From NCBI GenBank assembly GCA_964348135.1, contig CAYGBL010000007.1:9511-73510 (forward strand): a stretch of 64,000 bases of DNA. Reading direction: 5' to 3'. This document shows, one piece after another, positions 1-64,000 of this stretch (within the stretch, counting starts at the first letter, position 1; every line of letters begins with the position of its first letter). Source of the DNA: an uncultured Actinomycetota bacterium. Lineage in GTDB: Bacteria > Actinomycetota > Aquicultoria > JACQXZ01 > CAYGBL01. The translations under genes and the position numbers were made by a program. The notes under the pieces were generated by a model, which was given only the letters and a program-made list of their open reading frames with translations, ran no database searches and was not told where the DNA came from.

Positions 1-105
1 AAATAGCGGCACCAGGATTGAAAACCGCATTTGCTGGATAGGGCCAGTCCTCAGGTTTTAAGATGGGGTTGTTAGAATAGCGGTGAAAAATGTTCCGTCT
101 CCGTA
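1..105 (-). CDS. Glycoside hydrolase family 130-like protein, 5' end only (the gene runs off the window edge)
   Basis: Minus-strand frame reads (L/M)QEVRRRNIFHRYSNNPILKPEDWPYPANAVFNPGAAI. This is a typical GH130 N-terminus (NPIL..P.DW..P...VFNPGA). The TTG start at 105..103 is preceded by AAGGGAG and an in-frame TAA. Confidence 0.45.
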
Positions 106-600
106 CTTCTTGCAACCCTACTCCCTTTTAAAAAATTACACGAAAGCCTGTCTCCCATTTTAATAACTTGGTATTCTTTCTCTGATATTCGTGAACATAT
201 TTAAAAAACCTTTGCAGACAGATTAACCTTTATCTTTTCTGATCATAAAGTATAATCCCCTCTCCCTTGAAGGATAAGGTATGCGAGGTTACAACTTACA
301 TCAACAGTATTGAAAAATACAAATCATGGACAGGTGGAGTTTTCCAGCTCTTCAGAAACATGGGATTAGAAAACCACATTTATCCAAAACCATAATGAAC
401 CTACATATTCTCAAACAGTCTCGCGTCCTGTATATAGATTCTGCCAAGCCTGTAACTCCAAACTAAAAACGTATCCACAGACTTTGGTCAGAAAAGCTTT
501 ATCTTGAAAACCCTCCTCTTTTCTACCCATAATTGACTATTTTTTTATGCTTATATTATGTCATAATTGAATGAGTTAAATTATGATGGGAGGAAGATTA

Positions 601-930
601 ATGATGGAAGAAAAAAAAGAAACGGAACAAGAGCTACCAAAATATTCGGATATTGCCGAAGAGTTGAAGAACATGGGAACAAATCTAAAAGAAGCATTTA
701 AGGCAGCCACGGAAAGCGAGCGGGCGAAGGACCTTTTAAAACAAGCACAAGATGTCTTCGACAGTTTCATCAATGTGGTGGAGAAATTTGGCCGGAGTAT
801 TAAAAGTGGCCAGCTTGAACGTGATGCACGAACCGGTCTTCACCAGACCCTTTGCGACCTCAACAGGAAACTTGAGGATTATACTGAATCAGCTAAGTCA
901 CAAGAGAAAGAGGAGCAGCAGAACAGCTAA
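601..930 (+). CDS. small hypothetical charged protein
   Basis: The ORF-track call is 583..930. The likely start is ATG 601 after GGGAGGAAG. No recognisable domain. Confidence 0.35.
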   Translation: MMEEKKETEQELPKYSDIAEELKNMGTNLKEAFKAATESERAKDLLKQAQDVFDSFINVVEKFGRSIKSGQLERDARTGLHQTLCDLNRKLEDYTESAKSQEKEEQQNS

Positions 931-1200
931 AATGGGCTGCCATTTTCTTCTACGAGTTATCTAGAAGAAAAATCAATGACGAACTTAAAAAAACCTTTGT
1001 AGAGCTAAAAAAGATACTTAAGCAATATAAAAATATTTTAGGGTTAGAATAGAACGTGCTGGAAGGTTCGAACTCTGGTCTGATAAAGAAATGACTATCG
1101 AAGTCCGAAAGAAAAGAGGGGCTAAGACCGTAATTCAAGCTGCCCTTGTCAAAGGATTTGATCTCTATATAAAGAGAAGTTGGATCTGAGGGAGAAAAAT

Positions 1201-1587
1201 ATGTCAGAGAAAAGCATCGTACAGAAACTGACAATTAAGCCTGGCCGAAAAGTTCTCTTCGTTAATCCGCCGAAAGGTTACGAAGCCTTGCTCGGTAATC
1301 TCCCTGAGAATGTTACTGTCTTAAAGAAACCCATTGAGCCTATTGATGTAATCCAGGTCTTCGTTACTTCAAAACAAGAACTGGAAAAACAGCTCAAGGT
1401 ATTGAAACTAGTACTGGCTCCCAAGGGAACGCTGTGGGTCACCTATCCCAAGGGTACGTCGAAGATCAAGACTGATATCAACAGAGACATTATTCGCAAA
1501 TACGCAGAATCAATAGGATTAAAGGCAGTCGCAATGTTTGCTGTAGATGAAGTCTGGTCTGCGCTGAGATTAAAAGCTATCAAGTGA
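1201..1587 (+). CDS. DUF3052 domain protein
   Basis: The ORF-track call is 1180..1587. The internal ATG at 1201 follows GAGGGAGAAAAAT. The pattern IKPG.KVL..NPP.GY...LG.LP..V......DVI..FV......L.......L.P.G.LWV.YPK..S....DI.RD matches DUF3052. Confidence 0.6.
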   Translation: MSEKSIVQKLTIKPGRKVLFVNPPKGYEALLGNLPENVTVLKKPIEPIDVIQVFVTSKQELEKQLKVLKLVLAPKGTLWVTYPKGTSKIKTDINRDIIRKYAESIGLKAVAMFAVDEVWSALRLKAIK

Positions 1588-1627
1588 TTGTTATTCCTCA
1601 CAAATGTTAAGCCTTGACTCTACCCCC

Positions 1628-1846
1628 CTACTTTTTAAGCTTTTGGACTATCTCGCCTGAGTTAGGGAATCTACCCGTTTCGAACCTGGAAAATACTAGC
1701 TTGTTATCCACGATAACGTCAAAGATGCCACCGCTTCCAGGGACCAGTTCCGACTCAACACCAAATGCCTGCCGCAACTCATCTGCCAGACTGGCAGCTT
1801 TGGGCTTATAGTCTCACTCTGTGCAATAGCAGATTTTAACGTCCAT
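1628..1846 (-). CDS. SelW/Rdx-family selenoprotein with in-frame UGA (Sec) at 1816..1814
   Basis: The minus strand reads ATG(1846) MDVKICYCTE-[TGA]-DYKPKAASLADELRQAFGVESELVPGSGGIFDVIVDNKLVFSRFETGRFPNSGEIVQKLKK-TAG(1630..1628). A CxxU motif at the N-terminus is the SelW/Rdx redox-motif signature. A GGAGGTG RBS sits 5 nt upstream of the ATG. Without readthrough the ORF would be only 10 codons, yet the downstream frame stays open and conserved-looking for 61 codons. Confidence 0.7.
1783..1797 (-). promoter_or_regulatory. SECIS-like hairpin 16 nt downstream of the UGA codon
   Basis: CUGCCAG-U-CUGGCAG is a perfect inverted repeat inside the coding sequence immediately 3' of the UGA. That is the usual position of a bacterial SECIS. 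Confidence 0.5.
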
Positions 1847-2069
1847 GATACACCTCCATTTTTCTTTGCTAGTCCTACAAAAACAAAAATGATTTCAGGA
1901 GCTCCGCAATAAGGACTGTATTCTTAGTTTTGACAAACAAAGTCTGGAATCCTCTACGTGTCGAGCGCAAATACGGCCCAGGCATTTTTGCCGGTTCTTC
2001 AAATATAAATTTTTAACAGTGTTTACTTATCATTTTCGGTGACCCGCGGTTTACAAAAACATTATTACC

Positions 2070-2435
2070 TTAAGTAGATGGTTCACTCTCAATGATTCCA
2101 AGTATATTTCCTTCAGTGTCCTCGCAATAGGCATGAAAGCCTATACCAGGAATTTCTGTTTTAGGCATTATGACTTTTCCTTCTGCTTTTGCTATCTTCT
2201 CTAAGAATTCATCAATCGAAGGAACTTCAATTGTATTTACAGTCATTTGTTTCTGATCCGCTCTATGCTTTATGGCACCATTTATTCCAGGTTCGTTTTC
2301 TTCCCCCGTTGTGACTAACCAATAATCTACAGGACCTTCCCATTTCTCTATTTTCCATCCAAATACGTCCTGATAAAATTTCACCGCCCGGTCCGGGTTA
2401 TCCGCAGCTAATTCAAAATGAACAACTCTTTTCAT
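2070..2435 (-). CDS. VOC/glyoxalase-family protein
   Basis: 121 aa. It carries a HFEL..D...A..FY..VFGW glyoxalase-fold N-terminus. Confidence 0.75.
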   Translation of the reverse strand: MKRVVHFELAADNPDRAVKFYQDVFGWKIEKWEGPVDYWLVTTGEENEPGINGAIKHRADQKQMTVNTIEVPSIDEFLEKIAKAEGKVIMPKTEIPGIGFHAYCEDTEGNILGIIESEPST

Positions 2436-2763
2436 AGTTTATTCCTTTCCTTGTTTTTACTTATTAACCAGCATTATTTTATAGCTCAATTCCCCACCCA
2501 CACTTGAGCAAAGGAAAAATTCTTCCTGTTCTCTTCACATATTCTTTGTGTTAAACATAATCTCCCTTCCTGCTGTATGAACAGACCAGGTTGCTTGGGA
2601 TTTCCAATTGAGACTATATCTTCGCTTTTGATAGTCGAATTAGAATCGATTTCAAATGTCAAACAATAGAGACAACTTTTCACTTAACTATAATCCCTCT
2701 CCTTATGGGAGAGGGTAAGGTGAGGGTGTACCTGCCAGAATGAGCTGTTATATAAAGATCAGA

Positions 2764-3216
2764 TTATTCGAAAAGTTTTTTATACTCTCCGTACCCTTCT
2801 TCTTCCAATCTTTCTTTTGGGATGAACTTAAGGGCCGCAGAATTTATGCAATACCGCAGACCAGTTGGCTGGGGGCCATCGTCAAATACGTGCCCTAGAT
2901 GTGAGTCACCACTTCTGCTTCGTACTTCTGTTCTCTCAATAGACAGGCTCTTATCTTCTTTTTCCACCACAGCATCCGGTTTTATCGGTTTTGTAAAACT
3001 CGGCCAGCCTGTTTTAGAATCATATTTATCATGGGAGCTAAAAAGGGGCTCCCCAGTGACAACGTCAACATAAATCCCTTCTCTTTTGTTATCCCAATAC
3101 TCGTTATCAAAGGGTTTTTCAGTTGCGCATTCTTGAGTTACGTCATATTGAAGTGGGTTTAATTTTTTTCTCAATTCTTTATCCGATGGTTTCTCAAACC
3201 TGGATTTCGCACTCAT
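2764..3216 (-). CDS. msrB: peptide-methionine (R)-S-oxide reductase MsrB
   Basis: It carries the RYCINSAAL active-site region and lies adjacent to msrA. Confidence 0.9.
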
Positions 3217-3219
3217 ATC

Positions 3220-3756
3220 TTACCCCCACATTTTTTTGAGATACTGGTCACGCCCAGACCCGGCTCTATATAACTTATATCTTACAGGTCGTTTTTTGTA
3301 GTAATTCTGGTGGTAGTCTTCTGCTTCCCAGAATCCGGTATATTCCCTGATTTCAGTAACAATCCGTTTGTCATACCGTCCTGATTTCTCCAGGGCATTC
3401 CTGGATTCCTCCGCCAGCCGCTTTTGATTCTCGTTATGATAGAAAATAGCTGACCGGTACTGAGAACCTCTATCAGCAAAAGAGCCTTCTTCGTCAGTAG
3501 GATCAATTTGCTTCCAAAAAACATCTAGAAGTTCCAAATAACTCGTTTCACCAGGATTAAAGGTAATTTGAACCGCTTCAACATGGCCAGTTGTACCAGA
3601 AGATACTTCTTCATAGGTAGGCTTTTCCTTGTTGCCACCAGTATACCCGGAGACTATACTCTTTACTCCGGGAAGCTTTTCAAAGGGCTGCACCATACAC
3701 CAAAAACAACCTCCAGCGAAAGTGGCTTTTTCAAGCTTTTCGGAATTATTTTTCAT
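3220..3756 (-). CDS. msrA: peptide-methionine (S)-S-oxide reductase MsrA
   Basis: It carries the GGCFWC active-site motif. Confidence 0.9.
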   Translation of the reverse strand: MKNNSEKLEKATFAGGCFWCMVQPFEKLPGVKSIVSGYTGGNKEKPTYEEVSSGTTGHVEAVQITFNPGETSYLELLDVFWKQIDPTDEEGSFADRGSQYRSAIFYHNENQKRLAEESRNALEKSGRYDKRIVTEIREYTGFWEAEDYHQNYYKKRPVRYKLYRAGSGRDQYLKKMWG

Positions 3757-3789
3757 AGATATACCTCCCCCTTTCTCTTTACTTCAATA

Positions 3790-4248
3790 TTACCCATTAT
3801 GGGTCTGAGTATCTCTATGCAACATCCTCAGCAATGTCAAATGTGAACCAAACAGAGTCGTTAAGAGCTGTAGGAATGGTGATATCAAAATCATCAAAAC
3901 CAACCAGCCGATGAAGCTTGCTTTCGGATCATAAAGGATGAAAGGAACTCCAAGGTTTGTGTAGTCAGTGCTAGGATCAAACAGTATCACAGCCCACGGC
4001 CCCCAGATGGCCGCCATGACAACAAAGGTGTAAGCTGAAGTAGCTATGGCATAGAGCAAGAGCTTTCTCAAGATTTCCACGGTTTGCTCTCCAACAGCAG
4101 CCATAGATCTGATAATATACCAGCCCACAAAGAAGCCAAAGAGAATGCATAAGATAGGCACCCCCATTCCCATACCAATAAAGACCGTATCCAGAATTAT
4201 GAAGATTGCAAAAGCCCATGCACGTCTGATTGTAAAGAGCTTATTCAC
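3790..4248 (-). CDS. hypothetical membrane protein
   Basis: 152 aa, several predicted TM helices, no recognisable motif. Confidence 0.45.
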   Translation of the reverse strand: MNKLFTIRRAWAFAIFIILDTVFIGMGMGVPILCILFGFFVGWYIIRSMAAVGEQTVEILRKLLLYAIATSAYTFVVMAAIWGPWAVILFDPSTDYTNLGVPFILYDPKASFIGWLVLMILISPFLQLLTTLFGSHLTLLRMLHRDTQTHNG

Positions 4249-4328
4249 AGTTCTTCTCGATCAGCTATATATATAGTTTGCGTCTTTTAAGAATAAAACA
4301 ATACTTCCTATTTAAATAGTTATTCCCT

Positions 4329-5120
4329 TTACTGTAGTTCCTCTTTAAGGATTTTGTAGAATTCTAACCTGGCCTCCCGCTCGACCCAGGGACTGTGCCC
4401 ACAGTTCTTGAGCAGGATAAATCGAAAGCTCTTCAGAACAGCAGAAAGAGGCCTTTGAACCCCTTCAGCCGGATGGGGGTCATAGTCGCCGTGAATTGCA
4501 ACCACCGGACATTTGATACGTTTTGCGAGACCAAGTAGCTTTCCGTCCCTTCTCATTTCCGCGGCATCTCTCCACACACTATGAAAGATATCCCCTTTGC
4601 TACCAACCAGGTCAGATTCACCTGATTCGTCTGTGATCGGGTTATACTCATCGGTTTTTGAGGATAGCGCTCTAAGCCGTGCAAATGCAGTGTTTTTATC
4701 TTTAGCTGTAGGATTATTTAAAATTTCAATGAGAGATTTAGCCTCTATTCTATCCTCCTTACTAAGACGGTTTAACCTGGTCTCTAGAATTCTTGCACCA
4801 TATTTTTCTTCAAAGGGGCCACTTCCAATAAGAATTAATTTTTTGATGATTGCGATATAACGGGCAGCAACGATGAAACTGAGCCAGGCTCCCCAGGAAA
4901 AGCCAATCAAGGTAATGGGAAGATCTCCGTGATCTTCCAGAACCGTTTTCAACTCCTCAACTTGTCCTTCAAGGGATGTTGCTGTTTGAATCGGTTCCAA
5001 TATCCCCCAGCCGGATGAGAGCTCACGCGCGACCGGAGCCATCTCCCCACCCGCACCCGGACCACCGTGAATGACTGCTACTTTAAAGGGTGCCTTTCCG
5101 TATTTTCTCAGGTTTTTCAT
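4329..5120 (-). CDS. alpha/beta-fold hydrolase
   Basis: The HGGPG..G N-terminal region and a GFSWG nucleophile elbow (G-x-S-x-G) are both present. Confidence 0.8.
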   Translation of the reverse strand: MKNLRKYGKAPFKVAVIHGGPGAGGEMAPVARELSSGWGILEPIQTATSLEGQVEELKTVLEDHGDLPITLIGFSWGAWLSFIVAARYIAIIKKLILIGSGPFEEKYGARILETRLNRLSKEDRIEAKSLIEILNNPTAKDKNTAFARLRALSSKTDEYNPITDESGESDLVGSKGDIFHSVWRDAAEMRRDGKLLGLAKRIKCPVVAIHGDYDPHPAEGVQRPLSAVLKSFRFILLKNCGHSPWVEREARLEFYKILKEELQ

Positions 5121-5280
5121 AGGGATTTACCTTATTATTTAAACCAAACATGAGGTTATGTTTAAGAATAAGCGAAGCTTTGAAGAAAGGCAAAAAGATT
5201 AGATTTCGGAAAATCAAAGCTCAGGAGATATTCCAATCTTACAGCAATTTATACGTGGCACTTAAATTAACCATTAGCGA

Positions 5281-5304
5281 TATGGTTAACATATGTTAAC
5301 CATA
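5281..5304. promoter_or_regulatory. 22-bp perfect palindrome ATGGTTAACATATGTTAACCAT (putative operator)
   Basis: It is a perfect dyad 160 bp upstream of the alpha/beta hydrolase gene. A related half-site pair ATATGTGGTTtttAACCATATAC occurs at 29250..29272 upstream of the UPF0182 gene. Confidence 0.4.
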
Positions 5305-5318
5305 TGCGGGACTTCTTT

Positions 5319-5735
5319 CTAGCGGGCGCCTGCTTCTATTTCGTCAATAAAGCGATTGATTGTATTTTTGGTAACTTTTCCAACAATCCATCCGGTTCCC
5401 GGAAATTTCGGTGTGAATTGAGCATCCCAACGAATTTCGGTCGAATTACCTCTTGAGCTAATTTTAACGGTCGCCAGATAGTCTTTCATCGGCGCACCGG
5501 ATAAAATTCGATAGGTGAATGGCTTTGGTGGATTAACGGATTCTAACCGTTCTCGAACCTGAACTCGACCAATAATAATAGTTCTTACTGTGCCGACTCC
5601 ATTTAATTCAGGACTTCCCTTCTCTTCCACCTGGACTGAAATTGCAGGGCCAGGAAATTTTGTAAAATCGCTTGCAATAGCCCACACTTTTTGAGCTGGC
5701 AAATCCAGCATCTTTGTGATCGTAAATCCTTCCAT
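5319..5735 (-). CDS. SRPBCC (Bet v1/AHSA1-like) family protein
   Basis: 138 aa with an architecture typical of polyketide-cyclase/START-like proteins. Confidence 0.55.
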   Translation of the reverse strand: MEGFTITKMLDLPAQKVWAIASDFTKFPGPAISVQVEEKGSPELNGVGTVRTIIIGRVQVRERLESVNPPKPFTYRILSGAPMKDYLATVKISSRGNSTEIRWDAQFTPKFPGTGWIVGKVTKNTINRFIDEIEAGAR

Positions 5736-5976
5736 TTTTCACCTCCTTTACTTAATTACTTATAGTCTGTTTACAAAGAAGAAGCTTGAAAGAAAGATGC
5801 AAGGGTTAATTTTCGAAAAATCAAAGCTATATGAAGAACCGTCCTTTGCTCTGTATTATCTTAAATGTCAAACATAAAGATACGAGTCTCCCCTATGTTC
5901 TTTAGACGGAATTACGACTACTAGTGCTTCGCTGCAAGACTTAGCCCTATTTTCCCTTTTATCTTATAGCAAATAA

Positions 5977-6465
5977 CTAGTAATTCTCACTTTCCAAAAT
6001 CTCTTTAAGATTTTCTCCCTCTTCTTTCATATGTTTCTTACCGACCTCGACTAAAATATCAAATCCTTTCCTCATTAATATACGAAAAAATCTTTCACAT
6101 CTCATATAAGTTTTGGCCGTAAAAACAGAATTTAAGCCTTTGGGTTCAATTAACCATTCAAACTTAGGAGATACTATGGATATTGGGAAAGAACATTTGA
6201 ACACAATCCTTCTGTTCGGAACGCTTTCGCTAATGGTTCCTTCATATTCTTTTATTTTTCCCATCACATATTCTTCAGCATAAAATTTGGAGCCCGATTC
6301 CATTGGTTTTCCTTCAGTCCATTTAAATAAAACATGGTCTTCAGGATGCCAGGTTTTATAATTCTTTTCAAGGTCGGTAAAAAATGCCCAAATTTTTTCA
6401 GGTGTTTTTATTTCTATTGAATCTTTTAATTCTAATTGTTTGAACAATGCCATATTACTTATCAA
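5977..6465 (-). CDS. SRPBCC-like family protein
   Basis: 162 aa with a similar fold signature. It shares a duplicated upstream segment with the hydrolase gene. Confidence 0.5.
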   Translation of the reverse strand: MISNMALFKQLELKDSIEIKTPEKIWAFFTDLEKNYKTWHPEDHVLFKWTEGKPMESGSKFYAEEYVMGKIKEYEGTISESVPNRRIVFKCSFPISIVSPKFEWLIEPKGLNSVFTAKTYMRCERFFRILMRKGFDILVEVGKKHMKEEGENLKEILESENY

Positions 6466-6642
6466 ATTTATTGAATGGCATAAAGCCCTGCTTCTATAAT
6501 CAGAATCTCAGGGTAAGGCTTACACTTTTCACTTAATCCCTATTGCCACCTCTCCGTTTGCTGCACCAGAATGTCAATAGTGTAGACCTACCCACCTGAA
6601 GGATCTGCCTAAGTAGCAAGAAAATTCAATTGCATTGAGCTG

Positions 6643-7290
6643 TTAAGAGTTTGCAATCTTATATTTACCGATGAATTTTTGTGCCTTCTTCCTGGTTGCA
6701 TTCCTGGTGTTTTTGAGCTGATCTCTTATGAGTTTGATTACCGGTTCTTTGTCTTCAATCTGACTAAAAAACTGGTCAAAAGAGTTTATGACATGTCCCA
6801 GGGCAACATTACGGCACTCGGTTGTCTGGTATTTTGCCCTTTCTACCTTTAAGAACTCTTTGGTAATCTTTTCGGTAAGCTTAGGTTTTGCCAATGCAAT
6901 CTTTGCTCCCCCCTTGATTACATTAGCAGCAGGGATCAACTCTGACCCAGAGATAGGTGCAAAGTATTTACCAAAGATATGGTCAAATTTATTCTCTGAG
7001 TCCATACCGGCCAGATTGGCAATAATAAGGATGGCACCCCATCTGAGGAAAGTATTATCACTGTCAAGAAGGTTTATGAAAAAGTCCGTTTTAGGATAGA
7101 GTATCTCTGGTTTCTTCTCACTGATAAGGCGGAGGATTTTTTCACACCCATACTTGATGTCTGCTTTCTCTGTGCTTAATCCATCAAAAACTTGTGAAAG
7201 CAGTTCCGGTTTTTTAATAACTCTTTCTGCTATCCTCTCTATGCTCACTTCTTTTTTAACAATTTGCTGGAGTAATTCGGATGTTGGCAA
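6643..7290 (-). CDS. HEAT-repeat protein, possibly DNA alkylation repair (AlkD-like)
   Basis: 215 aa, all-helical repeat character. The assignment is weak. Confidence 0.35.
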   Translation of the reverse strand: MPTSELLQQIVKKEVSIERIAERVIKKPELLSQVFDGLSTEKADIKYGCEKILRLISEKKPEILYPKTDFFINLLDSDNTFLRWGAILIIANLAGMDSENKFDHIFGKYFAPISGSELIPAANVIKGGAKIALAKPKLTEKITKEFLKVERAKYQTTECRNVALGHVINSFDQFFSQIEDKEPVIKLIRDQLKNTRNATRKKAQKFIGKYKIANS

Positions 7291-7374
7291 GACTCAACTC
7301 CTAACCTGTTCCTGGAGTTTTTATATTAGACCTTTTTGGGTTTGAGGGGCTTCACAGTCAGCTGGGTTGACTTG

Positions 7375-7866
7375 CTATATGTTAAATTCTTCGCAATAAC
7401 TTACAGATTTTTTTTCAGGTTCTTTCTCTAATTCTTCCCCCATGACCATAAAATGATTACCATCGGGGTCAAATTTTGAATAATAATTATATTCTCTTGC
7501 CAGTTTAAATCCAAACCGGCAGTAATATTCAGAATCACCTAAAACAAATATTCTTTTATATCCTTTCGCAAGGGCCGTTCGATTGCCTTGCCGGATTAGT
7601 TTTGATCCAATGCCTTGATTTTGGTAATCTGGTAAAACCGCAACAGGAGCCAAACCTAGACCAACGAAATCGGTATTGTCATATATCGGACTGTATGCGA
7701 TGTGTCCTACTATTTTGCCGTCAAGTTCACATACGAGTGAAATAATAAGTCTTTTATCTTTTCTCAAATTATTGACAATTTTTGCTTCGTCTGCTCCACC
7801 AAAAGCCTTATTATGGATTTCCGTAATATGATTTATATCAGACTCTTTTTCGCTCCGAATTTTCAT
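7375..7866 (-). CDS. GNAT family N-acetyltransferase
   Basis: It carries the Q.QGIGSKLI acetyl-CoA binding motif. Confidence 0.85.
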   Translation of the reverse strand: MKIRSEKESDINHITEIHNKAFGGADEAKIVNNLRKDKRLIISLVCELDGKIVGHIAYSPIYDNTDFVGLGLAPVAVLPDYQNQGIGSKLIRQGNRTALAKGYKRIFVLGDSEYYCRFGFKLAREYNYYSKFDPDGNHFMVMGEELEKEPEKKSVSYCEEFNI

Positions 7867-8021
7867 TTTTATTTTCTCTGTAGTAGAGTATTCTGCATAA
7901 AACCAGGGTCAGGGTCAAGTGTTAGGGTCGTATCTTTACTTTTGATAAATAAAGTCGGAGTGCCTTCTAAATATCAGATATAAAGATGCGACCCCTTCTC
8001 TCTTCTGAGATGCCGCTATCC

Positions 8022-8183
8022 CTACCTCTTATCCATTCCCTTTTCTTTCATCATTGCCTTCGTGCGCTTACTTGTTTCATCAGCTTTTGTGAGCAGCCAA
8101 ATCATAGTTCCCAGACACACGAGGAAAATGCCAACCCCAATAGGTCCCGTCCAATAAAACAGTAGAAAAAAAGTATCTTCCAT
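8022..8183 (-). CDS. small membrane protein (53 aa), absent from the ORF track
   Basis: ATG 8183 is preceded by GGAGGAAG. The product is MEDTFFLLFYWTGPIGVGIFLVCLGTMIWLLTKADETSKRTKAMMKEKGMDKR, one TM helix plus a basic tail. It lies directly downstream of the CPBP genes. Confidence 0.4.
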   Translation of the reverse strand: MEDTFFLLFYWTGPIGVGIFLVCLGTMIWLLTKADETSKRTKAMMKEKGMDKR

Positions 8184-8422
8184 TCTTCCTCCTTCCACTA
8201 CTCATTAATTCTTTTGCTGCACTATGTAGGTACCCAAAGTGACGCCAAGAAATGTAAACTACTAAATCATCTTACTTCAAACCAAATTCGCTAATATATA
8301 TAATATTCCTACCTTTGAGAATTGAATTAGATGCATTATTGGGTAAAGCATAGGATTTTAAGTGCTTTATCACAGGACTTAATCCTGCTATTCCACTAGC
8401 TCAATTGTCATCTATCAGCGGA

Positions 8423-9334
8423 CTATGTGTTTGCTCTGTTCCACGGTTTCACTTCAGGCATTTGGAACCGCTTTGCCATTACTCTGAAAAGCAAAATGAC
8501 AACTAAATAGCCAAGAGTCAGCACAATTTGTAATACTGCCATGTCAGAGTCAAGCCCTTCGACTGTCCGAATATGCAGCATATTAAGTACGGAGTTGTTG
8601 ATGGTATGCACAAGCCAGGCGGCCCACAAGTTATTTGTTACAAGATATAGATAGCCCATCGCAAATCCATAAATACCTGTTGCGATTAGCACTATAATAG
8701 ACTGAAACACAGTACTTCCCAGATCCATTTGCCCTGTGATGAACTGTTTAGCCGGCCAGTTGAGATGCCAGAGCGCAAAAAGTGCTGCCTGTAAGAAATT
8801 CGCTCCCCAGAATGTGAGAGATACACGGAAGTGACGGAGCATCACACCCCGGAACAATCCTTCTTCCATAAACGAATTAATAAAATTTCCTACGATAAGC
8901 AAAAGTGCGAATGACAAGCTCCCGGTCATTCCTGTCTTTGGATCAATGGCGGTAAGTACTAGAGACGGTTCCTTGCCGGCAATAACCAGAATACTGAACT
9001 GAAGCCCATAGCTTACCAGCAAGACGAGTGCCACACCACCGGCACCAATTGCCAGAGCTTTCCCCACTGACCTGCCATGCAAGCCGATAGCTGTGAGCGA
9101 CCTTCCAACAGCCCAGAGGTACAGAATAACCAGCAGAAAGCCGAGTGACTTGGATAAAATAATTTCACCCAATAGTTCATCCAGCCGCAAAACGAACACG
9201 TCTATAATCTTGAGGGCTGCGGCGATAAGAAAGAGTATCAGCGGTATCAGGATAGTATGCTTTAAAGACAGCTCGTATAAAGCACGATGAAACGTCCGTT
9301 CATTCTTTTCTGCTGACATTGGTGGATTCACCAC
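8423..9334 (-). CDS. CPBP family intramembrane glutamic endopeptidase (CAAX protease/Abi-like)
   Basis: It carries the EEGLFRG and FALWH motifs. Confidence 0.8.
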   Translation of the reverse strand: MVNPPMSAEKNERTFHRALYELSLKHTILIPLILFLIAAALKIIDVFVLRLDELLGEIILSKSLGFLLVILYLWAVGRSLTAIGLHGRSVGKALAIGAGGVALVLLVSYGLQFSILVIAGKEPSLVLTAIDPKTGMTGSLSFALLLIVGNFINSFMEEGLFRGVMLRHFRVSLTFWGANFLQAALFALWHLNWPAKQFITGQMDLGSTVFQSIIVLIATGIYGFAMGYLYLVTNNLWAAWLVHTINNSVLNMLHIRTVEGLDSDMAVLQIVLTLGYLVVILLFRVMAKRFQMPEVKPWNRANT

Positions 9335-9459
9335 TTAGTCAAATAAAAAACAACAGCTCAATACTTTTAGCATTTTACTATCGGCTAAACTCACTGAATG
9401 AGCGGCATTAGTATATTCATAGCTGCATGCGGTATAGCGACAGGAATCAAGCTTTTTCT

Positions 9460-10041
9460 CTAGATAAAGATACTATTAGCGAATAAAGCAATCATGAATG
9501 TTTGAACCGCGCCAGCAAAACCTTGGTATAAATGCTCTGCGCCGAATATTGCAGAGACAATTAAAACGCAAACCAATGGACGCTTCACATATTTATTAAG
9601 AATAGTATAACCGTATCCGCGGAAGATAATCTCTTCTGCCACACCAATAGCAGTAGCGCTAATAACCCACACTGCTGAAAAAGATATTTTGCCTACACCG
9701 ACTTCGGAGAGACGTATAATGGATACAAGAAATTCATGCAGCCATGGAACTACAAAAAATAAAAATACTAACGCTCCCGACCCGATGAGGCAGTCTTTCC
9801 ACCAGGAATAAGATCTAAAACCTATGTATTTCAAAGAATTTCCACCGCGCTTGACAGCCCAAATTATTAAAAAGACAAGGGCGATTTGAATACCTGCCGG
9901 TATGAGCATAGAGCTTACAGGCATCATTCCGGTCTCTGTCTCTTGGCGCAACATTTGGGACGTTGCAAAGTTGCTTACTATCAGGAAAATAGTGAAAAAG
10001 ATAATGTAGAAGTTTAGTTCGTTAAACTTGGATTTTTTCAT
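9460..10041 (-). CDS. CPBP family intramembrane metalloprotease
   Basis: It carries the EEIIFRGY and FGAEHL motifs. Confidence 0.75.
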   Translation of the reverse strand: MKKSKFNELNFYIIFFTIFLIVSNFATSQMLRQETETGMMPVSSMLIPAGIQIALVFLIIWAVKRGGNSLKYIGFRSYSWWKDCLIGSGALVFLFFVVPWLHEFLVSIIRLSEVGVGKISFSAVWVISATAIGVAEEIIFRGYGYTILNKYVKRPLVCVLIVSAIFGAEHLYQGFAGAVQTFMIALFANSIFI

Positions 10042-10246
10042 TTTGGTTTCCTTCTAGTTTCATATGTATGATTATATGGCCATCTCAGTGTTCATTATGC
10101 ACATAGTGACATAACGTTGAATGAACTTAATAAGGATCATATGTTAATTTTTAATAATCGAACGAAAGCAGCTCAAATTTTAAATACGGATTTAATCCCC
10201 GGTTCGCTTTCGGCTCTTAAATGTCAATTTTGCTTCTTCTGCCATC

Positions 10247-11248
10247 TCAAGAAGTGATCTTCTCTATAATCGTTTCTGCCATCTCAGAGGTAGTTGCATC
10301 GCCGGCGAGGTCGTAGGTGACATTCTTGCCCTCGGCTATCACTTCTGCAGTTGCGTTGAAGACTTTATTGGCCGCTTTTCGCTCGCCAATATGCTTGAGC
10401 ATAAGGACAGCAGAGAGGATTATGGCAGTGGGGTTTACTTTGTTCTGGCCGGCATATTTTGGGGCACTTCCGTGTACAGGCTCAAAGAGGGCAATTTCAT
10501 CTCCGATATTAGCACCTGGTGCAACTCCCAGCCCACCGACTAGACCAGCACAGAGATCGGATACAATGTCGCCGTACAGATTGGGAAGGACCATTACATC
10601 ATAAAGCTCTGGTTTCTGCACCAACTGCATACACATATTATCGACGATACGGTCTTCAAATTCTAATTGGGGATAATCCTTGGCTACCGTACGTGCAGAT
10701 TCTAAAAAGAGGCCATCGGAAAGCTTCATTATATTTGCTTTGTGAATAGCCGTGACTTTTTTGCGGTTCTCTCGAATAGCATATTCAAAAGCGAAGCGCA
10801 CAATGCGCTCGGAAGCCCTTCTGGTGATGCGTTTGATGGATTCTGCCGTATCAGGGTCAATCTGCCTTTCTATTCCTGCATATAAATCCTCAGTATTTTC
10901 CCGAACTACTATCAAGTCAATATCTTCATACCGAGATTTTACACCTTTAAGAGAAAAGGCTGGGCGGAGGCACGCATAAAGATCAAGCTCTTTGCGCATA
11001 GCTACATTTACACTGCGGAAGCCGCTTCCTACTGGTGTGGTAATGGGTCCTTTAAGAGCAACTTTGTTTTTGCGGATGGATTCTATAACCTGCCCGGGAA
11101 GAGGTGTGCCGTATTTATTCATAACGTCGGCGCCAGCCTCCTGAAGCTCCCACTGAATCTTAACTCCCGTAGCTTCAACTACCTTCCTTGCTGCTTTTGT
11201 TATTTCCGGGCCTATCCCATCACCAGGAATGAGAGTGATTGTATGCAT
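10247..11248 (-). CDS. leuB: 3-isopropylmalate dehydrogenase (isocitrate/isopropylmalate DH family)
   Basis: It carries an N-terminal [10 protein letters not shown] and sits next to leuD, leuC and leuA. Confidence 0.8.
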
Positions 11249-11536
11249 ATAACCTCCGGGTCATAGAATGTCGGACAATGACTAATTACCAAATCCTAAT
11301 GACTAATTTTTAAATCAAAAACCAAATATTAAAAAGCAAAAATACAAATCAAAAATCAAAAATGACCTGAATGCAGTGATTGTAATGAGATACTAATCTT
11401 TTGTTTTTGAGTTTTTTATATGTGTTTTTGCTATTTGATTTTTCATTTTTAATATTTGAAATTCGCTGTTCACTATTCTTTAGACATTCGTCATTAGGCA
11501 TTAGTCATTCGCACCCACTCATCCCCTAACTTCCAG

Positions 11537-12034
11537 CTAAAGCTGGAATCCTCCATGTTTCTTAAAATGCTCCACTAATCCGCCATCGTTAATAATCTTG
11601 AGCATTACAGGAGGCAAGGGTTTTATATCAAGAGTAATTCCTTTGGTGAGGTTTTTTATCTCTCCTGCACCGAGGTCCACTTCGAGTTCGTCGCCCGCTT
11701 CTATCTTATCAGTGTCACATTCCACTACAGGAAGGCCGGTGTTGATAGCGTTTCGGAAGAAGATACGGGCAAAGGATTTGGCTAATACTGCGCTTATTCC
11801 AGCGTATTTGATAACAAGGGGGGCCTGTTCTCTCGAAGAGCCGCAGCCGAAATTCCTGCCACCAACGATAAAATCTCCTTGTGATATTTTGCTGGAGAAA
11901 TCAGGTTCAATGTCCTCCATTAGATGCCTGGATAGTTCCTTCATATCGATGGTTGAGAATTTGTAGCGACCGGAAATGATATAGTCGGTATTTATGTCGT
12001 CACCAAATTTATGTGCTTTGCCTTTGAGTTTCAT
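11537..12034 (-). CDS. leuD: 3-isopropylmalate dehydratase small subunit
   Basis: 165 aa, LeuD/aconitase swivel domain. Confidence 0.85.
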   Translation of the reverse strand: MKLKGKAHKFGDDINTDYIISGRYKFSTIDMKELSRHLMEDIEPDFSSKISQGDFIVGGRNFGCGSSREQAPLVIKYAGISAVLAKSFARIFFRNAINTGLPVVECDTDKIEAGDELEVDLGAGEIKNLTKGITLDIKPLPPVMLKIINDGGLVEHFKKHGGFQL

Positions 12035-12036
12035 TT

Positions 12037-12125
12037 GGTCTCACCCTCACCCTGACCCTCTCCCCTCAAGGGAGAGGAATAGTAATTCAAGATTGCTTCG
12101 CTGCGCTCGCAATGACAACTATTTC
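12037..12125 (+). repeat. REP-like dispersed element (CCCTCTCCC hairpin plus AGATTGCTTCGC-hairpin-CTCGCAATGACAA)
   Basis: The sequence is ctcaccctcaccctgaCCCTCTCCCCTCAAGGGAGAGGaatagtaattcaAGATTGCTTCGCTGCGCTCGCAATGACAA. A near-identical copy lies at 16752..16832. Variants with compensatory changes in the central stem lie at 14866..15110 (three copies in reverse orientation), 21335..21400, 25024..25060, 37950..37990 and 2686..2740. Confidence 0.75.
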
Positions 12126-12163
12126 ATTTATAGTGCATCTTGCATCATATATCGTGTATCGAT

Positions 12164-13417
12164 CTATAAGTATTTTCTCGGGTCTGCTATCTTTCCTTCA
12201 ATTGCTGAGGCGGCGACTGTTGCCGGTGAACCCAGATAGATAAATGCTTTGGGATTTCCCATTCTGCCTTTGAAGTTTCTATTGGCAGTAGAAATAACAT
12301 TTTCTCTATCAGCGGGAACTCCCTGATGTGTTCCCACGCAAGGGCCACAGCCTGGATTCACTACTACAGCACCTGATTCAATCAGGGTTGTCATTATACC
12401 TTCCCCCATTGCTTCAAGACATACATCGCGCGAGGCAGGAGCAACAACCATCCTTACATCAGGATTAACCATCTTTCCTTTGAGTATTCCGGCAGCTATC
12501 CGTAAATCCTCCAGGCGACCATTAGTGCATGTGCCCAGATATGCTTTTTGTATCGGAGTGCCCTCCACTTCGCTAATCGGTACCACATTGTCAACAGTAT
12601 GGGGTTTGGCAATTTGGGGTTCAAGCTTAGAAACATCATATTTTTTGACTTCAGCATATTTAGCATCTTTATCAGGAACAACCGTCTGAAAATCACGTTT
12701 ACTGTGACTCTTTACCCAGTCTTCCGTTTTTTCGTCAGCTAGCATCAAACCCGCCTTTGCTCCCATCTCTACTGCCATATTGGAAATAGTAAAGCGGGCA
12801 TCGACGCTTAAGGCATCTATTGCCTCCCCTGTATACTCTACTGCCATATAGGTCGCGCCGTCGGCAGTTACCTCCCCAATGAGAAAAAGAATTAGATCCT
12901 TGGAATATGCTCCCCGGGGCAAAGCGCTTTTAAGAACAAATTTGATAGTTTCGGGAACTTTAAACCAGAGCTTTCCAGAAAGAAGCCCAGCTGCCAGATC
13001 AGTAGAGCCAACACCGGTCGAAAAAGCATTTATCGCCCCATAGGTACAGGTATGGGAATCAGCTCCAATAACTAGATCACCCGGTACAACATGTCCCTGT
13101 TCTGCCATAAGCTGATGGCATACACCGCATCCAATATCATAGAGATTAATGCCAGTCTCTTTTGCAAACTCGCGCATCATGCCGTGAAGTTCCGAGACTC
13201 CAATCGAAGGACTGGGAGCGCTGTGGTCTATAACCATAATCACCTTGCTGGGATCAAAGACTTTACGCCCATTCATATCCCTAAAGGCTCTAATAGCTAA
13301 AGGTGAGGTGCCATCTTGCCCCATCATAAAATCAACGTCGGCGATAACTATATCGCCGGCGTAGACATCTTTTCCGCTATGCGCACTGAGTATCTTCTCA
13401 GCAATAGTCTTCCCCAT
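12164..13417 (-). CDS. leuC: 3-isopropylmalate dehydratase large subunit
   Basis: 417 aa, aconitase-family Cys ligands. Confidence 0.9.
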   Translation of the reverse strand: MGKTIAEKILSAHSGKDVYAGDIVIADVDFMMGQDGTSPLAIRAFRDMNGRKVFDPSKVIMVIDHSAPSPSIGVSELHGMMREFAKETGINLYDIGCGVCHQLMAEQGHVVPGDLVIGADSHTCTYGAINAFSTGVGSTDLAAGLLSGKLWFKVPETIKFVLKSALPRGAYSKDLILFLIGEVTADGATYMAVEYTGEAIDALSVDARFTISNMAVEMGAKAGLMLADEKTEDWVKSHSKRDFQTVVPDKDAKYAEVKKYDVSKLEPQIAKPHTVDNVVPISEVEGTPIQKAYLGTCTNGRLEDLRIAAGILKGKMVNPDVRMVVAPASRDVCLEAMGEGIMTTLIESGAVVVNPGCGPCVGTHQGVPADRENVISTANRNFKGRMGNPKAFIYLGSPATVAASAIEGKIADPRKYL

Positions 13418-14604
13418 TAACTCCCCTCCGCAGAGGCAGTCTTACTGCTTTTATATTTCTTATAAATCTGAACCAGCTCTTTGTCGAATAGAGCTCTCTT
13501 AAGCTCAACTGACATAGAACGCACATCCTTTAAAATTTCTATCGCTTCTTCTTCAGTCAATTCAATTCCATATTCTTTAAACTTGGCAATCAAAGCCCTG
13601 GTTCCAGAGTGCTTGCCGATAACGATTTGCCTCTCCAAACCAACCTCTTCAGGAGCAAAGACTTCATAGGTGATGGGATTTTTTATAACGCCATCTGCAT
13701 GAATACCCGACTCGTGGGCAAATACATTGGCACCCACTATGGCTTTCCATACGGGAATCGTGCGGGCCGACGCTTGGGCTACATACTCAGAAAGGCTGCG
13801 GAGCATCTCGGTTTTTAATCCAAGGTCGACTCCACCGATGTATTTCATTGCCATAACTATCTCTTCAAGAGCGGCATTCCCTGCCCGCTCGCCTAATCCA
13901 TTAACAGTAGTATTTACATATTTCGCTCCAGCTTTAACTCCGGCTAGAGCATTTGCGGTAGCCATCCCAAAGTCGTTATGGGTATGCATTTCAATTTCTA
14001 TTCCTACTTTTTCGTACAGGAACCTAACCGCTCTAAAGGTTTCAAAGGGATCAAGAATACCGAGAGTATCACAAAAACGCAAACGGTCTGCTCCCACTTC
14101 CTTCGCAGTGTTAGCAAATTGGATGAGAAAATCCATATTGGCACGTGAGGCATCTTCTGCATTAACTGACACATAAAGGTTTTGTTGCTTTGCAAAATCT
14201 ACGGCTTTCTTGATGCTTTCTAGAACCCAGAGCCTGCTCTGTTTGAGCTTGTGCTCTATATGAATGTCGGAAGCTGAAATACTTATGGCTACCGACTTTA
14301 CACCACAATTTAAGGAGTGCTCAACATCAGAAATAACTGCACGATTCCAGGCCAGAATGTCTGCATTTAAGCCTAAATCAACAATTTTCTTGATGGTTTC
14401 TTTCTCATCGCCACCCATCGCCGGTATACCGACCTCAATCTGGTGAACTCCTATTTCATCCAGTAACTGTGCTATCTGAATCTTTTCACGGTTGGCAAAT
14501 ACTACACCCGCAGTTTGCTCCCCATCCCGCAGTGTAGTGTCATCGATACAGACTACCGGCTCCTCTGGTTTGAGTTTTAGATCGGTAAGCTCATTTTTAT
14601 CCAA
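13417..14604 (-). CDS. leuA: 2-isopropylmalate/citramalate synthase (LeuA/CimA family, short form)
   Basis: It carries the DTTLRDGEQ motif. The start is TTG at 14604 after a GGAGGA RBS. It lacks the long C-terminal regulatory domain. Confidence 0.75.
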   Translation of the reverse strand: MDKNELTDLKLKPEEPVVCIDDTTLRDGEQTAGVVFANREKIQIAQLLDEIGVHQIEVGIPAMGGDEKETIKKIVDLGLNADILAWNRAVISDVEHSLNCGVKSVAISISASDIHIEHKLKQSRLWVLESIKKAVDFAKQQNLYVSVNAEDASRANMDFLIQFANTAKEVGADRLRFCDTLGILDPFETFRAVRFLYEKVGIEIEMHTHNDFGMATANALAGVKAGAKYVNTTVNGLGERAGNAALEEIVMAMKYIGGVDLGLKTEMLRSLSEYVAQASARTIPVWKAIVGANVFAHESGIHADGVIKNPITYEVFAPEEVGLERQIVIGKHSGTRALIAKFKEYGIELTEEEAIEILKDVRSMSVELKRALFDKELVQIYKKYKSSKTASAEGS

Positions 14605-15254
14605 GTCTATCCTCCTGCTTTAACTTATACTCAAAAATATTGTATAGGAAAAGGGGATATAGTAGCAAGTTGCAGAGTTTAGAGTTATAGATCAAGGAGA
14701 ATGAATTAAGGGACAGGGATAAAGGGACAATAGTGACAGGCTATGGATTTTAATATGGAGTTCAGTATGTATGAATAGTATTGCCAGTGCGCGAAATAAT
14801 CCAAAAACTGAACTTCAGTTTGAGACGTGGAACATATAAGTTGCAGGCGCAACCTTGGTATTGCCACGCTCGCTCTGACAAAAGTCAGCGCTCACTCGCA
14901 ATGACGAGGGGAACATTCAGTTGTTGCAAGTAGATTTGTTTTTCATCATTGCCAACATATTTGTTTTTAGCATTGCGCGCAGCGAAGCAATCTCGAATTG
15001 AAAATGACATTGGAGGAGCAAACTTTTCATCCTTTATCATTACGAGCGCAGCCATTTTCACCCTTTGTCATTACGAGCCCCGTCATAGGCGGGGCGAAGT
15101 AATCTTGCTTTAACTCAAAGCACAAAATTGCACTTGTAACATGCAACTGAAAACCAGGAAATTGTAACTTGCCAGTTTAAACTACAACCTGCAACCTTAA
15201 AACTTGAAATACATTTGTATATAAATATATAAATATAAATAAATATATATATTA

Positions 15255-16709
15255 CTACTGACTCTTGGCCAGTTTATCTTTGAGGAGTTTATTAACCATC
15301 TGGGGATTGGCTTTGCCCTGAGTAAGCTTCATTACCTGTCCTACCAGAAAACCCAACGCTTTCTCCTTGCCCTGCTTGAATTCTTCTACCACACTGTTAT
15401 TTTCGGTAATAACCTGTTCTACCAGCTTTGCGATTGCCTGTTCATCACTTATCTGAACCAGATCGAGCTCATCAATTATGATGTGGGGAAGCTTTCCGGT
15501 TTCAAATACCTCCTTGAATACTGTCTTGGCAATCTTCCCACTAATAGTTCCTTTATCCATAAGCTTGAGAAGCTCTACCAGATGCTTGGGAGTAACTGCA
15601 CACTCATCTATCTCCAGATTGGCAGCATTAAGCATTGCCGCTAGCTCACCATTAACCCAGTTTGCAACAATCTTTGCCTTCGAATAACCGCTTACTGCCT
15701 CCTCAAAGAAATCTCCGACTGCTTTCGAGGAAGTTAGAATGCGGGCATCATAAGCGGAAAGTCCAAAATTCTCTACAAACCGTTTAAGTCTGGCATCCGG
15801 AAGCTCAGGAAGGGTATCTTCTAATTCCTTTATCCAAGACCGATCAGGCTCAAGCGGCACTAAGTCCGGTTCAGGAAAGTAGCGGTAGTCATGTACCTCT
15901 TCTTTGGAACGAAGAGGCAAGGTTACATTATTGTCAGCATCCCAATGGCGAGTCTCCTGAACAACCTTTCCTCCTTCTTCCAGTGTCTCTCGCTGACGCT
16001 CGATTTCGTAGCTTAAACCTCTCTGGATAGCGCGAAAGGAATTCATATTCTTTATTTCTGTCTTGGTGCCAAAGACTTCTTCATTATGAATCCGCAAAGA
16101 GATGTTTGCATCACAGCGAAGAGACCCTTGTTCCATATTGCAGTCTGATACCTCCAGGTGTTCCAGGATACTTTTGAGCTTCTGGACAAAAGCTTTCGCT
16201 TCTTCCGGCGAACGGATATCCGGCTCTGTTACTATTTCAACCAGCGGTATGCCTGCCCGGTTAAAATCAACCAGACTATAGTCTGCTCCGCTGATCCGCC
16301 CTGTTTCGCTAATATGGACAAGCTTGCCTGTATCCTCCTCAAGATGGACTCTCGTTATTCCTACTTTGCGAGCGTAGCTGCCCATATCCACTTCAACAAA
16401 GCCATTGGTGCATACAGGCAAATCATACTGTGAAATCTGATAGTTTTTAGGCATGTCGGGATAGAAATAGTTTTTGCGGTGGAATTGGGTAAAGGGTGCG
16501 ACCTCACAGTTTAGCGCAAGGCCAATTTTTATGGTAAACTCTACAGCTTTCTCGTTTATCACAGGTAACGACCCCGGGTAACCCAGGCAGATAGGACAAG
16601 TCTGAGTATTTGGTTTCTCACCAAAGGTAACGGCACAGCCGCAAAACATCTTGCTCTGCGTTGATAGCTCAACGTGTATCTCTAATCCAATTACCGGTTC
16701 GTAGTGCAT
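15255..16709 (-). CDS. gatB: Asp/Glu-tRNA amidotransferase subunit B
   Basis: The N-terminus reads [12 protein letters not shown]. Confidence 0.9.
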
Positions 16710-16835
16710 GACTCAGTTCTCAGTTAACAGTTGACAGTTATTAGAGCTGTTTCTTACCCTCACACTGACCCTCTCCTTCAAAGGTGAAGGAAAACATGAG
16801 ATTGCTTCGCTGCGCTCGCAATGACAAAAATAAAT

Positions 16836-17010
16836 ATCTTCGCAATGATTAAAACAAATATATTTACAATGACCAAAACAAATACGCTCACAATGACTCA
16901 ATAATACGTGTGCAATGATAAAAACAAATACGCTTGCAATAACAAAATAAATATGTTTGTAATGACACAACAAATAAGTTCGTAATGACTAAAATAAATA
17001 CGCCCGTATT
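16836..17010 (+). repeat. tandem ~23-bp direct repeats (about 7 units) with a CAATGA core
   Basis: Successive units have the form AAAYAAATAyrytyrCAATGAyyAAAAC, with no spacers. The array sits between gatA and gatB, immediately 3' of a REP-like element. Confidence 0.8.
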
Positions 17011-17181
17011 GTCCAAATTGCCCTATTTTTGCAGGGCCGGCACCTGCGGTCTTCTGTTCTTAAGGGTACAATCCCCTTCCCTGCTGAACTCCTTAAAAGA
17101 GCTAGCTCCACTTTATTCACGGCAACGGCTCGAATATCGCGCATTATACATCGCGCAACTCGCAACTTAAAACACGACATG

Positions 17182-18639
17182 TTACAATTTTGGCTTCTCT
17201 TTCCACTTAAAACTTTGTTCAAATGCATAAGCGACTTTGAAGAGAGTCGACTCATCAAAAGCCTTGCCCATTATCTGCAGACCTATAGGCATTCCATCGG
17301 AATCGCTTCCACATGGAACCGATATCCCCGGAATTCCTGCAAGATTTACAGGAATAGTACAAATATCGGAAAGATACATCTGCAAAGGATCATCAATTCT
17401 TTCGCCAATCTTAAAAGCAACGGTTGGCGACGTTGGTGAAATAAGCACATCATACTTTTTAAAGGCGTTACTAAAATCTTCAACAATAAGGGTGCGCACC
17501 TTTTGTGCCTGCCCATAGTATGCCTCATAGTAACCAGCGCTTAAAGCGTAGGTTCCAAGCATAATTCTTCGCTTAACTTCATTTCCAAATCCTTCAGCCC
17601 GGCTTTTCTTATACATCTCAAGCATATCCTCAAATGCTTCAGTTCGGTATCCGTAACGTACCCCATCGTAACGCGCAAGATTGGAACTTGCCTCAGCAGG
17701 CGCAATAATATAGTAAGCGGAGAGAGCATAGTCAACGTGGCCCAAAGTTGTCTCCTCCACATCTACACCAAGGTGCCCTAGTACATCTATCGTATTTGAT
17801 ATAGCATCGCGTACCTCAACCTGTGTTCCTTCTCCGAGGAATTCTTTTGGCACTCCTATCTTCATTCCTTTCACATCGCCATCAAGTGCTTCTCTATAAT
17901 CAGGAATCTCAACAGGAGCAGACGTTGAATCGAGAGAATCATGCCCCGCAATAGCCTGAAGAAGCAGAGCTGAATCGGTAACATCTTTAGTAATCGGACC
18001 AATCTGATCAAGAGAAGAAGCAAAAGCCACCAGTCCGTAGCGTGAAACGAGACCATAGGTCGGTTTCATTCCCACTACTCCGCAGAGAGCCGCCGGCTGC
18101 CTAATGGATCCCCCAGTATCAGAACCTAAAGCCATAATAGCTTCATCGGCAGCTACGGCGGCTGCCGAACCTCCACTTGATCCTCCAGGAACTGTCTCAA
18201 CATTCCAGGGATTCCTGGTTGTAAAGAAACCAGAATTCTCAGTTGAGGAACCCATAGCAAACTCATCCATATTGGTTTTTCCCGTCATAACAATCTCTTG
18301 GTTGAGAAGACGGTCAACCGCGGTTGCGTTATATACAGAAATATAATTCTCGAGGATTTTAGAAGAGCACGTGGTACGGAGACCTTTTACGCACATATTG
18401 TCTTTGATAGCTATGGGAATCCCAGCCAGCAGAGGGAGCTCTTCTCCTTCCCTAATTTTGATATCTATTTGCGAAGCTTTCTTTAAAGCAGCTTCCTCGC
18501 TAAGTGTTACGTAGGCTTTAATATCAGGCTCAACCTGCTCAATTCGGGAAAATACGCTCTTACAGAGCTCAGTTGCGCTAATCTCCTTGTTCTTGAGCAT
18601 TTTATGAAGCTGATGAGCAGTAAGCTCATTTAATTTCAT
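17182..18639 (-). CDS. gatA: Glu-tRNA(Gln) amidotransferase subunit A
   Basis: It carries the amidase signature [12 protein letters not shown]. Confidence 0.9.
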
Positions 18640-18736
18640 AGAAAAATCCTATGGTATCATTAAGCATTGAGCTTAGAGCACAGAGCTTAGAAAAATATTT
18701 ATATCCTCGCTCATGGTTCTCTGCTCTCCGCTTGCT

Positions 18737-19021
18737 TTAAACTATTTTCGGTATTACAAAAAATCCGTCTTCTTCCTTAGGTGCGTTGGAGAGCGCCTCT
18801 TTTTGCGAAAGGCTGCCCTTCGCCTCATCCTTTCGAAGAACATTCCGGATAGGAAGCACATGGGAGGTCGGTTTTACCTTCTTTGTATCCAACTGGCTTA
18901 TCTTTCCGGCATGATCCAGAATGTTTCCAAGCTGCTTGGTAAATAACTCTTTTTCCTGTTCTGAGATAAAAAGGCGCGCCAGCATCGCAACATGTTCCAC
19001 GTCTTTTTTAGTTATAGACAT
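18737..19021 (-). CDS. gatC: Glu-tRNA(Gln) amidotransferase subunit C
   Basis: 94 aa. It sits upstream of gatA in the order gatC, gatA, repeats, gatB. Confidence 0.85.
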   Translation of the reverse strand: MSITKKDVEHVAMLARLFISEQEKELFTKQLGNILDHAGKISQLDTKKVKPTSHVLPIRNVLRKDEAKGSLSQKEALSNAPKEEDGFFVIPKIV

Positions 19022-19111
19022 TCTAAAAAACCCCTTCAGTTCAGAGCTTCGAGCAACGAGCTTTAAGCTTTTTATGTTTTTACCTTCAGTTCATGGCTCG
19101 CTGCTGGTCGC

Positions 19112-21127
<2,016 letters not shown>

Positions 21128-21574
21128 TCACCTCTCTTAATAGAGCTAATTTCCATGCTTCAAAACAATTTTAATTCCTCTCCTCAACACAAGTCAATTT
21201 GTCCTTTCTTGATTATCTTCCAACGTAGTAGCATTATTATACTGAGACTAGCAATGGGATTAAAACCTGCAAAACTAAAATTCAAGATGCACAATACAAA
21301 AATTTCAACCAGCAATTCAAAAAGAGCAAGATTGCTTCTTACGCTACTGGCGTAGTCGCAATGATAGATCAAGCAATGACACCATTTTGTATCAAAGCGA
21401 TAAAATGTTTGACGAAGTGAGTTGTTTTTTGATTTTGATTTGCAATTCCAGTTTTAACTTTAACTTTCATACTCCTCTTTGGAGATAGGCTATAATAAGG
21501 TTTTTCTGGGCAAACAGGTCCCCACCTTACACTTTATGTTTATTGAGAAGCATAAATTTTAAATACTATGTGCG

Positions 21575-22711
21575 ATGAACAAAGTTAAAGCTAAAAAAGA
21601 ACAAAAATCATGCAGAGTATGTGGAAAAACCCCGGAACTGTTTAGCAGGAAACTGGGTGTATGCCTTGAATGCATCCGCTCTCGTCCCGGTGAAGCACTT
21701 AAATTTACGGCACAAGTGCATGCCCAAAGCAGGAAAGAGTTCGGCCTACCTTCGTCTCCTCCACGCGATCCGAAAGGTAAAAGCTGTACGTGGTGTGTAA
21801 ATCAATGTCAAATACCCATTGGAGGAAAGGGCTACTGCGGGCTGAGAACAAATCAGCACGGCAAACTTGCCCATCTGGCGGGCGTAAGGAAAGCGGTAGT
21901 CTCCTGGTATCATGATCCTCTACCTACCAACTGTGTTGCTGACTGGGTTTGTCCAGCAGGGAGCGATTGCGGGTATCCCCGGTTCTCGTATGCCCCGGGG
22001 CCCGAATATGGATATACCAACCTTGCAGTTTTTTTCGGAGCATGCACCTTCGATTGTCTCTTTTGCCAGAACTGGCATTATCGAAATATGAGCCAGCATC
22101 TTGAGCCTCTAAAGAAACCAGGAGATCTTGCAGAAGCAATAGACATGAAAACTGCCTGCATTTGCTATTTTGGGGGAGATCCAACACCCCAGCTTCCCTA
22201 TGCTTTTACTGCATCCAAAATGGCAATAGATAGGGCTTCCAACCGTATTCTCCGAATCTGCTGGGAGACCAATGGTACAATGAATCCCAAGTTCAGGGAC
22301 AGAATGGCAGAGATCTCTTTGAAGACAGGTGGCTGTATTAAGTTTGATATGAAATGCTGGGACGAAAACCTAAATATTGCTTTAAGCAATACCAGCAACA
22401 AACAGACTTTAGAGAACTTCGCCAACCTGGCTAAAAGAAGTAAAGAGCGGCCCGAACCTCCTTTTTTAATCGCCAGTACTTTACTTATTCCAGGCTACAT
22501 AGATACCAAGGAGGTATCAAATATAGCCACCTTCATCTCTTCGCTGAATCCTGAAATCCCTTATTCTCTCCTCGCCTTCTATCCCTGCTTTGAGATGGAT
22601 GACCTTCCTACTACATCATGGAAGCATGCTGAGGAATGTATCAAAGCTGCCAGGGAGGCGGGTTTAAAGAAAGTAAAAATAGGAAACGCTCACCTGCTAT
22701 CTGCAAGATGA
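21575..22711 (+). CDS. radical SAM protein (PFL-activating-enzyme/AmmeMemoRadiSam-like) with N-terminal zinc ribbon
   Basis: It carries the CTFDCLFCQNWH (CxxxCxxC) motif. The N-terminus has CRVCG...CLEC. Confidence 0.65.
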   Translation: MNKVKAKKEQKSCRVCGKTPELFSRKLGVCLECIRSRPGEALKFTAQVHAQSRKEFGLPSSPPRDPKGKSCTWCVNQCQIPIGGKGYCGLRTNQHGKLAHLAGVRKAVVSWYHDPLPTNCVADWVCPAGSDCGYPRFSYAPGPEYGYTNLAVFFGACTFDCLFCQNWHYRNMSQHLEPLKKPGDLAEAIDMKTACICYFGGDPTPQLPYAFTASKMAIDRASNRILRICWETNGTMNPKFRDRMAEISLKTGGCIKFDMKCWDENLNIALSNTSNKQTLENFANLAKRSKERPEPPFLIASTLLIPGYIDTKEVSNIATFISSLNPEIPYSLLAFYPCFEMDDLPTTSWKHAEECIKAAREAGLKKVKIGNAHLLSAR

Positions 22712-23263
22712 GATTATCAGATTACTTCTGTTGAGAACAAAACATTTGCAAAAAAGGGGTTTGTCTCCCTCCAAGAAAAAAATTGATAATCACCTCGTAA
22801 AACAAGGCAGGCAAGAATCTTCCCTATAAAACCAAGAAATATAGAGAAAAGACCTGTTCCCTTCGAAAATATAGAAGGATAACCACAAGGGTTATCCCCA
22901 CGAGAATTACAAATGTAGGGAAGGAACCTGCCTGCCCCGCTAGTTTTATTTGCGGGGTGCCCTTCCGAACAAATAGAAGCTGCAGGTATCTTCACGAAGA
23001 TTAAAATATGAAGATGGAAAAGGTAATAATAGCCTGGGGGTAACATTTGCACTCCCGTTTATCTCTGCCAATAAAACAAGTGAATCTTGTTTCCTTCTTA
23101 CCAGCAATTCTTTTCCTCCAGCTCAATTATTTTCTGCACCAGACTCCGGTTCGCACGTAAACCGAAGATACACACACGCGTATTACCTTTGTAAAGACAC
23201 AAACAATGATCATACTCAGCCATCCAGTAACCTTGTGCTATCTGCTCCGAGTTTAGAAATTCT

Positions 23264-23476
23264 TCATTTACCTTCTTCTTCCGACGTCCCAGAAACATTA
23301 CCATCCCTTACTTCAAAAAGGTCATCAAAAGTGCAATCCAATATGTTAACTATCTTTCTTGCAGTAACTGCAGATGGCAACCTTTCTCCTGACTCTAAGG
23401 CAGCAATGAAACTTCTGCTCAGGTCCAAAGCGTGTGCTAACATGCCTTGAGTCATACCAGCACGAAGTCTTGCCAC
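23264..23476 (-). CDS. XRE-family helix-turn-helix transcriptional regulator
   Basis: The HTH reads LRAGMTQGMLAHALDLSRSFIAALESGERLPSAVTARKIV. The ORF-track start is GTG at 23476. The frame is open further upstream (..KPGKLTVARLRAG..), and a CTG at 23509 lies 5 nt after AAAGGAG. Confidence 0.6.
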   Translation of the reverse strand: MARLRAGMTQGMLAHALDLSRSFIAALESGERLPSAVTARKIVNILDCTFDDLFEVRDGNVSGTSEEEGK

Positions 23477-23671
23477 AGTTAATTTTCCCGGCTTTATGAA
23501 TATATGAGCTCGCAGAACATCTCCTTTTCGTATACAATATATCTACTATAAGTAGATGTTTTATGCACAATTAAAGAGCCCTGTTCAAGGCTCGGGTAAA
23601 AAATTAGCTTATACTTTTACTTCATAGCTGATTTTCCTGCAAAAAATTTAAATTTAATGAATTTCATTTAG

Positions 23672-23710
23672 ATTTTGTATACTATATGTATACTAAATGT
23701 ATACAGAAAG
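23672..23710. promoter_or_regulatory. putative operator, three GTATAC palindromic hexamers at an 11-bp period
   Basis: The sequence is tttGTATACtatatGTATACtaaatGTATACag. It lies in the divergent intergenic region between the two XRE regulators. Confidence 0.45.
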
Positions 23711-24038
23711 GCTGAAAGTGATTAACTATCGCACCATTGGAAAGAGGTTAAAAAGAATTCGTGAAGAAAAAGGTTATTCTCTGTACGATGTCGAGAGGCT
23801 GAGCAAGGGCGAGTTCAAAGTACCTACCCTATCCAGCTATGAAACAGCAAAGCGCAAAATATCTATATCGCGCCTCAACAGGCTTGCCTCACTATATGAG
23901 GTTACTCTTGACTCAATTTTGGGAGCAGAAAGAATCGCCGAAGAAAACCGCCCTTATGGAAAATCTCTAATTAAAGATTTGCGAGAACTGGAAGAAAAAA
24001 TTAGAAAAACAATAGAAAAGCTGGAAGAAAAGGAATAA
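23697..24038 (+). CDS. XRE-like HTH regulator with C-terminal coiled-coil tail
   Basis: The HTH reads LKRIREEKGYSLYDVERLSKGEFKVPTLSSYETAKRKISISRLNRLA. It is divergent from the other XRE gene. An alternative GTG start at 23718 would leave the GTATAC operator fully upstream. Confidence 0.55.
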   Translation: MYTERLKVINYRTIGKRLKRIREEKGYSLYDVERLSKGEFKVPTLSSYETAKRKISISRLNRLASLYEVTLDSILGAERIAEENRPYGKSLIKDLRELEEKIRKTIEKLEEKE

Positions 24039-24151
24039 CGACATAAATCTATGCTTTTATTAAACCGATCAGCTCTAAATTTTAAATTAAATTCGGCAAA
24101 ATCAATCCGATACTTAAGGAAATAATTATTTCAGCTTACATATCATTTATG

Positions 24152-24880
24152 TCATTTACTTAAAGGAGCAATCTCTATTTCTCCCCACATTCCCATCTGT
24201 TCATCCTTGATTATCAGTACACCTTGAATTCCTTTGACCGTCTGTGCATACTTAATAGCTTTCTCAATATCGTTCTTCTTATGGACTTTGTTTCCGACAG
24301 CGGTAGCAGCAGCATCAGCAAGACTTACCGATTTGGAAATTACCACTACAGCATCAGCAGCACCTAAGCTTACCGACGGGCCAACTGTGCCGGATGATGT
24401 ACATACGCCGAGGGGTGTCTGTTTGGGCTCTATTTTAACAGCTATTTTGTTGCTAAGAGGAGATATACCAGCAAATATACTGATGAGCCTCGGTTGTTTT
24501 GTGCTTATAAATATATCCCCGCCATTTTCCACTATAACTTCTCTTGAGAGCTTGAGCATTTCTCTGCCAACGGACTCAGCAATAGCTCCGGCGACAGCCG
24601 CCATAGGACCAATATTTACCTGTGCTGCAGCCCCAGCCATATCTTTAACTATATGTGGTGCATCATCAGGAATCTCATAGGGTTTGAAGGTGTCTCTAAA
24701 GACGGGGTGTCTTTCAATGAAGCGTTCCAGCTCTCCGCGACATACTTTGACCGCTTCCAGTGCTTCGCTGCTTAAGTCCTTCTCTGTACTTATGTAAAGA
24801 TCAGTCTCCTTCAGCTTAACATGAAAAGAAACCAAACCTTTAGCATGGGTATCTTCCCGATAAAACCTCTCTCGGTACAA
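24152..24880 (-). CDS. UPF0280 family protein (COG2122, ApbE-like superfamily)
   Basis: 242 aa, Ala/Gly-rich core (GAADAVVVISKSVSLADAAATAV). The size and composition are typical of UPF0280. Confidence 0.45.
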   Translation of the reverse strand: MYRERFYREDTHAKGLVSFHVKLKETDLYISTEKDLSSEALEAVKVCRGELERFIERHPVFRDTFKPYEIPDDAPHIVKDMAGAAAQVNIGPMAAVAGAIAESVGREMLKLSREVIVENGGDIFISTKQPRLISIFAGISPLSNKIAVKIEPKQTPLGVCTSSGTVGPSVSLGAADAVVVISKSVSLADAAATAVGNKVHKKNDIEKAIKYAQTVKGIQGVLIIKDEQMGMWGEIEIAPLSK

Positions 24881-25126
24881 ATTATTCCTTCCGAAAACTG
24901 GTATTTACTAATTTCAAATTCTCTAAGACTTTAAGGTATATCAAGATTTTTTGGAAGGGTATATTATAAATGGACCCTCGGGGTAAGTAATTCCCTTCGA
25001 TGCAATTATTCGTAATATTGAGATTGTTTCGCTCTACTCACAATGATTATCAACACATATACTTCCAGCGTTGCTTATTTTCCTTTCACTCTTTGCCCGT
25101 GACTTCTGACCCTTGACTCTTTGTTC

Positions 25127-26017
25127 TCAGTTAGCCAGCATTTCCTTTTTTTTAACCCAAGGTTTCCCGGTGCCGAATTTGGTAAGAAGAACTGCTCCCA
25201 CACCTAAAAGAGAAATAACGAAACCTAGAAGCCCTCCGATAAAAGGAACAAATCTCAGAACTCCTACTATTAAAACACCCACAATCATCTCAAAAATTTG
25301 AGAGCTGGAAGCTGATTTTGCTACTTCAAAAATCCTTTTGCCAATAATGAGGCAGGCAGCAAAGTACCCGTAGATAAAGGAGATAATGACAAAGAGTATA
25401 AATAAGGGAATTAGAGCAATACCTATAAGCGTAATGGCGAGTACGACTATAGCGGGTATGATAAGTATAAAGGCTAGAAACCCAACCCCTATTGACTGCC
25501 AGGGTTCTCGGGCAATAAACAAAGCTGTCTTCTCAATATGATCGGGAATCAAAGCCACTATCAGTGCTCCCAAACCTATGGAGCCAAGAATTACTATAAA
25601 GTTAACAATGAGACTTACTCCCAACCAGGCTCCCGGGGACCAAAACCAACTGTATCTGGAGTCAAAAGGACTAATGTTCTGTGCTCCCCTAACACCGCCA
25701 CCAATTCGGGCTCCCGGTTCTCTCTCAATATTTCCCCCAATAACAGTAAGCTCACCGTTAATGTGCGCGCTTGACCTAAGCTCTGCATCTCCACCCAGGA
25801 CAACTACATTTCCAGTAACTGCACCAGCAATAGTTGCATCCCCGTTAAAGACAATTACATCCCCATATACAATCTCTCCTCTTCCTACATTGACGTCTCT
25901 GCCAAAACGGACAATGGTATCTTTGTTCCCATTAACTGATGACAAGGCAAAGCCGGGAATGAGAAAAAGAAAGACTGGAATAATTGCTATAATTGCCACA
26001 AGCTTTTTCATCTTCAA
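25127..26017 (-). CDS. membrane protein with N-terminal bactofilin-like (polymer-forming beta-helix) domain
   Basis: A signal or anchor is followed by repeated V.G.V.G....G motifs (VIVFNGDATIAGAVTGNVVVLGGDAELRSSAHINGELTVIGGNIE) and then four or five TM helices. Confidence 0.5.
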   Translation of the reverse strand: MKMKKLVAIIAIIPVFLFLIPGFALSSVNGNKDTIVRFGRDVNVGRGEIVYGDVIVFNGDATIAGAVTGNVVVLGGDAELRSSAHINGELTVIGGNIEREPGARIGGGVRGAQNISPFDSRYSWFWSPGAWLGVSLIVNFIVILGSIGLGALIVALIPDHIEKTALFIAREPWQSIGVGFLAFILIIPAIVVLAITLIGIALIPLFILFVIISFIYGYFAACLIIGKRIFEVAKSASSSQIFEMIVGVLIVGVLRFVPFIGGLLGFVISLLGVGAVLLTKFGTGKPWVKKKEMLAN

Positions 26018-26067
26018 CCTCCATTCTTAAATTCAGGATGCACATTATTAGCCGCAGGTTTTTTGTT

Positions 26068-26330
26068 ATACACCTTCACCCTATCCCTCTCCCTCAAGGG
26101 AGAGGGATTGCTTTTTACTCTCTCAAGGTAGGGAACTACTTGTTTGTCTCTCCCTAAAGGGAAAGAAATTGCTTTTTTGAATCCCTCACTCAAGGGAGAG
26201 AAATTGCTCTTCTTCTCTCCCCTAAGAAAAGGAATTGTTTGCTCATTTATCTCTCCTTCAAGGTATAGAAATTGTTTATTCTTTCCCTAAAAGAAGAAAT
26301 ACTGCCTACTTGTGTCTCTCAAGAGAGACT
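26068..26330 (+). repeat. tandem array of ~34-bp hairpin units (about 8 degenerate copies)
   Basis: The unit is CTCTCCCTCAAGGGAGAG(r)AATTGCTTTTT. Each unit contains a self-complementary CTCTCCC/GGGAGAG stem. The array lies between the bactofilin-like gene and the UPF0182 gene. Confidence 0.75.
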
Positions 26331-26383
26331 GTTGAAAAATCTTGACACTTCAGCCTTTAACCTTGAGCCTTGAGCTCAGAGTT

Positions 26384-29113
26384 TTAAGGTCCAGTTTGGC
26401 CACTTAACTGCTTTAGCAATTCTCCTAACGCTTTTATTTCATCGCCATACCTGGCAAAATCACCTTGCCTTATCGCTTCTTGAGCGTTATTGAAATGTTC
26501 GGTGGCCTCTTGAATTAGTTCGCTAATAGACCTGGCTTCTTCTTTCGGCGGAGGTTTTTCCTCGGGCACCTCTTTTCCAAATACAAGCTGGAATGCTTGA
26601 TCAAGACTTTCTGCCATAACCACCCGATCGCTATACGCAAGTATCACTCTTTTGAGCTCCGGGAGTTCGCTCTGTTCCGCCTGCAGATATAAAGGTTCAA
26701 CATAAATTACCGAGTTTTCAATTGGAATAACAAGCAAATTCCCTCTGATAATGCGTGATCCCCGTTGACCCCACAAGGTGAACTGCTGAGAAATCTCCGG
26801 ATCCTGATCGATCCGAGCTTCAATCTGAATTGGACCGTATATCAACTTCTGCTTGGGGAATTTAAAAACCTGTAACTCCCCGTAGTCAGGGAAATCACTT
26901 TTAGCGCAAAACCAGGCAATCATGTTATTTTTATTTTTCGGAGTTAAAGGTAGCATTAATATGAACTCTTCACGCTCTGCCTCCGGGAGTTTTAAGATTA
27001 CATAGTAAGGTTCAATTTGTTGCTGTTGTTCATCAAAGATCTCATTTGGAATAACCCACAAGTCTTCTTTATTGTAGAAGACCTGAGGATCAGTCATGTG
27101 GTAGGTGTTAAACATCTTGGTTTGAATTAAAAAGAGGTCTTCCGGATATCTTATATGGCGTTTAAGGTCATCCGGCATCTCAGCAAAAGACTTAAAGAGC
27201 TTGGGAAACGCTCTGCGATAGGTAAGAACCAGCGGGTCTTTGTCATCTATTACATAGAAGCTTACAGAACCGCTATACGCATCTATTACCGCCTTAACAG
27301 AATTACGAATATAGTTGTCTTGTCCGCTGAAGGGTTGAGAATAGGGGTATCCTGAAGTAATAGTATACGCATCCTGTATCCAAAACAATCTTCCCTCATC
27401 AGACACAACTATATAAGGATCCCGATCGTAAACCAGGAAAGGTGCTGACTTTCTTACCCTATCACCTATCCTGCGGTAGAACATTATTCGGCTCTCGTCT
27501 TTTATACTGTCCGACAGTAGAAACTTGAGACTTCCAAAACGCCAGGCAAATGCCGCCTTCCTCCACGCTGACTTAATGGGAATTCCTCCTGATCCACGAT
27601 AGGTTGTGTAGACATTAGTATCACCCTTAGGATAATCAAGCTCTTTCTCTCCGGTCTTGACTACCACATAATCATCCCCAATCTCACCGTAGTAAATCTC
27701 TGGACGCTTTATTGTTATATTGATAGAAGAAGTGGGTGGAATATCTTTGATTAGTAATTCAGGAAGCCCTTCTGTGGTCAACTTGTTGACTTCATTCATT
27801 ACCAAACCATGCCCGTGTGTATATATAAGATGCTGATTTATCCAGGTTTGTGCAGCGGTAGGGAGCTGTTTTGCGTCAAGTTCTCGAGTAGAAAGAGCTA
27901 CCTGCCGATATTCTCCATCAATTGAGTATCTGTCAATATCAACATCATGGAAATTGTAGTAAAGCCTAATTTCTTGAATCTGCTTAAACGTTTTTTGTAA
28001 AGGTCTCCAGTCCCAAAGGCGTATATTCCCCGTTGTGCCTTTATTCTTCTCAATATCGGTTGGCTTAAGTGTGGCTATCGCGGGAAAATCTCTTTCCATT
28101 ACTTTATCCAAACCATAAGCTGCCCGTGTAAGCTTTATATTTAACCTAATGTAAGGTTCTTCTCTTGCAATTTCATTTGGAGAAACTCGATACTGTTGAA
28201 CAATAAAAGGATAAATAGTCCCTACTATTAAGGACGTTGCTATAAGCAGGGAGACGCTTGCCAGCGGAAGAATCCATCCTCTAAACCTTATATTTATAAG
28301 AAAAAGGACGGCCGATATAACGGATATGAAGATGAGTATTCGCAGCGCAGGTAACTGAGCATGAATATCGGTATAACTTGCACCAAAAGCGACTCCGCGC
28401 GGCGAAAAAAGCAAACTGTATGCTCTAAGCTGATAATTCCACGCTATTACTATAAGGAGTGCGCCTAGCAGAAAGGAAAGGTGTGCCTTAACATGAGGAG
28501 CGAATATCTCCTTTCCCCTTCTCCAGGCAACAGCGCCGTCAAGAATGTGTATAAATATGGAGATAATAAAGGTAAGGATTAGAAGCACAAAAAGAAAGGA
28601 TCGAATAAACTTATAGAAGGGAAGACTAAATACGTAAAAACCAATATCTCTGCTGTAGATAGGATCTACCTGATTAAAGGGCTGCTGGTTTAAATATCGT
28701 AAAATCATATCCCACTGATCTGCCGCAGTAAGTCCTGCTAGAAAAGCTATAAAAACAGCAACGAGGATAAGAAAATAAGTTATATATCTTCCCGTAGCCT
28801 CCCGATAGCGTTCATAAAGAGCCTTCATATATCCTCCTAGACCTGCTATGGTTTCTTCAGGCCCGAGAAGGAAATATTTGGGAGCAAGCCTTCTGGCTAT
28901 AAGGATATTGGCAACTAGAAATGCAAAGAAAAGCAAGCCAGATATTGCACCTAAGGCAACTTTGGTTAATAGGATTTTTACGAAGATGGACTCAAAATTT
29001 ACTTCCGTAAACCACAGCCACTCTGTATAGAGGTTTACTAACCCTAAAAGGATCGAGAATAATATAATCAAGATAAAGATTGTCAACCAGCGAAACCTTC
29101 CCATATCGCTCAC
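26384..29113 (-). CDS. UPF0182 family membrane protein
   Basis: 909 aa with about seven N-terminal TM helices and a large soluble C-terminal region. This architecture is characteristic of UPF0182. Confidence 0.6.
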   Translation of the reverse strand: MSDMGRFRWLTIFILIILFSILLGLVNLYTEWLWFTEVNFESIFVKILLTKVALGAISGLLFFAFLVANILIARRLAPKYFLLGPEETIAGLGGYMKALYERYREATGRYITYFLILVAVFIAFLAGLTAADQWDMILRYLNQQPFNQVDPIYSRDIGFYVFSLPFYKFIRSFLFVLLILTFIISIFIHILDGAVAWRRGKEIFAPHVKAHLSFLLGALLIVIAWNYQLRAYSLLFSPRGVAFGASYTDIHAQLPALRILIFISVISAVLFLINIRFRGWILPLASVSLLIATSLIVGTIYPFIVQQYRVSPNEIAREEPYIRLNIKLTRAAYGLDKVMERDFPAIATLKPTDIEKNKGTTGNIRLWDWRPLQKTFKQIQEIRLYYNFHDVDIDRYSIDGEYRQVALSTRELDAKQLPTAAQTWINQHLIYTHGHGLVMNEVNKLTTEGLPELLIKDIPPTSSINITIKRPEIYYGEIGDDYVVVKTGEKELDYPKGDTNVYTTYRGSGGIPIKSAWRKAAFAWRFGSLKFLLSDSIKDESRIMFYRRIGDRVRKSAPFLVYDRDPYIVVSDEGRLFWIQDAYTITSGYPYSQPFSGQDNYIRNSVKAVIDAYSGSVSFYVIDDKDPLVLTYRRAFPKLFKSFAEMPDDLKRHIRYPEDLFLIQTKMFNTYHMTDPQVFYNKEDLWVIPNEIFDEQQQQIEPYYVILKLPEAEREEFILMLPLTPKNKNNMIAWFCAKSDFPDYGELQVFKFPKQKLIYGPIQIEARIDQDPEISQQFTLWGQRGSRIIRGNLLVIPIENSVIYVEPLYLQAEQSELPELKRVILAYSDRVVMAESLDQAFQLVFGKEVPEEKPPPKEEARSISELIQEATEHFNNAQEAIRQGDFARYGDEIKALGELLKQLSGQTGP

Positions 29114-29294
29114 CTCTTTAAACCCAAAGTGTTTTATTTAAATATTCCAATTATTTCTTCCCTTAAACAATAATATTTCCTGCTTGTTGTAAAAACTAAA
29201 CGTAGTCATAACAAAAAGGCAGTGTAGATGCGATTGTACGATATATTCTGCTATGAATATGTGGTTTTTAACCATATACTAAGACGGGACTTGA

Positions 29295-29320
29295 ACGTCC
29301 CGTCTATCCTAAATTGCGCT
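29295..29320 (-). terminator. putative intrinsic terminator downstream of acsE
   Basis: The hairpin AGACGGGAC-ttgaac-GTCCCGTCT is a perfect 9-bp stem. On the minus strand it is followed by UUAGUAUAU. Confidence 0.45.
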
Positions 29321-29376
29321 AGATTTATGTCCTTGTACTCTACCCTTATCTGGCGTCTTGCGACCCTAATCTTATA

Positions 29377-30156
29377 TTATTCCAAATAGCTGTGACAGTA
29401 TAATACTTCGTTATTAAATACTGCTATAGTTTTTACAGCGTCCATCAAATCTTTGTCCATGGCATCGGCAATTGCAGCATCCAGACCACAGTTGGCAAGC
29501 ATAACCAGGTAAGTGCGATTGAGAATGCTCTGAATTTCTTTGGGTGAACCATTAGAAGTGTTACTTAAACCGACAACAGTCTTTGGTGGGGGATCTGACA
29601 GCTGCTTGAACATCTTTATAGCTTCCAGGACCTCGATTGCCTGTTGTTGGGCAACACCGATAGGTAGAATTAAGGGGTCGAGATACAAATCTTCTGCTGG
29701 CACCCCGTGCACTGCAGCAGCTCCTAAAATATCTGCTGCAATAATGCAACGTTCTGAAGCGTCTCTAGGAATCCCCCCTTCGCTCAGCGTTAGCCCTATT
29801 ACCTTAGCATTATACTTACCAGCTAAAGAAAGCATGCTTTCCATACGTTCCTTCTCGCCGGAGGCAGAATTTATCATCGCCTGTCCTTTGTGCGCTCTTA
29901 GCCCGGCTTCCATTGCTTCCGAATTAGTTGTATCAAGGGACAGAGGTACATCTACTACTTCTTGAACTGTTTTAACCAACCATTCCATCATTTCAGGTCC
30001 ACCTTTAGTTGCCGGGCCAATGTTAATATCAAGCATGCCCGCCCCTCCTTCTACCTGTGCTTTTGCAAGCTCCTGGATTGGTTTAGCTTTTCTTTCTTTC
30101 ATAGCTGGACCAATAGTCCTGGACATAATATTGATCTTTTCTCCAATTATCAGCAT
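29377..30156 (-). CDS. acsE: methyltetrahydrofolate:corrinoid/iron-sulfur protein methyltransferase (MeTr)
   Basis: The ORF-track start at 30213 adds 19 spurious residues. The true start is ATG 30156, giving MLIIGEKIN..., preceded by an AGGGGA RBS. The protein aligns along its full length with the Moorella MeTr pattern (MLIIGERIN...INSTS...DPLILP...GLSN.S...RTYLVMA...GLDAAI). Confidence 0.85.
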   Translation of the reverse strand: MLIIGEKINIMSRTIGPAMKERKAKPIQELAKAQVEGGAGMLDINIGPATKGGPEMMEWLVKTVQEVVDVPLSLDTTNSEAMEAGLRAHKGQAMINSASGEKERMESMLSLAGKYNAKVIGLTLSEGGIPRDASERCIIAADILGAAAVHGVPAEDLYLDPLILPIGVAQQQAIEVLEAIKMFKQLSDPPPKTVVGLSNTSNGSPKEIQSILNRTYLVMLANCGLDAAIADAMDKDLMDAVKTIAVFNNEVLYCHSYLE

Positions 30157-30260
30157 ATGCAGATTCCCCTTTCGGATTTTGTTCCTGGTTCTTGTTAACT
30201 GGTTACTAGTCACGTTAATATTTGATTATACTGGGTACAAGGTACCAGGCACTAGCTACC

Positions 30261-32957
30261 CTACTTTTTAGCTTTCTCAATTCTCACAGCACAAACTTTA
30301 AGTTCGGGAATTTTGGCCATTGGATCCAGAGCGGGATTGGTGAGTACATTCGCAGGAGCTTCTCGAAAATGAAATGGCATAAAGATAACTCCATCCCGAA
30401 CTCTTTCCGTAACCCTTGCGTTCGCTTCTATTCGTCCCCGCCTGGTTGCAAGCGTTACCTTATCCCCGTTCTCAATTTTATATTTCTTTGCGTCTTTAGG
30501 ATTTATCTCTACCTGAGCAATAGGAGAAATTTCATCAATTCCCCGGTTGCGTCTGATCATCGTGCCGGTATGAAATTGGAACAGCAACCTCCCGGTAGTG
30601 AGGATAAGAGGATAATCCTTATCTGTTTCTTCCGCCGGTGATCTATATTCAACTGGATAAAATTTACCCTTTCCCCGGGCAAAAGCTTGAGTGTGCAGAA
30701 TCGGGGTACCTGGATGAGCATCATCAGGACAAGGCCACTGTAGACCCTCCTTCTCCAATCTCAAGTAGCTTATTCCACCGTAGGAAGGCGTAAGCCCGGC
30801 AATCTCCTCTGCTATCTCCCGAGATGAATTATAGTTCATATTCTTGTAACCCATTCTGCTAGCCAGCTCACATATAATTTGCCAGTCCGGTTTTGCTTCA
30901 CCCGGAGGTTCTATTGCTTTTCTTACCCGTTGAATTCTACGCTCAGTATTGGTGAAAGTGCCGTCCTTTTCTGCAAAAGTAACACCGGGGAGCACAACAT
31001 CAGCCAGTTCGGCAGTTTCGGTCATAAAAATATCCTGAACTACCAAAAAATCGAGTTTCTCAAGACCTTTCTTTACATGCGTAATGTCAGGGTCAGAAAG
31101 CATAGGATTTTCACCCATGATATATAATGCCCTGACTTCTTGCTTCAAGGCAGCATCCATAATTTCAATAACGGTCAGACCTGATCTAGCGGGAAGTGCA
31201 CTGTCCCAGTGCTCCTCAAATTTAGCACGCAGTTCCTCGTTTTCTACTGACTGATAACCAGGGAATACATTGGGTAACGCTCCCATATCACATGCGCCCT
31301 GTACATTATTCTGTCCTCTCAGAGGATTAACACCTGTTCCGGGTTTTCCTATGTTCCCTGTAGCCATAGCCAGGTTAGCAAGAGACAGCACATTGTCAGT
31401 TCCTGTGCTATGCTGGGTAATTCCCATTGAATAGATTATGCTTGCTCTCTCTGCCCGGCCAAAGAGCCGCGCTGCTTCTATGAGTTTTTCTGCAGGAACA
31501 CCGGAAATTTTCTCCACTTTCTCAGGCGTGTAACTACTCAACATCTCTTTCAATTTGCTGAAGCCCTCGGTCCGCTCTCTAATAAACTCAGTATCGACCA
31601 AGCCCTCTTCGAGAATTACGTTTAACATCCCATTGAAAACGGCCACGTCCGTACCTGGCTTTTGACTCAGCCAGACATCTGCCATTTGAGCAAGCTCAAT
31701 TTTGCGAGGATCGACAACTATAAGCTTTGCACCCTTGTCCCAAACTGCCTTTTTAATCTCCAGAGCCAGGACTGGATGTGCCTCAGTAGTATTGGAGCCT
31801 GTTACCAGAATTGTGTCAGCCTCAGCAATATCATCTATAGAATTGGTCATTGCCCCACTTCCGAAAGCCATGGCTAAACCGGTTACGGTTGAAGCATGGC
31901 AAAGCCGAGCGCAGTGGTCTACATTATTGGTACCGATAACCGCTCTCATAAATTTCTGGAAGAGATAGTTGTCTTCATTGGTACATTTCGCTGAGCTTAG
32001 TCCCGCAATTGCATCTGCTCCATATTTCATCTTTATATCCGAGAACTTGCCGGCTACCAAACTGAGCGCTTCATCCCAGGATGCCTCTACAAACTCTCCT
32101 TCCTTCTTTATGAGAGGAACTTTCAGCCTGTCAGGATTGTTGATAAACTCATATCCAAAACGGCCTTTGACGCAGAGATTACCCTTGTTTACTCCCAACT
32201 CCAAGTCTGCAGATACGCCAATTACCTCTCCGTTTTTTGCATAAAGCCGTAAACGGCAGCCCACTCCGCAGTAAGGGCAGGTTGTTACAGTTTGAAGTGT
32301 CTCCCAAATTCTACCTTTGTACTTTCTAAGTTTTCCGGTAAGTGCACCCACCGGACAAGTAGACACACACTGACCGCAAAAAACGCAGGGTGTTTCCACA
32401 AGTGAACGGTCAAAAGGTGTAGAGGTTACCGTTTCAAAGCCTCTATTCGCAAATTCAAACACATAGCACCCTTGTACCTCAGTACAAATGCGCACACATC
32501 TTCCACAGAGAACACACTTATTATGATCTCTTTCGATGAAGGGATTAAAGTCCTCTACCGTATAGCTGTGCTTTTCTCCCCTATATCTTATCTCATCTAT
32601 GTTAAGCTCATAGGCGAGATCCTGCAGGCGGCATCTTCCCACACTTTCGCATGTCAAACACTCCAAAGGGTGATCGGATAATAGAAGCTCAATAACGGTC
32701 CTTCGAATTTTATAAAGAGAGACAGTGTCTGTCTTAACTACCATTCCTTCAGTTACTAAAGTAGTGCACGCTGGCAAAAAGCTCTTAGCTCCCTCTACTT
32801 CTACCAAACAGACCCTGCATGCGCCGTAAGGCTTTAATCTTGGATCATGGCAGAGGGTGGGAATATAAATCCCTTCGGCTCTGGCTATCTCTAAGATAGT
32901 TTTACCGGTTTCCGCCTTTACTTTTCTATTGTTGATTGTAAGTGTAATTTCGTTCAT
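30261..32957 (-). CDS. fdhA: formate dehydrogenase catalytic subunit (Mo/W-bisPGD), Cys-type, with NuoG-like N-terminal 2Fe-2S/4Fe-4S domains
   Basis: 898 aa. The N-terminus carries a ferredoxin-like fold (CHDPRL..GACRVC). The molybdopterin region contains CPYCGVGC. The active site reads HCARLCH, so it has Cys where FdhH has Sec. Confidence 0.85.
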   Translation of the reverse strand: MNEITLTINNRKVKAETGKTILEIARAEGIYIPTLCHDPRLKPYGACRVCLVEVEGAKSFLPACTTLVTEGMVVKTDTVSLYKIRRTVIELLLSDHPLECLTCESVGRCRLQDLAYELNIDEIRYRGEKHSYTVEDFNPFIERDHNKCVLCGRCVRICTEVQGCYVFEFANRGFETVTSTPFDRSLVETPCVFCGQCVSTCPVGALTGKLRKYKGRIWETLQTVTTCPYCGVGCRLRLYAKNGEVIGVSADLELGVNKGNLCVKGRFGYEFINNPDRLKVPLIKKEGEFVEASWDEALSLVAGKFSDIKMKYGADAIAGLSSAKCTNEDNYLFQKFMRAVIGTNNVDHCARLCHASTVTGLAMAFGSGAMTNSIDDIAEADTILVTGSNTTEAHPVLALEIKKAVWDKGAKLIVVDPRKIELAQMADVWLSQKPGTDVAVFNGMLNVILEEGLVDTEFIRERTEGFSKLKEMLSSYTPEKVEKISGVPAEKLIEAARLFGRAERASIIYSMGITQHSTGTDNVLSLANLAMATGNIGKPGTGVNPLRGQNNVQGACDMGALPNVFPGYQSVENEELRAKFEEHWDSALPARSGLTVIEIMDAALKQEVRALYIMGENPMLSDPDITHVKKGLEKLDFLVVQDIFMTETAELADVVLPGVTFAEKDGTFTNTERRIQRVRKAIEPPGEAKPDWQIICELASRMGYKNMNYNSSREIAEEIAGLTPSYGGISYLRLEKEGLQWPCPDDAHPGTPILHTQAFARGKGKFYPVEYRSPAEETDKDYPLILTTGRLLFQFHTGTMIRRNRGIDEISPIAQVEINPKDAKKYKIENGDKVTLATRRGRIEANARVTERVRDGVIFMPFHFREAPANVLTNPALDPMAKIPELKVCAVRIEKAKK

Positions 32958-33053
32958 CGTTCACCTTTAGCAGTTCGCAGTTTTCAAGTGTCAGTTGACA
33001 GTTTTTCATATTTGTTATCTACCAACTGCCATCTACCGACTGCGAACTGCGAA

Positions 33054-33491
33054 CTAAAATTTTTGCTTCTTCTTCCTGCTTGTAACCCTTACTCCACCTT
33101 CAACCAGGACGCAGTCGATGCAATCCTTGATAAAGAAAGCGATATCGGATACGGAAAGGATACCCACCGGTCTCTCTCCTTCTACTACCGGTAACCTTCG
33201 AATGGCAAGCTCCTGCATAAGCTTCGCGGCTTTCACCAGATCCATTTCCGGAGTTAGCGGAATAAAATCCTCAGACATATATTCGCTGACTTCAACTTTG
33301 TTTGGATCAATCCCTTCGGCAATTGCCGTATGTGTTATCTGGCGGTCAGTAATTAGCCCAACCAACTTTTCTTTCTGAACAATCAACACAGAGCCTACCT
33401 TTTCCTCGCGCATTTTCCTTGCTGTCTCGGTAATGCTCGCTCGAGGACCTACCGACACTACCCGTCTAGTCATAATGTCCTTTACTTTCAT
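33054..33491 (-). CDS. CBS-pair domain protein
   Basis: 145 aa with two CBS motifs. Confidence 0.75.
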   Translation of the reverse strand: MKVKDIMTRRVVSVGPRASITETARKMREEKVGSVLIVQKEKLVGLITDRQITHTAIAEGIDPNKVEVSEYMSEDFIPLTPEMDLVKAAKLMQELAIRRLPVVEGERPVGILSVSDIAFFIKDCIDCVLVEGGVRVTSRKKKQKF

Positions 33492-33592
33492 TTGCTCCTC
33501 CCCATTCTCAGAAAGCTCAGAGCTCGGAGCTTAGAGCTTAGAGAAATCTTTTCCTATATACTCTTGCTCTATGCTCTCCGCTCTCTGCTCAT

Positions 33593-35407
33593 TCAGGCTT
33601 GATATATTGCATCAAAAGGACAATGTTCAATACATATAAGACATTTGATACATTTTTCATCATTTACATGATAGACTTCTTTTCGCTTTCCACTAATTGC
33701 ACCCACGGGGCAATGCCTTGTACATACCGCGCAGCCGGTACATAGCTTCTCGCTAATGATAACAGACAGAAGATCTTTGCATACACCAGCTTCACACTTA
33801 CCTTCCTTCACATGTGTCTCGTATTCGGGACGAAAATATTTCAGCATAGTTAGCACCGGGTTGGGCGCAGTCTGTCCAAGTCCGCAAAGAGAGGATATCT
33901 TTACGTCCCGTGCCAGCTGTGCCAGATTATCAATCGTATTTTCATCTGCTTCTCCCTTAGTTATCTGATCCAGCATTTCAAGCATCCGTTTAGTTCCCAA
34001 CCGACAGGGCACGCACTTTCCACACGATTCTCGTTGAGTAAAGGTAAGGAAGAACCTGGCTAAATCTACCATACAGGTTTTATCATCCATAACCACCATG
34101 CCACCGGAACCCATAATGGCGCCAGTAGCAACCAGCGACTCATAGTCAATCGGTGTATCTAAAAAATCTTTGGGCAAACATCCACCTGATGGACCTCCTA
34201 TTTGAACGGCCTTGAATTCACTGGTATCTTTAACTCCACCGCAGACATTAAAGATTACTTCTCTCAGCGTAGTACCCATTTGTACCTCAACTAGTCCACT
34301 ATTTTTAACTTTTCCCGTAACTGCAAATATTTTAGTTCCTTTACTCTTCTCGGTGCCGCGAGAATTAAATTTCTTACTTCCCTGCAATACTATCCAGGGA
34401 ACATTAGCAAGAGTCTCCACGTTGTTGACGCAGGTAGGCATCTGCCATAGACCTGAATGCGCCGGAAAAGGTGGGCGAACTCTCGGCATTCCCCTCCTAC
34501 CCTCAACGGAAGCTATGAGCGCCGTCTCTTCACCGCATACAAACGCACCTGCTCCCTCTTTAATATTGATATCAAAGGAAAAATTGGAGTCGAGAATGTT
34601 TTTACCTAGAAATCCTGATGTTCTCGCCTGTTCTAAGGCAATCCGAAGCCTTCTTACCGCAAGCGGGTATTCCGCACGAACATAGATGTAACCCTCATCA
34701 GATCCAATCGCATAACCAGCTATAGCCATTCCCTCGATAACACTGTGGGGATCTCCTTCCAACACACTCCTGTCCATAAATGCTCCGGGATCTCCTTCAT
34801 CAGCATTGCAGATAACATATTTCTTATCAGCTTGAACGTCCTTAACGAATTGCCATTTCATACCGGTAGGAAAACCTGCGCCCCCTCTTCCACGGAGACC
34901 CGACTTTTTAATCTCCTCAATTAATTGTTGTGGAGAGAAATCTGCAAGCACACCGGCCAAAGCTTTATAACCATTACTCCTTATATACTCCTCTATGTTT
35001 TCCGGATCAATTTTTCCACAGTTCCGAAGGACAATTCGTTCCTGGTTTTTATAGAAATCGATATTTTTATAGAGCGGAATTTTCCTTCCTGTTTTCGGGT
35101 GAGAATATAAAAACTCCCTCACTACGTCACCAGCAATCAGATGCTCTTCAACTATACGAGGCACGTTCTCTATCGTAGTCTGCGGGTAAAATATCCCCTC
35201 TGGCTGGATTACAACTATCGGCCCTTTACTGCAAAACCCGTGGCAGCCGGTAAGCTTTATCCCAATATCTTTGGTAAGTTTCTTACGCCCCAACTCCTGG
35301 GAAAAAGCCTCTTCGACGTCCAAAGAGCCCGATAAAACGCAGCCTGTTCCAGCGCAGATTAGAATCTCTTTATCATTAGTTTTGGGGTTTTCAGCCCTTT
35401 TGTTCAT
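33593..35407 (-). CDS. NuoF/HoxF/HndC-like NAD(P)H-binding flavoprotein subunit (FDH/hydrogenase diaphorase)
   Basis: 604 aa. It has an N-terminal thioredoxin-like 2Fe-2S domain, then the FMN/NADH-binding 51-kDa region, then two C-terminal 4Fe-4S motifs (CTGCAVCTRHCP, CIKCLICIEHCP). Confidence 0.85.
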   Translation of the reverse strand: MNKRAENPKTNDKEILICAGTGCVLSGSLDVEEAFSQELGRKKLTKDIGIKLTGCHGFCSKGPIVVIQPEGIFYPQTTIENVPRIVEEHLIAGDVVREFLYSHPKTGRKIPLYKNIDFYKNQERIVLRNCGKIDPENIEEYIRSNGYKALAGVLADFSPQQLIEEIKKSGLRGRGGAGFPTGMKWQFVKDVQADKKYVICNADEGDPGAFMDRSVLEGDPHSVIEGMAIAGYAIGSDEGYIYVRAEYPLAVRRLRIALEQARTSGFLGKNILDSNFSFDINIKEGAGAFVCGEETALIASVEGRRGMPRVRPPFPAHSGLWQMPTCVNNVETLANVPWIVLQGSKKFNSRGTEKSKGTKIFAVTGKVKNSGLVEVQMGTTLREVIFNVCGGVKDTSEFKAVQIGGPSGGCLPKDFLDTPIDYESLVATGAIMGSGGMVVMDDKTCMVDLARFFLTFTQRESCGKCVPCRLGTKRMLEMLDQITKGEADENTIDNLAQLARDVKISSLCGLGQTAPNPVLTMLKYFRPEYETHVKEGKCEAGVCKDLLSVIISEKLCTGCAVCTRHCPVGAISGKRKEVYHVNDEKCIKCLICIEHCPFDAIYQA

Positions 35408-35898
35408 TCAACTTCCTTCTGCTTGGGTTCTCTTCTCACTGTTTTCTTAATAGCCTCTGTTGCGCTCTCTGAATTTAGTCTTCCGTACGTCTTCTTGTTT
35501 ATCATCATCACAGGAGCAAGCCCGCATGCTCCCAGACAAGCAACCGTCTCCAAAGAAAAAATACCGTCTTTGGTAGTCTCTCCAATCTCAATTTCCAGCT
35601 CACTCGAAATGTCGTCAGAAATTTTTGCCGCTCCACTTACGTAACAAGCAGTACCGTGACACACCTTAATCATATGTTTTCCGCCGGGATGGAGCCGAAA
35701 TTGACCGTAAAAAGTGACCACCCCGTAGATTTGGCTAAGCTTCACACCGGTGTGATTAGCGATATACTCAAGAATCTCCTCCGAAAGATACCCGTAGGCA
35801 TGCTGAGCTTCCTGCAAGACGGTAATTAGGGTGCCCTTCTCACCTTTGTATTTATCAAGTATTTGATTTAATTTTTTGAAATCTTGTTTCTTAGCCAT
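35404..35898 (-). CDS. NuoE/HoxE-like 2Fe-2S thioredoxin-like ferredoxin subunit
   Basis: 164 aa with the CHGTACYV...CLGACGLAP motifs. Confidence 0.85.
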   Translation of the reverse strand: MAKKQDFKKLNQILDKYKGEKGTLITVLQEAQHAYGYLSEEILEYIANHTGVKLSQIYGVVTFYGQFRLHPGGKHMIKVCHGTACYVSGAAKISDDISSELEIEIGETTKDGIFSLETVACLGACGLAPVMMINKKTYGRLNSESATEAIKKTVRREPKQKEVE

Positions 35899-36014
35899 TC
35901 TTTACACTTCTTTTGATGAAATGCTAAATATGATTCAAGGATTCCGAGGTTCAAGGATTCACGTGACATATTTCCCTCGAATCCTCAGTTCCCTGGTTCC
36001 CTGAATCCTTTAAT

Positions 36015-37028
36015 CTAGTTAAAATACTTTTCTCTTATTGCTTTTGAGAGCTGATTGGTCAATTTGTAACTCTTTTCTGCCAGCTCTTCTGACATTGCTC
36101 CGGTCCCACAAGTCGGCATAATCAAGCTTGCTTCAAGCAGTCTCCCAATTTCAAAACCCTTGGAAGCAATAAGCTCTAGTGCCTGATCAAATCTCTCCAG
36201 CAGGCTTTCAATGCTTTCTCTGGCGATCCGATCAGGCTCTGGAAAAGCAGCTGGCACTATGCCCCAGGCAAGAGCCCCTCCTCTGTCCAAGAAGCTTCCT
36301 ATCTCTTTGGGATACAAAGCCAGATTCTTGGTATAATCATATGCATCGAAGTGGATAATATCGGTGCTTGTTTCAGCAATCATACTCCAATCGGTATTGC
36401 CGCAGACATGTACACCCTTCAATCCTTCTAGCTCAGAAAAACACTCGTTTATATATTTAATTACATCTCCTCTGCTCACACTCACATAAGCCGAGCCGTA
36501 AGCCCGCAAATATGGCTCATCCAGAAAAATTATGGTTTGAGCGTCAGGATAAATCTCTTTTAATTTTTTCTCCTGCCAATGCGCCTTTCTTGCCAGAGCT
36601 TTCACCACCGTATCCATAAGTTGCTCATTATATATCACTGCCTGCTTCTTCTCATCTGCAACAGTAAGCCCAAAAGTTATGGGTCCGGTAATCTGACCTT
36701 TAAGCCATTTGACTTCACTTTCTCTTTTTTCCAACTCCTTTAAGAAACAATATAGCCCCTGAGCATAATTCTCGCTTATGCCGAAATAATCAAGATTGCC
36801 AGTGATGTACTTCTCGTAAAATTTTTCTATCTTTGACGTGAAATCTCGAGAAGTATCAAAATATATTTTCTTCTCTTCTTCCTCTACGATGACCCCGGGC
36901 ATACCCTCAGCACATTGAACATACATACTTTCCAGAAATGATCTATTAGGTAGCTGCGGCCATGCTGGTAATTCAGTCAGATTCCCGAAGACAATCCTAC
37001 ATGCTTCTTCAGGGTCTTTGTGGGGCAT
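36015..37028 (-). CDS. uroporphyrinogen-decarboxylase (URO-D) family methyltransferase, MtaA/CmuA-like
   Basis: 337 aa. A putative Zn ligand set is present: HVCG (H-x-C) plus a later MPTCGTG Cys. Confidence 0.5.
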   Translation of the reverse strand: MPHKDPEEACRIVFGNLTELPAWPQLPNRSFLESMYVQCAEGMPGVIVEEEEKKIYFDTSRDFTSKIEKFYEKYITGNLDYFGISENYAQGLYCFLKELEKRESEVKWLKGQITGPITFGLTVADEKKQAVIYNEQLMDTVVKALARKAHWQEKKLKEIYPDAQTIIFLDEPYLRAYGSAYVSVSRGDVIKYINECFSELEGLKGVHVCGNTDWSMIAETSTDIIHFDAYDYTKNLALYPKEIGSFLDRGGALAWGIVPAAFPEPDRIARESIESLLERFDQALELIASKGFEIGRLLEASLIMPTCGTGAMSEELAEKSYKLTNQLSKAIREKYFN

Positions 37029-37118
37029 GCTGCCGATAACAGTTGCTGCGCATTTAGGAATAAAAATTGCGATGCTTACGCCTCCTTAGTAAGTTTCGGA
37101 AGGAGACAAGCCCCTTGC

Positions 37119-37904
37119 CTACACGGTAGCCTTCCATAGCTCTTTAGCCAAATTTTCTATATCCTTGGCAAATTCACCATCAGCTTCATAGGGCGGTATT
37201 CCCTTAAGGTCTGCCTGTCTTATCTTAGAACTAGCTCTTACAGAGCCCAACCACTTAAAATCACTCAATACCTTTTTTAAATGATTTTTCTCATTCTTGC
37301 CGCCAATTTTGTTGAAAACTACATAAATTCTTTTAATTCCTAAATCGGATGCCAGCTCCTTGATGGACTGCGCAGTCTTAATGCTGCTTTCTCCCGGTTC
37401 AACCACAATTATTAGTATGTCTACCGAATCAGCGGTACCCCGGCCCAAATGCTCAATTCCCGCCTCCATATCCATTATTACTATCTCTTCTCTCTCGATA
37501 AGCAGATGGCGAATCAAATTTCTAAGTAGACTGCTCTCTGGACAAATACAACCTGAACCTCCACGTTGAACTCCACCCATCACTAACAGTCTAATCCCGA
37601 ACTTCTGAATACTGAACCGCTCCGGGATGTCATCAACCTTCGGGTTGAGCTTAAACAGGCCTACCGGATCAGAGCCTGCCCCCGTTCTTTCCTCTACCAA
37701 CTCCTTCATCTGAGAAAGAGGGACCACCTCTCTTAGCTCCGTATCTGTCATTCCAATAGACGAAGCAAGGTTAGCATCAGGATCAGCATCTACGGCAAGG
37801 ATTTTATAGCCCTGCTCTGCATAGTAACGCGCAAGGCTAGCAGCTATGGTAGTTTTTCCTACTCCTCCTTTTCCACTTATGGCAATCTTCATTCCATTCA
37901 TCAC
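37119..37904 (-). CDS. cooC: CODH nickel-insertion accessory ATPase CooC/AcsF (MinD/ParA family), copy 2
   Basis: It carries the Walker A motif KIAISGKGGVGKTT. Confidence 0.8.
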   Translation of the reverse strand: MMNGMKIAISGKGGVGKTTIAASLARYYAEQGYKILAVDADPDANLASSIGMTDTELREVVPLSQMKELVEERTGAGSDPVGLFKLNPKVDDIPERFSIQKFGIRLLVMGGVQRGGSGCICPESSLLRNLIRHLLIEREEIVIMDMEAGIEHLGRGTADSVDILIIVVEPGESSIKTAQSIKELASDLGIKRIYVVFNKIGGKNEKNHLKKVLSDFKWLGSVRASSKIRQADLKGIPPYEADGEFAKDIENLAKELWKATV

Positions 37905-38248
37905 TACAATGAAGATAACGAGTAACCCCTAATGTCTTACTCGAAACCTACAGATTTGAGATTGCCACGCCCTGCGGGCTCGCAATGACAATAATAAGAG
38001 AGTCACTTATGGCAATCTTGATTCCTTTTAGCACCTCAGAATAGTCCCTTTCTTAGTGACCTGAAGAGCACTCTACCTCTTGCAGGCTCCAGTTTTTGAA
38101 TATACTCTGAGGACCTAAAATTCCGCTCATCCTTATCTTTTAGCTGGGAGCCATCAGCTATGTGCATCATTGGTAGTCATCCAGTCGCCTAATCGCCAGG
38201 CTTCCCTTCAGACTACACTCTTGACCATTGTTCCCTGACTCTCGACTT

Positions 38249-39163
38249 CTACTTAGGGCGGGGAAGCAACCCTGCTTTTTCAACTATCTTTGGCACCGCT
38301 TCTTCCCACTCTATAGCCATAACATGAACTCCAGCTATACCTTCAATCTTCTGCACCTGTTTAATTATATCTACGCATATCTCAATTCCTTCAGCCTTCG
38401 TATCCTCTGCGCTTTTAAGCCTCTCAATAATCTCATCAGGTACGTCCATACCGGGAACATTATTCTTCATATACCTGGCCATGCCCACCGATTTTATAGG
38501 TGACACTCCTGCCAGTATATACGTTTTCTTGTGCAGATTTAATTTACGAACTTCCTCCATCCAGGCAGATAACTTGTCCACGTTAAAAACTATTTGTGTT
38601 TGTATAAAATCAGCTCCTGCGGCAACCTTCTTTTTCAAACGAGCTGCTCGAAACTCAAAGGGATCGGCAAAGGGATTCTCTGCAGCCCCTATGAAAAAGC
38701 GCGGTTCAAATTCCATCTCTTCACCGTTCAGGAATTTCTTTTCGTCCCTCATTGCCTTAATCATCGCAATAAGCTGAATGGAATCGAGATCAAACACTCC
38801 CTTTGCCTCGGGATGATTTCCAAATTTCTGATGATCCCCGGTAAGACAAAGAAGATTCTTTGCCCCTAGAGCAGCCGCTCCTAAAAGGTCGCTTTGGATC
38901 GCAATCCGGTTTCTGTCCCGGCAGGTCATCTGAACTACCGGCTCAAGCCCATAGTCAATCAAAACAGCTGCTGCGGCGATGCTGGAAAGTCTCACAATCG
39001 CTGTCTGGCAATCAGTGATGTTTACAGCATCAGCAAAACTTTTAAGTATATCAGCTTTATGACGAATTACGTCACCATCGGCACCCTTGGGAGGACCCAG
39101 CTCAGCAGTTACTGCAAATTTCCCTGAGATTAGAATCTCCTCTAGGTGGCTACCTGATTTCAT
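38249..39163 (-). CDS. metF: methylenetetrahydrofolate reductase
   Basis: 304 aa, MetF TIM-barrel pattern. Confidence 0.85.
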   Translation of the reverse strand: MKSGSHLEEILISGKFAVTAELGPPKGADGDVIRHKADILKSFADAVNITDCQTAIVRLSSIAAAAVLIDYGLEPVVQMTCRDRNRIAIQSDLLGAAALGAKNLLCLTGDHQKFGNHPEAKGVFDLDSIQLIAMIKAMRDEKKFLNGEEMEFEPRFFIGAAENPFADPFEFRAARLKKKVAAGADFIQTQIVFNVDKLSAWMEEVRKLNLHKKTYILAGVSPIKSVGMARYMKNNVPGMDVPDEIIERLKSAEDTKAEGIEICVDIIKQVQKIEGIAGVHVMAIEWEEAVPKIVEKAGLLPRPK

Positions 39164-39822
39164 ACTTTCAGATCCTCTCTTACAATTCTACGTGGGCCGC
39201 CGTCCCGGTCCTTTGACCAATCTTTAGGAGAATAGATTTTTTCCATTGATTCTATGTCCCCCATGCTTTTAAGACGGTCATAGATAAGCTGCCAGGCGCA
39301 TGGTATATCCGATGATACTTCGCATTTCCCATCCTGAGAACCACCACACGGCCCGTTTAACAAACTTTTGGCGCATCGCGCTACCGGGCAGATGCCACCC
39401 GTAATCTCGAGCACACAGTCTCCGCAGGCCACGCACCTCTCAGACCAAACACCAGGTTCTTCAGTTATCCCCAGAAAAGTAGTATTCAGGGCGGGTATTA
39501 CTCTTTTATGCGGATATTTCTCAGCCAGAGCTTGTACTCCCGCTCCACAGGCCATTGAGATAACAATATCAGCATCTTCTACATCATCTTTCAGCTCGTC
39601 AACAAACTCCCACTCACACTGTCGCTGTACTGTCTTCTCGGTAACTTTAACTTTTTCCAAACCTACTTCCAGGCGAATTTGAGAGGCAAGTAATCCAACT
39701 TCCTTTTCTCCTCCAGCTGAATGAACGGTTACGCAGGTACCGCAACCAGCAACTAGAATCTTTTTATTTCCTTCAACCATTCTCTTTATTTCAGAAAAGG
39801 GCTTTCTTTCTCCCGTAATCAT
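39160..39822 (-). CDS. metV: MetV (methylene-THF reductase C-terminal-domain-like Cys-rich/zinc-finger subunit)
   Basis: 220 aa, Cys-rich (CGTC...CGAG...CVACGDC...CPVARC...CGG). It overlaps metF by 4 nt. Confidence 0.7.
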   Translation of the reverse strand: MITGERKPFSEIKRMVEGNKKILVAGCGTCVTVHSAGGEKEVGLLASQIRLEVGLEKVKVTEKTVQRQCEWEFVDELKDDVEDADIVISMACGAGVQALAEKYPHKRVIPALNTTFLGITEEPGVWSERCVACGDCVLEITGGICPVARCAKSLLNGPCGGSQDGKCEVSSDIPCAWQLIYDRLKSMGDIESMEKIYSPKDWSKDRDGGPRRIVREDLKV

Positions 39823-39829
39823 CCTAATC

Positions 39830-41857
39830 TCATCCTCTCATTTTCATTCTGGCAATTGCTTCAGCAAGACCTTCCGGAGAAGGAGTGTAGAAACTGATAC
39901 AGCCGGTGCCCCGGCCAATTTCTTCCAAAAGCTTCTGGGCATAACTTACCCGCCTTTTCAACCTCTCTGCTCCTTTAATAAAGCGGCATTGATCATCAGG
40001 GCAGAGGGAAAGAAGTATACCATCAGCGCCAAGCTCAAATCCCCTGAGGAGCAGGTTTGCATCCAGCCTGCCGGGACACAGCACTTCCACTGATGTAACA
40101 TCAGAAAGTTCTTCTCCTATAGGAAGATAGGCACAATTAAATACCAGCACCGATGACCCTTTTTTCTTTAAAGCTTTATTCATCTTGACCAATAGCAACT
40201 CCATGTCAAAGCGGCGCATAGATATGGCATCCGCCGGACAATCGGCTGCGCATAGACCGCAGGCCTGGCATTTCTCCAACTCAAAGTCAGCCCGCCCCTT
40301 CGTAACATAAGCAGCCTCAAACGGACAAACCCGCTGGCAGGTAAGGCACGCAACACATTTATCTTCAATTAGCTCGGCCCCAGCAAGACAGTTAAGACAC
40401 CTCTGGGCTTCATTACCAGCTAAATTGCTTGAAAACCCAAGCTCCACTGGATCAAAACCGGAAACCCTCTTACTCAAAGAAACCATAGGCATTGCGGCTC
40501 TTCCCATCTTCTTAATTTTCTTGGCAGTATCCTGTGGCAGTTCTCCTAAAGGAATTAGCTCCTCAAACTTAATCTCTTCTAAATTGACACCTTCCAGGTA
40601 CGCATCTATAAGTACGGCTGCTTTCTTGCCTGAAGCGATAGCTTCAATAGCGGCACCGGGTCCAGTTATCACTTCCCCGCTGGCAAAAACTCCGGGAAGT
40701 GATGTTACCTGTCGTAAAGGATCAACCTTCAACTGACCTCTTTTGTTAAGCTCAATCTTTGAACCTTCAACAAAAGATAGATCAGCTTCTTGACCGATAG
40801 CAACAATCACTCCCTCTACTTCAATGGTAAACTGTGAACCATCTACAGGTATAGGACAGGGCCTTCCGGACTCATCAAGCTCGCCTAGCTCCATCTGCAA
40901 ACACTCCATTGCCTCAACGCACCCGTTTGAGCCCATTACTTTTGTAGGTAAAGTAAGGGTCTTAAAATTGATACCTTCTTCCCTGGCATGGTCGAGCTCC
41001 TCCAAACGCGCGGGCATTTCCCGCTCGCTGCGACGGTAAACCAGGCATACATCCTTCGCTCCCAGACGGAGAGCAGTTCGCGCTGCATCTATGGCAACAT
41101 CTCCCCCTCCGATAACAGCAATCCGCTTACTTATAGGTAGCGGGTGACCGAAGTTTACTGCCGTTAGAAAGGGAATAGCAAGTATTACGCCCTTCAGGTT
41201 CTTCTCGAGATTAGGAAGCGCTTTGCTCTTTGACAGCCCTACACTGATTAACACCGAATCATAACCTTTATCCAGGAGCTGCTCAATTGAAAGAACTTTT
41301 CCGATCTCGATACCTGTTTTAATGGAAACGCCCAGCTTTTCAATCTCCCCGATATCAGCAGCTAGTACATCCTTTGGGAGACGGTAAGCAGGAATTCCGG
41401 CCCGCAGAGCACCGCCAGGCTCAGAGAGTCTTTCAAAAACAGTAACATCATATCCCAAGAGAGCCAGATCACGTGAAGCCGCTAATCCCGAGGCTCCTGC
41501 TCCAATCACGGCAACCTTTTTGCTCTTCCTCTTTTTGGGTTTGAGTTTCGAGACTTTGCGCTTAGCCAGCTCAACTGCTGCACGCTTAAGGGCAGCGATA
41601 GCCAAAGCCTCATCTACGGGAAGCCTCCGGCATTTATCCTCGCAGGGGTGAAAGCAAATCCATCCACATACAGCGGGAAGAGGGTTGGCCTCTTCAATCA
41701 GTTCCAGTGCTCCTTGAAAATCTTTTTGAGCAATAAGGGAAACATATCCCTGCACGTCGGTATGTATAGGGCAAGCCGCCCTACATGGCGTTGCAAGCTC
41801 TCCTTGTAGAGAGCTTGCGCGGGGAAAAAGTATATTTTCCATTGGTTTACCGTTCAC
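39830..41857 (-). CDS. GltD/HdrA-like FAD/NAD(P) oxidoreductase fused to 2x[4Fe-4S] ferredoxin and MvhD domains
   Basis: 675 aa. The N-terminus carries a GltD-like Fe-S region. Two Rossmann GxGxxG sites follow (VIGAGASGL, VIGGGDVAID). Then come a CxxCxxCxxxCP pair and a C-terminal MvhD/FlpD domain (FNCAYLPIG...CPGRL...CPDDQCRF). Confidence 0.7.
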   Translation of the reverse strand: MNGKPMENILFPRASSLQGELATPCRAACPIHTDVQGYVSLIAQKDFQGALELIEEANPLPAVCGWICFHPCEDKCRRLPVDEALAIAALKRAAVELAKRKVSKLKPKKRKSKKVAVIGAGASGLAASRDLALLGYDVTVFERLSEPGGALRAGIPAYRLPKDVLAADIGEIEKLGVSIKTGIEIGKVLSIEQLLDKGYDSVLISVGLSKSKALPNLEKNLKGVILAIPFLTAVNFGHPLPISKRIAVIGGGDVAIDAARTALRLGAKDVCLVYRRSEREMPARLEELDHAREEGINFKTLTLPTKVMGSNGCVEAMECLQMELGELDESGRPCPIPVDGSQFTIEVEGVIVAIGQEADLSFVEGSKIELNKRGQLKVDPLRQVTSLPGVFASGEVITGPGAAIEAIASGKKAAVLIDAYLEGVNLEEIKFEELIPLGELPQDTAKKIKKMGRAAMPMVSLSKRVSGFDPVELGFSSNLAGNEAQRCLNCLAGAELIEDKCVACLTCQRVCPFEAAYVTKGRADFELEKCQACGLCAADCPADAISMRRFDMELLLVKMNKALKKKGSSVLVFNCAYLPIGEELSDVTSVEVLCPGRLDANLLLRGFELGADGILLSLCPDDQCRFIKGAERLKRRVSYAQKLLEEIGRGTGCISFYTPSPEGLAEAIARMKMRG

Positions 41858-41908
41858 TGTTGACTGTTCACCGTCCAGAGCTAAGTCATTTAGTTGTCCT
41901 ATTATTTA

Positions 41909-43258
41909 CTATGCTTTCCACTGTTTCAGGAATGCAGGGATATCTCCTGCCTCTCTGGTCCCCACCTGTACTTTCCATTTGTCACCCAGTTCATCTTCCA
42001 ACTCGCCGCTAATCTGAGCTATATAGCCGGGTATAATAAGTGTGCGGTGCTTTACATTCTCTTCAATCCCTGACTTCTTAATGAATGGAGCTATCTTTTC
42101 GGGAACGAATTTACCTGCTGCCCAAGCGGTAAGCACAGAAAGTCCCTCTACATCCATAACACAGAGCCAGGAAGGAACTTTGCTGGATTCCACTTCTCCT
42201 GAAACCATAAAGTAGGTTAGAGAAAAGTTAGTAGTTAGAAGCACAGGAGAGGTCTCAGTGGGATTGTTAATTGCATAGACCTTTTGCTCAACCTGCATAG
42301 GCTGCTGCGGATCAGTGTAAATATTTTGCCGCAAAACAAATAGAGGCAATGCTTTCCAGGGCTCAAGACTATTGAGTACAATAATGCCTCCGTATTTCAT
42401 TACGTAGATGGAAGCCGCTAAGGTCTCTTCCATAATATCCTCAGCACCCTCGCCCGGGAAAGTTATGATCGGATAGCCCAGCGATCGAAGTTTTTTGGTT
42501 AAAGCTGAACGCCTAATGAATATTAGATTGCGTAGTGTCGAGCTTACGGTTCTTGATCCCGGATCAAGGACTATATCCTTTACCCCGGCTTCCGCTACCT
42601 TGTCGGAAAGAGAAACTAGTGTTTCCAGGTCTTTTGCAGAAATAACCAGGGGACAGTTGTTTTCTTTAGCGAGATTGACATAAGCCTCATAGTTATCATT
42701 AGTTGCTGCATATAATAACGGCTTTTTATCAGCACAATGCGAGAGTGCGCTTTTAAGAACCTCAGCCTTCTGGCTCATTAGAACCATAGGAAAGTCTATT
42801 GAGCTGGATACCTTTTTAACCAAGTTCGCAAAGCCGGTAGCGTCACCTTTTGTATCCTTGAGTGCGACCAAGTCAGCTCGCAGAAGTTGTCCAATCCTTT
42901 CAAACTGCGTCTTCTTTAATTGATTTATCCTTTCTTCCTTCTCCTCATCGCTCATACTATCTTCAATAAGTAAAGCAAAGCCGCAGGGATTATAGAAAGT
43001 TTTTTCATGACGGAAGAGTACCTGCTCCTCCCCTACCTTAAAAGATTTATCTCCAGTACCAACAGTTATAAGTTTAATGGGTGGTGCCGATGCTTCAGTA
43101 AGTTTTGCTTTAGCTTCCTCGGAAACATACGGACAGGTCTCGAGTTCTGCTTGTCCCGCAGCTAACCTCATAGCAAAAGCAAGGCAGGTAGGAAAACCAC
43201 ACTCTCCGCAGTTTGTTTTGGGAAGTAATTTGTAGATATCAAGTCCTGTAAGCGCCAC
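41909..43258 (-). CDS. acsC: corrinoid iron-sulfur protein large subunit
   Basis: It starts at GTG 43258 after AAAGGAGAT. The N-terminus carries a 4Fe-4S CGECGFPTC motif. Confidence 0.9.
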   Translation of the reverse strand: MALTGLDIYKLLPKTNCGECGFPTCLAFAMRLAAGQAELETCPYVSEEAKAKLTEASAPPIKLITVGTGDKSFKVGEEQVLFRHEKTFYNPCGFALLIEDSMSDEEKEERINQLKKTQFERIGQLLRADLVALKDTKGDATGFANLVKKVSSSIDFPMVLMSQKAEVLKSALSHCADKKPLLYAATNDNYEAYVNLAKENNCPLVISAKDLETLVSLSDKVAEAGVKDIVLDPGSRTVSSTLRNLIFIRRSALTKKLRSLGYPIITFPGEGAEDIMEETLAASIYVMKYGGIIVLNSLEPWKALPLFVLRQNIYTDPQQPMQVEQKVYAINNPTETSPVLLTTNFSLTYFMVSGEVESSKVPSWLCVMDVEGLSVLTAWAAGKFVPEKIAPFIKKSGIEENVKHRTLIIPGYIAQISGELEDELGDKWKVQVGTREAGDIPAFLKQWKA

Positions 43259-43343
43259 TACGTATCTCCTTTCTGTCGATTTCGTTCACCGTTCGCAGTT
43301 CGCCGACATTAGTATACGGTGAACCGTGAACGGCTAACTTTTA

Positions 43344-45524
43344 CTAGAGCATTGGTACCAGAGCTAAAGCAGGATGTCCTACCTTCTCCATAAAAGCAAG
43401 AACCTCTTCTTCAGTTACCGCAACCGTCTCATCCGCTATCTTATCTACAAAATCAGGCTGTCCGACTTCCTTTGCTCTTTTTTCCAGCATCGGTCTTAAC
43501 TGATCCTTCAGTTCTTTTGGTATCCAGACTAGACGGGTAAATCCACCATCTGCAGAGATAAACTTTTCGCTGGTTATATACTGCCGGCCAACTCCAATAA
43601 AACCGGGAGTCTGCGCTCCCCCACCTACCGTACCAGCAAGTGTGGAGAACTTCATACCCGAGGGAGTCATTCCCGAGTACTCCCTGTTAACCACCATAAC
43701 TCCATTAGTTAAGGGCAGTATTGCCACAATACACTCAAAGCAACCACAGCTGGTCATTGGCTCTTCCATCATAGAGTAGGCATTGAATTTGTCAATGTTC
43801 TTATTAGATTTGTTGTATATAAATTCATTTATGCCTTTCCACTGTCCCTTGACTTCGTCAATAGTCTCTCCCTTTGGCACCGGCTGGTTGCCTCCTGTTG
43901 GATTTATCTCATAGGCAGCCTTACCGTCCAGCCAGTTATATGCTCCACAGAGACCCAGCCTCTCCGGGCTGATAATACAAACGTGATTAGGAGCAAAGGA
44001 CTGACATAGAGTACAGGAGTAGAAGGTATCCACATTTTCGTCCTTTAGTCCCGCCACTCTTTCATCCCTTTGGTTATACAGTTTCTTTGCTTCTTCTATC
44101 AGTTTTTTAACCGGTTTTTCTTCCGTATAGATGGTAATCTGTACTTTATCGATAATAGCAGAATAGTCAGCTTTCAACTTGGCTATTAAAATTTCACCAA
44201 AGTCCTTTATCTTAAATCCCTTGGCCCTAGCTCCCTTACTGATTCTCATCCATATCAGATTGCGCTGGCCCATATGCCAGACACCCTCTCCACCGTTTAT
44301 AAAATGATGGAGCTGTCTTTCCAGGATAGATTCAAAGTCAGGCTGCATCTTGCGGCCAGCCACATTGACTACAATGCCTAGTGGAACCGCAGTTCCTTCC
44401 TTCATATCATCTATCTCCGGTCCTATTACTTCAATCTTTCCATCTTCGACCTCCGATATATCCTTCATCGTTAATAACTCAAAGGCAGGAGATTTCTGCC
44501 CACCGAATTCTACGTAGGTTTCTTCCTTGCGGATTCGTTCTCCTTCGAAGGCCGGGCCATAGGCAACTGGAACGGGTACTTTAGTAACGGCAATCTTTAA
44601 ACCCCTAACTTCTATGGCCTTGGCTATAATCTTGTCATGAGGAATATTGGAGACTACATGTTCATAGGTGCATACCCCTGTGGGAAGTATCTGTGGGATA
44701 TTACTGTCAGCAATGGTGGGAAATCCATAGGATATTGCTCCAGCAGCCGTTGCATACCACTCATCAGTTACCTCACCCAGTGCTAGGACAAATGCAAAGA
44801 TTCTATTCTTGTTATAACGGAGGATCCGAGTGAAATCTCCCGGTTGTACTCCTCCAAATGCCATGGCCGCTCGGGTAGCGAATCCCAATGAGTAAATTTG
44901 GCTATAAACTTCTTTTCCAAAGGGCACCAAACGGGTGTCCCACCCTAACTGCACATCCTGGTTGGCAAGCTGCTCGCCAAAAGCCACGCCCTTATGTTGA
45001 CCGGCCATAAAAACGTAGAGATATTTCTCCTGCATCTCCCGAGCAAGAGTAACGGCCAGTTCATCGGTAGGAGTTGCTCCTACCACAGCTGCAAAACCAG
45101 GTGCCGAACCATCTACAAACTCAATACCCCTTGCCCGCATAATCACATCATCGGCCGCTCCCAGCCACAGCTCACTAACAGGAGAGGGCCCCATTACATA
45201 ACGGAGAGCTTCTATAATCTCCTCAGCAAAGAGTGTTGCAATACCAGCATCCAAAGTGGGTCCCAGATATGGCAACCAAAGATTATCACTTGGTATTTCC
45301 GGCAAAAGCTCTTTGGCTTGTTTAAGTACCGACTCCATATCCGAAATCTTCTCAATTTCCCGCCCGGTAAGCCCATAGATAACCGGCAAATAGTATCCAG
45401 TATTGGGGAATTCTACTTTCTCATTAGGTCCCTTTGCGTCAATAGCCCTTTTTAGCTCCTTTTCAGCTTTATTGACAATGGAGTGGGCTCCACGAATTGC
45501 AGCAGAGGCAATTATCTTAGACAC
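43344..45524 (-). CDS. acsB: acetyl-CoA synthase (A-cluster subunit)
   Basis: 726 aa. It carries the A-cluster Cys-Gly-Cys (SCGCFEC). Confidence 0.9.
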   Translation of the reverse strand: MSKIIASAAIRGAHSIVNKAEKELKRAIDAKGPNEKVEFPNTGYYLPVIYGLTGREIEKISDMESVLKQAKELLPEIPSDNLWLPYLGPTLDAGIATLFAEEIIEALRYVMGPSPVSELWLGAADDVIMRARGIEFVDGSAPGFAAVVGATPTDELAVTLAREMQEKYLYVFMAGQHKGVAFGEQLANQDVQLGWDTRLVPFGKEVYSQIYSLGFATRAAMAFGGVQPGDFTRILRYNKNRIFAFVLALGEVTDEWYATAAGAISYGFPTIADSNIPQILPTGVCTYEHVVSNIPHDKIIAKAIEVRGLKIAVTKVPVPVAYGPAFEGERIRKEETYVEFGGQKSPAFELLTMKDISEVEDGKIEVIGPEIDDMKEGTAVPLGIVVNVAGRKMQPDFESILERQLHHFINGGEGVWHMGQRNLIWMRISKGARAKGFKIKDFGEILIAKLKADYSAIIDKVQITIYTEEKPVKKLIEEAKKLYNQRDERVAGLKDENVDTFYSCTLCQSFAPNHVCIISPERLGLCGAYNWLDGKAAYEINPTGGNQPVPKGETIDEVKGQWKGINEFIYNKSNKNIDKFNAYSMMEEPMTSCGCFECIVAILPLTNGVMVVNREYSGMTPSGMKFSTLAGTVGGGAQTPGFIGVGRQYITSEKFISADGGFTRLVWIPKELKDQLRPMLEKRAKEVGQPDFVDKIADETVAVTEEEVLAFMEKVGHPALALVPML

Positions 45525-47463
45525 TTAACTCCCTCCTCATCTCCATATCGTAAAGAACTCTTTCCTTGGCAACATCGATCTTCAAAGCTTTCCTCTTCGC
45601 ATCAATATGAGCCAGTGCTTTTTCTACTATGGTTTGTGGATCGGCGTAAAACTCCAGTTTTCCCCCTACTTTCTTCTCCCATCCTTTTGTAATCAGCTCA
45701 GAGACTACTTGACTTCCTGAAACAGGTGAAGACACACCACCAAAAAGCACATATGCACCTGAGGCCACACAGTAAACGCCTATCTCCAATGCCTTTTCAC
45801 AATACCATTCTGGACAAATGCCTACGGCGGGAAGATCGCTTATATCTTCACCAAGTCCACCCTCTTCTACTACTTCTGCGAGAACCGTGAGTATTCTGGA
45901 ATTATCCACACAGGACCCTAGATGTAGAACGGGAGGCATTCCTACAGCTTCGCATACTTCCTTGAGACCATCTCCTGCTAACTCCATAGTTTCTGGAGTG
46001 AGCAGACCGTGCTTGCCGCTTGCTGTAGCACTGCACCCGGTTACGGCAACCAGCACATCGTTCTTTATCAGCTCTCTCACAATATGGATAATGTTCTCAT
46101 CCTGAACAACTCGAGGATTGTTGCAACCGACTACCCCGGCCAATCCTCTGATACGGCCGTTGATAATATTGTCATTCAGCGGCCGGAAAGATGCCCGGTG
46201 GATTCCACCTAACATATATCTAATGTATTCGTGGGAAAAACCTGCTATGAGATTGTTGGAAAACTTGGGAATGTGGACCTCCTTACGATTGGAAAAATTG
46301 TCGATGGCACGCTTTACAATCTCTTTAGCAATTTCAGGAGCGCGATGATGATCAAACTCAATATGGGTTGCTCCCAGTATTTTAGCCTTCGGCGAAGTTG
46401 TTATAAGTTCTGTATGGTACTGGGAAGCAACTTTGGCAAGCCCCTGGAAAGTGCACTGGACATCTACAACCATAACATCGACCACACCAGTAAGAATTGC
46501 TAATTCCTGGTGTAAAACATTTCCTGCCGGGGGAATACCTCTGCGCATAAGTATCTCATTAGAGGTACAACAGATTCCCGCTAGATTGATCCCCTTGGCA
46601 CCCTTCTTCTTTGCATGCTCGATCATCTCTTTATCCTGAGCTGCATCTACAAGTTTCTCCGAGAGAGTCGGCTCATGCCCATGAACCACAATATTGACTT
46701 GGTCCTTCTTTAGCACACCAAGATTTGCTTTGGAGCGCAAAGGTATCGGTGTTCCAAAGAGTATATCCTGCAGGTCCGTTGCCAGCATGCTTCCGCCCCA
46801 TCCACTGGATAAGGATGTACGCATGGCCTGGTCAAGTATATGTTCAGCATCCTGGTCAGTACCAGCATGAGTACGATGCATCATCTCAACGATTTCACGG
46901 TCTACTCCTCTGGGTGTAAGGCCCAGCTTAGCCCAGAGTTCCTGTCTCTTTTTAGGAGCCCTGGAAGCATACATTACCTCTCCTGTCTGTCTACCAAACT
47001 CCTCGAGAGCCCTGAGAGCCACATCAGCGGCGATCTCTTCTGTCTTGCGGTCATCGACTTTGACGCCCAGTAGTTCAGCTACCTTCAACAACTTTGGAAA
47101 ATCTTTTATCTCGTAACCGGGCGCCTCGCCTCGAGCTGCCGCTAACAAAGTGAGGGCAACGTCTCTCCCATGGTCAGAGTGTGCAGAAGCTCCTGCAGCC
47201 ACCTGACGGGCAAAACCGCGTGCAGCAACTGTATCAAGGGTTGCTCCACATACTCCAGTCTTTTGCTCTTTATCCTTCCCTGTCATCCGGCAGGGACCCA
47301 TAGCACAGACGCGACAGCAGCTTCCTTCGGCCCCTATGGGGCAGGGTTTTACCTCATCTACTCGGTTAAACATAGTAGAAATGCCAGCTTTTTCAGCTTT
47401 TTTAAGCATCTCTAAAGCTGCTGGATCTATGGTTTTCTTTTGTTTCTCCTGTTTTTCAGGCAT
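45517..47463 (-). CDS. acsA: Ni-dependent carbon monoxide dehydrogenase catalytic subunit
   Basis: 648 aa. The N-terminal B/D-cluster cysteines are present (CPIGAEGSCCRVCAMGPCR). Confidence 0.9.
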   Translation of the reverse strand: MPEKQEKQKKTIDPAALEMLKKAEKAGISTMFNRVDEVKPCPIGAEGSCCRVCAMGPCRMTGKDKEQKTGVCGATLDTVAARGFARQVAAGASAHSDHGRDVALTLLAAARGEAPGYEIKDFPKLLKVAELLGVKVDDRKTEEIAADVALRALEEFGRQTGEVMYASRAPKKRQELWAKLGLTPRGVDREIVEMMHRTHAGTDQDAEHILDQAMRTSLSSGWGGSMLATDLQDILFGTPIPLRSKANLGVLKKDQVNIVVHGHEPTLSEKLVDAAQDKEMIEHAKKKGAKGINLAGICCTSNEILMRRGIPPAGNVLHQELAILTGVVDVMVVDVQCTFQGLAKVASQYHTELITTSPKAKILGATHIEFDHHRAPEIAKEIVKRAIDNFSNRKEVHIPKFSNNLIAGFSHEYIRYMLGGIHRASFRPLNDNIINGRIRGLAGVVGCNNPRVVQDENIIHIVRELIKNDVLVAVTGCSATASGKHGLLTPETMELAGDGLKEVCEAVGMPPVLHLGSCVDNSRILTVLAEVVEEGGLGEDISDLPAVGICPEWYCEKALEIGVYCVASGAYVLFGGVSSPVSGSQVVSELITKGWEKKVGGKLEFYADPQTIVEKALAHIDAKRKALKIDVAKERVLYDMEMRRELSV

Positions 47464-47639
47464 CTATCATATCCCCTTTCTCAATTCGTCTCCAAGAATT
47501 TACTCATACAAGGATTCGAGGGTTCCAGGATTCGAGTGGAAAGGTCTTCTTAAACCTAGCGTTCACTTGCCCTCTTGAATCCTAGAATCCTTGAACCATT
47601 CTTCTTTGTATCTTCTCAGCGATCAGCCATGAGCTATAC

Positions 47640-48587
47640 CTACGCCTTCTCCATCAACTTCTCAACTACTCCTCGCACCAACTTTACAGCCTCCGGGTGT
47701 CTCATAATCAATATATCTGCTCCCGCTACCAGCAAGCTGACAGCAGTAACGGCTTCCCAGAGAATGCCCCGTTTCACTTCATCTCCCCAACCGGGCTCTT
47801 CTTTTTCACTGACTTTCGCCTCTTTGGCTTTCCATGCTTCCTTTCCTAAATTACATATAATAGGCATTTGCATCATATTATCGTTCTGCTGCAAAGCTGC
47901 TAAGCGATCTCTTTCCATAACAGAATACGCATACTCCAGTCCCAGACCTAGGGCGCCAGTTGCTGGATCAATTAAAATTTTGTCGGCTTCCAATCCCAAA
48001 TTGGTTATAAGGATATTAAGCTGTTTTGCCATATTTACATCTATAGGAGTTTCACCTGCGACTATATGTTTAAAACCAAGAGCTGCTGCCGTTACTGGCT
48101 TGTAGTTATCTTCCTTTACGGGTCCGATTACAATATTTTCACCCTCGGTGCCTTCAGCAACTTTTTTCAAAACAACAGCATCTTTCTCCACATTTCCTGA
48201 ACCATATACAATAAGTGGGATTGAAATTGCATCCAGAACTGTCTTTATGGTAGCTAGAGCGTCATCAGGAGAGGTATCCTGAGCATTCGGATCAGTGCTT
48301 GCCAGCTGTAAACATATAAGATCTGCCTTGTATTCATCCTGACATTTCTTGGCCCATTTGGCCGGGTCCGGCATAACATCTTTCAACACTTTTACCAGCG
48401 CATCCGGCCAATTCTGAGGTTCTTTATCGTAAACTTCCATAGCTATAAGAGGACGATGGGGCATCTCCCCTTCAAAAAGATAAAAGGGAAGCGTAGTTTC
48501 TCCGCCGACTGTAACAGTTTTTTCCCTGCCTATCGTGACTTCTCTAATCTTGCTATTATATTTCTCCACCGGTTCCTGATATGCCAT
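47640..48587 (-). CDS. acsD: corrinoid iron-sulfur protein small subunit
   Basis: 315 aa, TIM-barrel delta subunit pattern. Confidence 0.85.
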   Translation of the reverse strand: MAYQEPVEKYNSKIREVTIGREKTVTVGGETTLPFYLFEGEMPHRPLIAMEVYDKEPQNWPDALVKVLKDVMPDPAKWAKKCQDEYKADLICLQLASTDPNAQDTSPDDALATIKTVLDAISIPLIVYGSGNVEKDAVVLKKVAEGTEGENIVIGPVKEDNYKPVTAAALGFKHIVAGETPIDVNMAKQLNILITNLGLEADKILIDPATGALGLGLEYAYSVMERDRLAALQQNDNMMQMPIICNLGKEAWKAKEAKVSEKEEPGWGDEVKRGILWEAVTAVSLLVAGADILIMRHPEAVKLVRGVVEKLMEKA

Positions 48588-48665
48588 TTTACCTCCCCTT
48601 ATTCGTTATTTGGAATTAGTAATTCGTTATTAGTTAGTCCTTAGTTCCTAATTTCCAATTCCTAA

Positions 48666-49082
48666 TTACTCTCGTTCTTTATCTCTACATCCTGGACAAA
48701 GGCCGAAGATACCTACGTCACAGCTTTCAACCTCAAAGCGAGTCTGGTAACTTACCTCGGTCTTCATTCTATTAGCATCAGAGTAAACAAAATCTTCAAT
48801 CTTATTACAATCGATACAAACCAAGTGACAGTGATCTTCAAGATTACTGTCAAAACGGCTGGGGCTGTATAAAAGTTCTCTTATTAGTCCCGCTTCTCTT
48901 AAGGTTCTCAGGGTGTTATATACTGTGCTAAAACTGATGCTCGGAAACTCTTTTCTTATATGGTTGAAAATTTCTTCTGCTGTAGGGTGGCTCAAATTAT
49001 CTCTCATAAACTTCATAATTGATGCTCTTTGAGGCGTAAGTCGAAAACCCTCCTGCCTCAGTTTCTTAAAGTTCTCTTCCAA
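48666..49082 (-). CDS. fur: Fur-family metalloregulator embedded in the acs operon
   Basis: It carries the FRLTPQR HTH and the structural Cys pairs CIDC and CPGC. Confidence 0.8.
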   Translation of the reverse strand: MEENFKKLRQEGFRLTPQRASIMKFMRDNLSHPTAEEIFNHIRKEFPSISFSTVYNTLRTLREAGLIRELLYSPSRFDSNLEDHCHLVCIDCNKIEDFVYSDANRMKTEVSYQTRFEVESCDVGIFGLCPGCRDKERE

Positions 49083-49172
49083 TACCTTTTCTCCATTCTA
49101 TACAAGGTAGCATATAATATATATTCTTATATAATAATGACTATATATTATAATGTCAAATTATGGTATCTG

Positions 49173-50033
49173 CTATTTTTGTGCCAAAGATGCTGCTTTT
49201 ACCGTATTTTTTAGAAGCATGGTTATAGTCATTGGACCTACTCCACCCGGAACAGGGGTAATCCAGCCTGCTTTTTCCTTTGCTGCATCAAAGTCAACGT
49301 CTCCCACTAACTTGCCTTCAAGCCTATTTACACCCACATCTATAACCACTGCTCCCGTTTTCACCATATTTGCAGTAACCATCTTGGGTTTACCAACAGC
49401 CGCCACAAGAATATCTCCAGAGGCAGCTACCTGGCTGAGATCCCTGGTTCGGGAGTGACACACGGTAACAGTGGCATTCTCCTTCAGTAACATTAAGGCA
49501 ACTGGTTTCCCCACAATATTGCTCCGCCCAACTACTACAGCTCTCTTTCCTTCAATCCCTATCTCTGTCCTCCTGAGAAGCTCCATAATTCCATTTGGAG
49601 TACAGGGGGGAAATAAAGGCTCACCAATCATCAACCGGCCCACATTAACTGGATGAAAACCATCAACATCTTTATCAGGATCTATTGCATACAGTACCTC
49701 TTTCTCATCAATCTGTTCAGGAAGGGGGAGTTGAACCAGAATACCGTGTATTTTAGAATCTTCATTTAACTTCGAAACCAATGCTATGAGCTCTTTTTCT
49801 TTCGTGTCAACGGGGAGCGCGTGCTTCTCTGAATAGATTCCCACTTCGGCACAGCTCTTTTCTTTGTTACGCACATAGACCTGCGAAGCGGGATCTTCTC
49901 CCACGATTACCACTGCCAGCCCTGGAGTAATATTTTTTTCCTTCTGCAACTGTTTTACTTCCTCAGTCATTTCAGCCTTAAGCTCTTTAGCAATTTCTTT
50001 TCCATCAATCAACTTCGCTGACATCTCAAGCAC
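49173..50033 (-). CDS. folD: bifunctional methylene-THF dehydrogenase/methenyl-THF cyclohydrolase
   Basis: 286 aa, FolD pattern. Confidence 0.9.
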
Positions 50034-50808
50034 CTCGCTTTACTTCATATTCAATTGCCTGAACTTTTTCCATAATCTCGGTAACAGCTTTAACCGCTGG
50101 AGAGACTACCGGAAGATTGACTAGAGGTTCCCCCACTAAATCATATTCAGAAATCCATTTATCTTCAGGGATATTTTCTATCAGTTTCATCTTTGACTTC
50201 TCAACCTCTTCAATCAGAGAAGGAGGAAGTTTCTCAGGTGTGCGGTTAATTATAAGAAACCGTTCCGTTATCCTTAGCTTCAGCTCATCTACAAGTGAAT
50301 TTATGCGTGCCGAACTCTGAATACCTCTAACTGTAGGATCAGAGACTATTAGAAGAAGATCTACGTCTTGAGTAGTGTGGCGGCTGAGATGCTCCATTCC
50401 CGCTTCGTTATCCATTACTATGAACTTATAATTGCTAATAATCAGATCTATATATTTTCGAAAAATAGAATTTGCGTAGCAATAACATCCTGGTCCTTCA
50501 GGTCTTCCCATTACCAGAAGGTCAAACCCCTCTGCCTCAACTAATGCCTGCTGCAGTTTAAGCTCCATATATGACTCTTTAGTCATACCGGCAGGAAGAG
50601 TATTTAGTGTTTCCAGCACATCCTCCCTTACCTGACCAACAGTGTTTTCCACTTCTACTCCCAGTACGTCTTGAAGGTTAGAATTAACATCGCCATCCAG
50701 GGCCAAGATTGGTTTCTGACCCTTTCCCAGCAGATAGCGAATAATCAGACCTGCGAGAGTAGTTTTGCCGGTCCCGCCTTTCCCGGCTACAGCTATAGTA
50801 AAACTCAA
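50026..50808 (-). CDS. cooC: CODH/ACS nickel-insertion ATPase CooC/AcsF, copy 1
   Basis: It carries the Walker A motif [12 protein letters not shown]. Confidence 0.8.
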
Positions 50809-50895
50809 ATTAAAAACCCCCTGTTGCTAATAACTTAGAGCTAGGAGCTTAGAGCTTAGAGAAAATTCATATCTCTCTGCTCTCTGCTCTTCGCT

Positions 50896-52827
50896 CTATG
50901 CTCTATGCTCCCTAATCATTCCCATCACTTTCGGAAAAGCGTCCATATTAGTATGAGGAAGGAAGAGTGCCGATATGTAGCGATCCATAAAGGCCGGATT
51001 TACGCTCAGCTCTAAATAGGTCATCTTCCTGGCAATCTTTTCCGCCTCTTTCTGCAACGCTCTGGAGAGAGCCACTGCTCTTGTTCCCATAAGTGATCCA
51101 TTTCCGATAAAAATAAATCTTTCGCTGTCTGCTTCTGGAAGCAAACCTATAATCATAGCCTTATCAATCTCAATATAGTTTCCAAAAGCACCTGCAATGA
51201 TAATCCTCTCAATGTCCGGAATCTTTACATCTACGCTTTCAGTTAGTATAGTTATGCCAGCATAAATCGCAGCTTTAGCCCTTATCAGGTTATCCAAGTC
51301 AACCTCGGAAATTGTAATATCTCGGCCAATCCCTGCTTCTTCCGCCCAGACCAGTACATATTCTGCACCATTTTCTCCCATCCGTATCCTTGGAGTCTTT
51401 AGCTCTGTATTGAACTTTCCTTTCTGATTGATAATTCCCGATAAGAACAATTCGGCCACAACGTCGATTAGTCCACTTCCGCAAATTCCTCCTGGCTTAG
51501 ATTGTCCAATAGTAAGAATCATTGGTTCCAGAGTCTCGCGGCTTATTCGGACCTGCTCAATTGCACCTCTGGTTGCCCTTACTCCATTTCTGATTCCTCC
51601 TCCTTCAAAGGCCGGACCAGCTGAGCAAGAGCAGGAGACCAGCCAATCACGGTTGCCCAACACCAGCTCTCCATTAGTCCCAATATCTATATAGAGAGTG
51701 AGTTTGTCTGACTGGAAAACCCCTGAACCAAGAATACCGGCCGTTATATCTCCTCCCACGTAACTTGCAACTCCTGGAAAACAGTAAAGATAAACACTCT
51801 CAAGGAGACTGATTCCCAGATCACGGGCCTTTAATAGTGGAACAGAGCTTATGGTGGGAATATAGGGATCCTCTCTTATATATTTAGGATCAAGCCCGAG
51901 CAGCAAATGTGTCATAGTGGTATTCCCTGCAGCAACCATATAACTAATGTCTTGAAGCTCGATCTGTGCTTTACGAACTAATTCGGATAGCAAGTTATTA
52001 ATAGTAGTTACTGCTGCGCTCTGCAGCTTGAGCAGCCCACCTTCTCTACCGGCAAATATTATCCTGGTAATGACATCCTCTCCATAGGAAATCTGGGCAT
52101 TGTAATTAGAAGCTTTTGCTGTTACTTTACCTTCACTAAGATCCACCAGCTGAGCAATTACCGTTGTTGTCCCTACGTCAACTACTAATGCATAGTTTTT
52201 CTTGGTAGCATTTCCAGGCTCAACCTGTATAAGATATGTCCCGTCGTCAGTATCCAAGAAAGTCAGAGTAATCTGCCAGTCTTTCTCCCGCAAATTAACT
52301 GCTAGATTTTTTAATACTGCAGGATCAATAACAACCTCTTTAAGAGAAATTTGGCGGCTGAGCTCACGGCGCAGCCGCTCCAAGTCACTCAGATTATCTT
52401 CAATGGTCGGTGGCGGAAGCTTCATAAACATTTTCCTGGTGGGAGATAAATGCTTCCACGCGGTTGCCATTACTTCCACGTCTGGAGCTGATAGAAAATG
52501 GCCCCAGGCAGGGATCTGTCTTTCCCTCTCGAGAATTTTACTATCTCCCATTTGGGATTCTACCGGGACTCGAACCTCAACGTCTCCCTGTACGTTGGTT
52601 AGACACGCAAGGTGATATCCCCGTTCAATCTCAGCTTCTGTGAGTTTTCCTCTGCCCAGAACTTCCACTTCACCGGTTTCCACGATTACCCTGCACTTAC
52701 CACAGGTTCCATCTCCTCCGCAGGAAGCATTAATATGAACTTCAGCAATCATAGCCGCTCTTAGGAGATTTTCTCCCTCTACAACCTCTATTTTTATATT
52801 GTCCGGATAAAAAATGACTTCAGGCAT
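50896..52827 (-). CDS. reductive activator of corrinoid protein (RACo/AcsV), 2Fe-2S ferredoxin domain plus ASKHA ATPase
   Basis: 643 aa. The N-terminus has a plant-type ferredoxin motif (CGGDGTCGKCRV). The C-terminal region is an actin-fold ATPase. Confidence 0.75.
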   Translation of the reverse strand: MPEVIFYPDNIKIEVVEGENLLRAAMIAEVHINASCGGDGTCGKCRVIVETGEVEVLGRGKLTEAEIERGYHLACLTNVQGDVEVRVPVESQMGDSKILERERQIPAWGHFLSAPDVEVMATAWKHLSPTRKMFMKLPPPTIEDNLSDLERLRRELSRQISLKEVVIDPAVLKNLAVNLREKDWQITLTFLDTDDGTYLIQVEPGNATKKNYALVVDVGTTTVIAQLVDLSEGKVTAKASNYNAQISYGEDVITRIIFAGREGGLLKLQSAAVTTINNLLSELVRKAQIELQDISYMVAAGNTTMTHLLLGLDPKYIREDPYIPTISSVPLLKARDLGISLLESVYLYCFPGVASYVGGDITAGILGSGVFQSDKLTLYIDIGTNGELVLGNRDWLVSCSCSAGPAFEGGGIRNGVRATRGAIEQVRISRETLEPMILTIGQSKPGGICGSGLIDVVAELFLSGIINQKGKFNTELKTPRIRMGENGAEYVLVWAEEAGIGRDITISEVDLDNLIRAKAAIYAGITILTESVDVKIPDIERIIIAGAFGNYIEIDKAMIIGLLPEADSERFIFIGNGSLMGTRAVALSRALQKEAEKIARKMTYLELSVNPAFMDRYISALFLPHTNMDAFPKVMGMIREHRA

Positions 52828-52828
52828 A

Positions 52829-52928
52829 ATTAGTTATTCGTTATTCGGAATTAGTTATTAGAGCTCATTCCTAATTCCTAATTCCTAATTCCTAATTTCC
52901 AATTTCTAATTCCTAATTTCCAATTCCG
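52829..52928 (+). repeat. intercistronic heptamer-based inverted repeat (fhs/RACo junction)
   Basis: The left arm is AATTAGTTATTCGTTATTCGGAATTAG. The right arm is (TTCCTAA)x4 TTTCCAA TTTCTAA TTCCTAA TTTCCAA. The arms are complementary and would form a long imperfect hairpin. Confidence 0.7.
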
Positions 52929-52931
52929 ACC

Positions 52932-54632
52932 CTAGAACAGACCTACAATCCTCCCTTTGCCGTCAATATCAATCTTTGTTCCCGCAGGGACTGAAGGAAG
53001 ACCTGGCATAGTTCTCATCTCTCCACAAAGAGGATATAGAAAACCTGCACCTACTGACGCTCGTATGTCTCTAATAGGAAGACGGTAGTTTCGAGGTCTT
53101 CCCTTCCAATTAGGCTCGTGGGAAAGTGAGAGATGGGTCTTAGCCATATTTATCGGTAGCTTGTTGAGACCCAATTCAGTATATTGCTTAATCTTTTGTT
53201 CAGCCAAGGGTGCATAATCTACACCATCAGCTCCATATATTTGAGTAGCTATAGTTTCAATCTTTTCCTTGATCGGAGCATTCAGAGAATAGAGGAAATG
53301 GAAGCGATGGGACTTATTGGCAGCTTTGACTACCGCCTTAGCAACATCAGTTCCACCTGCTCCTCCCTTAGCCCATACTTCACTCACTACCGCATCTTCT
53401 GCTCCTGCATCAACCGCTTTCTGCCTTACCAGCTCTATCTCTTCATCTGTATCAGTAACAAAATGGTTTATGGCTACGACTACCGGCAGGCCAAAAATCC
53501 TCATATTCTCAACCTGCTTGGTCAGGTTTTCGCTTCCCAATTCTACTGACTTTAGATCCTGTTTCTTCAATCCCGGATCAAGTGGTCTACCCGGTCTTAC
53601 TGTATATTTTCCACTATGCATCTTTAAAGCCCGTATCGTACATACTACTACTACCGCATCAGGCTTTAGACCACTATAGCGGCACTTTATGTCCATCATC
53701 TTTTCTGCACCGCAGTCAGCTCCAAAACCGCTTTCAGTAACACAATATTCTCCTAATTTAACAGCCATCTGATCCGCCAAAATAGAGTTATTGCCATGAG
53801 CTATGTTTGCAAAGGGACCAGCGTGGACAAATACCGGAGTATGCTCTAAAGTCTGAATTAGATTGGGCTTGATAGCATCCTTAAGAAGAACTGTCATTGC
53901 TCCTGCACATTTTAGGTCTTCAGCCGTAACAGGCTTACCGTCTTTGGTAAAGCCAATAATAATGCGTCCAAGTCTCTTGCGCAGATCCTTCAAGCTGTCG
54001 GTTAAAGCAAGGATAGCCATCACTTCTGAAGCAACAGTTATGTCGAAACCTGACTCTCGAGGTATACCGTTGGCTCGTCCACCCAAACCAACAACTATAT
54101 GCCTTAACGCTCTATCGCTAACATCAACCACACGCGGCCAGAGTATACTTTGCGTATCAATTTTTAACTTATTACCATGAAGGATACTTGCGTCAATAAA
54201 AGCAGATAGGAGGTTGTGGGCAAGACCTACCGCGTGTACATCTCCCGTAAAGTGAAGATTAAAATCCTCCATAGGGATTACCTGGGAGTACCCGCCTCCA
54301 GCTGCACCACCTTTTATACCAAATACCGGCCCCAGCGAGGGTTGTCTAATGGTAGTCACAGTTTTCTTCCTAATTTTGTTTAGGGCCATGGAAAGACCAA
54401 TGGTAGTCACTGTTTTACCTTCTCCCAGGGGAGTAGGTGTTATAGCTGTAACCACAATATATTTACCAGTCTTTTTCTTCTTCAGACGGTTAAGAAGATC
54501 TAAAGAAACTTTTGCTTTATAATTGCCATAAAGCTCCAGTTCGCTCTCCTTAATCCCCAGGTCATTGGCAATTTCAAAAATAGGTTTAATTTTGGAAGCC
54601 TGCGCAATCTCAATATCGCTTTTCATAGCCAT
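52932..54632 (-). CDS. fhs: formate--tetrahydrofolate ligase
   Basis: The ORF-track start at 54674 is upstream of the RBS. The likely start is ATG 54632, giving MAMKSDIEIAQ, after AAGGAAAG. The Fhs pattern is conserved along the full length. Confidence 0.9.
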   Translation of the reverse strand: MAMKSDIEIAQASKIKPIFEIANDLGIKESELELYGNYKAKVSLDLLNRLKKKKTGKYIVVTAITPTPLGEGKTVTTIGLSMALNKIRKKTVTTIRQPSLGPVFGIKGGAAGGGYSQVIPMEDFNLHFTGDVHAVGLAHNLLSAFIDASILHGNKLKIDTQSILWPRVVDVSDRALRHIVVGLGGRANGIPRESGFDITVASEVMAILALTDSLKDLRKRLGRIIIGFTKDGKPVTAEDLKCAGAMTVLLKDAIKPNLIQTLEHTPVFVHAGPFANIAHGNNSILADQMAVKLGEYCVTESGFGADCGAEKMMDIKCRYSGLKPDAVVVVCTIRALKMHSGKYTVRPGRPLDPGLKKQDLKSVELGSENLTKQVENMRIFGLPVVVAINHFVTDTDEEIELVRQKAVDAGAEDAVVSEVWAKGGAGGTDVAKAVVKAANKSHRFHFLYSLNAPIKEKIETIATQIYGADGVDYAPLAEQKIKQYTELGLNKLPINMAKTHLSLSHEPNWKGRPRNYRLPIRDIRASVGAGFLYPLCGEMRTMPGLPSVPAGTKIDIDGKGRIVGLF

Positions 54633-55142
54633 TCTTCTTTCCTTTCTCTTCGACCGACATAAGATATGCCTCAACTATTTTATAGTTACATCTTAAGTTT
54701 TTCAGGTCAAAAACCGCGATCTGCTCTCTTATTAGAATCTATTTAAGTCCGAAAAAAGATTGAGTTGAAGAACTATACCATGTTACGCAGAAACGAACAT
54801 TTCCAATACAAAAATCATAAAAAAGCAGATGTCTGCCGTCTATGCTGAAACAGGCAGGTACTACCAACGACTTCCTAATTCCTATTCTAACTGGTTAGCA
54901 AATCAACAGCTTCTAATATTAATAGGCTCTGTGCAAAAGTGCACAATCTTAAAAAAAATAATACCTTCTTAACTATGAAAATTAAATTAAAGAAGTAGAA
55001 ACTAGCTAAATTATGAAAAATAACCAAACTCCTAAAGTGAAATCATTATAATATACTAAAAGTGTTTGACAACCCGCATAAGATAAATGGCTTTTATGGC
55101 ATTTGAACGGCATTTTGTACCATTTATATGCAGACAAATAAA

Positions 55143-55180
55143 AGGAGCTGGTATCGAGTTCCTGCCAGCTCCTTCTTTGC
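55143..55180 (-). terminator. intrinsic terminator after the NIL-ferredoxin gene
   Basis: On the minus strand the hairpin AAGGAGCUGG-caggaacucgauac-CCAGCUCCUU is followed by UUAUUUGU. Confidence 0.6.
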
Positions 55181-55204
55181 AGTATATAAACTGTAACCTT
55201 TCCT

Positions 55205-55612
55205 CTAGAACAAGACGCCGATTACTCTTACAGGACAAGCATTTACACATAACTCGCAGAGAATACATTCGTCCTTATCAAAGCGTAACTTCCAGTTCTC
55301 GATATTCATAGTAAGAGCATCAGTCGGGCACACAGCTGTACAGGCGCCGCAGTCAATACATCCTTTCTCGTCAAGTTTTATGTCTCTAGCTGCCTCCTGA
55401 ACATCTACATTCTGGCTACGCAGGTAATCCAGCCCTTTTTTTATCTTTTCCTGCGGACCATCGAGTTCCAATACCATATGGCCGGTTTCTTCTTCACGAA
55501 TCTCAGCGCGTAGAATATTTGTAATCAAATCATAATCCTTCACCAGATGATAGGTTATAGGTTGAGCAACCTGCTCAGGTGGAAAGGTTAAGACTATTTT
55601 TTTTCTGGCCAT
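55205..55612 (-). CDS. NIL-domain 2x[4Fe-4S] ferredoxin (partner of DUF39 in sulfide-dependent homocysteine synthesis)
   Basis: 135 aa. The N-terminus is a NIL domain. The C-terminus reads CIDCGACTAVCP...CILCELCVNACP. Confidence 0.7.
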   Translation of the reverse strand: MARKKIVLTFPPEQVAQPITYHLVKDYDLITNILRAEIREEETGHMVLELDGPQEKIKKGLDYLRSQNVDVQEAARDIKLDEKGCIDCGACTAVCPTDALTMNIENWKLRFDKDECILCELCVNACPVRVIGVLF

Positions 55613-56779
55613 TTATATCTCCTCCTCTGTTTTGATCTCCAAAGGCTTAAAGACCTGTTCTTGTGAAAGATAAGCGATGGGCTCTTGAAGCAGAAACTTA
55701 CCTTGGCCAATCCACTCTTTGAGAATCCCTGCAATCTCTTTTGCTCTGGCATAACTGGACAGCGGAGCCGTCGGTACTTCTTTGCCGTTGATAGTAATCT
55801 TCCCACTCCGAAGTTCCTGATAGCTGACCTTCCCCAAAGCAGGTTTTGCTCGTTGTGGGATACTATAATCAATTATCGTAGTGTGTATATCTTCATCGCC
55901 TACACTTACATGTTCCGCTATCTCCTCATTGAGGATTGGAATGGGGATTCCTACACCTACATATATTGTAGTTCCGTAGCGATAGAACGTTGCCCCACGT
56001 ATAAAACCTGCGCTCATTTGTTTCAAGTCCCCAATCAAAGCTAGAGTTCCTGCGGGGGCAACTGGTATACCTTTCTCATTTCTTCGCTGCTTGGGATTAT
56101 GTTGGGTTCCTTCCCAGGCAACATACCCCACCGTTCCTCCTAAGAATATCCGCGTTCCTATACCGATAGTCTTATAAAAGGGGTCTTTTAAGAGTGGATT
56201 AAGTTGCGAAGCACTGCAGTACGTAGCATTCCCCAGTCTGGGCAAGAGAGTTCCCATATATGTATGGATAGTACGGTTAGAAGTATTTACAGCAACTGCG
56301 TAATTCTGATAGCAATTGCGGGGATTAAAAAGGTACGCCTGATTCACACTATCTTTAGTCACAAATGTTTCAATCTCTTTACGGGGATAACAATCCGTAC
56401 CGTAAGCAGTGGATTTCAATTTTACCGGTTTACCATTAATCAGATCCTCAATTACATGACCTCCACCGTAGTCAAAACCTCTAGTTTCTGACAGCTCAGT
56501 TGCTCCAATGTATACATCTACTGCCGCTAATCCTGCATAGCTCAGTACATCATTCAGCCATACTTTAGTCATTTTAATAGGCGGATCAGCGTGTCCGAAG
56601 TTAATAAAAGCCCCTGATGAACACATGGGACCAAAAGTTGCAGCAGTTACCACATCCACCTCTTGAGCAACTTTCTTTACACCTTTTTCTTTTGCTAATT
56701 TTACAATTTCTTCAGCAGTAACTACTACTACTTGACCTTTCTTAATTTTTTCATTTATCTCTTCATAAGTTTTAGCCAT
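55613..56779 (-). CDS. DUF39/COG1900 homocysteine biosynthesis protein
   Basis: 388 aa. The N-terminus (TYEEINEKIKKGQVVVVTAEE) and the overall size match the COG1900 family. It is translationally coupled to the NIL-ferredoxin gene. Confidence 0.65.
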   Translation of the reverse strand: MAKTYEEINEKIKKGQVVVVTAEEIVKLAKEKGVKKVAQEVDVVTAATFGPMCSSGAFINFGHADPPIKMTKVWLNDVLSYAGLAAVDVYIGATELSETRGFDYGGGHVIEDLINGKPVKLKSTAYGTDCYPRKEIETFVTKDSVNQAYLFNPRNCYQNYAVAVNTSNRTIHTYMGTLLPRLGNATYCSASQLNPLLKDPFYKTIGIGTRIFLGGTVGYVAWEGTQHNPKQRRNEKGIPVAPAGTLALIGDLKQMSAGFIRGATFYRYGTTIYVGVGIPIPILNEEIAEHVSVGDEDIHTTIIDYSIPQRAKPALGKVSYQELRSGKITINGKEVPTAPLSSYARAKEIAGILKEWIGQGKFLLQEPIAYLSQEQVFKPLEIKTEEEI

Positions 56780-56954
56780 CTTTACACCTCCTATATTAGT
56801 TCACGGTTCACGGTTAACGGCTCACAACCGTCAGTTGACAGTTCTCAGTTCTGCATGAATATAATTCCTCCGACCCCACTATATAATATGTGTCGCATTG
56901 TTTCTCCAATATTAGTTCACGGTTCACAACCGTCAGTTGACAGTCTTCGAGACC

Positions 56955-57335
56955 AATAAAAAACCTCTCATCCTAATGGGACGAGAGGTAAAATTCGTGG
57001 TACCACCCAATTTCGCAAGTGCCTTACAGCATCCAGCCTCGCTGAGTACGCCCCGCCCTTGGCGGGAATATACTCTTTCCTTTTAATAACGGAGGATTCC
57101 GTCTGGATCTACTCCTGAGCACTTACTTTACTGCAAAGTCGGAGTTTGACTGACACTTGGAAACTTTCCAAGTTAGGTCCCACCAAGAACTCTGCAGTAA
57201 AGTAAGTGCTCGGTTTCTTCCAGAGCCTCAGGGATCATGTTCAGTTTGCATTTCCCGCGCCGGTTCTCAGCTATCCCGGCTCTCTGCCGCAGTACTCAAC
57301 AAACCTACTCTTTCCCGTCATTGCAAATATATATG
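56955..57335 (-). ncRNA. T-box riboswitch leader (putatively tRNA-Met responsive) upstream of the DUF39/NIL-ferredoxin operon
   Basis: The minus strand contains the T-box sequence AAAUUGGGUGGUACCACGA with a UGGU bulge. The antiterminator is GGG[UGGUACC]ACGA...UCGUCCC. It overlaps a terminator ACCUCUCGUCC-cauua-GGAUGAGAGGU followed by U7 (plus-strand 56955..56990). An F-box (CCGUUA) lies upstream. A Stem III candidate CCCGCC-aag-GGCGGG, a long Stem II hairpin with a 19-bp perfect stem, and a Stem I hairpin containing AUG triplets are also present. Confidence 0.75.
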
Positions 57336-57342
57336 CTCCAGA

Positions 57343-57372
57343 AATATACCTTAAAATCTATCCTGCTGTCAA
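57343..57372 (-). promoter_or_regulatory. sigma70-like promoter for the T-box leader
   Basis: On the minus strand TTGACA (57372..57367) is followed by an 18-nt spacer and TATATT (57348..57343). Confidence 0.5.
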
Positions 57373-57548
57373 CTTTTTAATAAGTACCTACCACTCATAA
57401 ATAAAGTAGAACAAATTTTTACGTGTGTGGCATTATTTCTGTAAGATCCAAATTGACACAATTTCAAACCAGGTATTCTATTAATATTTTAAAGCTTGGA
57501 GATTTTGAAAGAGAGCAGAGGGATAAATATCCCTCTGCTCTTTAATAC

Positions 57549-59810
57549 CTATTTAACAGTTGCAAAGGCTTCATTGCTGTAGCCTGATTCTACAACTGTG
57601 CCGCTAGGACAAGTCTTGTAAGCAGTTACCACATAGTAGAAAACCTGCCCAGTCCGCAATTTCGTATCCTTATAAGTAGTTTGAGTGGTACTTGTTATAA
57701 ACGAATATTTTTCATTCTGTGAATAATATACATTGTATCCTTCTGCATCTGTAACTGTATCCCAGGCCAAAGTTATACTCCTCTTGCTGGCAGTAGCAGC
57801 AAGATTCTGGGGTGTAGCAATCGTGCAAGGAGGCTGTGGCACCATTCCGACGCTTGCCATAGCAACCGGTTCTGCTCCTCCGTTATGCAGCCAGAGGTCC
57901 CAGATAGCATTACCCCATCCTTTAAGGTTAGTAAAAAAGGGATCCGTCTGAACGATATAGGCTTGTGGCTCCCCAGAAGGTGTAGGACTAGAAAGAGTGG
58001 TTGCAGTTCCATTTATCTCATCTCTTAAGAACTCAACATAGGGTTTTGAGGTAGTCTGATAGTAAAGTGTCCCATACCAGGAAGCAGTACCAGTTGGTTT
58101 TGTTATAGTCACGTCATCATAGCCGCCAGCATATTCAGCAGAAGTAAAGTAATTAACTGCATCTATACCTTCCCACTTTGGCTGGGCAAATCTTGTGTAC
58201 ATCTCTGGACCTGTATCAAAACCTTTGGGTGGAATTCTGTTATCCTTATAGCGGTCTGTTGCCAGGGCAAAATGGAAGGTCTTCTGCTCACCAGTAAGAT
58301 CAAGGCTGGACATCTCTGCTTCCCAAACCAGCTCCTCAGTCTTTGAGGCAATATCACCGCCAGAGACATAAACTTCATTTCCGCCTGCATCCTGTGTAGT
58401 TACAAGAGGTGCATAAGGATTTATTTCCTCTATGGGATTTCCCGCACTATCGAAGAACTTCACATTGAGGAACATTCTTCTTCCCTCAGGAAAACCTGAG
58501 ATCAGTTTATGACCGGTATTGTTTTTAACCCTTATGGTAGCAGAAGTAGCATCTTCGTTAACTATGCTTAAGGTAGCAGCCATCTCAAGCTGCTGGATCG
58601 ACCTGTCCGCACCATCAAGAAGAGCTTGGGCATATCCTTGTACGCCAGAGACATCTATCTGTGCACCTGCATATTTCTGTCCCGAAAATATGGCATAGTT
58701 ATAGAAGTCGTAAGTAGGGCTGCTGAGATCAACTGATGCCAGCATCTTAAGAATCCACTGATTTCCTCCGGTAAGATCGTGAAGTGGCAGATCAGTCCTG
58801 GTAGGAGCACCCCTCTTATTGCAGCCCAAACCGGTAACATCCCTCATGTGGCAGTCCTGACATTTTGCAGCCCAGGGCACACCTGGTATATCTGCGTCTG
58901 CTCCACCACTTCCATAAGCACTCAAGAGAAATTCACTGGTTGTTCGCTCAACATGGAAATAAGTTTGGGGTGCCTGTCTCTCAGGTACATCTGCACCTAA
59001 GAATACACTGGCAAGAATAGGATTGGAGACATCGTGACAGGAAGAACAAAACCGCTTGCTCTTGTGAGTGCGACTATAGTACATCTGATGTCTTGCTGCG
59101 GCATCAAAGTAAGGACCACTCTTGGCATTTCCCGGATCAACAAAGAACTGCCCTGCTCCATGCTCTATATAATTTGGGAACAATCCATCCAGATAATAAG
59201 TGGGAAGATTAGTATCAACTTCAAGAAAAAGTGTACCGTCAAAAAGAGTCAGATTACTTAAAACACTAAGGTCTCTCAGGTAGGTCTCATAAGCCATGCT
59301 TTGAGCTATGGGATCTGTTTCGGCTGGAAGATCAGGCTGACCTAGTTGGGTAAATGGATCAATCATGCGGTGGCAAAAATCACACTGAACTCCTTCGAAA
59401 TCCTTTCCTGTTAAGGCAGATGTATTGGTAGGATCGCTTCTTCCCTCAAGCCATCCAACGGGTGAATGACACCGTGTGCAGATATCTCCTGCATTGGGGT
59501 TGCCCACAGCCCATATAGAATCCTGATCACTTGCTGTAAGGCAGGCTAGCCAGAGTGGATCTCTTGCTGCTTGAGCCATCATGGAGCCCCTCCAATTATG
59601 ATTAGGCTCAACCCCAGCATTGTAGCCTCCGTGACAGTTATCACATTTATTTGCAGACTCTGAATGGCCTGCTTGACCAGGCTGTGTGCCGGGAATAAAA
59701 ACATTCTGATCATTTTTAACCGGAAGCGGTGTCCACGAGTAAGCAGCATATAAGCCCAGCAATGTAAAAATCAAAACAAGAACTGTTAATCCTACTATTC
59801 TCAGTTTCAT
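57549..59810 (-). CDS. membrane-anchored/secreted pentaheme c-type cytochrome with C-terminal fibronectin type III domain
   Basis: An N-terminal signal or anchor is followed by five CxxCH motifs (CDNCH, CTRCH, CDFCH, CSSCH, CQDCH). The C-terminus is FN3-like (ITLAWDTVTDAEGYNVYYS...YYVVTAY). Confidence 0.75.
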   Translation of the reverse strand: MKLRIVGLTVLVLIFTLLGLYAAYSWTPLPVKNDQNVFIPGTQPGQAGHSESANKCDNCHGGYNAGVEPNHNWRGSMMAQAARDPLWLACLTASDQDSIWAVGNPNAGDICTRCHSPVGWLEGRSDPTNTSALTGKDFEGVQCDFCHRMIDPFTQLGQPDLPAETDPIAQSMAYETYLRDLSVLSNLTLFDGTLFLEVDTNLPTYYLDGLFPNYIEHGAGQFFVDPGNAKSGPYFDAAARHQMYYSRTHKSKRFCSSCHDVSNPILASVFLGADVPERQAPQTYFHVERTTSEFLLSAYGSGGADADIPGVPWAAKCQDCHMRDVTGLGCNKRGAPTRTDLPLHDLTGGNQWILKMLASVDLSSPTYDFYNYAIFSGQKYAGAQIDVSGVQGYAQALLDGADRSIQQLEMAATLSIVNEDATSATIRVKNNTGHKLISGFPEGRRMFLNVKFFDSAGNPIEEINPYAPLVTTQDAGGNEVYVSGGDIASKTEELVWEAEMSSLDLTGEQKTFHFALATDRYKDNRIPPKGFDTGPEMYTRFAQPKWEGIDAVNYFTSAEYAGGYDDVTITKPTGTASWYGTLYYQTTSKPYVEFLRDEINGTATTLSSPTPSGEPQAYIVQTDPFFTNLKGWGNAIWDLWLHNGGAEPVAMASVGMVPQPPCTIATPQNLAATASKRSITLAWDTVTDAEGYNVYYSQNEKYSFITSTTQTTYKDTKLRTGQVFYYVVTAYKTCPSGTVVESGYSNEAFATVK

Positions 59811-60501
59811 TTATCCTCCTTTCAAAAATTATTTATAATTTCACTTCCTGCCCTCCTTTCAAAAAGTATTCTTAAGCAGTTTATAAAAATTAAATAAAAC
59901 TGCTCTTTTCTTAAGATAGAGAACTAGAATTCCTTTCTCTTTCACATTCTTAAACGGCTGCCTTTCTTTATTCCCAAAATTATTAGTTTTAATCTAGTTA
60001 GACTGCACTCAATTTTGTATATAAATACTTCGCACCTTCTACGTTATTAAGAGAAGCAATACTTGCGGCAAATATTATTTCAATCATTATCGCTTTGTAA
60101 AAATTCTATTTCTTCTTTATTTCCAGCTTTATGGATTTTTTACTTGCCTTATGCGTTGACTTGCTCAACCAGTCTTTATACAACAATAAAGCTTCTATGA
60201 ATAAGCCAGGCAAATTTAATAAAGGTTTTAAAAACTGAAGTTACAGTCTTCCTTTCCATCTTAAGAAAAAACAAATAAGCTGAATAAAAATACAAGATAT
60301 AACTATGAAAATATAAAGAGCAACTATTCTTGCACAAATCATAAGCTGGCTGAGAGCCAGTTTTAACATCGCTCTTAATTTTGAAGACCTGCCTTAATAT
60401 TGATAATTTTCCTAACGAGTGGCTATAGAATGCTGCTGTTCTTAAAGGGGGCGAGAAAAACAAAATCCTGGAAGTATAGAAAGTTGTTAGTAACAAATAT
60501 T

Positions 60502-60978
60502 TTAGCTAAATGTTCTTGATATCCATTCACCAAGATAATGGGTTAGAAGTATAACTATTAATGCAATAGCCAGGTGTTCTGTAATTACCAACCATGATTT
60601 TACCCTCTGCTCTTTGGCAATAATGTAACTGAAAACACCTATCAAAGATAATCCCCAAAATACACCTATGATAATTGCTGTTGTAAGTTGAAACAATACA
60701 ATTGGAACGATAAATGTAGAAGCAAAAATAAATTTCGAAAAAAAAGTAGTAACTGTCGCCTGCCATATCTCTTTAGTAATATGCTTATCCTCCGACTCTT
60801 CCGATATATGAATACCCAACGCATCTGAAAATGCATCAGCTACTGCTATAGTCAATACACCTCCAATGACTGCGAGTCTCGAATGAGTCCCGGAATGCAA
60901 CCCCACCATCAGGCCGAGGGTTGTGATTATTCCCGAAGTTAAGCCGAAACTAAATCCAGTCTTTAATGGATGTTCCAC
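60502..60978 (-). CDS. VIT1/CCC1-family (Fe/Mn transporter-like) membrane protein
   Basis: 158 aa with multiple TM helices and Gly-rich helices. The assignment is tentative. Confidence 0.4.
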   Translation of the reverse strand: MEHPLKTGFSFGLTSGIITTLGLMVGLHSGTHSRLAVIGGVLTIAVADAFSDALGIHISEESEDKHITKEIWQATVTTFFSKFIFASTFIVPIVLFQLTTAIIIGVFWGLSLIGVFSYIIAKEQRVKSWLVITEHLAIALIVILLTHYLGEWISRTFS

Positions 60979-61549
60979 GGTAACAGCCTTATACTAAAGT
61001 AATGAACTCCACGGTTAAAACTTAAAAACTTGTTTTGGATTCTGTCAACCAGTGATATTTAGCTTGATACTATTTCATATACAACGGAGTTTCAACGACA
61101 TTTGAATTTAACGTATGAGTTTGCAATTATCCCGCTATTTTTACAAGATTACTCTATAAGATGATTATATGGAAGCTAATATATTCCTGCTCCAGTTGCT
61201 CTAAAAACTGCCCTGGCTGAATGAACAAGCAAATCATACCTGAAGGAATTTTGTGAAGTGCAGCGAATAGCTCTAGATAATAAACAATTACTACAAAGAA
61301 AGGTAATCTTTAGCTAAAAAAGGAAACAGGGCAGTTATAATCGCCTTACTGGTTCTTTTTGCATTTCTGCTATTAGTCTCTTTATCCTGCTCTTCCGTTG
61401 CAAAGCAGGTAAAGAAAGCCGCCAGAAAAGTCCAAAAAGAGACATATCAAGATAGACTGAAGAAACTTTTAGGTAAACCACCTCAATTATATGCAGCTTC
61501 CAATGACGGATCGGATAATCTAGTTATCGTTGATTCCCAAACGGATGAA

Positions 61550-62407
61550 ATGAAAATTTCAGTGCCTGTCGAGGCTAAAATAGACAGTGTAGCAATGAGG
61601 CCTGACGGAGCTGAACTCTATGCTTACTCATATGAAACTAACAAGATTTTCATAATTAATCTTAAAGAAAACAAAATTACTAAGACTATAGAAAGTAAAG
61701 ATGAACCGGTGGCCGTTACTTTCCGTCCCGATGGGACCAAAGCCTACGTACTTCATCATGCTTCCAACTATATTTCCGTTATTGATACCGACAAGAAAGA
61801 AATTGAAACTACCATAGAGGTGGAAAAACAACCTGGTGCAATTGCCATATCCTTTGATGGAAAGCGGGCCTATGTAGGCCACACTATGAGAATGGAAGGC
61901 ATGGGAACTCAAACAATTGGGGGAATGTCCTTTGAGATGCCAAAATTTTCTCAAGGATCCAAAAACATTGTAGTAATTGATTTAGAGAAGAATAAAAAAA
62001 TAATGAGCACTCCAAGTAAAGGCAACTGTTCTGGAATAGCCATAAATCCAGAAGGATCCTACGTATGTGCAACAACTTCTTCTATCGATGTCGCCGGTAT
62101 GATGGCTGGGAAATCTATGGAAGGAGCAAAGGATACAGTAGTTGTAATTGACACTTCCGAAAATACGGTCATAAAAGAGATCGAGTTCGATTTAGGATCA
62201 GGACCTAAGGCAATCGCTTTTACCCCTGATGGAGAGAAAGCCTACGCTATTTGTGGTGCTAAGGACGATGCTGTTGTTATCAATACAGACACGCATGAAA
62301 TTTTAAGCAGGATTCCTCTCGGCTTGGGTGACCTGCAGATGTTGCCATCAGGTCTGATGGAAAAAAGGCCTACGTGTCCTCAGGAGGTCTGCAAGGTGGA
62401 GTATTAG
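61550..62407 (+). CDS. YVTN-family beta-propeller repeat protein (the ORF-track call is truncated at both ends)
   Basis: It carries repeated ..PDG.KAYV..........VID motifs. The reading frame is open upstream to 61307 and encodes a hydrophobic signal-like N-terminus. The C-terminal repeat continues in another frame to a TAG at 62518..62520. Confidence 0.6.
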   Translation: MKISVPVEAKIDSVAMRPDGAELYAYSYETNKIFIINLKENKITKTIESKDEPVAVTFRPDGTKAYVLHHASNYISVIDTDKKEIETTIEVEKQPGAIAISFDGKRAYVGHTMRMEGMGTQTIGGMSFEMPKFSQGSKNIVVIDLEKNKKIMSTPSKGNCSGIAINPEGSYVCATTSSIDVAGMMAGKSMEGAKDTVVVIDTSENTVIKEIEFDLGSGPKAIAFTPDGEKAYAICGAKDDAVVINTDTHEILSRIPLGLGDLQMLPSGLMEKRPTCPQEVCKVEY

Positions 62408-62516
62408 CGGTAATATATACATCAGTAGATAAAGTTATAAACAAGGTTAACGTTGGTGACAGCGAGGAAGCAAGCGCTCTGGGATTAGACGTAAATCCCT
62501 TCTGGTTTTTCGAGCA

Positions 62517-62936
62517 CTAGAAATAATAATGAAATATCAAGTCCAGCCTTCCGTGCTTGATTAGATAAGACCCAGAGAACCTCATTACCTCTCGAATCTT
62601 CTCCCGGTAAAAGGGTTTATAGCAATGAGTGGGACACTTCTTGCACATCGGTTTAGGATCGTAGGGACACTTCAAGCGCATTACTATTCCGTGGGAAAGA
62701 AGTCGAGTGCAATCTTCGCAGAGTAGCGGCTCTTTCTTAAAAACGGCAGGGTCAAAATTTTTAAAAGTGAACGCAGATTTATCTTTAATTCTATGATTCC
62801 GACGGCAATAAATATTAATAAAATCGCCTAATACTATAATTTCTTTTTCTATCTTGTCATCTATCTTCTCAGTTATCTTCAAAGTTCTCCAGTTTGAATA
62901 ATTGGACTTAGAGGATTTGTTTCTTCCACTCTCCAC
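62517..62936 (-). CDS. Cys-rich protein, possibly of the nitrous-oxide-stimulated-promoter family (YgbA/NosP-like)
   Basis: 139 aa with the motifs CEDCTRL...CPYDPKPMCKKCPTHCY. The match is weak. Confidence 0.35.
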   Translation of the reverse strand: MESGRNKSSKSNYSNWRTLKITEKIDDKIEKEIIVLGDFINIYCRRNHRIKDKSAFTFKNFDPAVFKKEPLLCEDCTRLLSHGIVMRLKCPYDPKPMCKKCPTHCYKPFYREKIREVMRFSGSYLIKHGRLDLIFHYYF

Positions 62937-62939
62937 TTT

Positions 62940-63191
62940 TCACTTCTCATTCTTCACTCTCTCTTCCATATATCTTTCATAAGTTTCCTCACCTAAACAC
63001 TCCCTGGCCCACTTGCACCATTCTATGCAAGATGGAGGCATGTCTCTTGAGACCTTTTTGCCACAATTATGACACATAGCTTTACCCTCATCAGACCAGA
63101 TTTCTACCTCACCGTGACAGTGCGGACATTCTGTACTTTCTGGTACTGGCTGCTTTATTAATTTTGATCCTGGACAAGAGAAATCAGCCAT
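62940..63191 (-). CDS. small zinc-ribbon protein
   Basis: It carries CPHCHGEVEIWSDEGKAMCHNCGKKV plus CIEWC. Confidence 0.4.
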   Translation of the reverse strand: MADFSCPGSKLIKQPVPESTECPHCHGEVEIWSDEGKAMCHNCGKKVSRDMPPSCIEWCKWARECLGEETYERYMEERVKNEK

Positions 63192-63423
63192 TTCTATCCT
63201 CTATACTTGCTTCTGTTTTACCTAACTATTCTCGTACTTCAATTTAATATATAGGACTATATTAGTCCAGTATGCCCGTTTTTGTCAAGCTTAAAACCTC
63301 TACAACTATGGCACCAAGTTATATACGATTAGCAAAAACTACTGTTGTGTACTGGCAGAATAAAAGAATAGCTGGTAAACTCAGTTCAAAATGAAGATTC
63401 AATAGTTCAACAAGGAGTGAGTT

Positions 63424-63942
63424 ATGGAATCGAAATATTGCGATGCTTTAGAATTCGCCATCGACCTTGAGCAAAAAGGACAGAAAATGTACCTCAGTGC
63501 CATTCAGAAGGCTAAAGATCCCCATACTAAAGATACGCTGCAATTCCTTGCGGATGAGGAGGTCAGCCATATCGAAAAAATCGAAAAATTTAATCAGGCA
63601 TTATTAGGTAAGGGTGATTTTGATGTTCAGAAAGAATGTCAGACCGATCTTCCCCAAAGAACCAAAGAATATATAGATAAAGTTACGCGGGAAAAGGGAG
63701 AAAAAGTTACTTTTGAAAGCACCGATATCGAGGTATACAACCTGGCTCTAGATATGGAAAAATCCAGTTATGACCTTTACAAAGATGCCTTTGAGAAAAA
63801 CTCGGACGAAAATCTCAAGAAATTTTTCAACTTTCTGATGCAAGAGGAACAAATTCATTACGATTTGCTTGCCGCCTCTAAAAAATATCTGCAAGATCCC
63901 TCATATTACTTCGAGGAATTCGGTGGTTGGATTTTTGGATAA
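63424..63942 (+). CDS. ferritin-like/rubrerythrin-type diiron domain protein
   Basis: 172 aa with two E...E..H helix pairs (EEVSHIEKI, QEEQIHYDLL). Confidence 0.6.
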   Translation: MESKYCDALEFAIDLEQKGQKMYLSAIQKAKDPHTKDTLQFLADEEVSHIEKIEKFNQALLGKGDFDVQKECQTDLPQRTKEYIDKVTREKGEKVTFESTDIEVYNLALDMEKSSYDLYKDAFEKNSDENLKKFFNFLMQEEQIHYDLLAASKKYLQDPSYYFEEFGGWIFG

Positions 63943-64000
63943 AAACCCCTTAAACCAATCATTATAGAATAACTTCTCATTGTCACATTCGCACGAAAGT

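Follow-up and report, generated by a model that had tools for sequence, protein, structure and literature searches.

An in-frame UGA and a covarying downstream hairpin point to an unannotated SelW-like selenoprotein gene in an uncultured Actinomycetota-like bacterium

SelW-like proteins with a CxxU motif have been known since 2004-2005 and constitute the most abundant family of selenoproteins in marine prokaryotes (PMC1088965, PMC2398784). In the GOS data, where they were the most abundant, 427 selenocysteine (Sec) forms were counted against 56 Cys homologs (PMC2398784). Members have also been described in Geobacter, Desulfotalea, Desulfotomaculum, Alkaliphilus and Symbiobacterium, and the small number of Cys homologs was read as an indication that Sec is the original residue (PMC1794560). 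A redox role was inferred for these proteins from the CxxU motif and from the thioredoxin-like fold (PMC1088965). In C. jejuni, selW is unannotated and had been mistaken for an sRNA; its translation past the UGA was demonstrated by Ribo-seq and mass spectrometry (PMC11955535). Bacterial SECIS elements are described as lying directly 3' of the UGA and as having a small apical loop in which a guanosine is conserved (PMC1088965). In the E. coli fdhF element, G23 and U24 of the loop are conserved, and the contacts of SelB are made with G23 and with the bulged U17 (PMC8659212).

Here we describe a locus of this type in a stretch of 64 kb, referred to below as the window. The minus strand of the window carries the following features.

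1628..1846, minus strand: coding sequence of the proposed SelW-like (Rdx family) selenoprotein, 72 codons including one in-frame UGA, plus the TAG stop
1851..1857, minus strand: Shine-Dalgarno sequence GGAGGTG, read from the sequence, 4 nt (TATC) before the ATG
1846-1844, minus strand: start codon ATG
1829-1831, minus strand: codon of an extra Cys6, two residues before CxxU (C6-Y-C8-T-E-U11)
1823..1825, minus strand: Cys8 codon TGC, first residue of the CxxU redox motif, aligned with the first Cys of CxxC in 2fa8 and 3dex
1814..1816, minus strand: in-frame UGA, proposed selenocysteine, residue 11; TGA is found at the homologous codon in 80/80 sequences
1783..1797, minus strand: proposed SECIS hairpin, with the 5' arm CUGCC at 1797-1793, the loop AGUCU at 1792-1788 and the 3' arm GGCAG at 1787-1783
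1630-1628, minus strand: stop codon TAG

The earlier note on this DNA had proposed a minus-strand frame of roughly 72 residues beginning with MDVKICYCTE and a UGA, preceded by a strong ribosome binding site and open for 61 codons past the UGA. All of this could be read directly from the sequence, and the translation agrees: ten sense codons (MDVKICYCTE) precede the TGA, and 61 sense codons (DYKPKAAS...QKLKK) were counted from there to the TAG. The GGAGGTG at 1857-1851 stands at a 4-nt spacing from the ATG, and GGAGGGG occupies the equivalent position in the closest distinct homolog, a locus from a JGI metagenome designated L085 (85% amino-acid identity). We put at about 90% the probability that this frame is a real, intact bacterial gene whose 72-residue product is a selenoprotein of the SelW-like (Rdx) family. 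Direct support for this reading comes from the profile matches that define the family, from a UGA kept among homologs, from a hairpin that covaries, from purifying selection across the UGA and from the fold, assessed on a 65%-identical homolog; each is presented below.

For profile searches, a Cys was substituted at the UGA. The Pfam Rdx profile PF10262, which the earlier note had suggested searching with a C at the stop position, matched residues 3-71 with 75.6 bits (cut-off 22.6; E = 3.7e-21), and this match spans the UGA. The protein also scored 63.4 bits against TIGR02174 (CXXU_selWTH), for which the curated cut-off is 34.2, and 92.6 bits against the NCBIfam equivalog NF041051 (SelTWH_Campy), for which it is 88. 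The assignment to the SelW/Rdx family made in the earlier note is therefore upheld by three profiles, PF10262, TIGR02174 and NF041051, whose curated cut-offs are all exceeded.

Sequence matches in the PDB comprised the bacterial SelW-related proteins 2fa8 (Atu0228), 3dex (SAV_2001), 2ojl, 2oka, 2obk and 2p0g, together with MIEN1 (2ljk) and mouse SelW (2npb). The window protein resembles these structures in its predicted fold and in the place of the CxxC/U motif. In the alignments to 2fa8 and 3dex, the two cysteines of CTQC fall opposite C8 and the UGA position, so that the CxxU redox motif announced by the earlier note is borne out, with U11 aligned to the second Cys of CxxC in the solved Rdx proteins. 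The motif, C8-T-E-U11, comes directly after the first β-strand, and YCxxU is kept in homologs. By contrast with the window protein, the bacterial Rdx structures carry a Cys at the Sec position, have a length of about 100 residues and show a W replacing the S/G of the SECIS loop. Unlike the window gene, mammalian SelW uses a SECIS of the eukaryotic type located in the 3'-UTR (PMC1088965).

The fold was assessed on the AlphaFold model of a homolog, P0002, which is 65% identical to the window protein. This model reached a pLDDT of 95.5 and comprises the elements E3-8, H14-28, E32-37, E42-46, E49-53 and H65-71, corresponding to a β-α-β-β-β-α arrangement in which the CxxU motif lies between strand 1 and helix 1. 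Foldseek superposed it on 2fa8 with a TM of 0.91 and an rmsd of 1.1 Å and on mouse SelW with a TM of 0.66; the superposition is weaker on mouse SelW and on thioredoxins than on 2fa8. Judged on this 65%-identical homolog, the window protein is predicted to adopt the same thioredoxin-like β-α-β-β-β-α fold.

The protein is close to the SelW-like proteins from the Sargasso Sea/GOS data, Geobacter sulfurreducens, Desulfotalea psychrophila and Desulfotomaculum reducens, which likewise have about 70-80 residues and an N-terminal β-strand followed by CxxU. As in the catalogued SelW-like selenoproteins, the UGA is in frame, a SECIS-type hairpin lies directly 3' of it and close Cys homologs are few (PMC1088965, PMC2398784, PMC1794560). 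The window gene differs from the catalogued ones in its host, which appears to be an Actinomycetota-like anaerobe, uncultured and equipped with a Wood-Ljungdahl cluster, and in its Cys6, which produces the arrangement C-x-C-x-x-U. None of the 79 parsed homologs described below has this arrangement (position 6 is occupied there by H, R, Q, N, K, T, E, I, D, V or F), and the Cys is shared by the strain variant L081, whose contig is 99.6% identical to the window. Through NF041051 and the published description, the protein can also be likened to C. jejuni SelW (CJnc60 transcript), the gene being unannotated in both cases, although that of C. jejuni encodes 80-81 residues and belongs to a distant phylum.

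Homologous loci were obtained by scanning one genome per species with C-terminal peptide patterns, which returned 472 relatives, of which the best 80 loci were kept. Since the loci were picked by their C-terminal peptide, the search was unbiased toward TGA. Among these best 80 of 472, a TGA preceded by Y/F-C-x-x was present at the homologous codon in every one of the 79 loci that were parsed (79/79). They come from Chloroflexota, Acidobacteriota, Planctomycetota, Verrucomicrobiota, Desulfobacterota, Gammaproteobacteria and other groups, and together with the window they form the set of 80 sequences used hereafter.

The closest sequences gave a more direct measure of constraint. In the strain variant L081, the UGA is kept and the gene differs from that of the window at codon 72 only. 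In L085, the ribosome binding site, the UGA and the hairpin are all kept. The comparison of the window with L085 over the whole frame (NG86) gave dN = 0.082 and dS = 0.695, a dN/dS of about 0.12. Thirty-one codons differ between the two genes, 20 of them synonymously (including a TAG-to-TAA change of the stop) and 11 non-synonymously, and the single change that falls within the hairpin codons is located in the loop, leaving the stem untouched. These values indicate that purifying selection acts on both sides of the UGA. The earlier note had envisaged that homologs might reveal a region past the UGA that is not conserved as protein; the constraint observed relative to L085 on both sides of this codon argues otherwise.

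The earlier note had also anticipated that ORF finders would truncate or miss the gene, and this is what was found. The mechanical ORF list contains only a 49-aa fragment with a TTG start at this place (1628..1777), and the near-identical NCBI contig (GCA_012975005.1; locus L081 2786-3267) has a gene-free annotation at the homologous place. The protein database holds 33 close relatives (P0001-P0033), of which seven, P0001-P0006 and P0014, are full length and bear a Trp exactly at the UGA position; the remaining ones start just past the UGA. Most of the 33 are thereby N-terminally truncated, with 43-60 residues. It should be noted that public gene calls of SelW-like homologs are systematically wrong, with either a Trp at the Sec codon, a truncation or no call at all.

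Taken at face value, the W in these public calls would favour a UGA decoded as a standard amino acid, either by a reassigned code (UGA read as Trp or Gly) or by near-cognate read-through, in which case the protein would not be a selenoprotein. The best explanation of these calls, however, is the use of code 4 or 25 by gene callers on short contigs. In this genome UGA serves as a normal stop: among the 50 long ORFs of the window, 10 are closed by TGA, and translation with table 11 leaves the long ORFs intact. A reassigned code is therefore excluded. Moreover, the position aligns with the catalytic Cys, not with a Trp, in the solved homologs, and the covarying hairpin with an invariant loop G right after the codon, detailed below, is a signature of SelB-dependent decoding. 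We consider it very improbable that a standard amino acid is inserted at this codon, and the UGA is treated below as a Sec codon.

Downstream of this codon, the earlier note had reported a perfect hairpin at a distance of 16 nt. The palindrome, CTGCCAGTCTGGCAG at 1797-1783, does start 16 nt past the TGA, but the proposed geometry, 7 bp around a loop of a single nucleotide, is ruled out on steric grounds. In the foldable form, C1797-C1793 pair with G1787-G1783 (5 bp, loop AGUCU, -8.0 kcal/mol), and an alternative fold that includes an A1792-U1788 pair has 6 bp, the loop GUC and -8.4 kcal/mol; the real loop is thus of 5 (or 3) nt. The pairing probability of the hairpin is 0.99 (context +4..+50) and the loop is positioned 21-25 nt after the UGA. 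In the bSECISearch criterion, the apical loop lies roughly 16-37 nt from the UGA, a range into which this loop falls.

The palindrome by itself is not beyond chance. The window contains nine 7+1+7 palindromes, compared to about 5 in shuffles, as well as 89 perfect hairpins with 5 bp and a 5-nt loop. In this respect it is unlike the protein match (Rdx, E = 3.7e-21, across the UGA) and unlike the sharing of both the TGA and a covarying hairpin, identically placed, by 79/79 parsed loci, which are far beyond chance. Folding of a 61-nt segment showed no excess of stability over its own shuffles (z = 0.14), and the minimum free energy structure of this segment omits the hairpin. An Rfam scan of 1500-2100 by E-value and a scan of the whole 64-kb window at the gathering threshold gave no match to the hairpin, and in the latter no Rfam family was recovered. 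As single-sequence folding is unremarkable, the case for a SECIS element was built on covariation.

The 60 nt from the UGA onward were aligned for the 80 sequences, gap-free, with columns counted from the U of the UGA. Between columns 19-24 and columns 30-35, 92.3% of cells are paired. Changes on both sides were observed at 4 of the 6 stem pairs (32 cells), and the covariation score was reached by none of 500 shuffles. When the partner was slid by 1-3 columns as a control, pairing fell to 22-62% of cells. The pair 21/33, which joins two synonymous third positions, is CG in 58 sequences, UA in 8, GU in 6, GC in 4 and UG in 3, and the pair 24/30 is CG in 71, UA in 5, AU in 2, GC in 1 and UG in 1. 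The pair 22/32 is mismatched in 16 of the 80 homologs and becomes U-A in 4 sequences through a coupled change of Ala to Ser and of Ala to Glu (UCC with GAG). The pair C20-G34 never varies across the 80 sequences. RNAalifold independently predicted the same helix. The loop follows the consensus RGUYU (N-G-U-N-U), with AGUUU in 28, GGUCU in 26 and AGUCU in 15 of the 80 sequences; no variation occurs at G26 or U29, and U27 is kept in 77/80 (~96%).

Because the conserved peptide Ala-Ala-Ser/Gly-Leu-Ala is encoded by self-complementary codons (GCN GCN RGY YUN GCN), the hairpin might be a by-product of the protein sequence, with no function at the RNA level. The stem is indeed made of Ala codons and its pairing follows in part from the peptide, as exemplified by the invariant C20-G34, and the ordinary folding energy and the chance occurrence of comparable palindromes in the window are in line with such an origin. 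By contrast, it does not account for the covariation of the synonymous third positions 21/33 through five different pairs (CG, UA, GC, GU, UG), for the replacement of amino acids in compensating pairs (UCC with GAG), for a covariation score that none of the shuffles reaches, or for the drop in pairing seen in the slid controls. Furthermore, Cys-type homologs carry another peptide, RAGWMAQ or RAAWLAQ, where the Sec forms have AAS/GLA. We give almost no credit to a by-product of codon usage. Since the Cys-type peptide differs at the hairpin site, it appears that the peptide of the Sec forms is shaped by the RNA element.

The SECIS role assigned to the downstream hairpin by the earlier note is thus supported by a stem that covaries and by a loop G-U that is invariant or nearly so over the 80 sequences. 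On this comparative evidence, the hairpin can be taken as a genuine bacterial SECIS element, to which SelB is predicted to bind. It resembles the E. coli fdhF element, which is also a hairpin of the coding region just after the UGA, with a small apical loop that exposes a conserved G-U (PMC8659212). The two differ in that G26/U27 of the window lie one codon farther from the UGA than G23/U24 of fdhF, and in that the window stem is perfectly paired over 5-6 bp, with no equivalent of the bulged U17 and no convincing lower stem. The bulged U17 is a feature of the E. coli hairpin and is not known to be universal among bacterial SECIS elements.

Upstream of the SelW-like gene and on the same strand, the order is msrA-msrB, a terminator-like hairpin and a VOC/glyoxalase gene, the first of these being located as follows.

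3756..3220, minus strand: msrA, forming a tight pair with msrB
3216..2764, minus strand: msrB, followed by the terminator-like hairpin
2715-2695, minus strand: terminator-like hairpin after msrB

At none of the 80 related loci were MsrA, MsrB or VOC genes found beside the homolog. As this neighbourhood, one of oxidative-damage repair, is not conserved, the adjacency seen in the window is no evidence of a functional link. Across the same 80 loci no neighbour family recurs, and the neighbourhood gives no hint of a substrate.

The window is bacterial, as it encodes an NAD-dependent LigA and GatA/GatB. The best named relatives of GatB (15255-16709), at 62-73% identity, belong to uncultured Actinomycetota (Aquicultor, Oleimmundimicrobium and other MAGs). 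Placed by GatB, the host is probably nearest to uncultured anaerobic Actinomycetota with a Wood-Ljungdahl cluster. A complete bacterial cluster for this pathway occupies 29377-54674 on the minus strand and contains Fhs, FolD, MetF/MetV, AcsA-E, AcsV and CooC, together with a Fur-family regulator, AcsD/AcsC-like subunits, CooS, a bifunctional ACS and a GltD/HdrA-like oxidoreductase. Two sizeable minus-strand ORFs of the window are without a Pfam match: that at 57549-59810 (753 aa), for which NCBIfam gives no match either, and that at 36015-37028 (337 aa), which is located inside the Wood-Ljungdahl cluster, between a CooC-like ATPase and a NuoE-like subunit. The best homolog of the SelW-like protein in a named genome (locus L001) belongs to Dehalococcoidia/Chloroflexota, with 73% identity. 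The discrepancy between a GatB of Actinomycetota type and SelW relatives from Chloroflexota may reflect horizontal transfer of a small gene, or sparse sampling only.

Formate dehydrogenase is the commonest bacterial selenoprotein. In the window, FdhA is part of the Wood-Ljungdahl cluster and is a protein of 898 aa, fused to NuoG-like N-terminal domains and adjoining NuoE-/NuoF-like subunits; its Sec site is occupied by a Cys (ARLC353HAST), in agreement with the earlier note. The 50 ORFs of the 64-kb window contain no SelA, SelB or SelD domain, and the window has no tRNA gene, tRNA-Sec included. Nor was a tRNA-Sec found beside homologs in the 42 loci scanned. Further selenoprotein genes were looked for in the window as read-through ORFs in gaps and as TGA-flanked extensions of long ORFs, and none was found. 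Two TGA-flanked extensions that had been flagged are not selenoproteins. A Cys-rich ORF of about 83 aa (62940-63191, minus strand) has the CPxC...CxxC motifs that are typical of zinc ribbons. Its TGA stop is separated by one codon from a gene of the YgbA_NO family (62936..62517) in the same frame, which suggested read-through, but selenoprotein features are absent.

The lack of machinery genes, of a tRNA-Sec and of a second selenoprotein gene in the window, the Cys-type FdhA, and SelW homologs from Chloroflexota where GatB is from Actinomycetota (a pattern compatible with horizontal transfer) are what would be expected if the gene were a relic. It would then have been inherited or acquired horizontally by a host whose Sec machinery was lost or never present, and translation would either stop after 10 residues or produce the 49-aa fragment from the TTG at 1777. 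However, 64 kb is a small share of a genome, and so the four or five machinery genes are expected to be absent from the window. In addition, the start codon, the ribosome binding site, the CxxU motif, the UGA, the hairpin and the full frame are all intact. Relative to the 85%-identical homolog, dN/dS is about 0.12, synonymous changes prevail and the stem is unchanged, and the gene of the second strain is identical save for one C-terminal codon. A relic is, in our opinion, improbable. A pseudogene, a reassigned UGA and a hairpin arising from codon composition were all rejected, on the basis of the intact and selected frame, of the TGA stops and of the covariation, respectively, and an active selenoprotein gene is retained as the preferred reading. 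Since this gene is intact and under selection, we infer that the host probably possesses the Sec-decoding trait (selABCD).

In the mechanism that we propose, translation would begin at the ATG downstream of the strong Shine-Dalgarno site. At codon 11 the UGA would escape being read as a stop, the hairpin located 16 nt 3' presenting the G-U of its apical loop. This element would bring the elongation factor SelB, charged with selenocysteyl-tRNA(Sec), to the ribosome, leading to insertion of selenocysteine in the host. The product would have a thioredoxin-like fold with Cys8-x-x-Sec11 in the loop that links strand 1 to helix 1, and the Cys8/Sec11 pair would most likely alternate between the selenol/thiol and the selenenylsulfide states, as in a small thiol-dependent oxidoreductase. 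We know of no substrate described for any bacterial SelW-like protein.

The gene adds to a well-described family, one of the commonest among bacterial selenoproteins, and leaves the knowledge of selenoproteins unchanged. It is mildly unusual in its extra Cys6 and in that a Sec-type SelW occurs alongside a Cys-type FdhA in an Actinomycetota-like host with a Wood-Ljungdahl cluster. Its value is chiefly one of annotation, as the limits of a selenoprotein gene are correctly set at a place where standard callers report nothing or a 49-aa fragment. In addition, the 80-sequence set is a clean illustration of a SECIS element constraining a coding sequence to Ala-Ala-Ser/Gly-Leu-Ala, and it could seed a family-specific covariance model, Rfam being without a matching one.

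Regarding the organism, the gene flags the host genome as that of a probable selenocysteine user. Because FdhA is of the Cys type and no other selenoprotein was found in the 64 kb, one may speculate that this deep-branching Actinomycetota-like host with a Wood-Ljungdahl cluster keeps the costly Sec apparatus mainly or only for the SelW-like protein, and that the lineage-specific third thiol of C6-x-C8-x-x-U11 could be a built-in resolving cysteine, a proposal that we hold to be unlikely. If true, such a minimal selenoproteome would be a clean natural system for the function of bacterial SelW-like proteins.

Follow-up and report, generated by a model that had tools for sequence, protein, structure and literature searches.

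The window, a 64-kb stretch of DNA from an uncultured Actinomycetota bacterium, contains eight copies of a hairpin repeat between 12 and 38 kb, four of them intact and four degenerate, as established by sequence reading and a covariance model; neither approach gave a further element of comparable score in the remainder of the 64 kb. The consensus of the window element is (A)GATTGC-TTCGC-[variable hairpin]-CTC-GCAATGAC(AA). Of its end motifs, AGATTGCTTCGC has five matches in the window at ≤1 mismatch where 0.37 are expected, and CTCGCAATGACAA has five where 0.11 are expected, while the covariance model recovers seven copies at E≤0.1 and copy C at E~1. These counts uphold a preliminary description of the sequence, which had reported eight or more REP-like copies with common ends and had placed them in operon spacers and a leader, a gene context that is also as described. 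For the window genes taken as 'leuA/leuCD', the best-scoring assignments are a NifV-type homocitrate synthase and a pair of the homoaconitase/IPM-isomerase family.

Intact and degenerate copies of the element

On one strand, termed the R-form, the element reads (C/T)GTC - ATTGC - GAG - [variable inner hairpin] - GAA - GCAAT - C, such that an outer helix of 5 bp is followed by an internal loop of conserved sequence, 3x3 (or 3x2), and by an inner helix of 2 to >8 bp that is free in both sequence and length, with loop inserts ranging from 3 to about 50 nt. Copy A (12090-12118, + strand) is an intact short form in the spacer between the leuD-like and leuC-like genes, with exact matches and a covariance model score of 43.3 bits (E 4e-7); its R-form, the strand bound by Ssn nucleases in the interpretation developed below, is the - strand, TTGTC-ATTGC-GAGCGCAGCGAA-GCAAT-C. 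Copy E (16799-16827, + strand), in the gatB/gatA spacer, is 100% identical to copy A (repeat family D11) and likewise scores 43.3 bits. Copy D (15065-15105, - strand; 39.7 bits, DNA fold z = -3.8) is intact, with both sides of its outer stem changed to ATTAC/GTAAT and with the inner stem CCCCGCC..GGCGGGG; sequence reading places an additional 3' half-site beside it at 15036-15060 on the - strand. Copy G (37959-37991, + strand; 37.8 bits), also intact, has the inner stem CCC..GGG and lies 55 nt upstream of a cooC-like start codon. All four of these copies retain TGTC as their tag and a C directly 3' of the palindrome (R-form TTGTC-ATTGC...GCAAT-C).

Each of the other four copies lacks one of these two directional features. 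Copy B (14859-14905, + strand; 17.7 bits, E 0.1), a long form with the inner hairpin GCTCTGAC..GTCAGCGC, has the tag CGTC and, on the R-form strand, an A rather than a C after the palindrome. Copy C (14960-14993, - strand; 12.7 bits) has a 2-nt deletion and the tag AGC in place of GTC, with two half-site units of 25 nt after it. The tag is ATC in both copy F (25021-25049, + strand; 23.8 bits, E 0.005), the outer stem of which is altered on both sides (ATTGT/ACAAT), and copy H (21329-21367, the feature extending to 21380, + strand; 20.1 bits, E 0.03, fold z = -2.5), which has the inner stem ACGCTAC..GTAGCGT and, for its 3' half, two alternatives (21356-21365 and 21371-21380). Copies in the window stand alone or tail-to-tail, have AATCTT or AATCTC at their ends and, in six of eight cases, are oriented alike with respect to the - strand genes.

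Covariation of the stems

The four central stems first quoted from the window (TGCG, CCCCG..CGGGG, CCC..GGG and ACGCTAC..GTAGCGT) are all present, and the compensatory variation claimed for them is real and persists with more copies aligned, the stems co-varying in the window and over ~500 copies of other genomes. In an alignment of 91 distinct copies from other genomes, throughout which the tags are invariant, paired cells amount to 87.9% compared with 76.2% in shuffles, and the covariation score of 0.182, compared with 0.073 when shuffled, was reached by 0/500 shuffles, with all slid registers scoring ≤0.061. Within 1.14 Mb of fetched loci, 47 fully complementary non-canonical stem variants were found (TCGC/GCGA 24, CTGC/GCAG 8, and others), a number to be read alongside the ~44 non-random single-mismatch variants and ~3 chance matches expected. 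Short-form copies showed no unusual hairpin stability by nearest-neighbour energy (z about +0.9). Outside the window, the base following GAC is G in 89/150 copies and A in 49/150, and alphaproteobacterial copies terminate in AATCCAG. The covariance model of ATTGC copies still gives the Neisseria NTS ~17 bits.

Accessory repeats, half-site arrays and the cooC duplication

Two of the copies are preceded by a CACCCT-rich tract on the + strand. Before copy A (12039-12079; repeat families D3, D8 and D19) the tract carries a CCCTCTCCC/GGGAGAGG hairpin, and before copy E (16752-16792; family D8, 78% identical to 12039-12079) a degenerate CCTCTCC hairpin. Rfam whalefall-1 gave a sub-threshold match at 12043-12080, over the first of these tracts. 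The preliminary description had such a hairpin ahead of many copies, which is overstated, since the CCCTCTCCC/GGGAGAGGG hairpin sits ahead of A and E only among the eight; it also makes up an array of its own, of four to five CTCTCCCT..AGGGAGAG hairpins (26067-26300, + strand; family D3), each of which is followed by (G/A)ATTGCTTTT, a 5' half of the element. The 3' half (TCGCAATGAC), joined to an A-rich spacer, forms the unit of a tandem array of ~8 units of 23-24 nt (16816-17003, + strand; families D1 and D6), and a short tandem array lies by copy C (14924-14976). Both had been described as tandem 23-mers and both are real, TRF finding 7.9 units with a period of 24 in the larger, over 16816-17000, and 2.2 units in the smaller. 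Loci L157, L167 and L174 from other genomes carry similar half-site arrays.

On either side of copy G stands the 5' coding end of cooC, a 22-bp direct duplication (37874-37895 and 38004-38026) that is identical at 21 of 22 bases and was recovered as a 16-nt exact repeat in a flanking-repeat search; the duplicated sequence includes GGCAATCTT, which resembles an element arm. The duplication had been reported earlier with its second coordinate off by one, and taken as consistent with mobilisation or recombination. It is real; however, flanking duplications are not general in the family, which precludes reading this one as a target-site duplication.

Distribution and gene partner of the element

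The ATTGC-type motif is not confined to the window, as had been anticipated, nor to one lineage: at least 120 genome records carry it, among them those of Alpha- and Gammaproteobacteria, Chloroflexota, Cyanobacteria, Bacteroidota, Patescibacteria, Planctomycetota, Desulfobacterota, Bacillota, Omnitrophota and Spirochaetota. The gap from a reverse copy to the forward copy that follows has two peaks, at 10-50 nt (124 of 183) and at 280-450 nt. Inverted doublets are formed in Alphaproteobacteria, and both gene-less doublets and solo copies are dispersed in intergenic DNA.

When 2,436 ORFs from 120 element-bearing loci were compared all against all, one neighbour family alone recurred, a single-domain GIY-YIG protein of ~95 aa that belongs to the Ssn family. 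This protein matches Pfam GIY-YIG and the UPF0213 structures 1zg2 and 1ywl, and is 44% identical (E 2e-26) to the N. gonorrhoeae SsnA homologue. In the usual layout a reverse copy stands 10-40 nt before the ssn start and a forward copy 0-45 nt after the stop: of 79 GIY-YIG loci, 57 (72%) have a reverse copy shortly before the start codon, 49 (62%) a forward copy that begins ≤45 nt past the stop and in 16 cases abuts the stop codon, and 32 (41%) both, similar to the values published for Ssn-related motifs (SRMs) at ssn, 71% for any copy and 42% for both (PMC11893778). Within a unit the left copy mostly differs internally from the right, 3/32 pairs being perfect, and the flanks of the 32 complete units have Y|GTC...GAC|R symmetry only. 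Sinorhizobium meliloti and Novosphingobium aromaticivorans share this reverse-gene-forward layout, there built of classical CGTC REPs, and in Azospirillum lipoferum the GIY-YIG gene has a REP dimer on either side; in Neisseria gonorrhoeae the order is inverted, the NTS/dRS3 copy upstream of the gene being forward and the one downstream reverse. No ssn gene was found within the 64-kb window; a relative with 83% GatB identity has ssn directly upstream of gatA, with its own co-varying hairpins.

Discussion

The elements of the window are, with a probability of about 85%, gene-less copies of the SRM, the same class as the CGTC-tagged REPs. These REPs were described in 2013 by Di Nocera, De Gregorio and Rocco (BMC Genomics, PMC3733652), at which time the enzyme was unknown. 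Chenal et al. (Nat Commun 2025) have since found that Ssn nucleases bind such hairpins and cut just 5' of them: SsnA of Neisseria and Wolbachia, with related SsnA proteins, binds the hairpin as ssDNA only, on the tagged strand only, and cuts a few nt 5' of the tag, ignoring dsDNA and RNA, and in Neisseria it lowers the integration of incoming motif-bearing DNA (PMC11893778). The SRM/NTS and the ATTGC element are alike as oriented hairpins with (C/T)GTC directly 5' of the palindrome, a C directly 3' and a stem starting with AT, and both are found as hundreds of gene-less intergenic copies. The CGTC-1 to CGTC-4 REPs, which include Rickettsia RPE-4 and RPE-6 as well as Neisseria dRS3 (the Neisseria NTS being a longer form of dRS3, one of the SRMs), share the CGTC/TGTC tag, the AT-initial stem, a spread over several phyla and the lack of a RAYT partner; they are mostly head-to-head dimers with a CCA tail, which in the ATTGC family is paralleled by the predominance of 10-50-nt gaps and by the CCAG tail of alphaproteobacterial copies, though not by the window copies.

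There are differences from both descriptions. The CGTC-1 to CGTC-4 REPs have perfect 8-9-bp stems and 4-5-nt loops, whereas in the ATTGC element an outer stem of 5 bp leads through an internal loop to an inner stem that varies, and the copies of the window are not dimers but solo, with a CTT or CTC tail. Unlike the published SRM, the ATTGC stem is interrupted by a conserved GAG/GAA internal loop above which the inner stem is free, the terminal half of the element forms tandem arrays, and the host is an uncultured Actinomycetota, a group not mentioned in the SRM study (PMC11893778). Furthermore, the published SRM search sequence, HGTCWYN(0-2)YYVSBRHN(0-5)WNVSBRGN(0-2)RNCYNB, matches 0/8 window copies on either strand and neither the short nor the long canonical ATTGC consensus. 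In control searches it matched Neisseria and Azospirillum and missed an ssn-flanking S. meliloti copy; the search sequence is a tool and not a definition. Published mutagenesis indicates that the sequence of the motif matters and not its structure alone, and recognition of the ATTGC sub-family across Ssn proteins therefore cannot be assumed. The absence of ssn from the window, the ordinary stability of the short-form hairpins and the lack of a strand bias relative to GC skew also weigh against the assignment; such a bias would be expected if the element acted only on the lagging-strand template.

It had also been considered that the hairpins act at the RNA level, as operon elements (processing or stabilising hairpins, attenuators or terminators) maintained by selection on RNA structure, given that copies occupy the leuC/leuD and gatA/gatB spacers and the 650-bp leader, that their pairs co-vary and that most window copies are co-oriented. 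However, this is very unlikely for several reasons: first, no T-run follows any copy on either strand, as an intrinsic terminator would have, and Rfam returns no match other than the sub-threshold one. Second, orientation between co-directional genes is unbiased over the 120 loci (33 vs 29). Third, relatives lack copies at the same spacers, so that the copies are dispensable for those operons. Finally, RNA is not bound by the published SsnA. On the second and last of these grounds a small-RNA function, as first suggested, is also unsupported.

The preliminary description had looked to a RAYT, encoded elsewhere in the genome, as the enzyme moving classical REPs or REPINs. The short intergenic palindrome, the inverted doublets of Alphaproteobacteria and the co-varying stems are indeed REP-like, and the parallel with REP/REPIN-RAYT systems (GTAG REPs, BIMEs) extends to a hairpin recognised as ssDNA by a small nuclease, the gene of which lies between inverted copies, to dispersed gene-less singlets and doublets, and mosaics with other short modules. 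Nevertheless, a RAYT is an extremely improbable partner: the tag is (C/T)GTC and not the GTAG of RAYT-linked REPs, the gene between inverted copies encodes a GIY-YIG protein, which alone recurs beside the element, and Di Nocera et al. 2013 (PMC3733652) found no RAYT gene flanked by CGTC REPs. The enzymes also differ in kind, Ssn being a hydrolytic GIY-YIG nuclease, whereas a RAYT is an HUH tyrosine transposase with a covalent intermediate that can rejoin DNA. We know of no strand-transfer activity for Ssn. It is scarcely credible that the element is a MITE of a DDE-transposase insertion sequence inserting with target-site duplications, which the inverted copies around a small gene and the 22-bp duplication at copy G call to mind, given that no transposase is associated with the element in the 120 loci, that perfect pairs of copies are rare, that flanking direct repeats show no excess beyond that due to neighbouring element copies and that 22 bp far exceeds the usual target-site duplications.

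The SRM assignment carries predictions for the individual copies. Since both directional features are kept in A, D, E and G, these copies are predicted to serve as substrates for an Ssn homologue that another part of this Actinomycetota genome would encode, and B, C, F and H would be decaying copies. Copies may multiply by break-and-repair copying triggered by a nick, of which the half-site arrays and the cooC duplication would be by-products. A further and rather doubtful possibility is that the ATTGC type is a distinct SRM sub-family, present in ten or more phyla, missed by published searches and built on a bipartite hairpin, with the arrays and the cooC duplication as footprints of nick-triggered copying; such a hairpin may combine a recognised outer module with a freely replaceable inner stem. 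If this is true, these footprints would provide the first clue at the level of sequence to the multiplication of SRMs.

The pairing of such hairpins with an Ssn nuclease is already published (PMC11893778), the basic picture of the known Ssn/SRM system is unchanged, and what is new is modest: a sub-family that fails the search motif, an interrupted stem, half-site arrays and an Actinomycetota host. In summary, the repeat is identified and its presumed partner enzyme is corrected from RAYT to Ssn, by which two literatures that do not cite each other, on the CGTC-tagged REPs (2013) and on Ssn/SRM (2025), are joined. Given that a very widespread sub-family escapes the search motif, published SRM counts are probably underestimates. 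With its intact and decayed copies, its arrays and a single duplication, the window offers concrete material for the study of Ssn specificity and of the spread of these repeats.

Results

Eight copies of an ATTGC-type hairpin element were identified in the window, all confined to 12-38 kb, at 12090-12118 (copy A, + strand, covariance-model score 43 bits), 14859-14905 (B, +, 18 bits), 14960-14993 (C, -, 13 bits), 15065-15105 (D, -, 40 bits, with an additional 3' half at 15036-15060), 16799-16827 (E, +, 43 bits), 21329-21367 (H, +, 20 bits), 25021-25049 (F, +, 24 bits) and 37959-37991 (G, +, 38 bits). This bears out the at least eight copies claimed in the preliminary description, given that all eight were recovered both by reading and by a covariance model trained on element copies of other genomes, and that the end motifs are far over-represented in the window, with five matches at no more than one mismatch to AGATTGCTTCGC (0.37 expected) and five matches to CTCGCAATGACAA (0.11 expected); the covariance-model scan of the 64 kb yielded no credible copy beyond those found by reading. 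Judged by the published Ssn determinants, copies A, D, E and G are intact, each having kept its TGTC tag as well as the C that follows the palindrome; in copy B an A replaces this C and the tags of copies C, F and H are altered, and these four look like decaying copies. The tandem 23-mers and the cooC 5' duplication also described there were both found, the former at a period of 23/24 (7.9 units at 16816-17000 and 2.2 units at 14924-14976) and the latter with 21 of 22 bases identical between 37874-37895 and 38004-38026. The unit duplicated at cooC contains GGCAATCTT, which resembles an arm of the element. The CCCTCTCCC/GGGAGAGGG hairpin said to precede many copies is real and lies ahead of A and E only.

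The window carries several other repeats. Ahead of A and E, at 12039-12079 and 16752-16792, a CACCCTCACCCTGACCC tract accompanies the CCCTCTCCC hairpin; the - strand of these tracts reads GGGGAGAGGGTCAGGGTGAGGGTGAG and could form a putative G-quadruplex. Rfam whalefall-1 gives a sub-threshold match at 12043-12080 (18.9 bits, E 0.26), and similar GGGAGAGG modules stand ahead of copies in three loci fetched from other genomes (L005, L010 and L098). Between the 25127-26017 ORF and a UPF0182-like gene, 4-5 short hairpins (CTCTCCCT-nAA-GGGAGAG; CCCTCTCCC/GGGAGAGGG type) are arrayed over 26067-26300, each followed by (G/A)ATTGCTTTT, which resembles the Ssn-related element's 5' half. Tandem heptamers (CTTAGAG, CTCTATG, ATTCCTA and GTTCACG) and CAGTTGACAGTT-type units fill many of the intergenic spacers, with heptamer-type repeats at 50834-50910, 52867-52927, 56799-56825 and 33017-33043 and a repeat family, D2, at 16696, 32960, 56800 and 56902; the heptamer repeats resemble cyanobacterial STRR repeats, and the host genome is Actinomycetota-like. 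A cyanobacterial host, which the heptamers would suggest, is rejected on the grounds of the Wood-Ljungdahl genes and of GatB homologues in Actinomycetota MAGs.

The gene contexts first assigned to the copies stand, with the genes on the - strand. For the genes that had been called leuA (13417-14604), leuC (12164-13417) and leuD (11537-12034), however, the best-scoring families are a NifV-type homocitrate synthase (TIGR02660, 539 bits, above the curated cut-off) and a homoaconitase/isopropylmalate-isomerase family pair. Given that the same three-gene set also scores as the large and small subunit families of the archaeal-type homoaconitase/IPM-isomerase, the pathway encoded at 11537-14604 may be leucine or lysine/homocitrate.

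All copies have one fold plan in common, in which a 5-bp outer stem (ATTGC/GCAAT) encloses a sequence-conserved internal loop (+ form, TTC/TC; complementary form, GAG/GAA) and, within this, an inner stem that is free in sequence and length. The outer stem is altered on both sides in copy D (ATTAC/GTAAT) and copy F (ATTGT/ACAAT). By nearest-neighbour energy the long copies are unusually stable (z -2.5 to -3.8) and the short ones are not (z ~+0.9), so that the case for structure rests on covariation and not on energy. Across 1.14 Mb of fetched DNA, anchored solely on the unpaired conserved bases, 508 copies had a fully complementary outer stem, 461 of them canonical and 47 changed on both sides (including TCGC/GCGA 24 times, CTGC/GCAG 8, TCAC/GTGA 5 and TTAC/GTAA 3), beside ~3 expected by chance and ~44 non-random single-mismatch variants. 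The co-variation first proposed for the stems holds with more copies aligned: in 91 distinct copies, 87.9% of cells are paired under the named structure against 76.2% when shuffled, and the covariation score of that structure, 0.182 compared with 0.073 in shuffles, is reached by 0 of 500 shuffles and falls to 0.061 or less in every slid register. The outer-stem covariation figures are inflated by copy selection; those of the inner stem, each pair of which shows at least four pair types, are unaffected. The element is a real, well-structured repeat family.

The element is not lineage-specific. A scan of species-representative genomes with the pattern GATTGCTTCGC-N(2-30)-TCGCAATGAC returned at least 120 records, so that the motif, far from being restricted to the window, is carried by at least 120 genome records; hosts among the matches listed include Bradyrhizobium, Sphingomonas, Chloroflexus, Nostoc, Microcoleus, Bacteroidia and Patescibacteria, as well as Planctomycetota, Desulfobacterota, Sporomusa, Omnitrophota, Spirochaetes and Gemmatimonadales. 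The most frequent form among the matches listed is the 26-mer GATTGCTTCGC-TNCGC-TCGCAATGAC; longer forms have an additional hairpin in the middle of the element, and the usual form in Alphaproteobacteria is an inverted doublet (GTCATTGCGAG..GAAGCAATCCAG, ~20 nt, CTGGATTGC..GCAATGAC). Searches of the window and ten loci against Rfam, at gathering and permissive thresholds, gave no relevant match, and full-text literature searches for the element's DNA strings and their spurious translations returned primers or no match.

When 2,436 ORFs of the 120 loci that bear the element were compared all against all, a single small family proved to adjoin the element recurrently (in L039, L077, L106 and L114), a ~95-aa protein with a Pfam GIY-YIG domain that matches the UPF0213 structures 1zg2 and 1ywl. 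The preliminary description had suggested looking for a REP-associated tyrosine transposase (RAYT) as partner. This idea is wrong: the only recurrent neighbour family across the 120 loci is GIY-YIG, and CGTC-tagged REPs are stated to be without association to transposase genes (PMC3733652). Among 80 metagenome loci encoding relatives of this protein, 79 had enough flank to score; a reverse copy lies ~10-40 nt 5' of the start codon in 57 of the 79 (72%), a forward copy begins within 45 nt past the stop in 49 (62%), abutting the stop codon in 16 of these, and both flanking copies are present in 32 (41%). The distance from a reverse copy to the forward copy that follows has two modes, 10-50 nt for doublets and 280-450 nt where the gene lies inside. 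In just 3 of 32 gene-bearing units do the left and right copies mirror each other perfectly, so that the conserved feature is not a long 5'-3' stem spanning the gene, and no target-site duplication is visible at the flanks of such units. The long (33-nt) reverse copies ahead of the nuclease gene, ssn, in L122-L201 read GTCA-TTGCGA-16 nt-AGCAAT-C, in which TTGCGA/AGCAAT is a candidate weak sigma-70-like -35/-10 pair at a suitable distance from the start codon; only 9 nt separate these hexamers in the 26-nt short form.

No ssn gene was found within the 64-kb window. The nuclease gives a weak tblastn match at 1210-1317, which is spurious, as another ORF occupies the opposite strand. In the relative L202 (83% GatB identity), ssn lies at 139-438 within the gatCAB region, directly ahead of gatA and co-oriented with the operon, between hairpins that share the plan and have other co-varying stems (ATTCT/AGAAT and ACTCT/AGAGT). 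At this position the window has just a 97 bp heptamer-rich spacer, and the gatC-gatA spacers of the two are too diverged for an empty-site alignment.

Discussion

The class of this repeat and its partner enzyme are already described. The association of the repeat with a GIY-YIG gene was published by Chenal et al. 2025, who found the Ssn-related motif (SRM) near 71% of homologues and on both sides in 42% (PMC11893778); the flank counts obtained here for the ATTGC sub-family (72%, 62% and 41%) independently reproduce these figures. The 94-aa SsnA of N. meningitidis (cd10448) binds the NTS hairpin CGTCATTCCCGCGMAVGCGGGAATCYRG solely as ssDNA and solely on that strand, cleaves a few nt upstream of the hairpin and is inactive on dsDNA and RNA; binding depends critically on the C that follows the palindrome, and cutting on the three bases preceding it, and deletion of ssnA leads to ~five-fold more transformation with NTS-bearing DNA (PMC11893778). 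The protein adjoining ATTGC-type copies shares 44% identity with the SsnA homologue of the gonococcus (E 2e-26), and the ATTGC covariance model scores the Neisseria NTS at ~17 bits and Azospirillum copies at ~15 bits.

CGTC-tagged REPs, as defined by Di Nocera et al. 2013, combine a CGTC/TGTC tag with a stem that starts with AT and with a CCA tail, are mostly head-to-head dimers, were found in five phyla and include Neisseria dRS3 and Rickettsia RPE-4 and RPE-6 (PMC3733652). CGTC-1 (GTCATTCCCGCGAAAGCGGGAATC) and CGTC-3 (GTCATTGCCGGGCTTGACCCGGCAATCCA), reconstructed from peptides in the supplement of PMC3733652, agree in tag, AT start and trailing C with the window element, whose stem is interrupted in contrast to their perfect 8-9 bp. 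In annotated replicons the same GIY-YIG gene has classical CGTC REPs on either side, with a reverse-gene-forward layout in Sinorhizobium meliloti and Novosphingobium aromaticivorans. In Neisseria gonorrhoeae, the order of the NTS/dRS3 repeats around the gene is reversed, with forward copies upstream and reverse copies downstream, an adjacency that could be due to chance given that these repeats are very abundant there. On plasmid AZO_p3 of Azospirillum lipoferum 4B (255506-255799), ssn separates sufB from sufC and is itself bordered on both sides by a CGTC-REP dimer; such units are therefore tolerated in essential operons, as this one sits inside an Fe-S assembly operon. None of the 8 window copies matches the degenerate search sequence published for SRMs, and neither does the ATTGC consensus or the S. 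meliloti copy. Given this failure and the interrupted stem, the element is filed as a new sub-family of the known class.

The repeat and its structure, its distribution across phyla and its gene partner were observed in this analysis; single-strand binding and cleavage of one strand are taken from the literature (PMC11893778). On this basis, an Ssn homologue encoded elsewhere in this genome would act on copies A, D, E and G, and copies would arise and decay. Such turnover is supported by the leuC|leuD and gatA|gatB spacers, which are without copies in the relatives L202, L203 and L204, and by the degeneracy of half of the window copies. Arrays of terminal halves occur in the window and in L157, L167 and L174, and these half-site arrays, together with the cooC duplication, would fit break-and-repair events at these sites but are no proof of them. 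Neither co-directional genes (33 vs 29) nor local GC skew (28/51) revealed an orientation bias, and the target-site-duplication test gave no general flanking duplication, the excess of flanking repeats being due to neighbouring copies.

The same relatives display further variation in their spacers. L202 and L203 have the same heptamer-filled spacers with other heptamers, and the leuC|leuD spacer of L203 (8056-8476) and L204 (8056-8432) is occupied by a small gene for a 23S-rRNA-IVS protein (PF05635, four-helix bundle) at the position that copy A has in the window, the relative carrying it having 72% GatB identity. This gene is flanked by inverted heptamer-repeat arms (GTTGGGAGTTAGGAG.. / ..CCAACTCCCAACTAAC), and the two assemblies differ by indels within it (82 vs 105 aa).

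What is new here is a sub-family missed by the published motif, its modular inner stem, its half-site arrays and its Actinomycetota host.

Follow-up and report, generated by a model that had tools for sequence, protein, structure and literature searches.

A predicted tRNA-Met-responsive T-box leader upstream of the DUF39/NIL-ferredoxin genes of an uncultured Actinomycetota bacterium

The minus-strand region upstream of the HcyBio (DUF39/COG1900) gene in an uncultured Actinomycetota bacterium raises three questions: what kind of RNA it encodes, which tRNA that RNA would sense, and which genes it would control. An earlier note on this DNA had proposed a canonical T-box leader at positions 56955-57372 of the window, by which we mean the whole analyzed stretch of 64,000 nucleotides. 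As far as can be judged from its sequence, this region is a genuine canonical Met-specific T-box, and the type of switch is in itself ordinary.

Architecture of the leader RNA

We compared the region with the Rfam T-box covariance model, RF00230, and obtained a significant full-length match (56974..57330 on the minus strand; 90.0 bits, E 4.1e-20, model positions 1-219), although the curated Rfam gathering score for this family is 93 bits, 3 bits above the score of the window element. For this reason the T-box was not returned by a gathering-threshold Rfam scan of the whole window, and the match emerged in a permissive scan. The shortfall coincides with two insertions relative to the model, one of 105 nt within Stem II and one of 53 nt near Stem III. 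Other Rfam matches in the region, among them mir-452, SQ1002, sraA and the L20 leader, were rejected as chance matches; their scores were far below the respective cut-offs, and they overlapped either the long Stem II hairpin or the terminator hairpin of the upstream gene. All of the hallmark parts of a T-box leader that the earlier note had listed were located on the minus strand, as summarized in Table 1. Its length estimate of about 380 nt holds as far as the terminator (approximately 378 nt), but the whole 5' region, measured to the ATG of HcyBio, is approximately 557 nt long; beyond the terminator it holds a conserved small ORF together with a locally duplicated segment.

Table 1. Positions of the leader elements, the downstream genes and the flanking signals
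Feature	Position	Strand	Basis or remark
Sigma-70-type promoter TTGACA-18-TATATT	57343..57372	-	-35 at 57372-57367, -10 at 57348-57343; promoter scan
T-box leader	56974..57330	-	RF00230 full-length match
Stem I	57225..57324	-	Model alignment, own fold, covariation
Specifier codon AUG (Met), then purine A57235	57236..57238	-	Model alignment; invariant in 21/21 leaders
Stem II, CUGGA AGAAA ... GGAGUAGA UCCAG	57103..57223	-	Model alignment, fold
Stem IIA/B hairpin and F-box	57087..57102	-	Model alignment, permutation test
Stem III	57044..57075	-	Folds alone at -23.4 kcal/mol, z = -2.1; placed as in the model
T-box sequence and antiterminator	56977..57013	-	Model alignment, fold
Intrinsic terminator and U6-A-UU tract	56955..56989	-	11-bp stem, 56989-56963
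Local direct duplication	56788..56943	-	Repeat 1 (56943-56904) before the small ORF, repeat 2 (56841-56788) before HcyBio
Small ORF, 17 codons and stop, MRHILYSGVGGIIFMQN	56845..56898	-	Shine-Dalgarno GGAG 5 nt upstream; conserved
HcyBio (DUF39/COG1900), 388 aa, no CBS domain	55613..56779	-	PF01837, 524.7 bits, residues 17-364
NIL-domain / 2x[4Fe-4S] ferredoxin, 135 aa	55205..55612	-	NIL, 65.5 bits; Fer4 families
Putative operon-end terminator AAGGAGCUGG / CCAGCUCCUU, 13-nt loop, then UUAUUU	55136..55174	-	Read from sequence
fhs promoter TTGTCA-16-TATAAT	55072-55045	-	After the operon-end hairpin

The promoter that had been claimed just upstream of the leader is indeed there; it agrees with the consensus at 11/12 positions and lies approximately 12 nt before the T-box match begins (57330). 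Promoter-like matches showed no enrichment in the region (2 found versus 2.0 expected), and this one is backed by its quality and position; we infer its use from its position.

Stem I, when folded alone, adopted the canonical shape with the same helices as in the model alignment. It contains the GA/K-turn (UGA...GA), the specifier loop, the AG bulge AGAGA (57285-57281) and the distal loop. The specifier loop is formed by AAGAGUA on the 5' side and GAACAUGA on the 3' side, with the S-turn AGUA / GAA. The F-box, Stem III and long Stem II of the earlier description were likewise recovered. Stem II (-58.5 kcal/mol, z = -7.5) is flanked by intact S-turn motifs, AGAAA and GGAGUAGA, and ends in an unusually long distal hairpin with arms at 57211-57190 and 57138-57117. 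We considered a repeated mobile element as the origin of this hairpin and rejected it, as a search of the window for a second copy of the hairpin arm found none. The F-box, CCGUUA, occupies 57092..57087. The loop of the Stem IIA/B hairpin, UCCU, is complementary to AGGA located 6 nt downstream and is therefore a candidate pseudoknot partner; support was modest, with 13 of 5000 permutations of the loop and the downstream stretch pairing as well as the actual sequences.

The T-box sequence, AAAUUGGGUGGUACCACGA, extends from 57013 to 56995 and includes UGGU at 57005..57002. The antiterminator is composed of UGGG (57009-57006), the bulge UGGUACC (57005-56999), ACGA (56998-56995) and the 3' strand UCGUCCCA (56984-56977). 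The sequence UCGUCC is common to this 3' strand and the terminator, so that the two structures are mutually exclusive, as had been proposed; the terminator was predicted at -18.3 kcal/mol (z = -7.3), compared with -4.9 kcal/mol for the antiterminator alone. The tract that follows the terminator stem had been described as U7 and has to be corrected to six U residues (56963..56958) followed by A-UU. Both the promoter and the terminator were recovered by independent scans.

The downstream genes and the small ORF

The genes downstream of the leader are those that had been named, as the Pfam matches in Table 1 demonstrate. The HcyBio protein has homologues that are 59-84% identical, and its gene abuts that of the NIL-ferredoxin (55613 / 55612). 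Both DUF39 and NIL-ferredoxin are required for homocysteine/methionine synthesis in Desulfovibrio vulgaris, and the homologues MA1821/MA1822 have been genetically implicated in homocysteine synthesis in Methanosarcina (PMC5764234, PMC12068725). The operon is bounded by its own putative terminator and then by a new promoter, that of fhs, as read from the sequence; our terminator scanner missed the hairpin at 55136..55174 because its loop is longer than the 8 nt that the scanner allows. The interval from the T-box leader to the fhs promoter contains no COG2122 gene.

The earlier note had concluded that the gap upstream of HcyBio represents regulatory RNA rather than a missing gene. The first part is borne out by the T-box RNA, but a conserved ORF of 17 codons lies between the terminator and HcyBio. 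We found this ORF in approximately 13 T-box/HcyBio loci, in each case after the T-box terminator and before HcyBio, and nowhere else in the sampled loci; the sampled SAM-I loci contained none. The entropies at its three codon positions (0.63/0.55/1.34) indicate conservation at the amino-acid level, and within the core, S-x-GG-I/V-I/V-Y/F-M, the window and the syntenic locus L081 differ by 4 synonymous and 0 non-synonymous changes. The minimal versions of the ORF have a single internal Met codon, at residue 14-15. In one locus (L083), the ORF is fused in frame with a small zinc-ribbon protein. Neither the small peptides nor the zinc-ribbon mini-proteins matched a family in Pfam or NCBIfam.

The small ORF could encode a peptide of the leader type, or else a small subunit. 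Like a leader peptide, it is short, carries a ribosome-binding site, lies within the 5' leader and keeps its position among loci. The signs of classical attenuation that we looked for here were absent: there was no run of Met codons, no significant fold in the spacer and no second terminator. We tentatively put forward, as a reading that we ourselves think unlikely, that the product acts in cis as a nascent peptide and provides a second, translation-level checkpoint on the T-box operon or, less exotically, that it is a micro-subunit of the DUF39 pathway. The nascent peptide could, for example, sense methionine, SAM or homocysteine, or act through coupling to the translation of HcyBio. The micro-subunit would be a previously unrecognized one, possibly a remnant of a small zinc-ribbon protein, an idea that comes from the in-frame fusion in L083. 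In the literature searched, no T-box was found to be accompanied by a conserved leader peptide. The conserved mini-ORF is a concrete and testable candidate for a T-box-partner leader peptide or for a small, so far unrecognized component of the homocysteine pathway.

The spacer between the terminator and the HcyBio ATG also contains the local direct duplication, each repeat of which finishes in a Shine-Dalgarno sequence. A second structured RNA was sought in this spacer and rejected (fold z = -0.6, no Rfam match). The spacer of 180 nt, with its duplicated block before both ORFs, bears on the question of whether the T-box might govern mainly the small ORF, with HcyBio and NIL-ferredoxin receiving most of their transcription from a promoter of their own that might lie in the duplicated segment. 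A weak site that we read from the sequence, cTGACg-16-TAATAT, would fit such a promoter; it matches the consensus at 8/12 positions and lies below the threshold of the scanner. However, no sigma-70-like site in the spacer passed the promoter scan, and the terminator scan found nothing between the small ORF and HcyBio. Moreover, the duplication was not seen in relatives, apart from a loose AAC(C/T)GUCAA motif, and in other lineages the Met T-box lies 50-150 nt from HcyBio with no ORF between them, which identifies HcyBio as the conserved target. We therefore consider a separate promoter improbable, and retain a single operon in which the small ORF would be the first cistron, followed by HcyBio and NIL-ferredoxin.

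Conservation of the leader and identity of the specifier

We examined 164 related HcyBio loci and found a Met T-box in approximately 27 of them, while approximately 48 had instead a SAM-I motif within 400 nt upstream of HcyBio; in one batch, the Rfam SAM-I element was detected upstream of HcyBio in 13/20 loci. These numbers indicate that RNA control of the HcyBio pathway is common and that the Met T-box is one recurrent solution. The presence of SAM-I in the same position in many other lineages also marks this position as a methionine-responsive control point. The earlier note held that tRNA sensing of this methionine/homocysteine route would be notable; the predicted arrangement is, however, a recurrent one. 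The literature searched contained nothing on riboswitch or T-box control of DUF39/COG1900, although an earlier mention is possible.

Among the four closest relatives that were first compared, all had a Met T-box (87-111 bits), including the closest one, L081, which is 84% identical at the protein level. In the wider set, orthologous leaders scored between 58 and 121 bits and so fell on either side of 93; 9 of the 19 scored HcyBio-linked T-box loci were below this value. The Rfam gathering cut-off therefore leaves out a group of genuine Met T-boxes whose linkers are enlarged.

These comparisons bear on the possibility that the window element is a decaying relic, a T-box look-alike that no longer switches because, for example, the Stem II hairpin has disrupted it, leaving HcyBio constitutive or otherwise controlled. 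The sub-threshold score agrees with such decay, as does the distal hairpin of approximately 95 nt, which was absent from every sampled relative, the Stem II of the relatives being short. However, all of the conserved core motifs are intact and were aligned with high posterior probability, the terminator/antiterminator pair is intact, and the insertion lies distally in Stem II and leaves the S-turn motifs unharmed. In addition, sub-threshold scores were obtained for several orthologous leaders that carry other linker insertions, and AUG and the UGGU bulge are kept in every one of these leaders. The functional Met T-box of S. aureus tolerates a linker insertion of 150 nt (PMC7913692). We thus regard decay as very improbable.

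Covariation supports the Stem I structure. In an alignment of 21 orthologous leaders, 96.8% of the pair cells were paired, compared with 37-52% when the partners were slid, and compensatory changes on both sides were observed in 15 of 18 pairs; none of 500 shuffles equalled the real alignment. The AUG-bearing Stem I candidate of the earlier note proved to contain a Met specifier, found at 57238-57236 in the loop of the canonical fold. Its context is GAAC-AUG-A (57242-57235), and both GAA-N-AUG and UGGU are invariant across the 21 leaders, from which we assign the specifier to methionine. The triplet stands at the 3' end of the loop, a purine follows it, and the amino acid fits genes predicted to make homocysteine. 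Bacterial tRNA-Met and tRNA-fMet have the anticodon CAU and A73 and so fit AUG and UGGU, while bacterial tRNA-His carries C73, which counts against an overlapping CAU (His) specifier. No tRNA genes were found in the window, and no tRNA-Met was found in loci L001-L120.

That the leader responds to histidine through this CAU in GAACAUGA is hardly credible: C-A-U-G is nearly invariant (C in 20/21 leaders), and the base following CAU is an invariant purine, G, whereas that following AUG varies (A, G, C or U, usually a purine), but AUG is the triplet in the canonical +0 frame, at positions 2-4 when counted from the 3' end of the loop, and 95% of His T-boxes have CAC as specifier (PMC7778990), one leader (L086) has U for C and another (L001) lacks that base so that AUG alone is universal, UGGU calls for discriminator A, and the regulated genes would make homocysteine and have a SAM riboswitch as the alternative regulator in this position.

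Taken together, the element is very probably a tRNA-Met-specific T-box riboswitch of class I that acts on transcription and heads a small ORF-HcyBio-NIL-ferredoxin operon. Transcription would begin at the TTGACA-18-TATATT promoter, and the AUG specifier in Stem I would bind tRNA-Met, of either the initiator or the elongator kind. When this tRNA is uncharged, its free NCCA end, with discriminator A, would pair with the UGGU bulge and stabilize the weak antiterminator, allowing RNA polymerase to continue into the operon. With charged tRNA-Met, the strong terminator would form and transcription would halt at the U tract. A shortage of methionine would thus increase production of the two enzymes expected to make homocysteine from aspartate semialdehyde and sulfide.

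Comparison with known systems

Met T-boxes are known from Bacillota, in the metICFE-mdh leader of S. aureus (PMC3771891, PMC7913692), upstream of met genes of Lactobacillales (PMC2494555) and upstream of a met transporter of L. lactis (PMC7058034). The window leader resembles these in its riboswitch class, in its AUG specifier and in the expected logic, in which uncharged tRNA-Met causes antitermination and switches on genes for methionine supply. It differs in its target, which is the sulfide-dependent DUF39/NIL-ferredoxin route rather than metICFE or transporters, and in the conserved small ORF after the terminator. Moreover, the S. aureus met leader is without the Stem II S-turn, which the window leader keeps.

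The SAM-I (S-box) elements upstream of HcyBio share with the T-box their position, the regulated operon and transcription attenuation, but the RNA is different and the ligand is SAM, whereas here it would be the charging state of tRNA-Met that is sensed. In some lineages the operon is preceded by a Met-tRNA sensor, in others by a SAM sensor. For anaerobic Bacillota and Actinomycetota, these results supply regulatory evidence, independent of genetics, that DUF39/NIL-ferredoxin is part of methionine metabolism.

A short ORF between a riboswitch and the main methionine gene also occurs in the SAM-II leader of S. meliloti metA (PMC9373788) and, as a uORF, with the B12 riboswitch of M. tuberculosis metE (PMC11260477). 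The riboswitches there are of the SAM-II and B12 classes, whereas the window has a T-box, and regulation through the small ORF is a proposal in the present case. Finally, the two protein families, encoded side by side, are those of the L-aspartate semialdehyde sulfurtransferase of methanogens (MA1821/MA1822) and of Desulfovibrio. The archaeal enzyme has a SAM-sensing CBS domain (PMC4045070), whereas HcyBio of the window has none and would be controlled at the RNA level instead, by which means a bacterial HcyBio without CBS may still be feedback-controlled.

T-box leader and its predicted switch

We scanned the minus-strand leader of HcyBio (the DUF39/COG1900 protein, PF01837) with the Rfam T-box covariance model RF00230, and obtained a match at 56974..57330 covering 219 of 219 model positions (90.0 bits, E 4.1e-20). 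Rfam at gathering thresholds gave zero matches in the entire window, because this score, from a permissive scan of the region, falls just below the curated cut-off of 93 bits; the alignment carries insertions of 105 nt in Stem II and 53 nt around Stem III. Other Rfam matches in the region, far below thresholds and located on long hairpins, were dismissed as chance. All T-box elements named in the earlier note are present on the minus strand from 57372 to 56955; its interpretation is essentially right, and the finding is real. A promoter scan recovered the proposed promoter and, in the same run, the terminator. The U-tract, described as U7, consists of six U (56963..56958) followed by A-UU. The leader length of roughly 380 nt holds as far as the terminator (~378 nt), and ~557 nt separate the presumed start from the HcyBio ATG.

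Stem I took the canonical shape when folded alone: a basal helix with the UGA...GA motif, then the helix GGGA/UCCC, a specifier loop with AAGAGUA on its 5' side and GAACAUGA on its 3' side, and above it the helix GGUUUG/CAAACU, followed by the AG bulge AGAGA and a distal loop. In Stem II both S-turn sequences, AGAAA and GGAGUAGA, are retained. The distal hairpin of this stem (-58.5 kcal/mol, z = -7.5), which was found in none of the sampled orthologous leaders and in no second copy within the window, may represent an inserted element, or else a processing/stability signal. The Stem IIA/B hairpin with the F-box CCGUUA comes next, and pairing is possible between its loop UCCU and an AGGA that lies six bases past the F-box; across 23 leaders, loops paired better with their own downstream stretch than with permuted ones (13 of 5000 permutations reached the observed mean). 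Stem III folds as a stable hairpin. The antiterminator formed from the T-box sequence AAAUUGGGUGGUACCACGA reaches only -4.9 kcal/mol, compared with -18.3 kcal/mol for the terminator, whose 5' strand UCGUCC is also the 3' strand of the antiterminator. In these folding models, a weak antiterminator sharing a strand with a strong terminator is the expected design: termination would be the default, and read-through would occur only when the tRNA acceptor end stabilises the antiterminator bulge. Taken from the sequence, a canonical transcriptional Met T-box very probably drives the operon of the small ORF, HcyBio and NIL-ferredoxin.

Specifier frame and covariation

The UGGU bulge is present in all ~27 T-box HcyBio loci, and the 3' side of the specifier loop reads GAA-(C/U/none)-AUG-N in every leader with a readable loop. 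RNAalifold recovered the structure from 21 distinct Stem I sequences, with compensatory changes in 15 of 21 predicted pairs. In an explicit pair count, 96.8% of cells were paired, against 37-52% when partners were slid, and changes on both sides occurred in 15 of 18 pairs (0 of 500 shuffles were as good). Because the helices flanking the specifier loop covary on both sides, the loop is fixed, and AUG occupies its positions 2-4 counted from the 3' side; TBDB takes this frame as canonical (PMC7778990). An overlapping CAU (His) frame was rejected, since its C is not universal (U in locus L086, absent in locus L001). UGGU also requires discriminator A, against the C73 carried by bacterial tRNA-His. 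Moreover, His T-boxes use a CAC specifier in 95% of cases (PMC7778990), and the pathway controlled here is that of methionine. No tRNA genes were found in the window, and no tRNA-Met in the compared loci L001-L120.

Controlled genes and the ORF behind the terminator

Domain matches confirmed the proposed target genes, HcyBio and its partner NIL-ferredoxin; no CBS domain was found in the window HcyBio protein. Both families are needed for homocysteine/methionine synthesis in Desulfovibrio vulgaris, and the homologues MA1821/MA1822 are implicated in Methanosarcina homocysteine synthesis (PMC5764234, PMC4045070, PMC12068725). The T-box unit is a short self-contained operon, as it ends in its own hairpin and U-run and is followed by a new promoter; no promoter-like sites in the terminator-to-ATG spacer passed the scan. 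The genes fhs (formate-tetrahydrofolate ligase) and acsV (corrinoid activator) lie downstream under that strong promoter, in an order identical in the close relative L081. The homocysteine operon thus heads an apparent Wood-Ljungdahl cluster, which suggests an acetogen-like host. On the other side, a hairpin lies just past the stop of an upstream 753-aa gene with a weak fn3 match; it is probably that gene's terminator and an insulator of the T-box promoter, and it gave spurious weak Rfam matches (sraA, SQ1002).

Features of the T-box operon and its surroundings (window positions), and second mini-ORFs of compared loci (positions within each locus)
Feature	Position	Strand	Remarks
Hairpin past 753-aa gene	57505-57545	minus	GAGCAGAGGGA-UAUUUAU-CCCUCUGCUC
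T-box promoter	57372..57343	minus	TTGACA-18-TATATT, 11/12 positions
Stem I	57324..57225	minus	folded alone
Distal Stem II hairpin	57117-57211	minus	~95 nt, near-perfect 23-bp arms
Terminator	56989..56963	minus	11-bp GC-rich hairpin + T-run
Direct duplication copies	56943-56904 and 56841-56788	minus	93-96% identical pieces, period 102-116 nt
Small ORF	56898..56845	minus	17 codons, encodes MRHILYSGVGGIIFMQN; GGAG five bases upstream
HcyBio gene	55613-56779	minus	388 aa, PF01837 524.7 bits
NIL + 2x[4Fe-4S] ferredoxin gene	55205-55612	minus	directly adjoins HcyBio
Hairpin + U-run past ferredoxin stop	~55174..55136	minus	sequence reading
TTGTCA-16-TATAAT promoter	55072..55045	minus	serves fhs/acsV Wood-Ljungdahl cluster
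fhs + acsV	50896-54674 and beyond	minus	
Second mini-ORF, L001	514-615		
Second mini-ORF, L083	522-623		fused in frame to peptide ORF
Second mini-ORF, L084	3872-3961		
Second mini-ORF, L085	2366-2467		
Second mini-ORF, L088	2030-2125		
Second mini-ORF, L091	1942-2037		
Second mini-ORF, L168	139-240		271 nt upstream sequence, too short to show T-box

The gap ahead of HcyBio had been explained as regulatory RNA and not a missing gene; the T-box RNA is indeed there, but the 180-nt spacer also holds a conserved 17-codon ORF. It was found in ~13 T-box/HcyBio loci, among them L081 (encoding MQYILYSGVGGIIYMR), L165, L082-L087, L040 and L001, always in the order T-box terminator, ORF, HcyBio, with a variant (..CGGLMGM..) in L088 and L091. 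The peptides share the core [S/T/A]-x-G-G-[I/V/L]-[I/V/M]-[Y/F/S/G]-M, whose Met is residue 14-15 of the minimal ORFs, and have tails of differing length. Codon positions 1 and 2 have mean column entropies of 0.63 and 0.55 versus 1.34 for position 3, serine codons alternate between AGY and TCN, and the core differs between the window and L081 by four synonymous and zero non-synonymous changes; these codon patterns show conservation at the amino-acid level. When 164 loci were searched on both strands with a Shine-Dalgarno and size filter, all motif matches fell on the sense strand in the T-box-to-HcyBio spacer. Zero loci with a SAM-I motif had the ORF, and it was absent from short-spacer T-box loci (L006, L007, L068, L167 and others).

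Classical attenuation by this ORF is unlikely, because it has a single internal Met codon and the spacer showed no significant RNA structure on folding and no second terminator in the scan. The peptide may act as a nascent-peptide regulator of the arrest type, or it may be a micro-subunit in the pathway. In six distinct loci, and in L168 as well, the peptide ORF is followed, ahead of HcyBio, by a second mini-ORF (29-33 aa), which encodes a four-cysteine zinc-ribbon/rubredoxin-like product (M-I-C-P-x-C-G-E-W ... C-x-x-C) with only weak sub-threshold zinc-ribbon matches in Pfam; the window has none. Neither Pfam nor NCBIfam contained a family for either product. The spacer of the window also carries a direct duplication, found nowhere else in the window, which places a near-identical 40-55 nt including the ribosome-binding site ahead of the small ORF as well as ahead of HcyBio, and comprises a small hairpin ACGGUU-GUG-AACCGU plus Shine-Dalgarno. 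It is not conserved in relatives, which have at most a loose AAC(C/T)GUCAA motif in common.

Distribution among HcyBio loci and known systems

The downstream HcyBio protein is highly conserved. The comparison covered 80 loci of species-representative genomes, 80 metagenomic loci and nine loci of close relatives. The T-box occupied the same place in 4/4 close relatives fetched first (87-111 bits), namely L081 (protein 84% identical, syntenic with fhs/acsV) and L082-L084 (75-77%), and also preceded HcyBio in Actinomycetota, Coriobacteriia and other Clostridia-like MAGs. By regex and Rfam combined, a T-box lay within 700 nt upstream of HcyBio in ~27 of 164 loci. A SAM-I motif lay within 400 nt upstream in ~48 of 164, and Rfam identified a SAM-I riboswitch upstream in 13 of 20 related loci of one batch. 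These counts indicate that the homocysteine operon is widely RNA-controlled, and lineages appear to differ, with predicted SAM control in some and tRNA-Met charging in others. One MAG (UBA2594) encodes HcyBio twice, both copies having 75% identity with the window protein: that of L001 has a leader with T-box, peptide and zinc-ribbon, and that of L002 is without a recognisable T-box or SAM-I motif. In L072, a SAM-I riboswitch (1987-2094, 101 bits) stands directly ahead of HcyBio and a T-box (170-398, 127 bits) ~1.8 kb upstream. Two tandem SAM-I core motifs occur upstream of HcyBio in L035 (~2377-2700), L052, L122 and L128, and three in L042; these regex motifs by themselves suggest tandem SAM riboswitches in some lineages.

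Met T-boxes are already known from S. aureus metICFE-mdh (PMC3771891, PMC7913692), Lactobacillales (PMC2494555) and L. lactis (PMC7058034). We found no T-box or other riboswitch tied to DUF39/COG1900 in the literature searched, and an earlier mention is possible; the riboswitch class is ordinary and its recurrent gene context not yet described. As evidence from regulation, the tRNA-sensing control that the earlier note called notable is useful for the pathway, yet it would not surprise a specialist. Of 19 HcyBio-linked T-box loci scored, nine fell below the Rfam gathering score because of linker insertions, and this linker enlargement recalls the S. aureus met leader, which is likewise enlarged (PMC7913692). 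Follow-up would be most worthwhile for the conserved mini-ORF just past the terminator. Our literature search returned no riboswitch-plus-uORF leader with a T-box, whereas the combination is known from the SAM-II and B12 riboswitch leaders of methionine genes (PMC9373788, PMC11260477).
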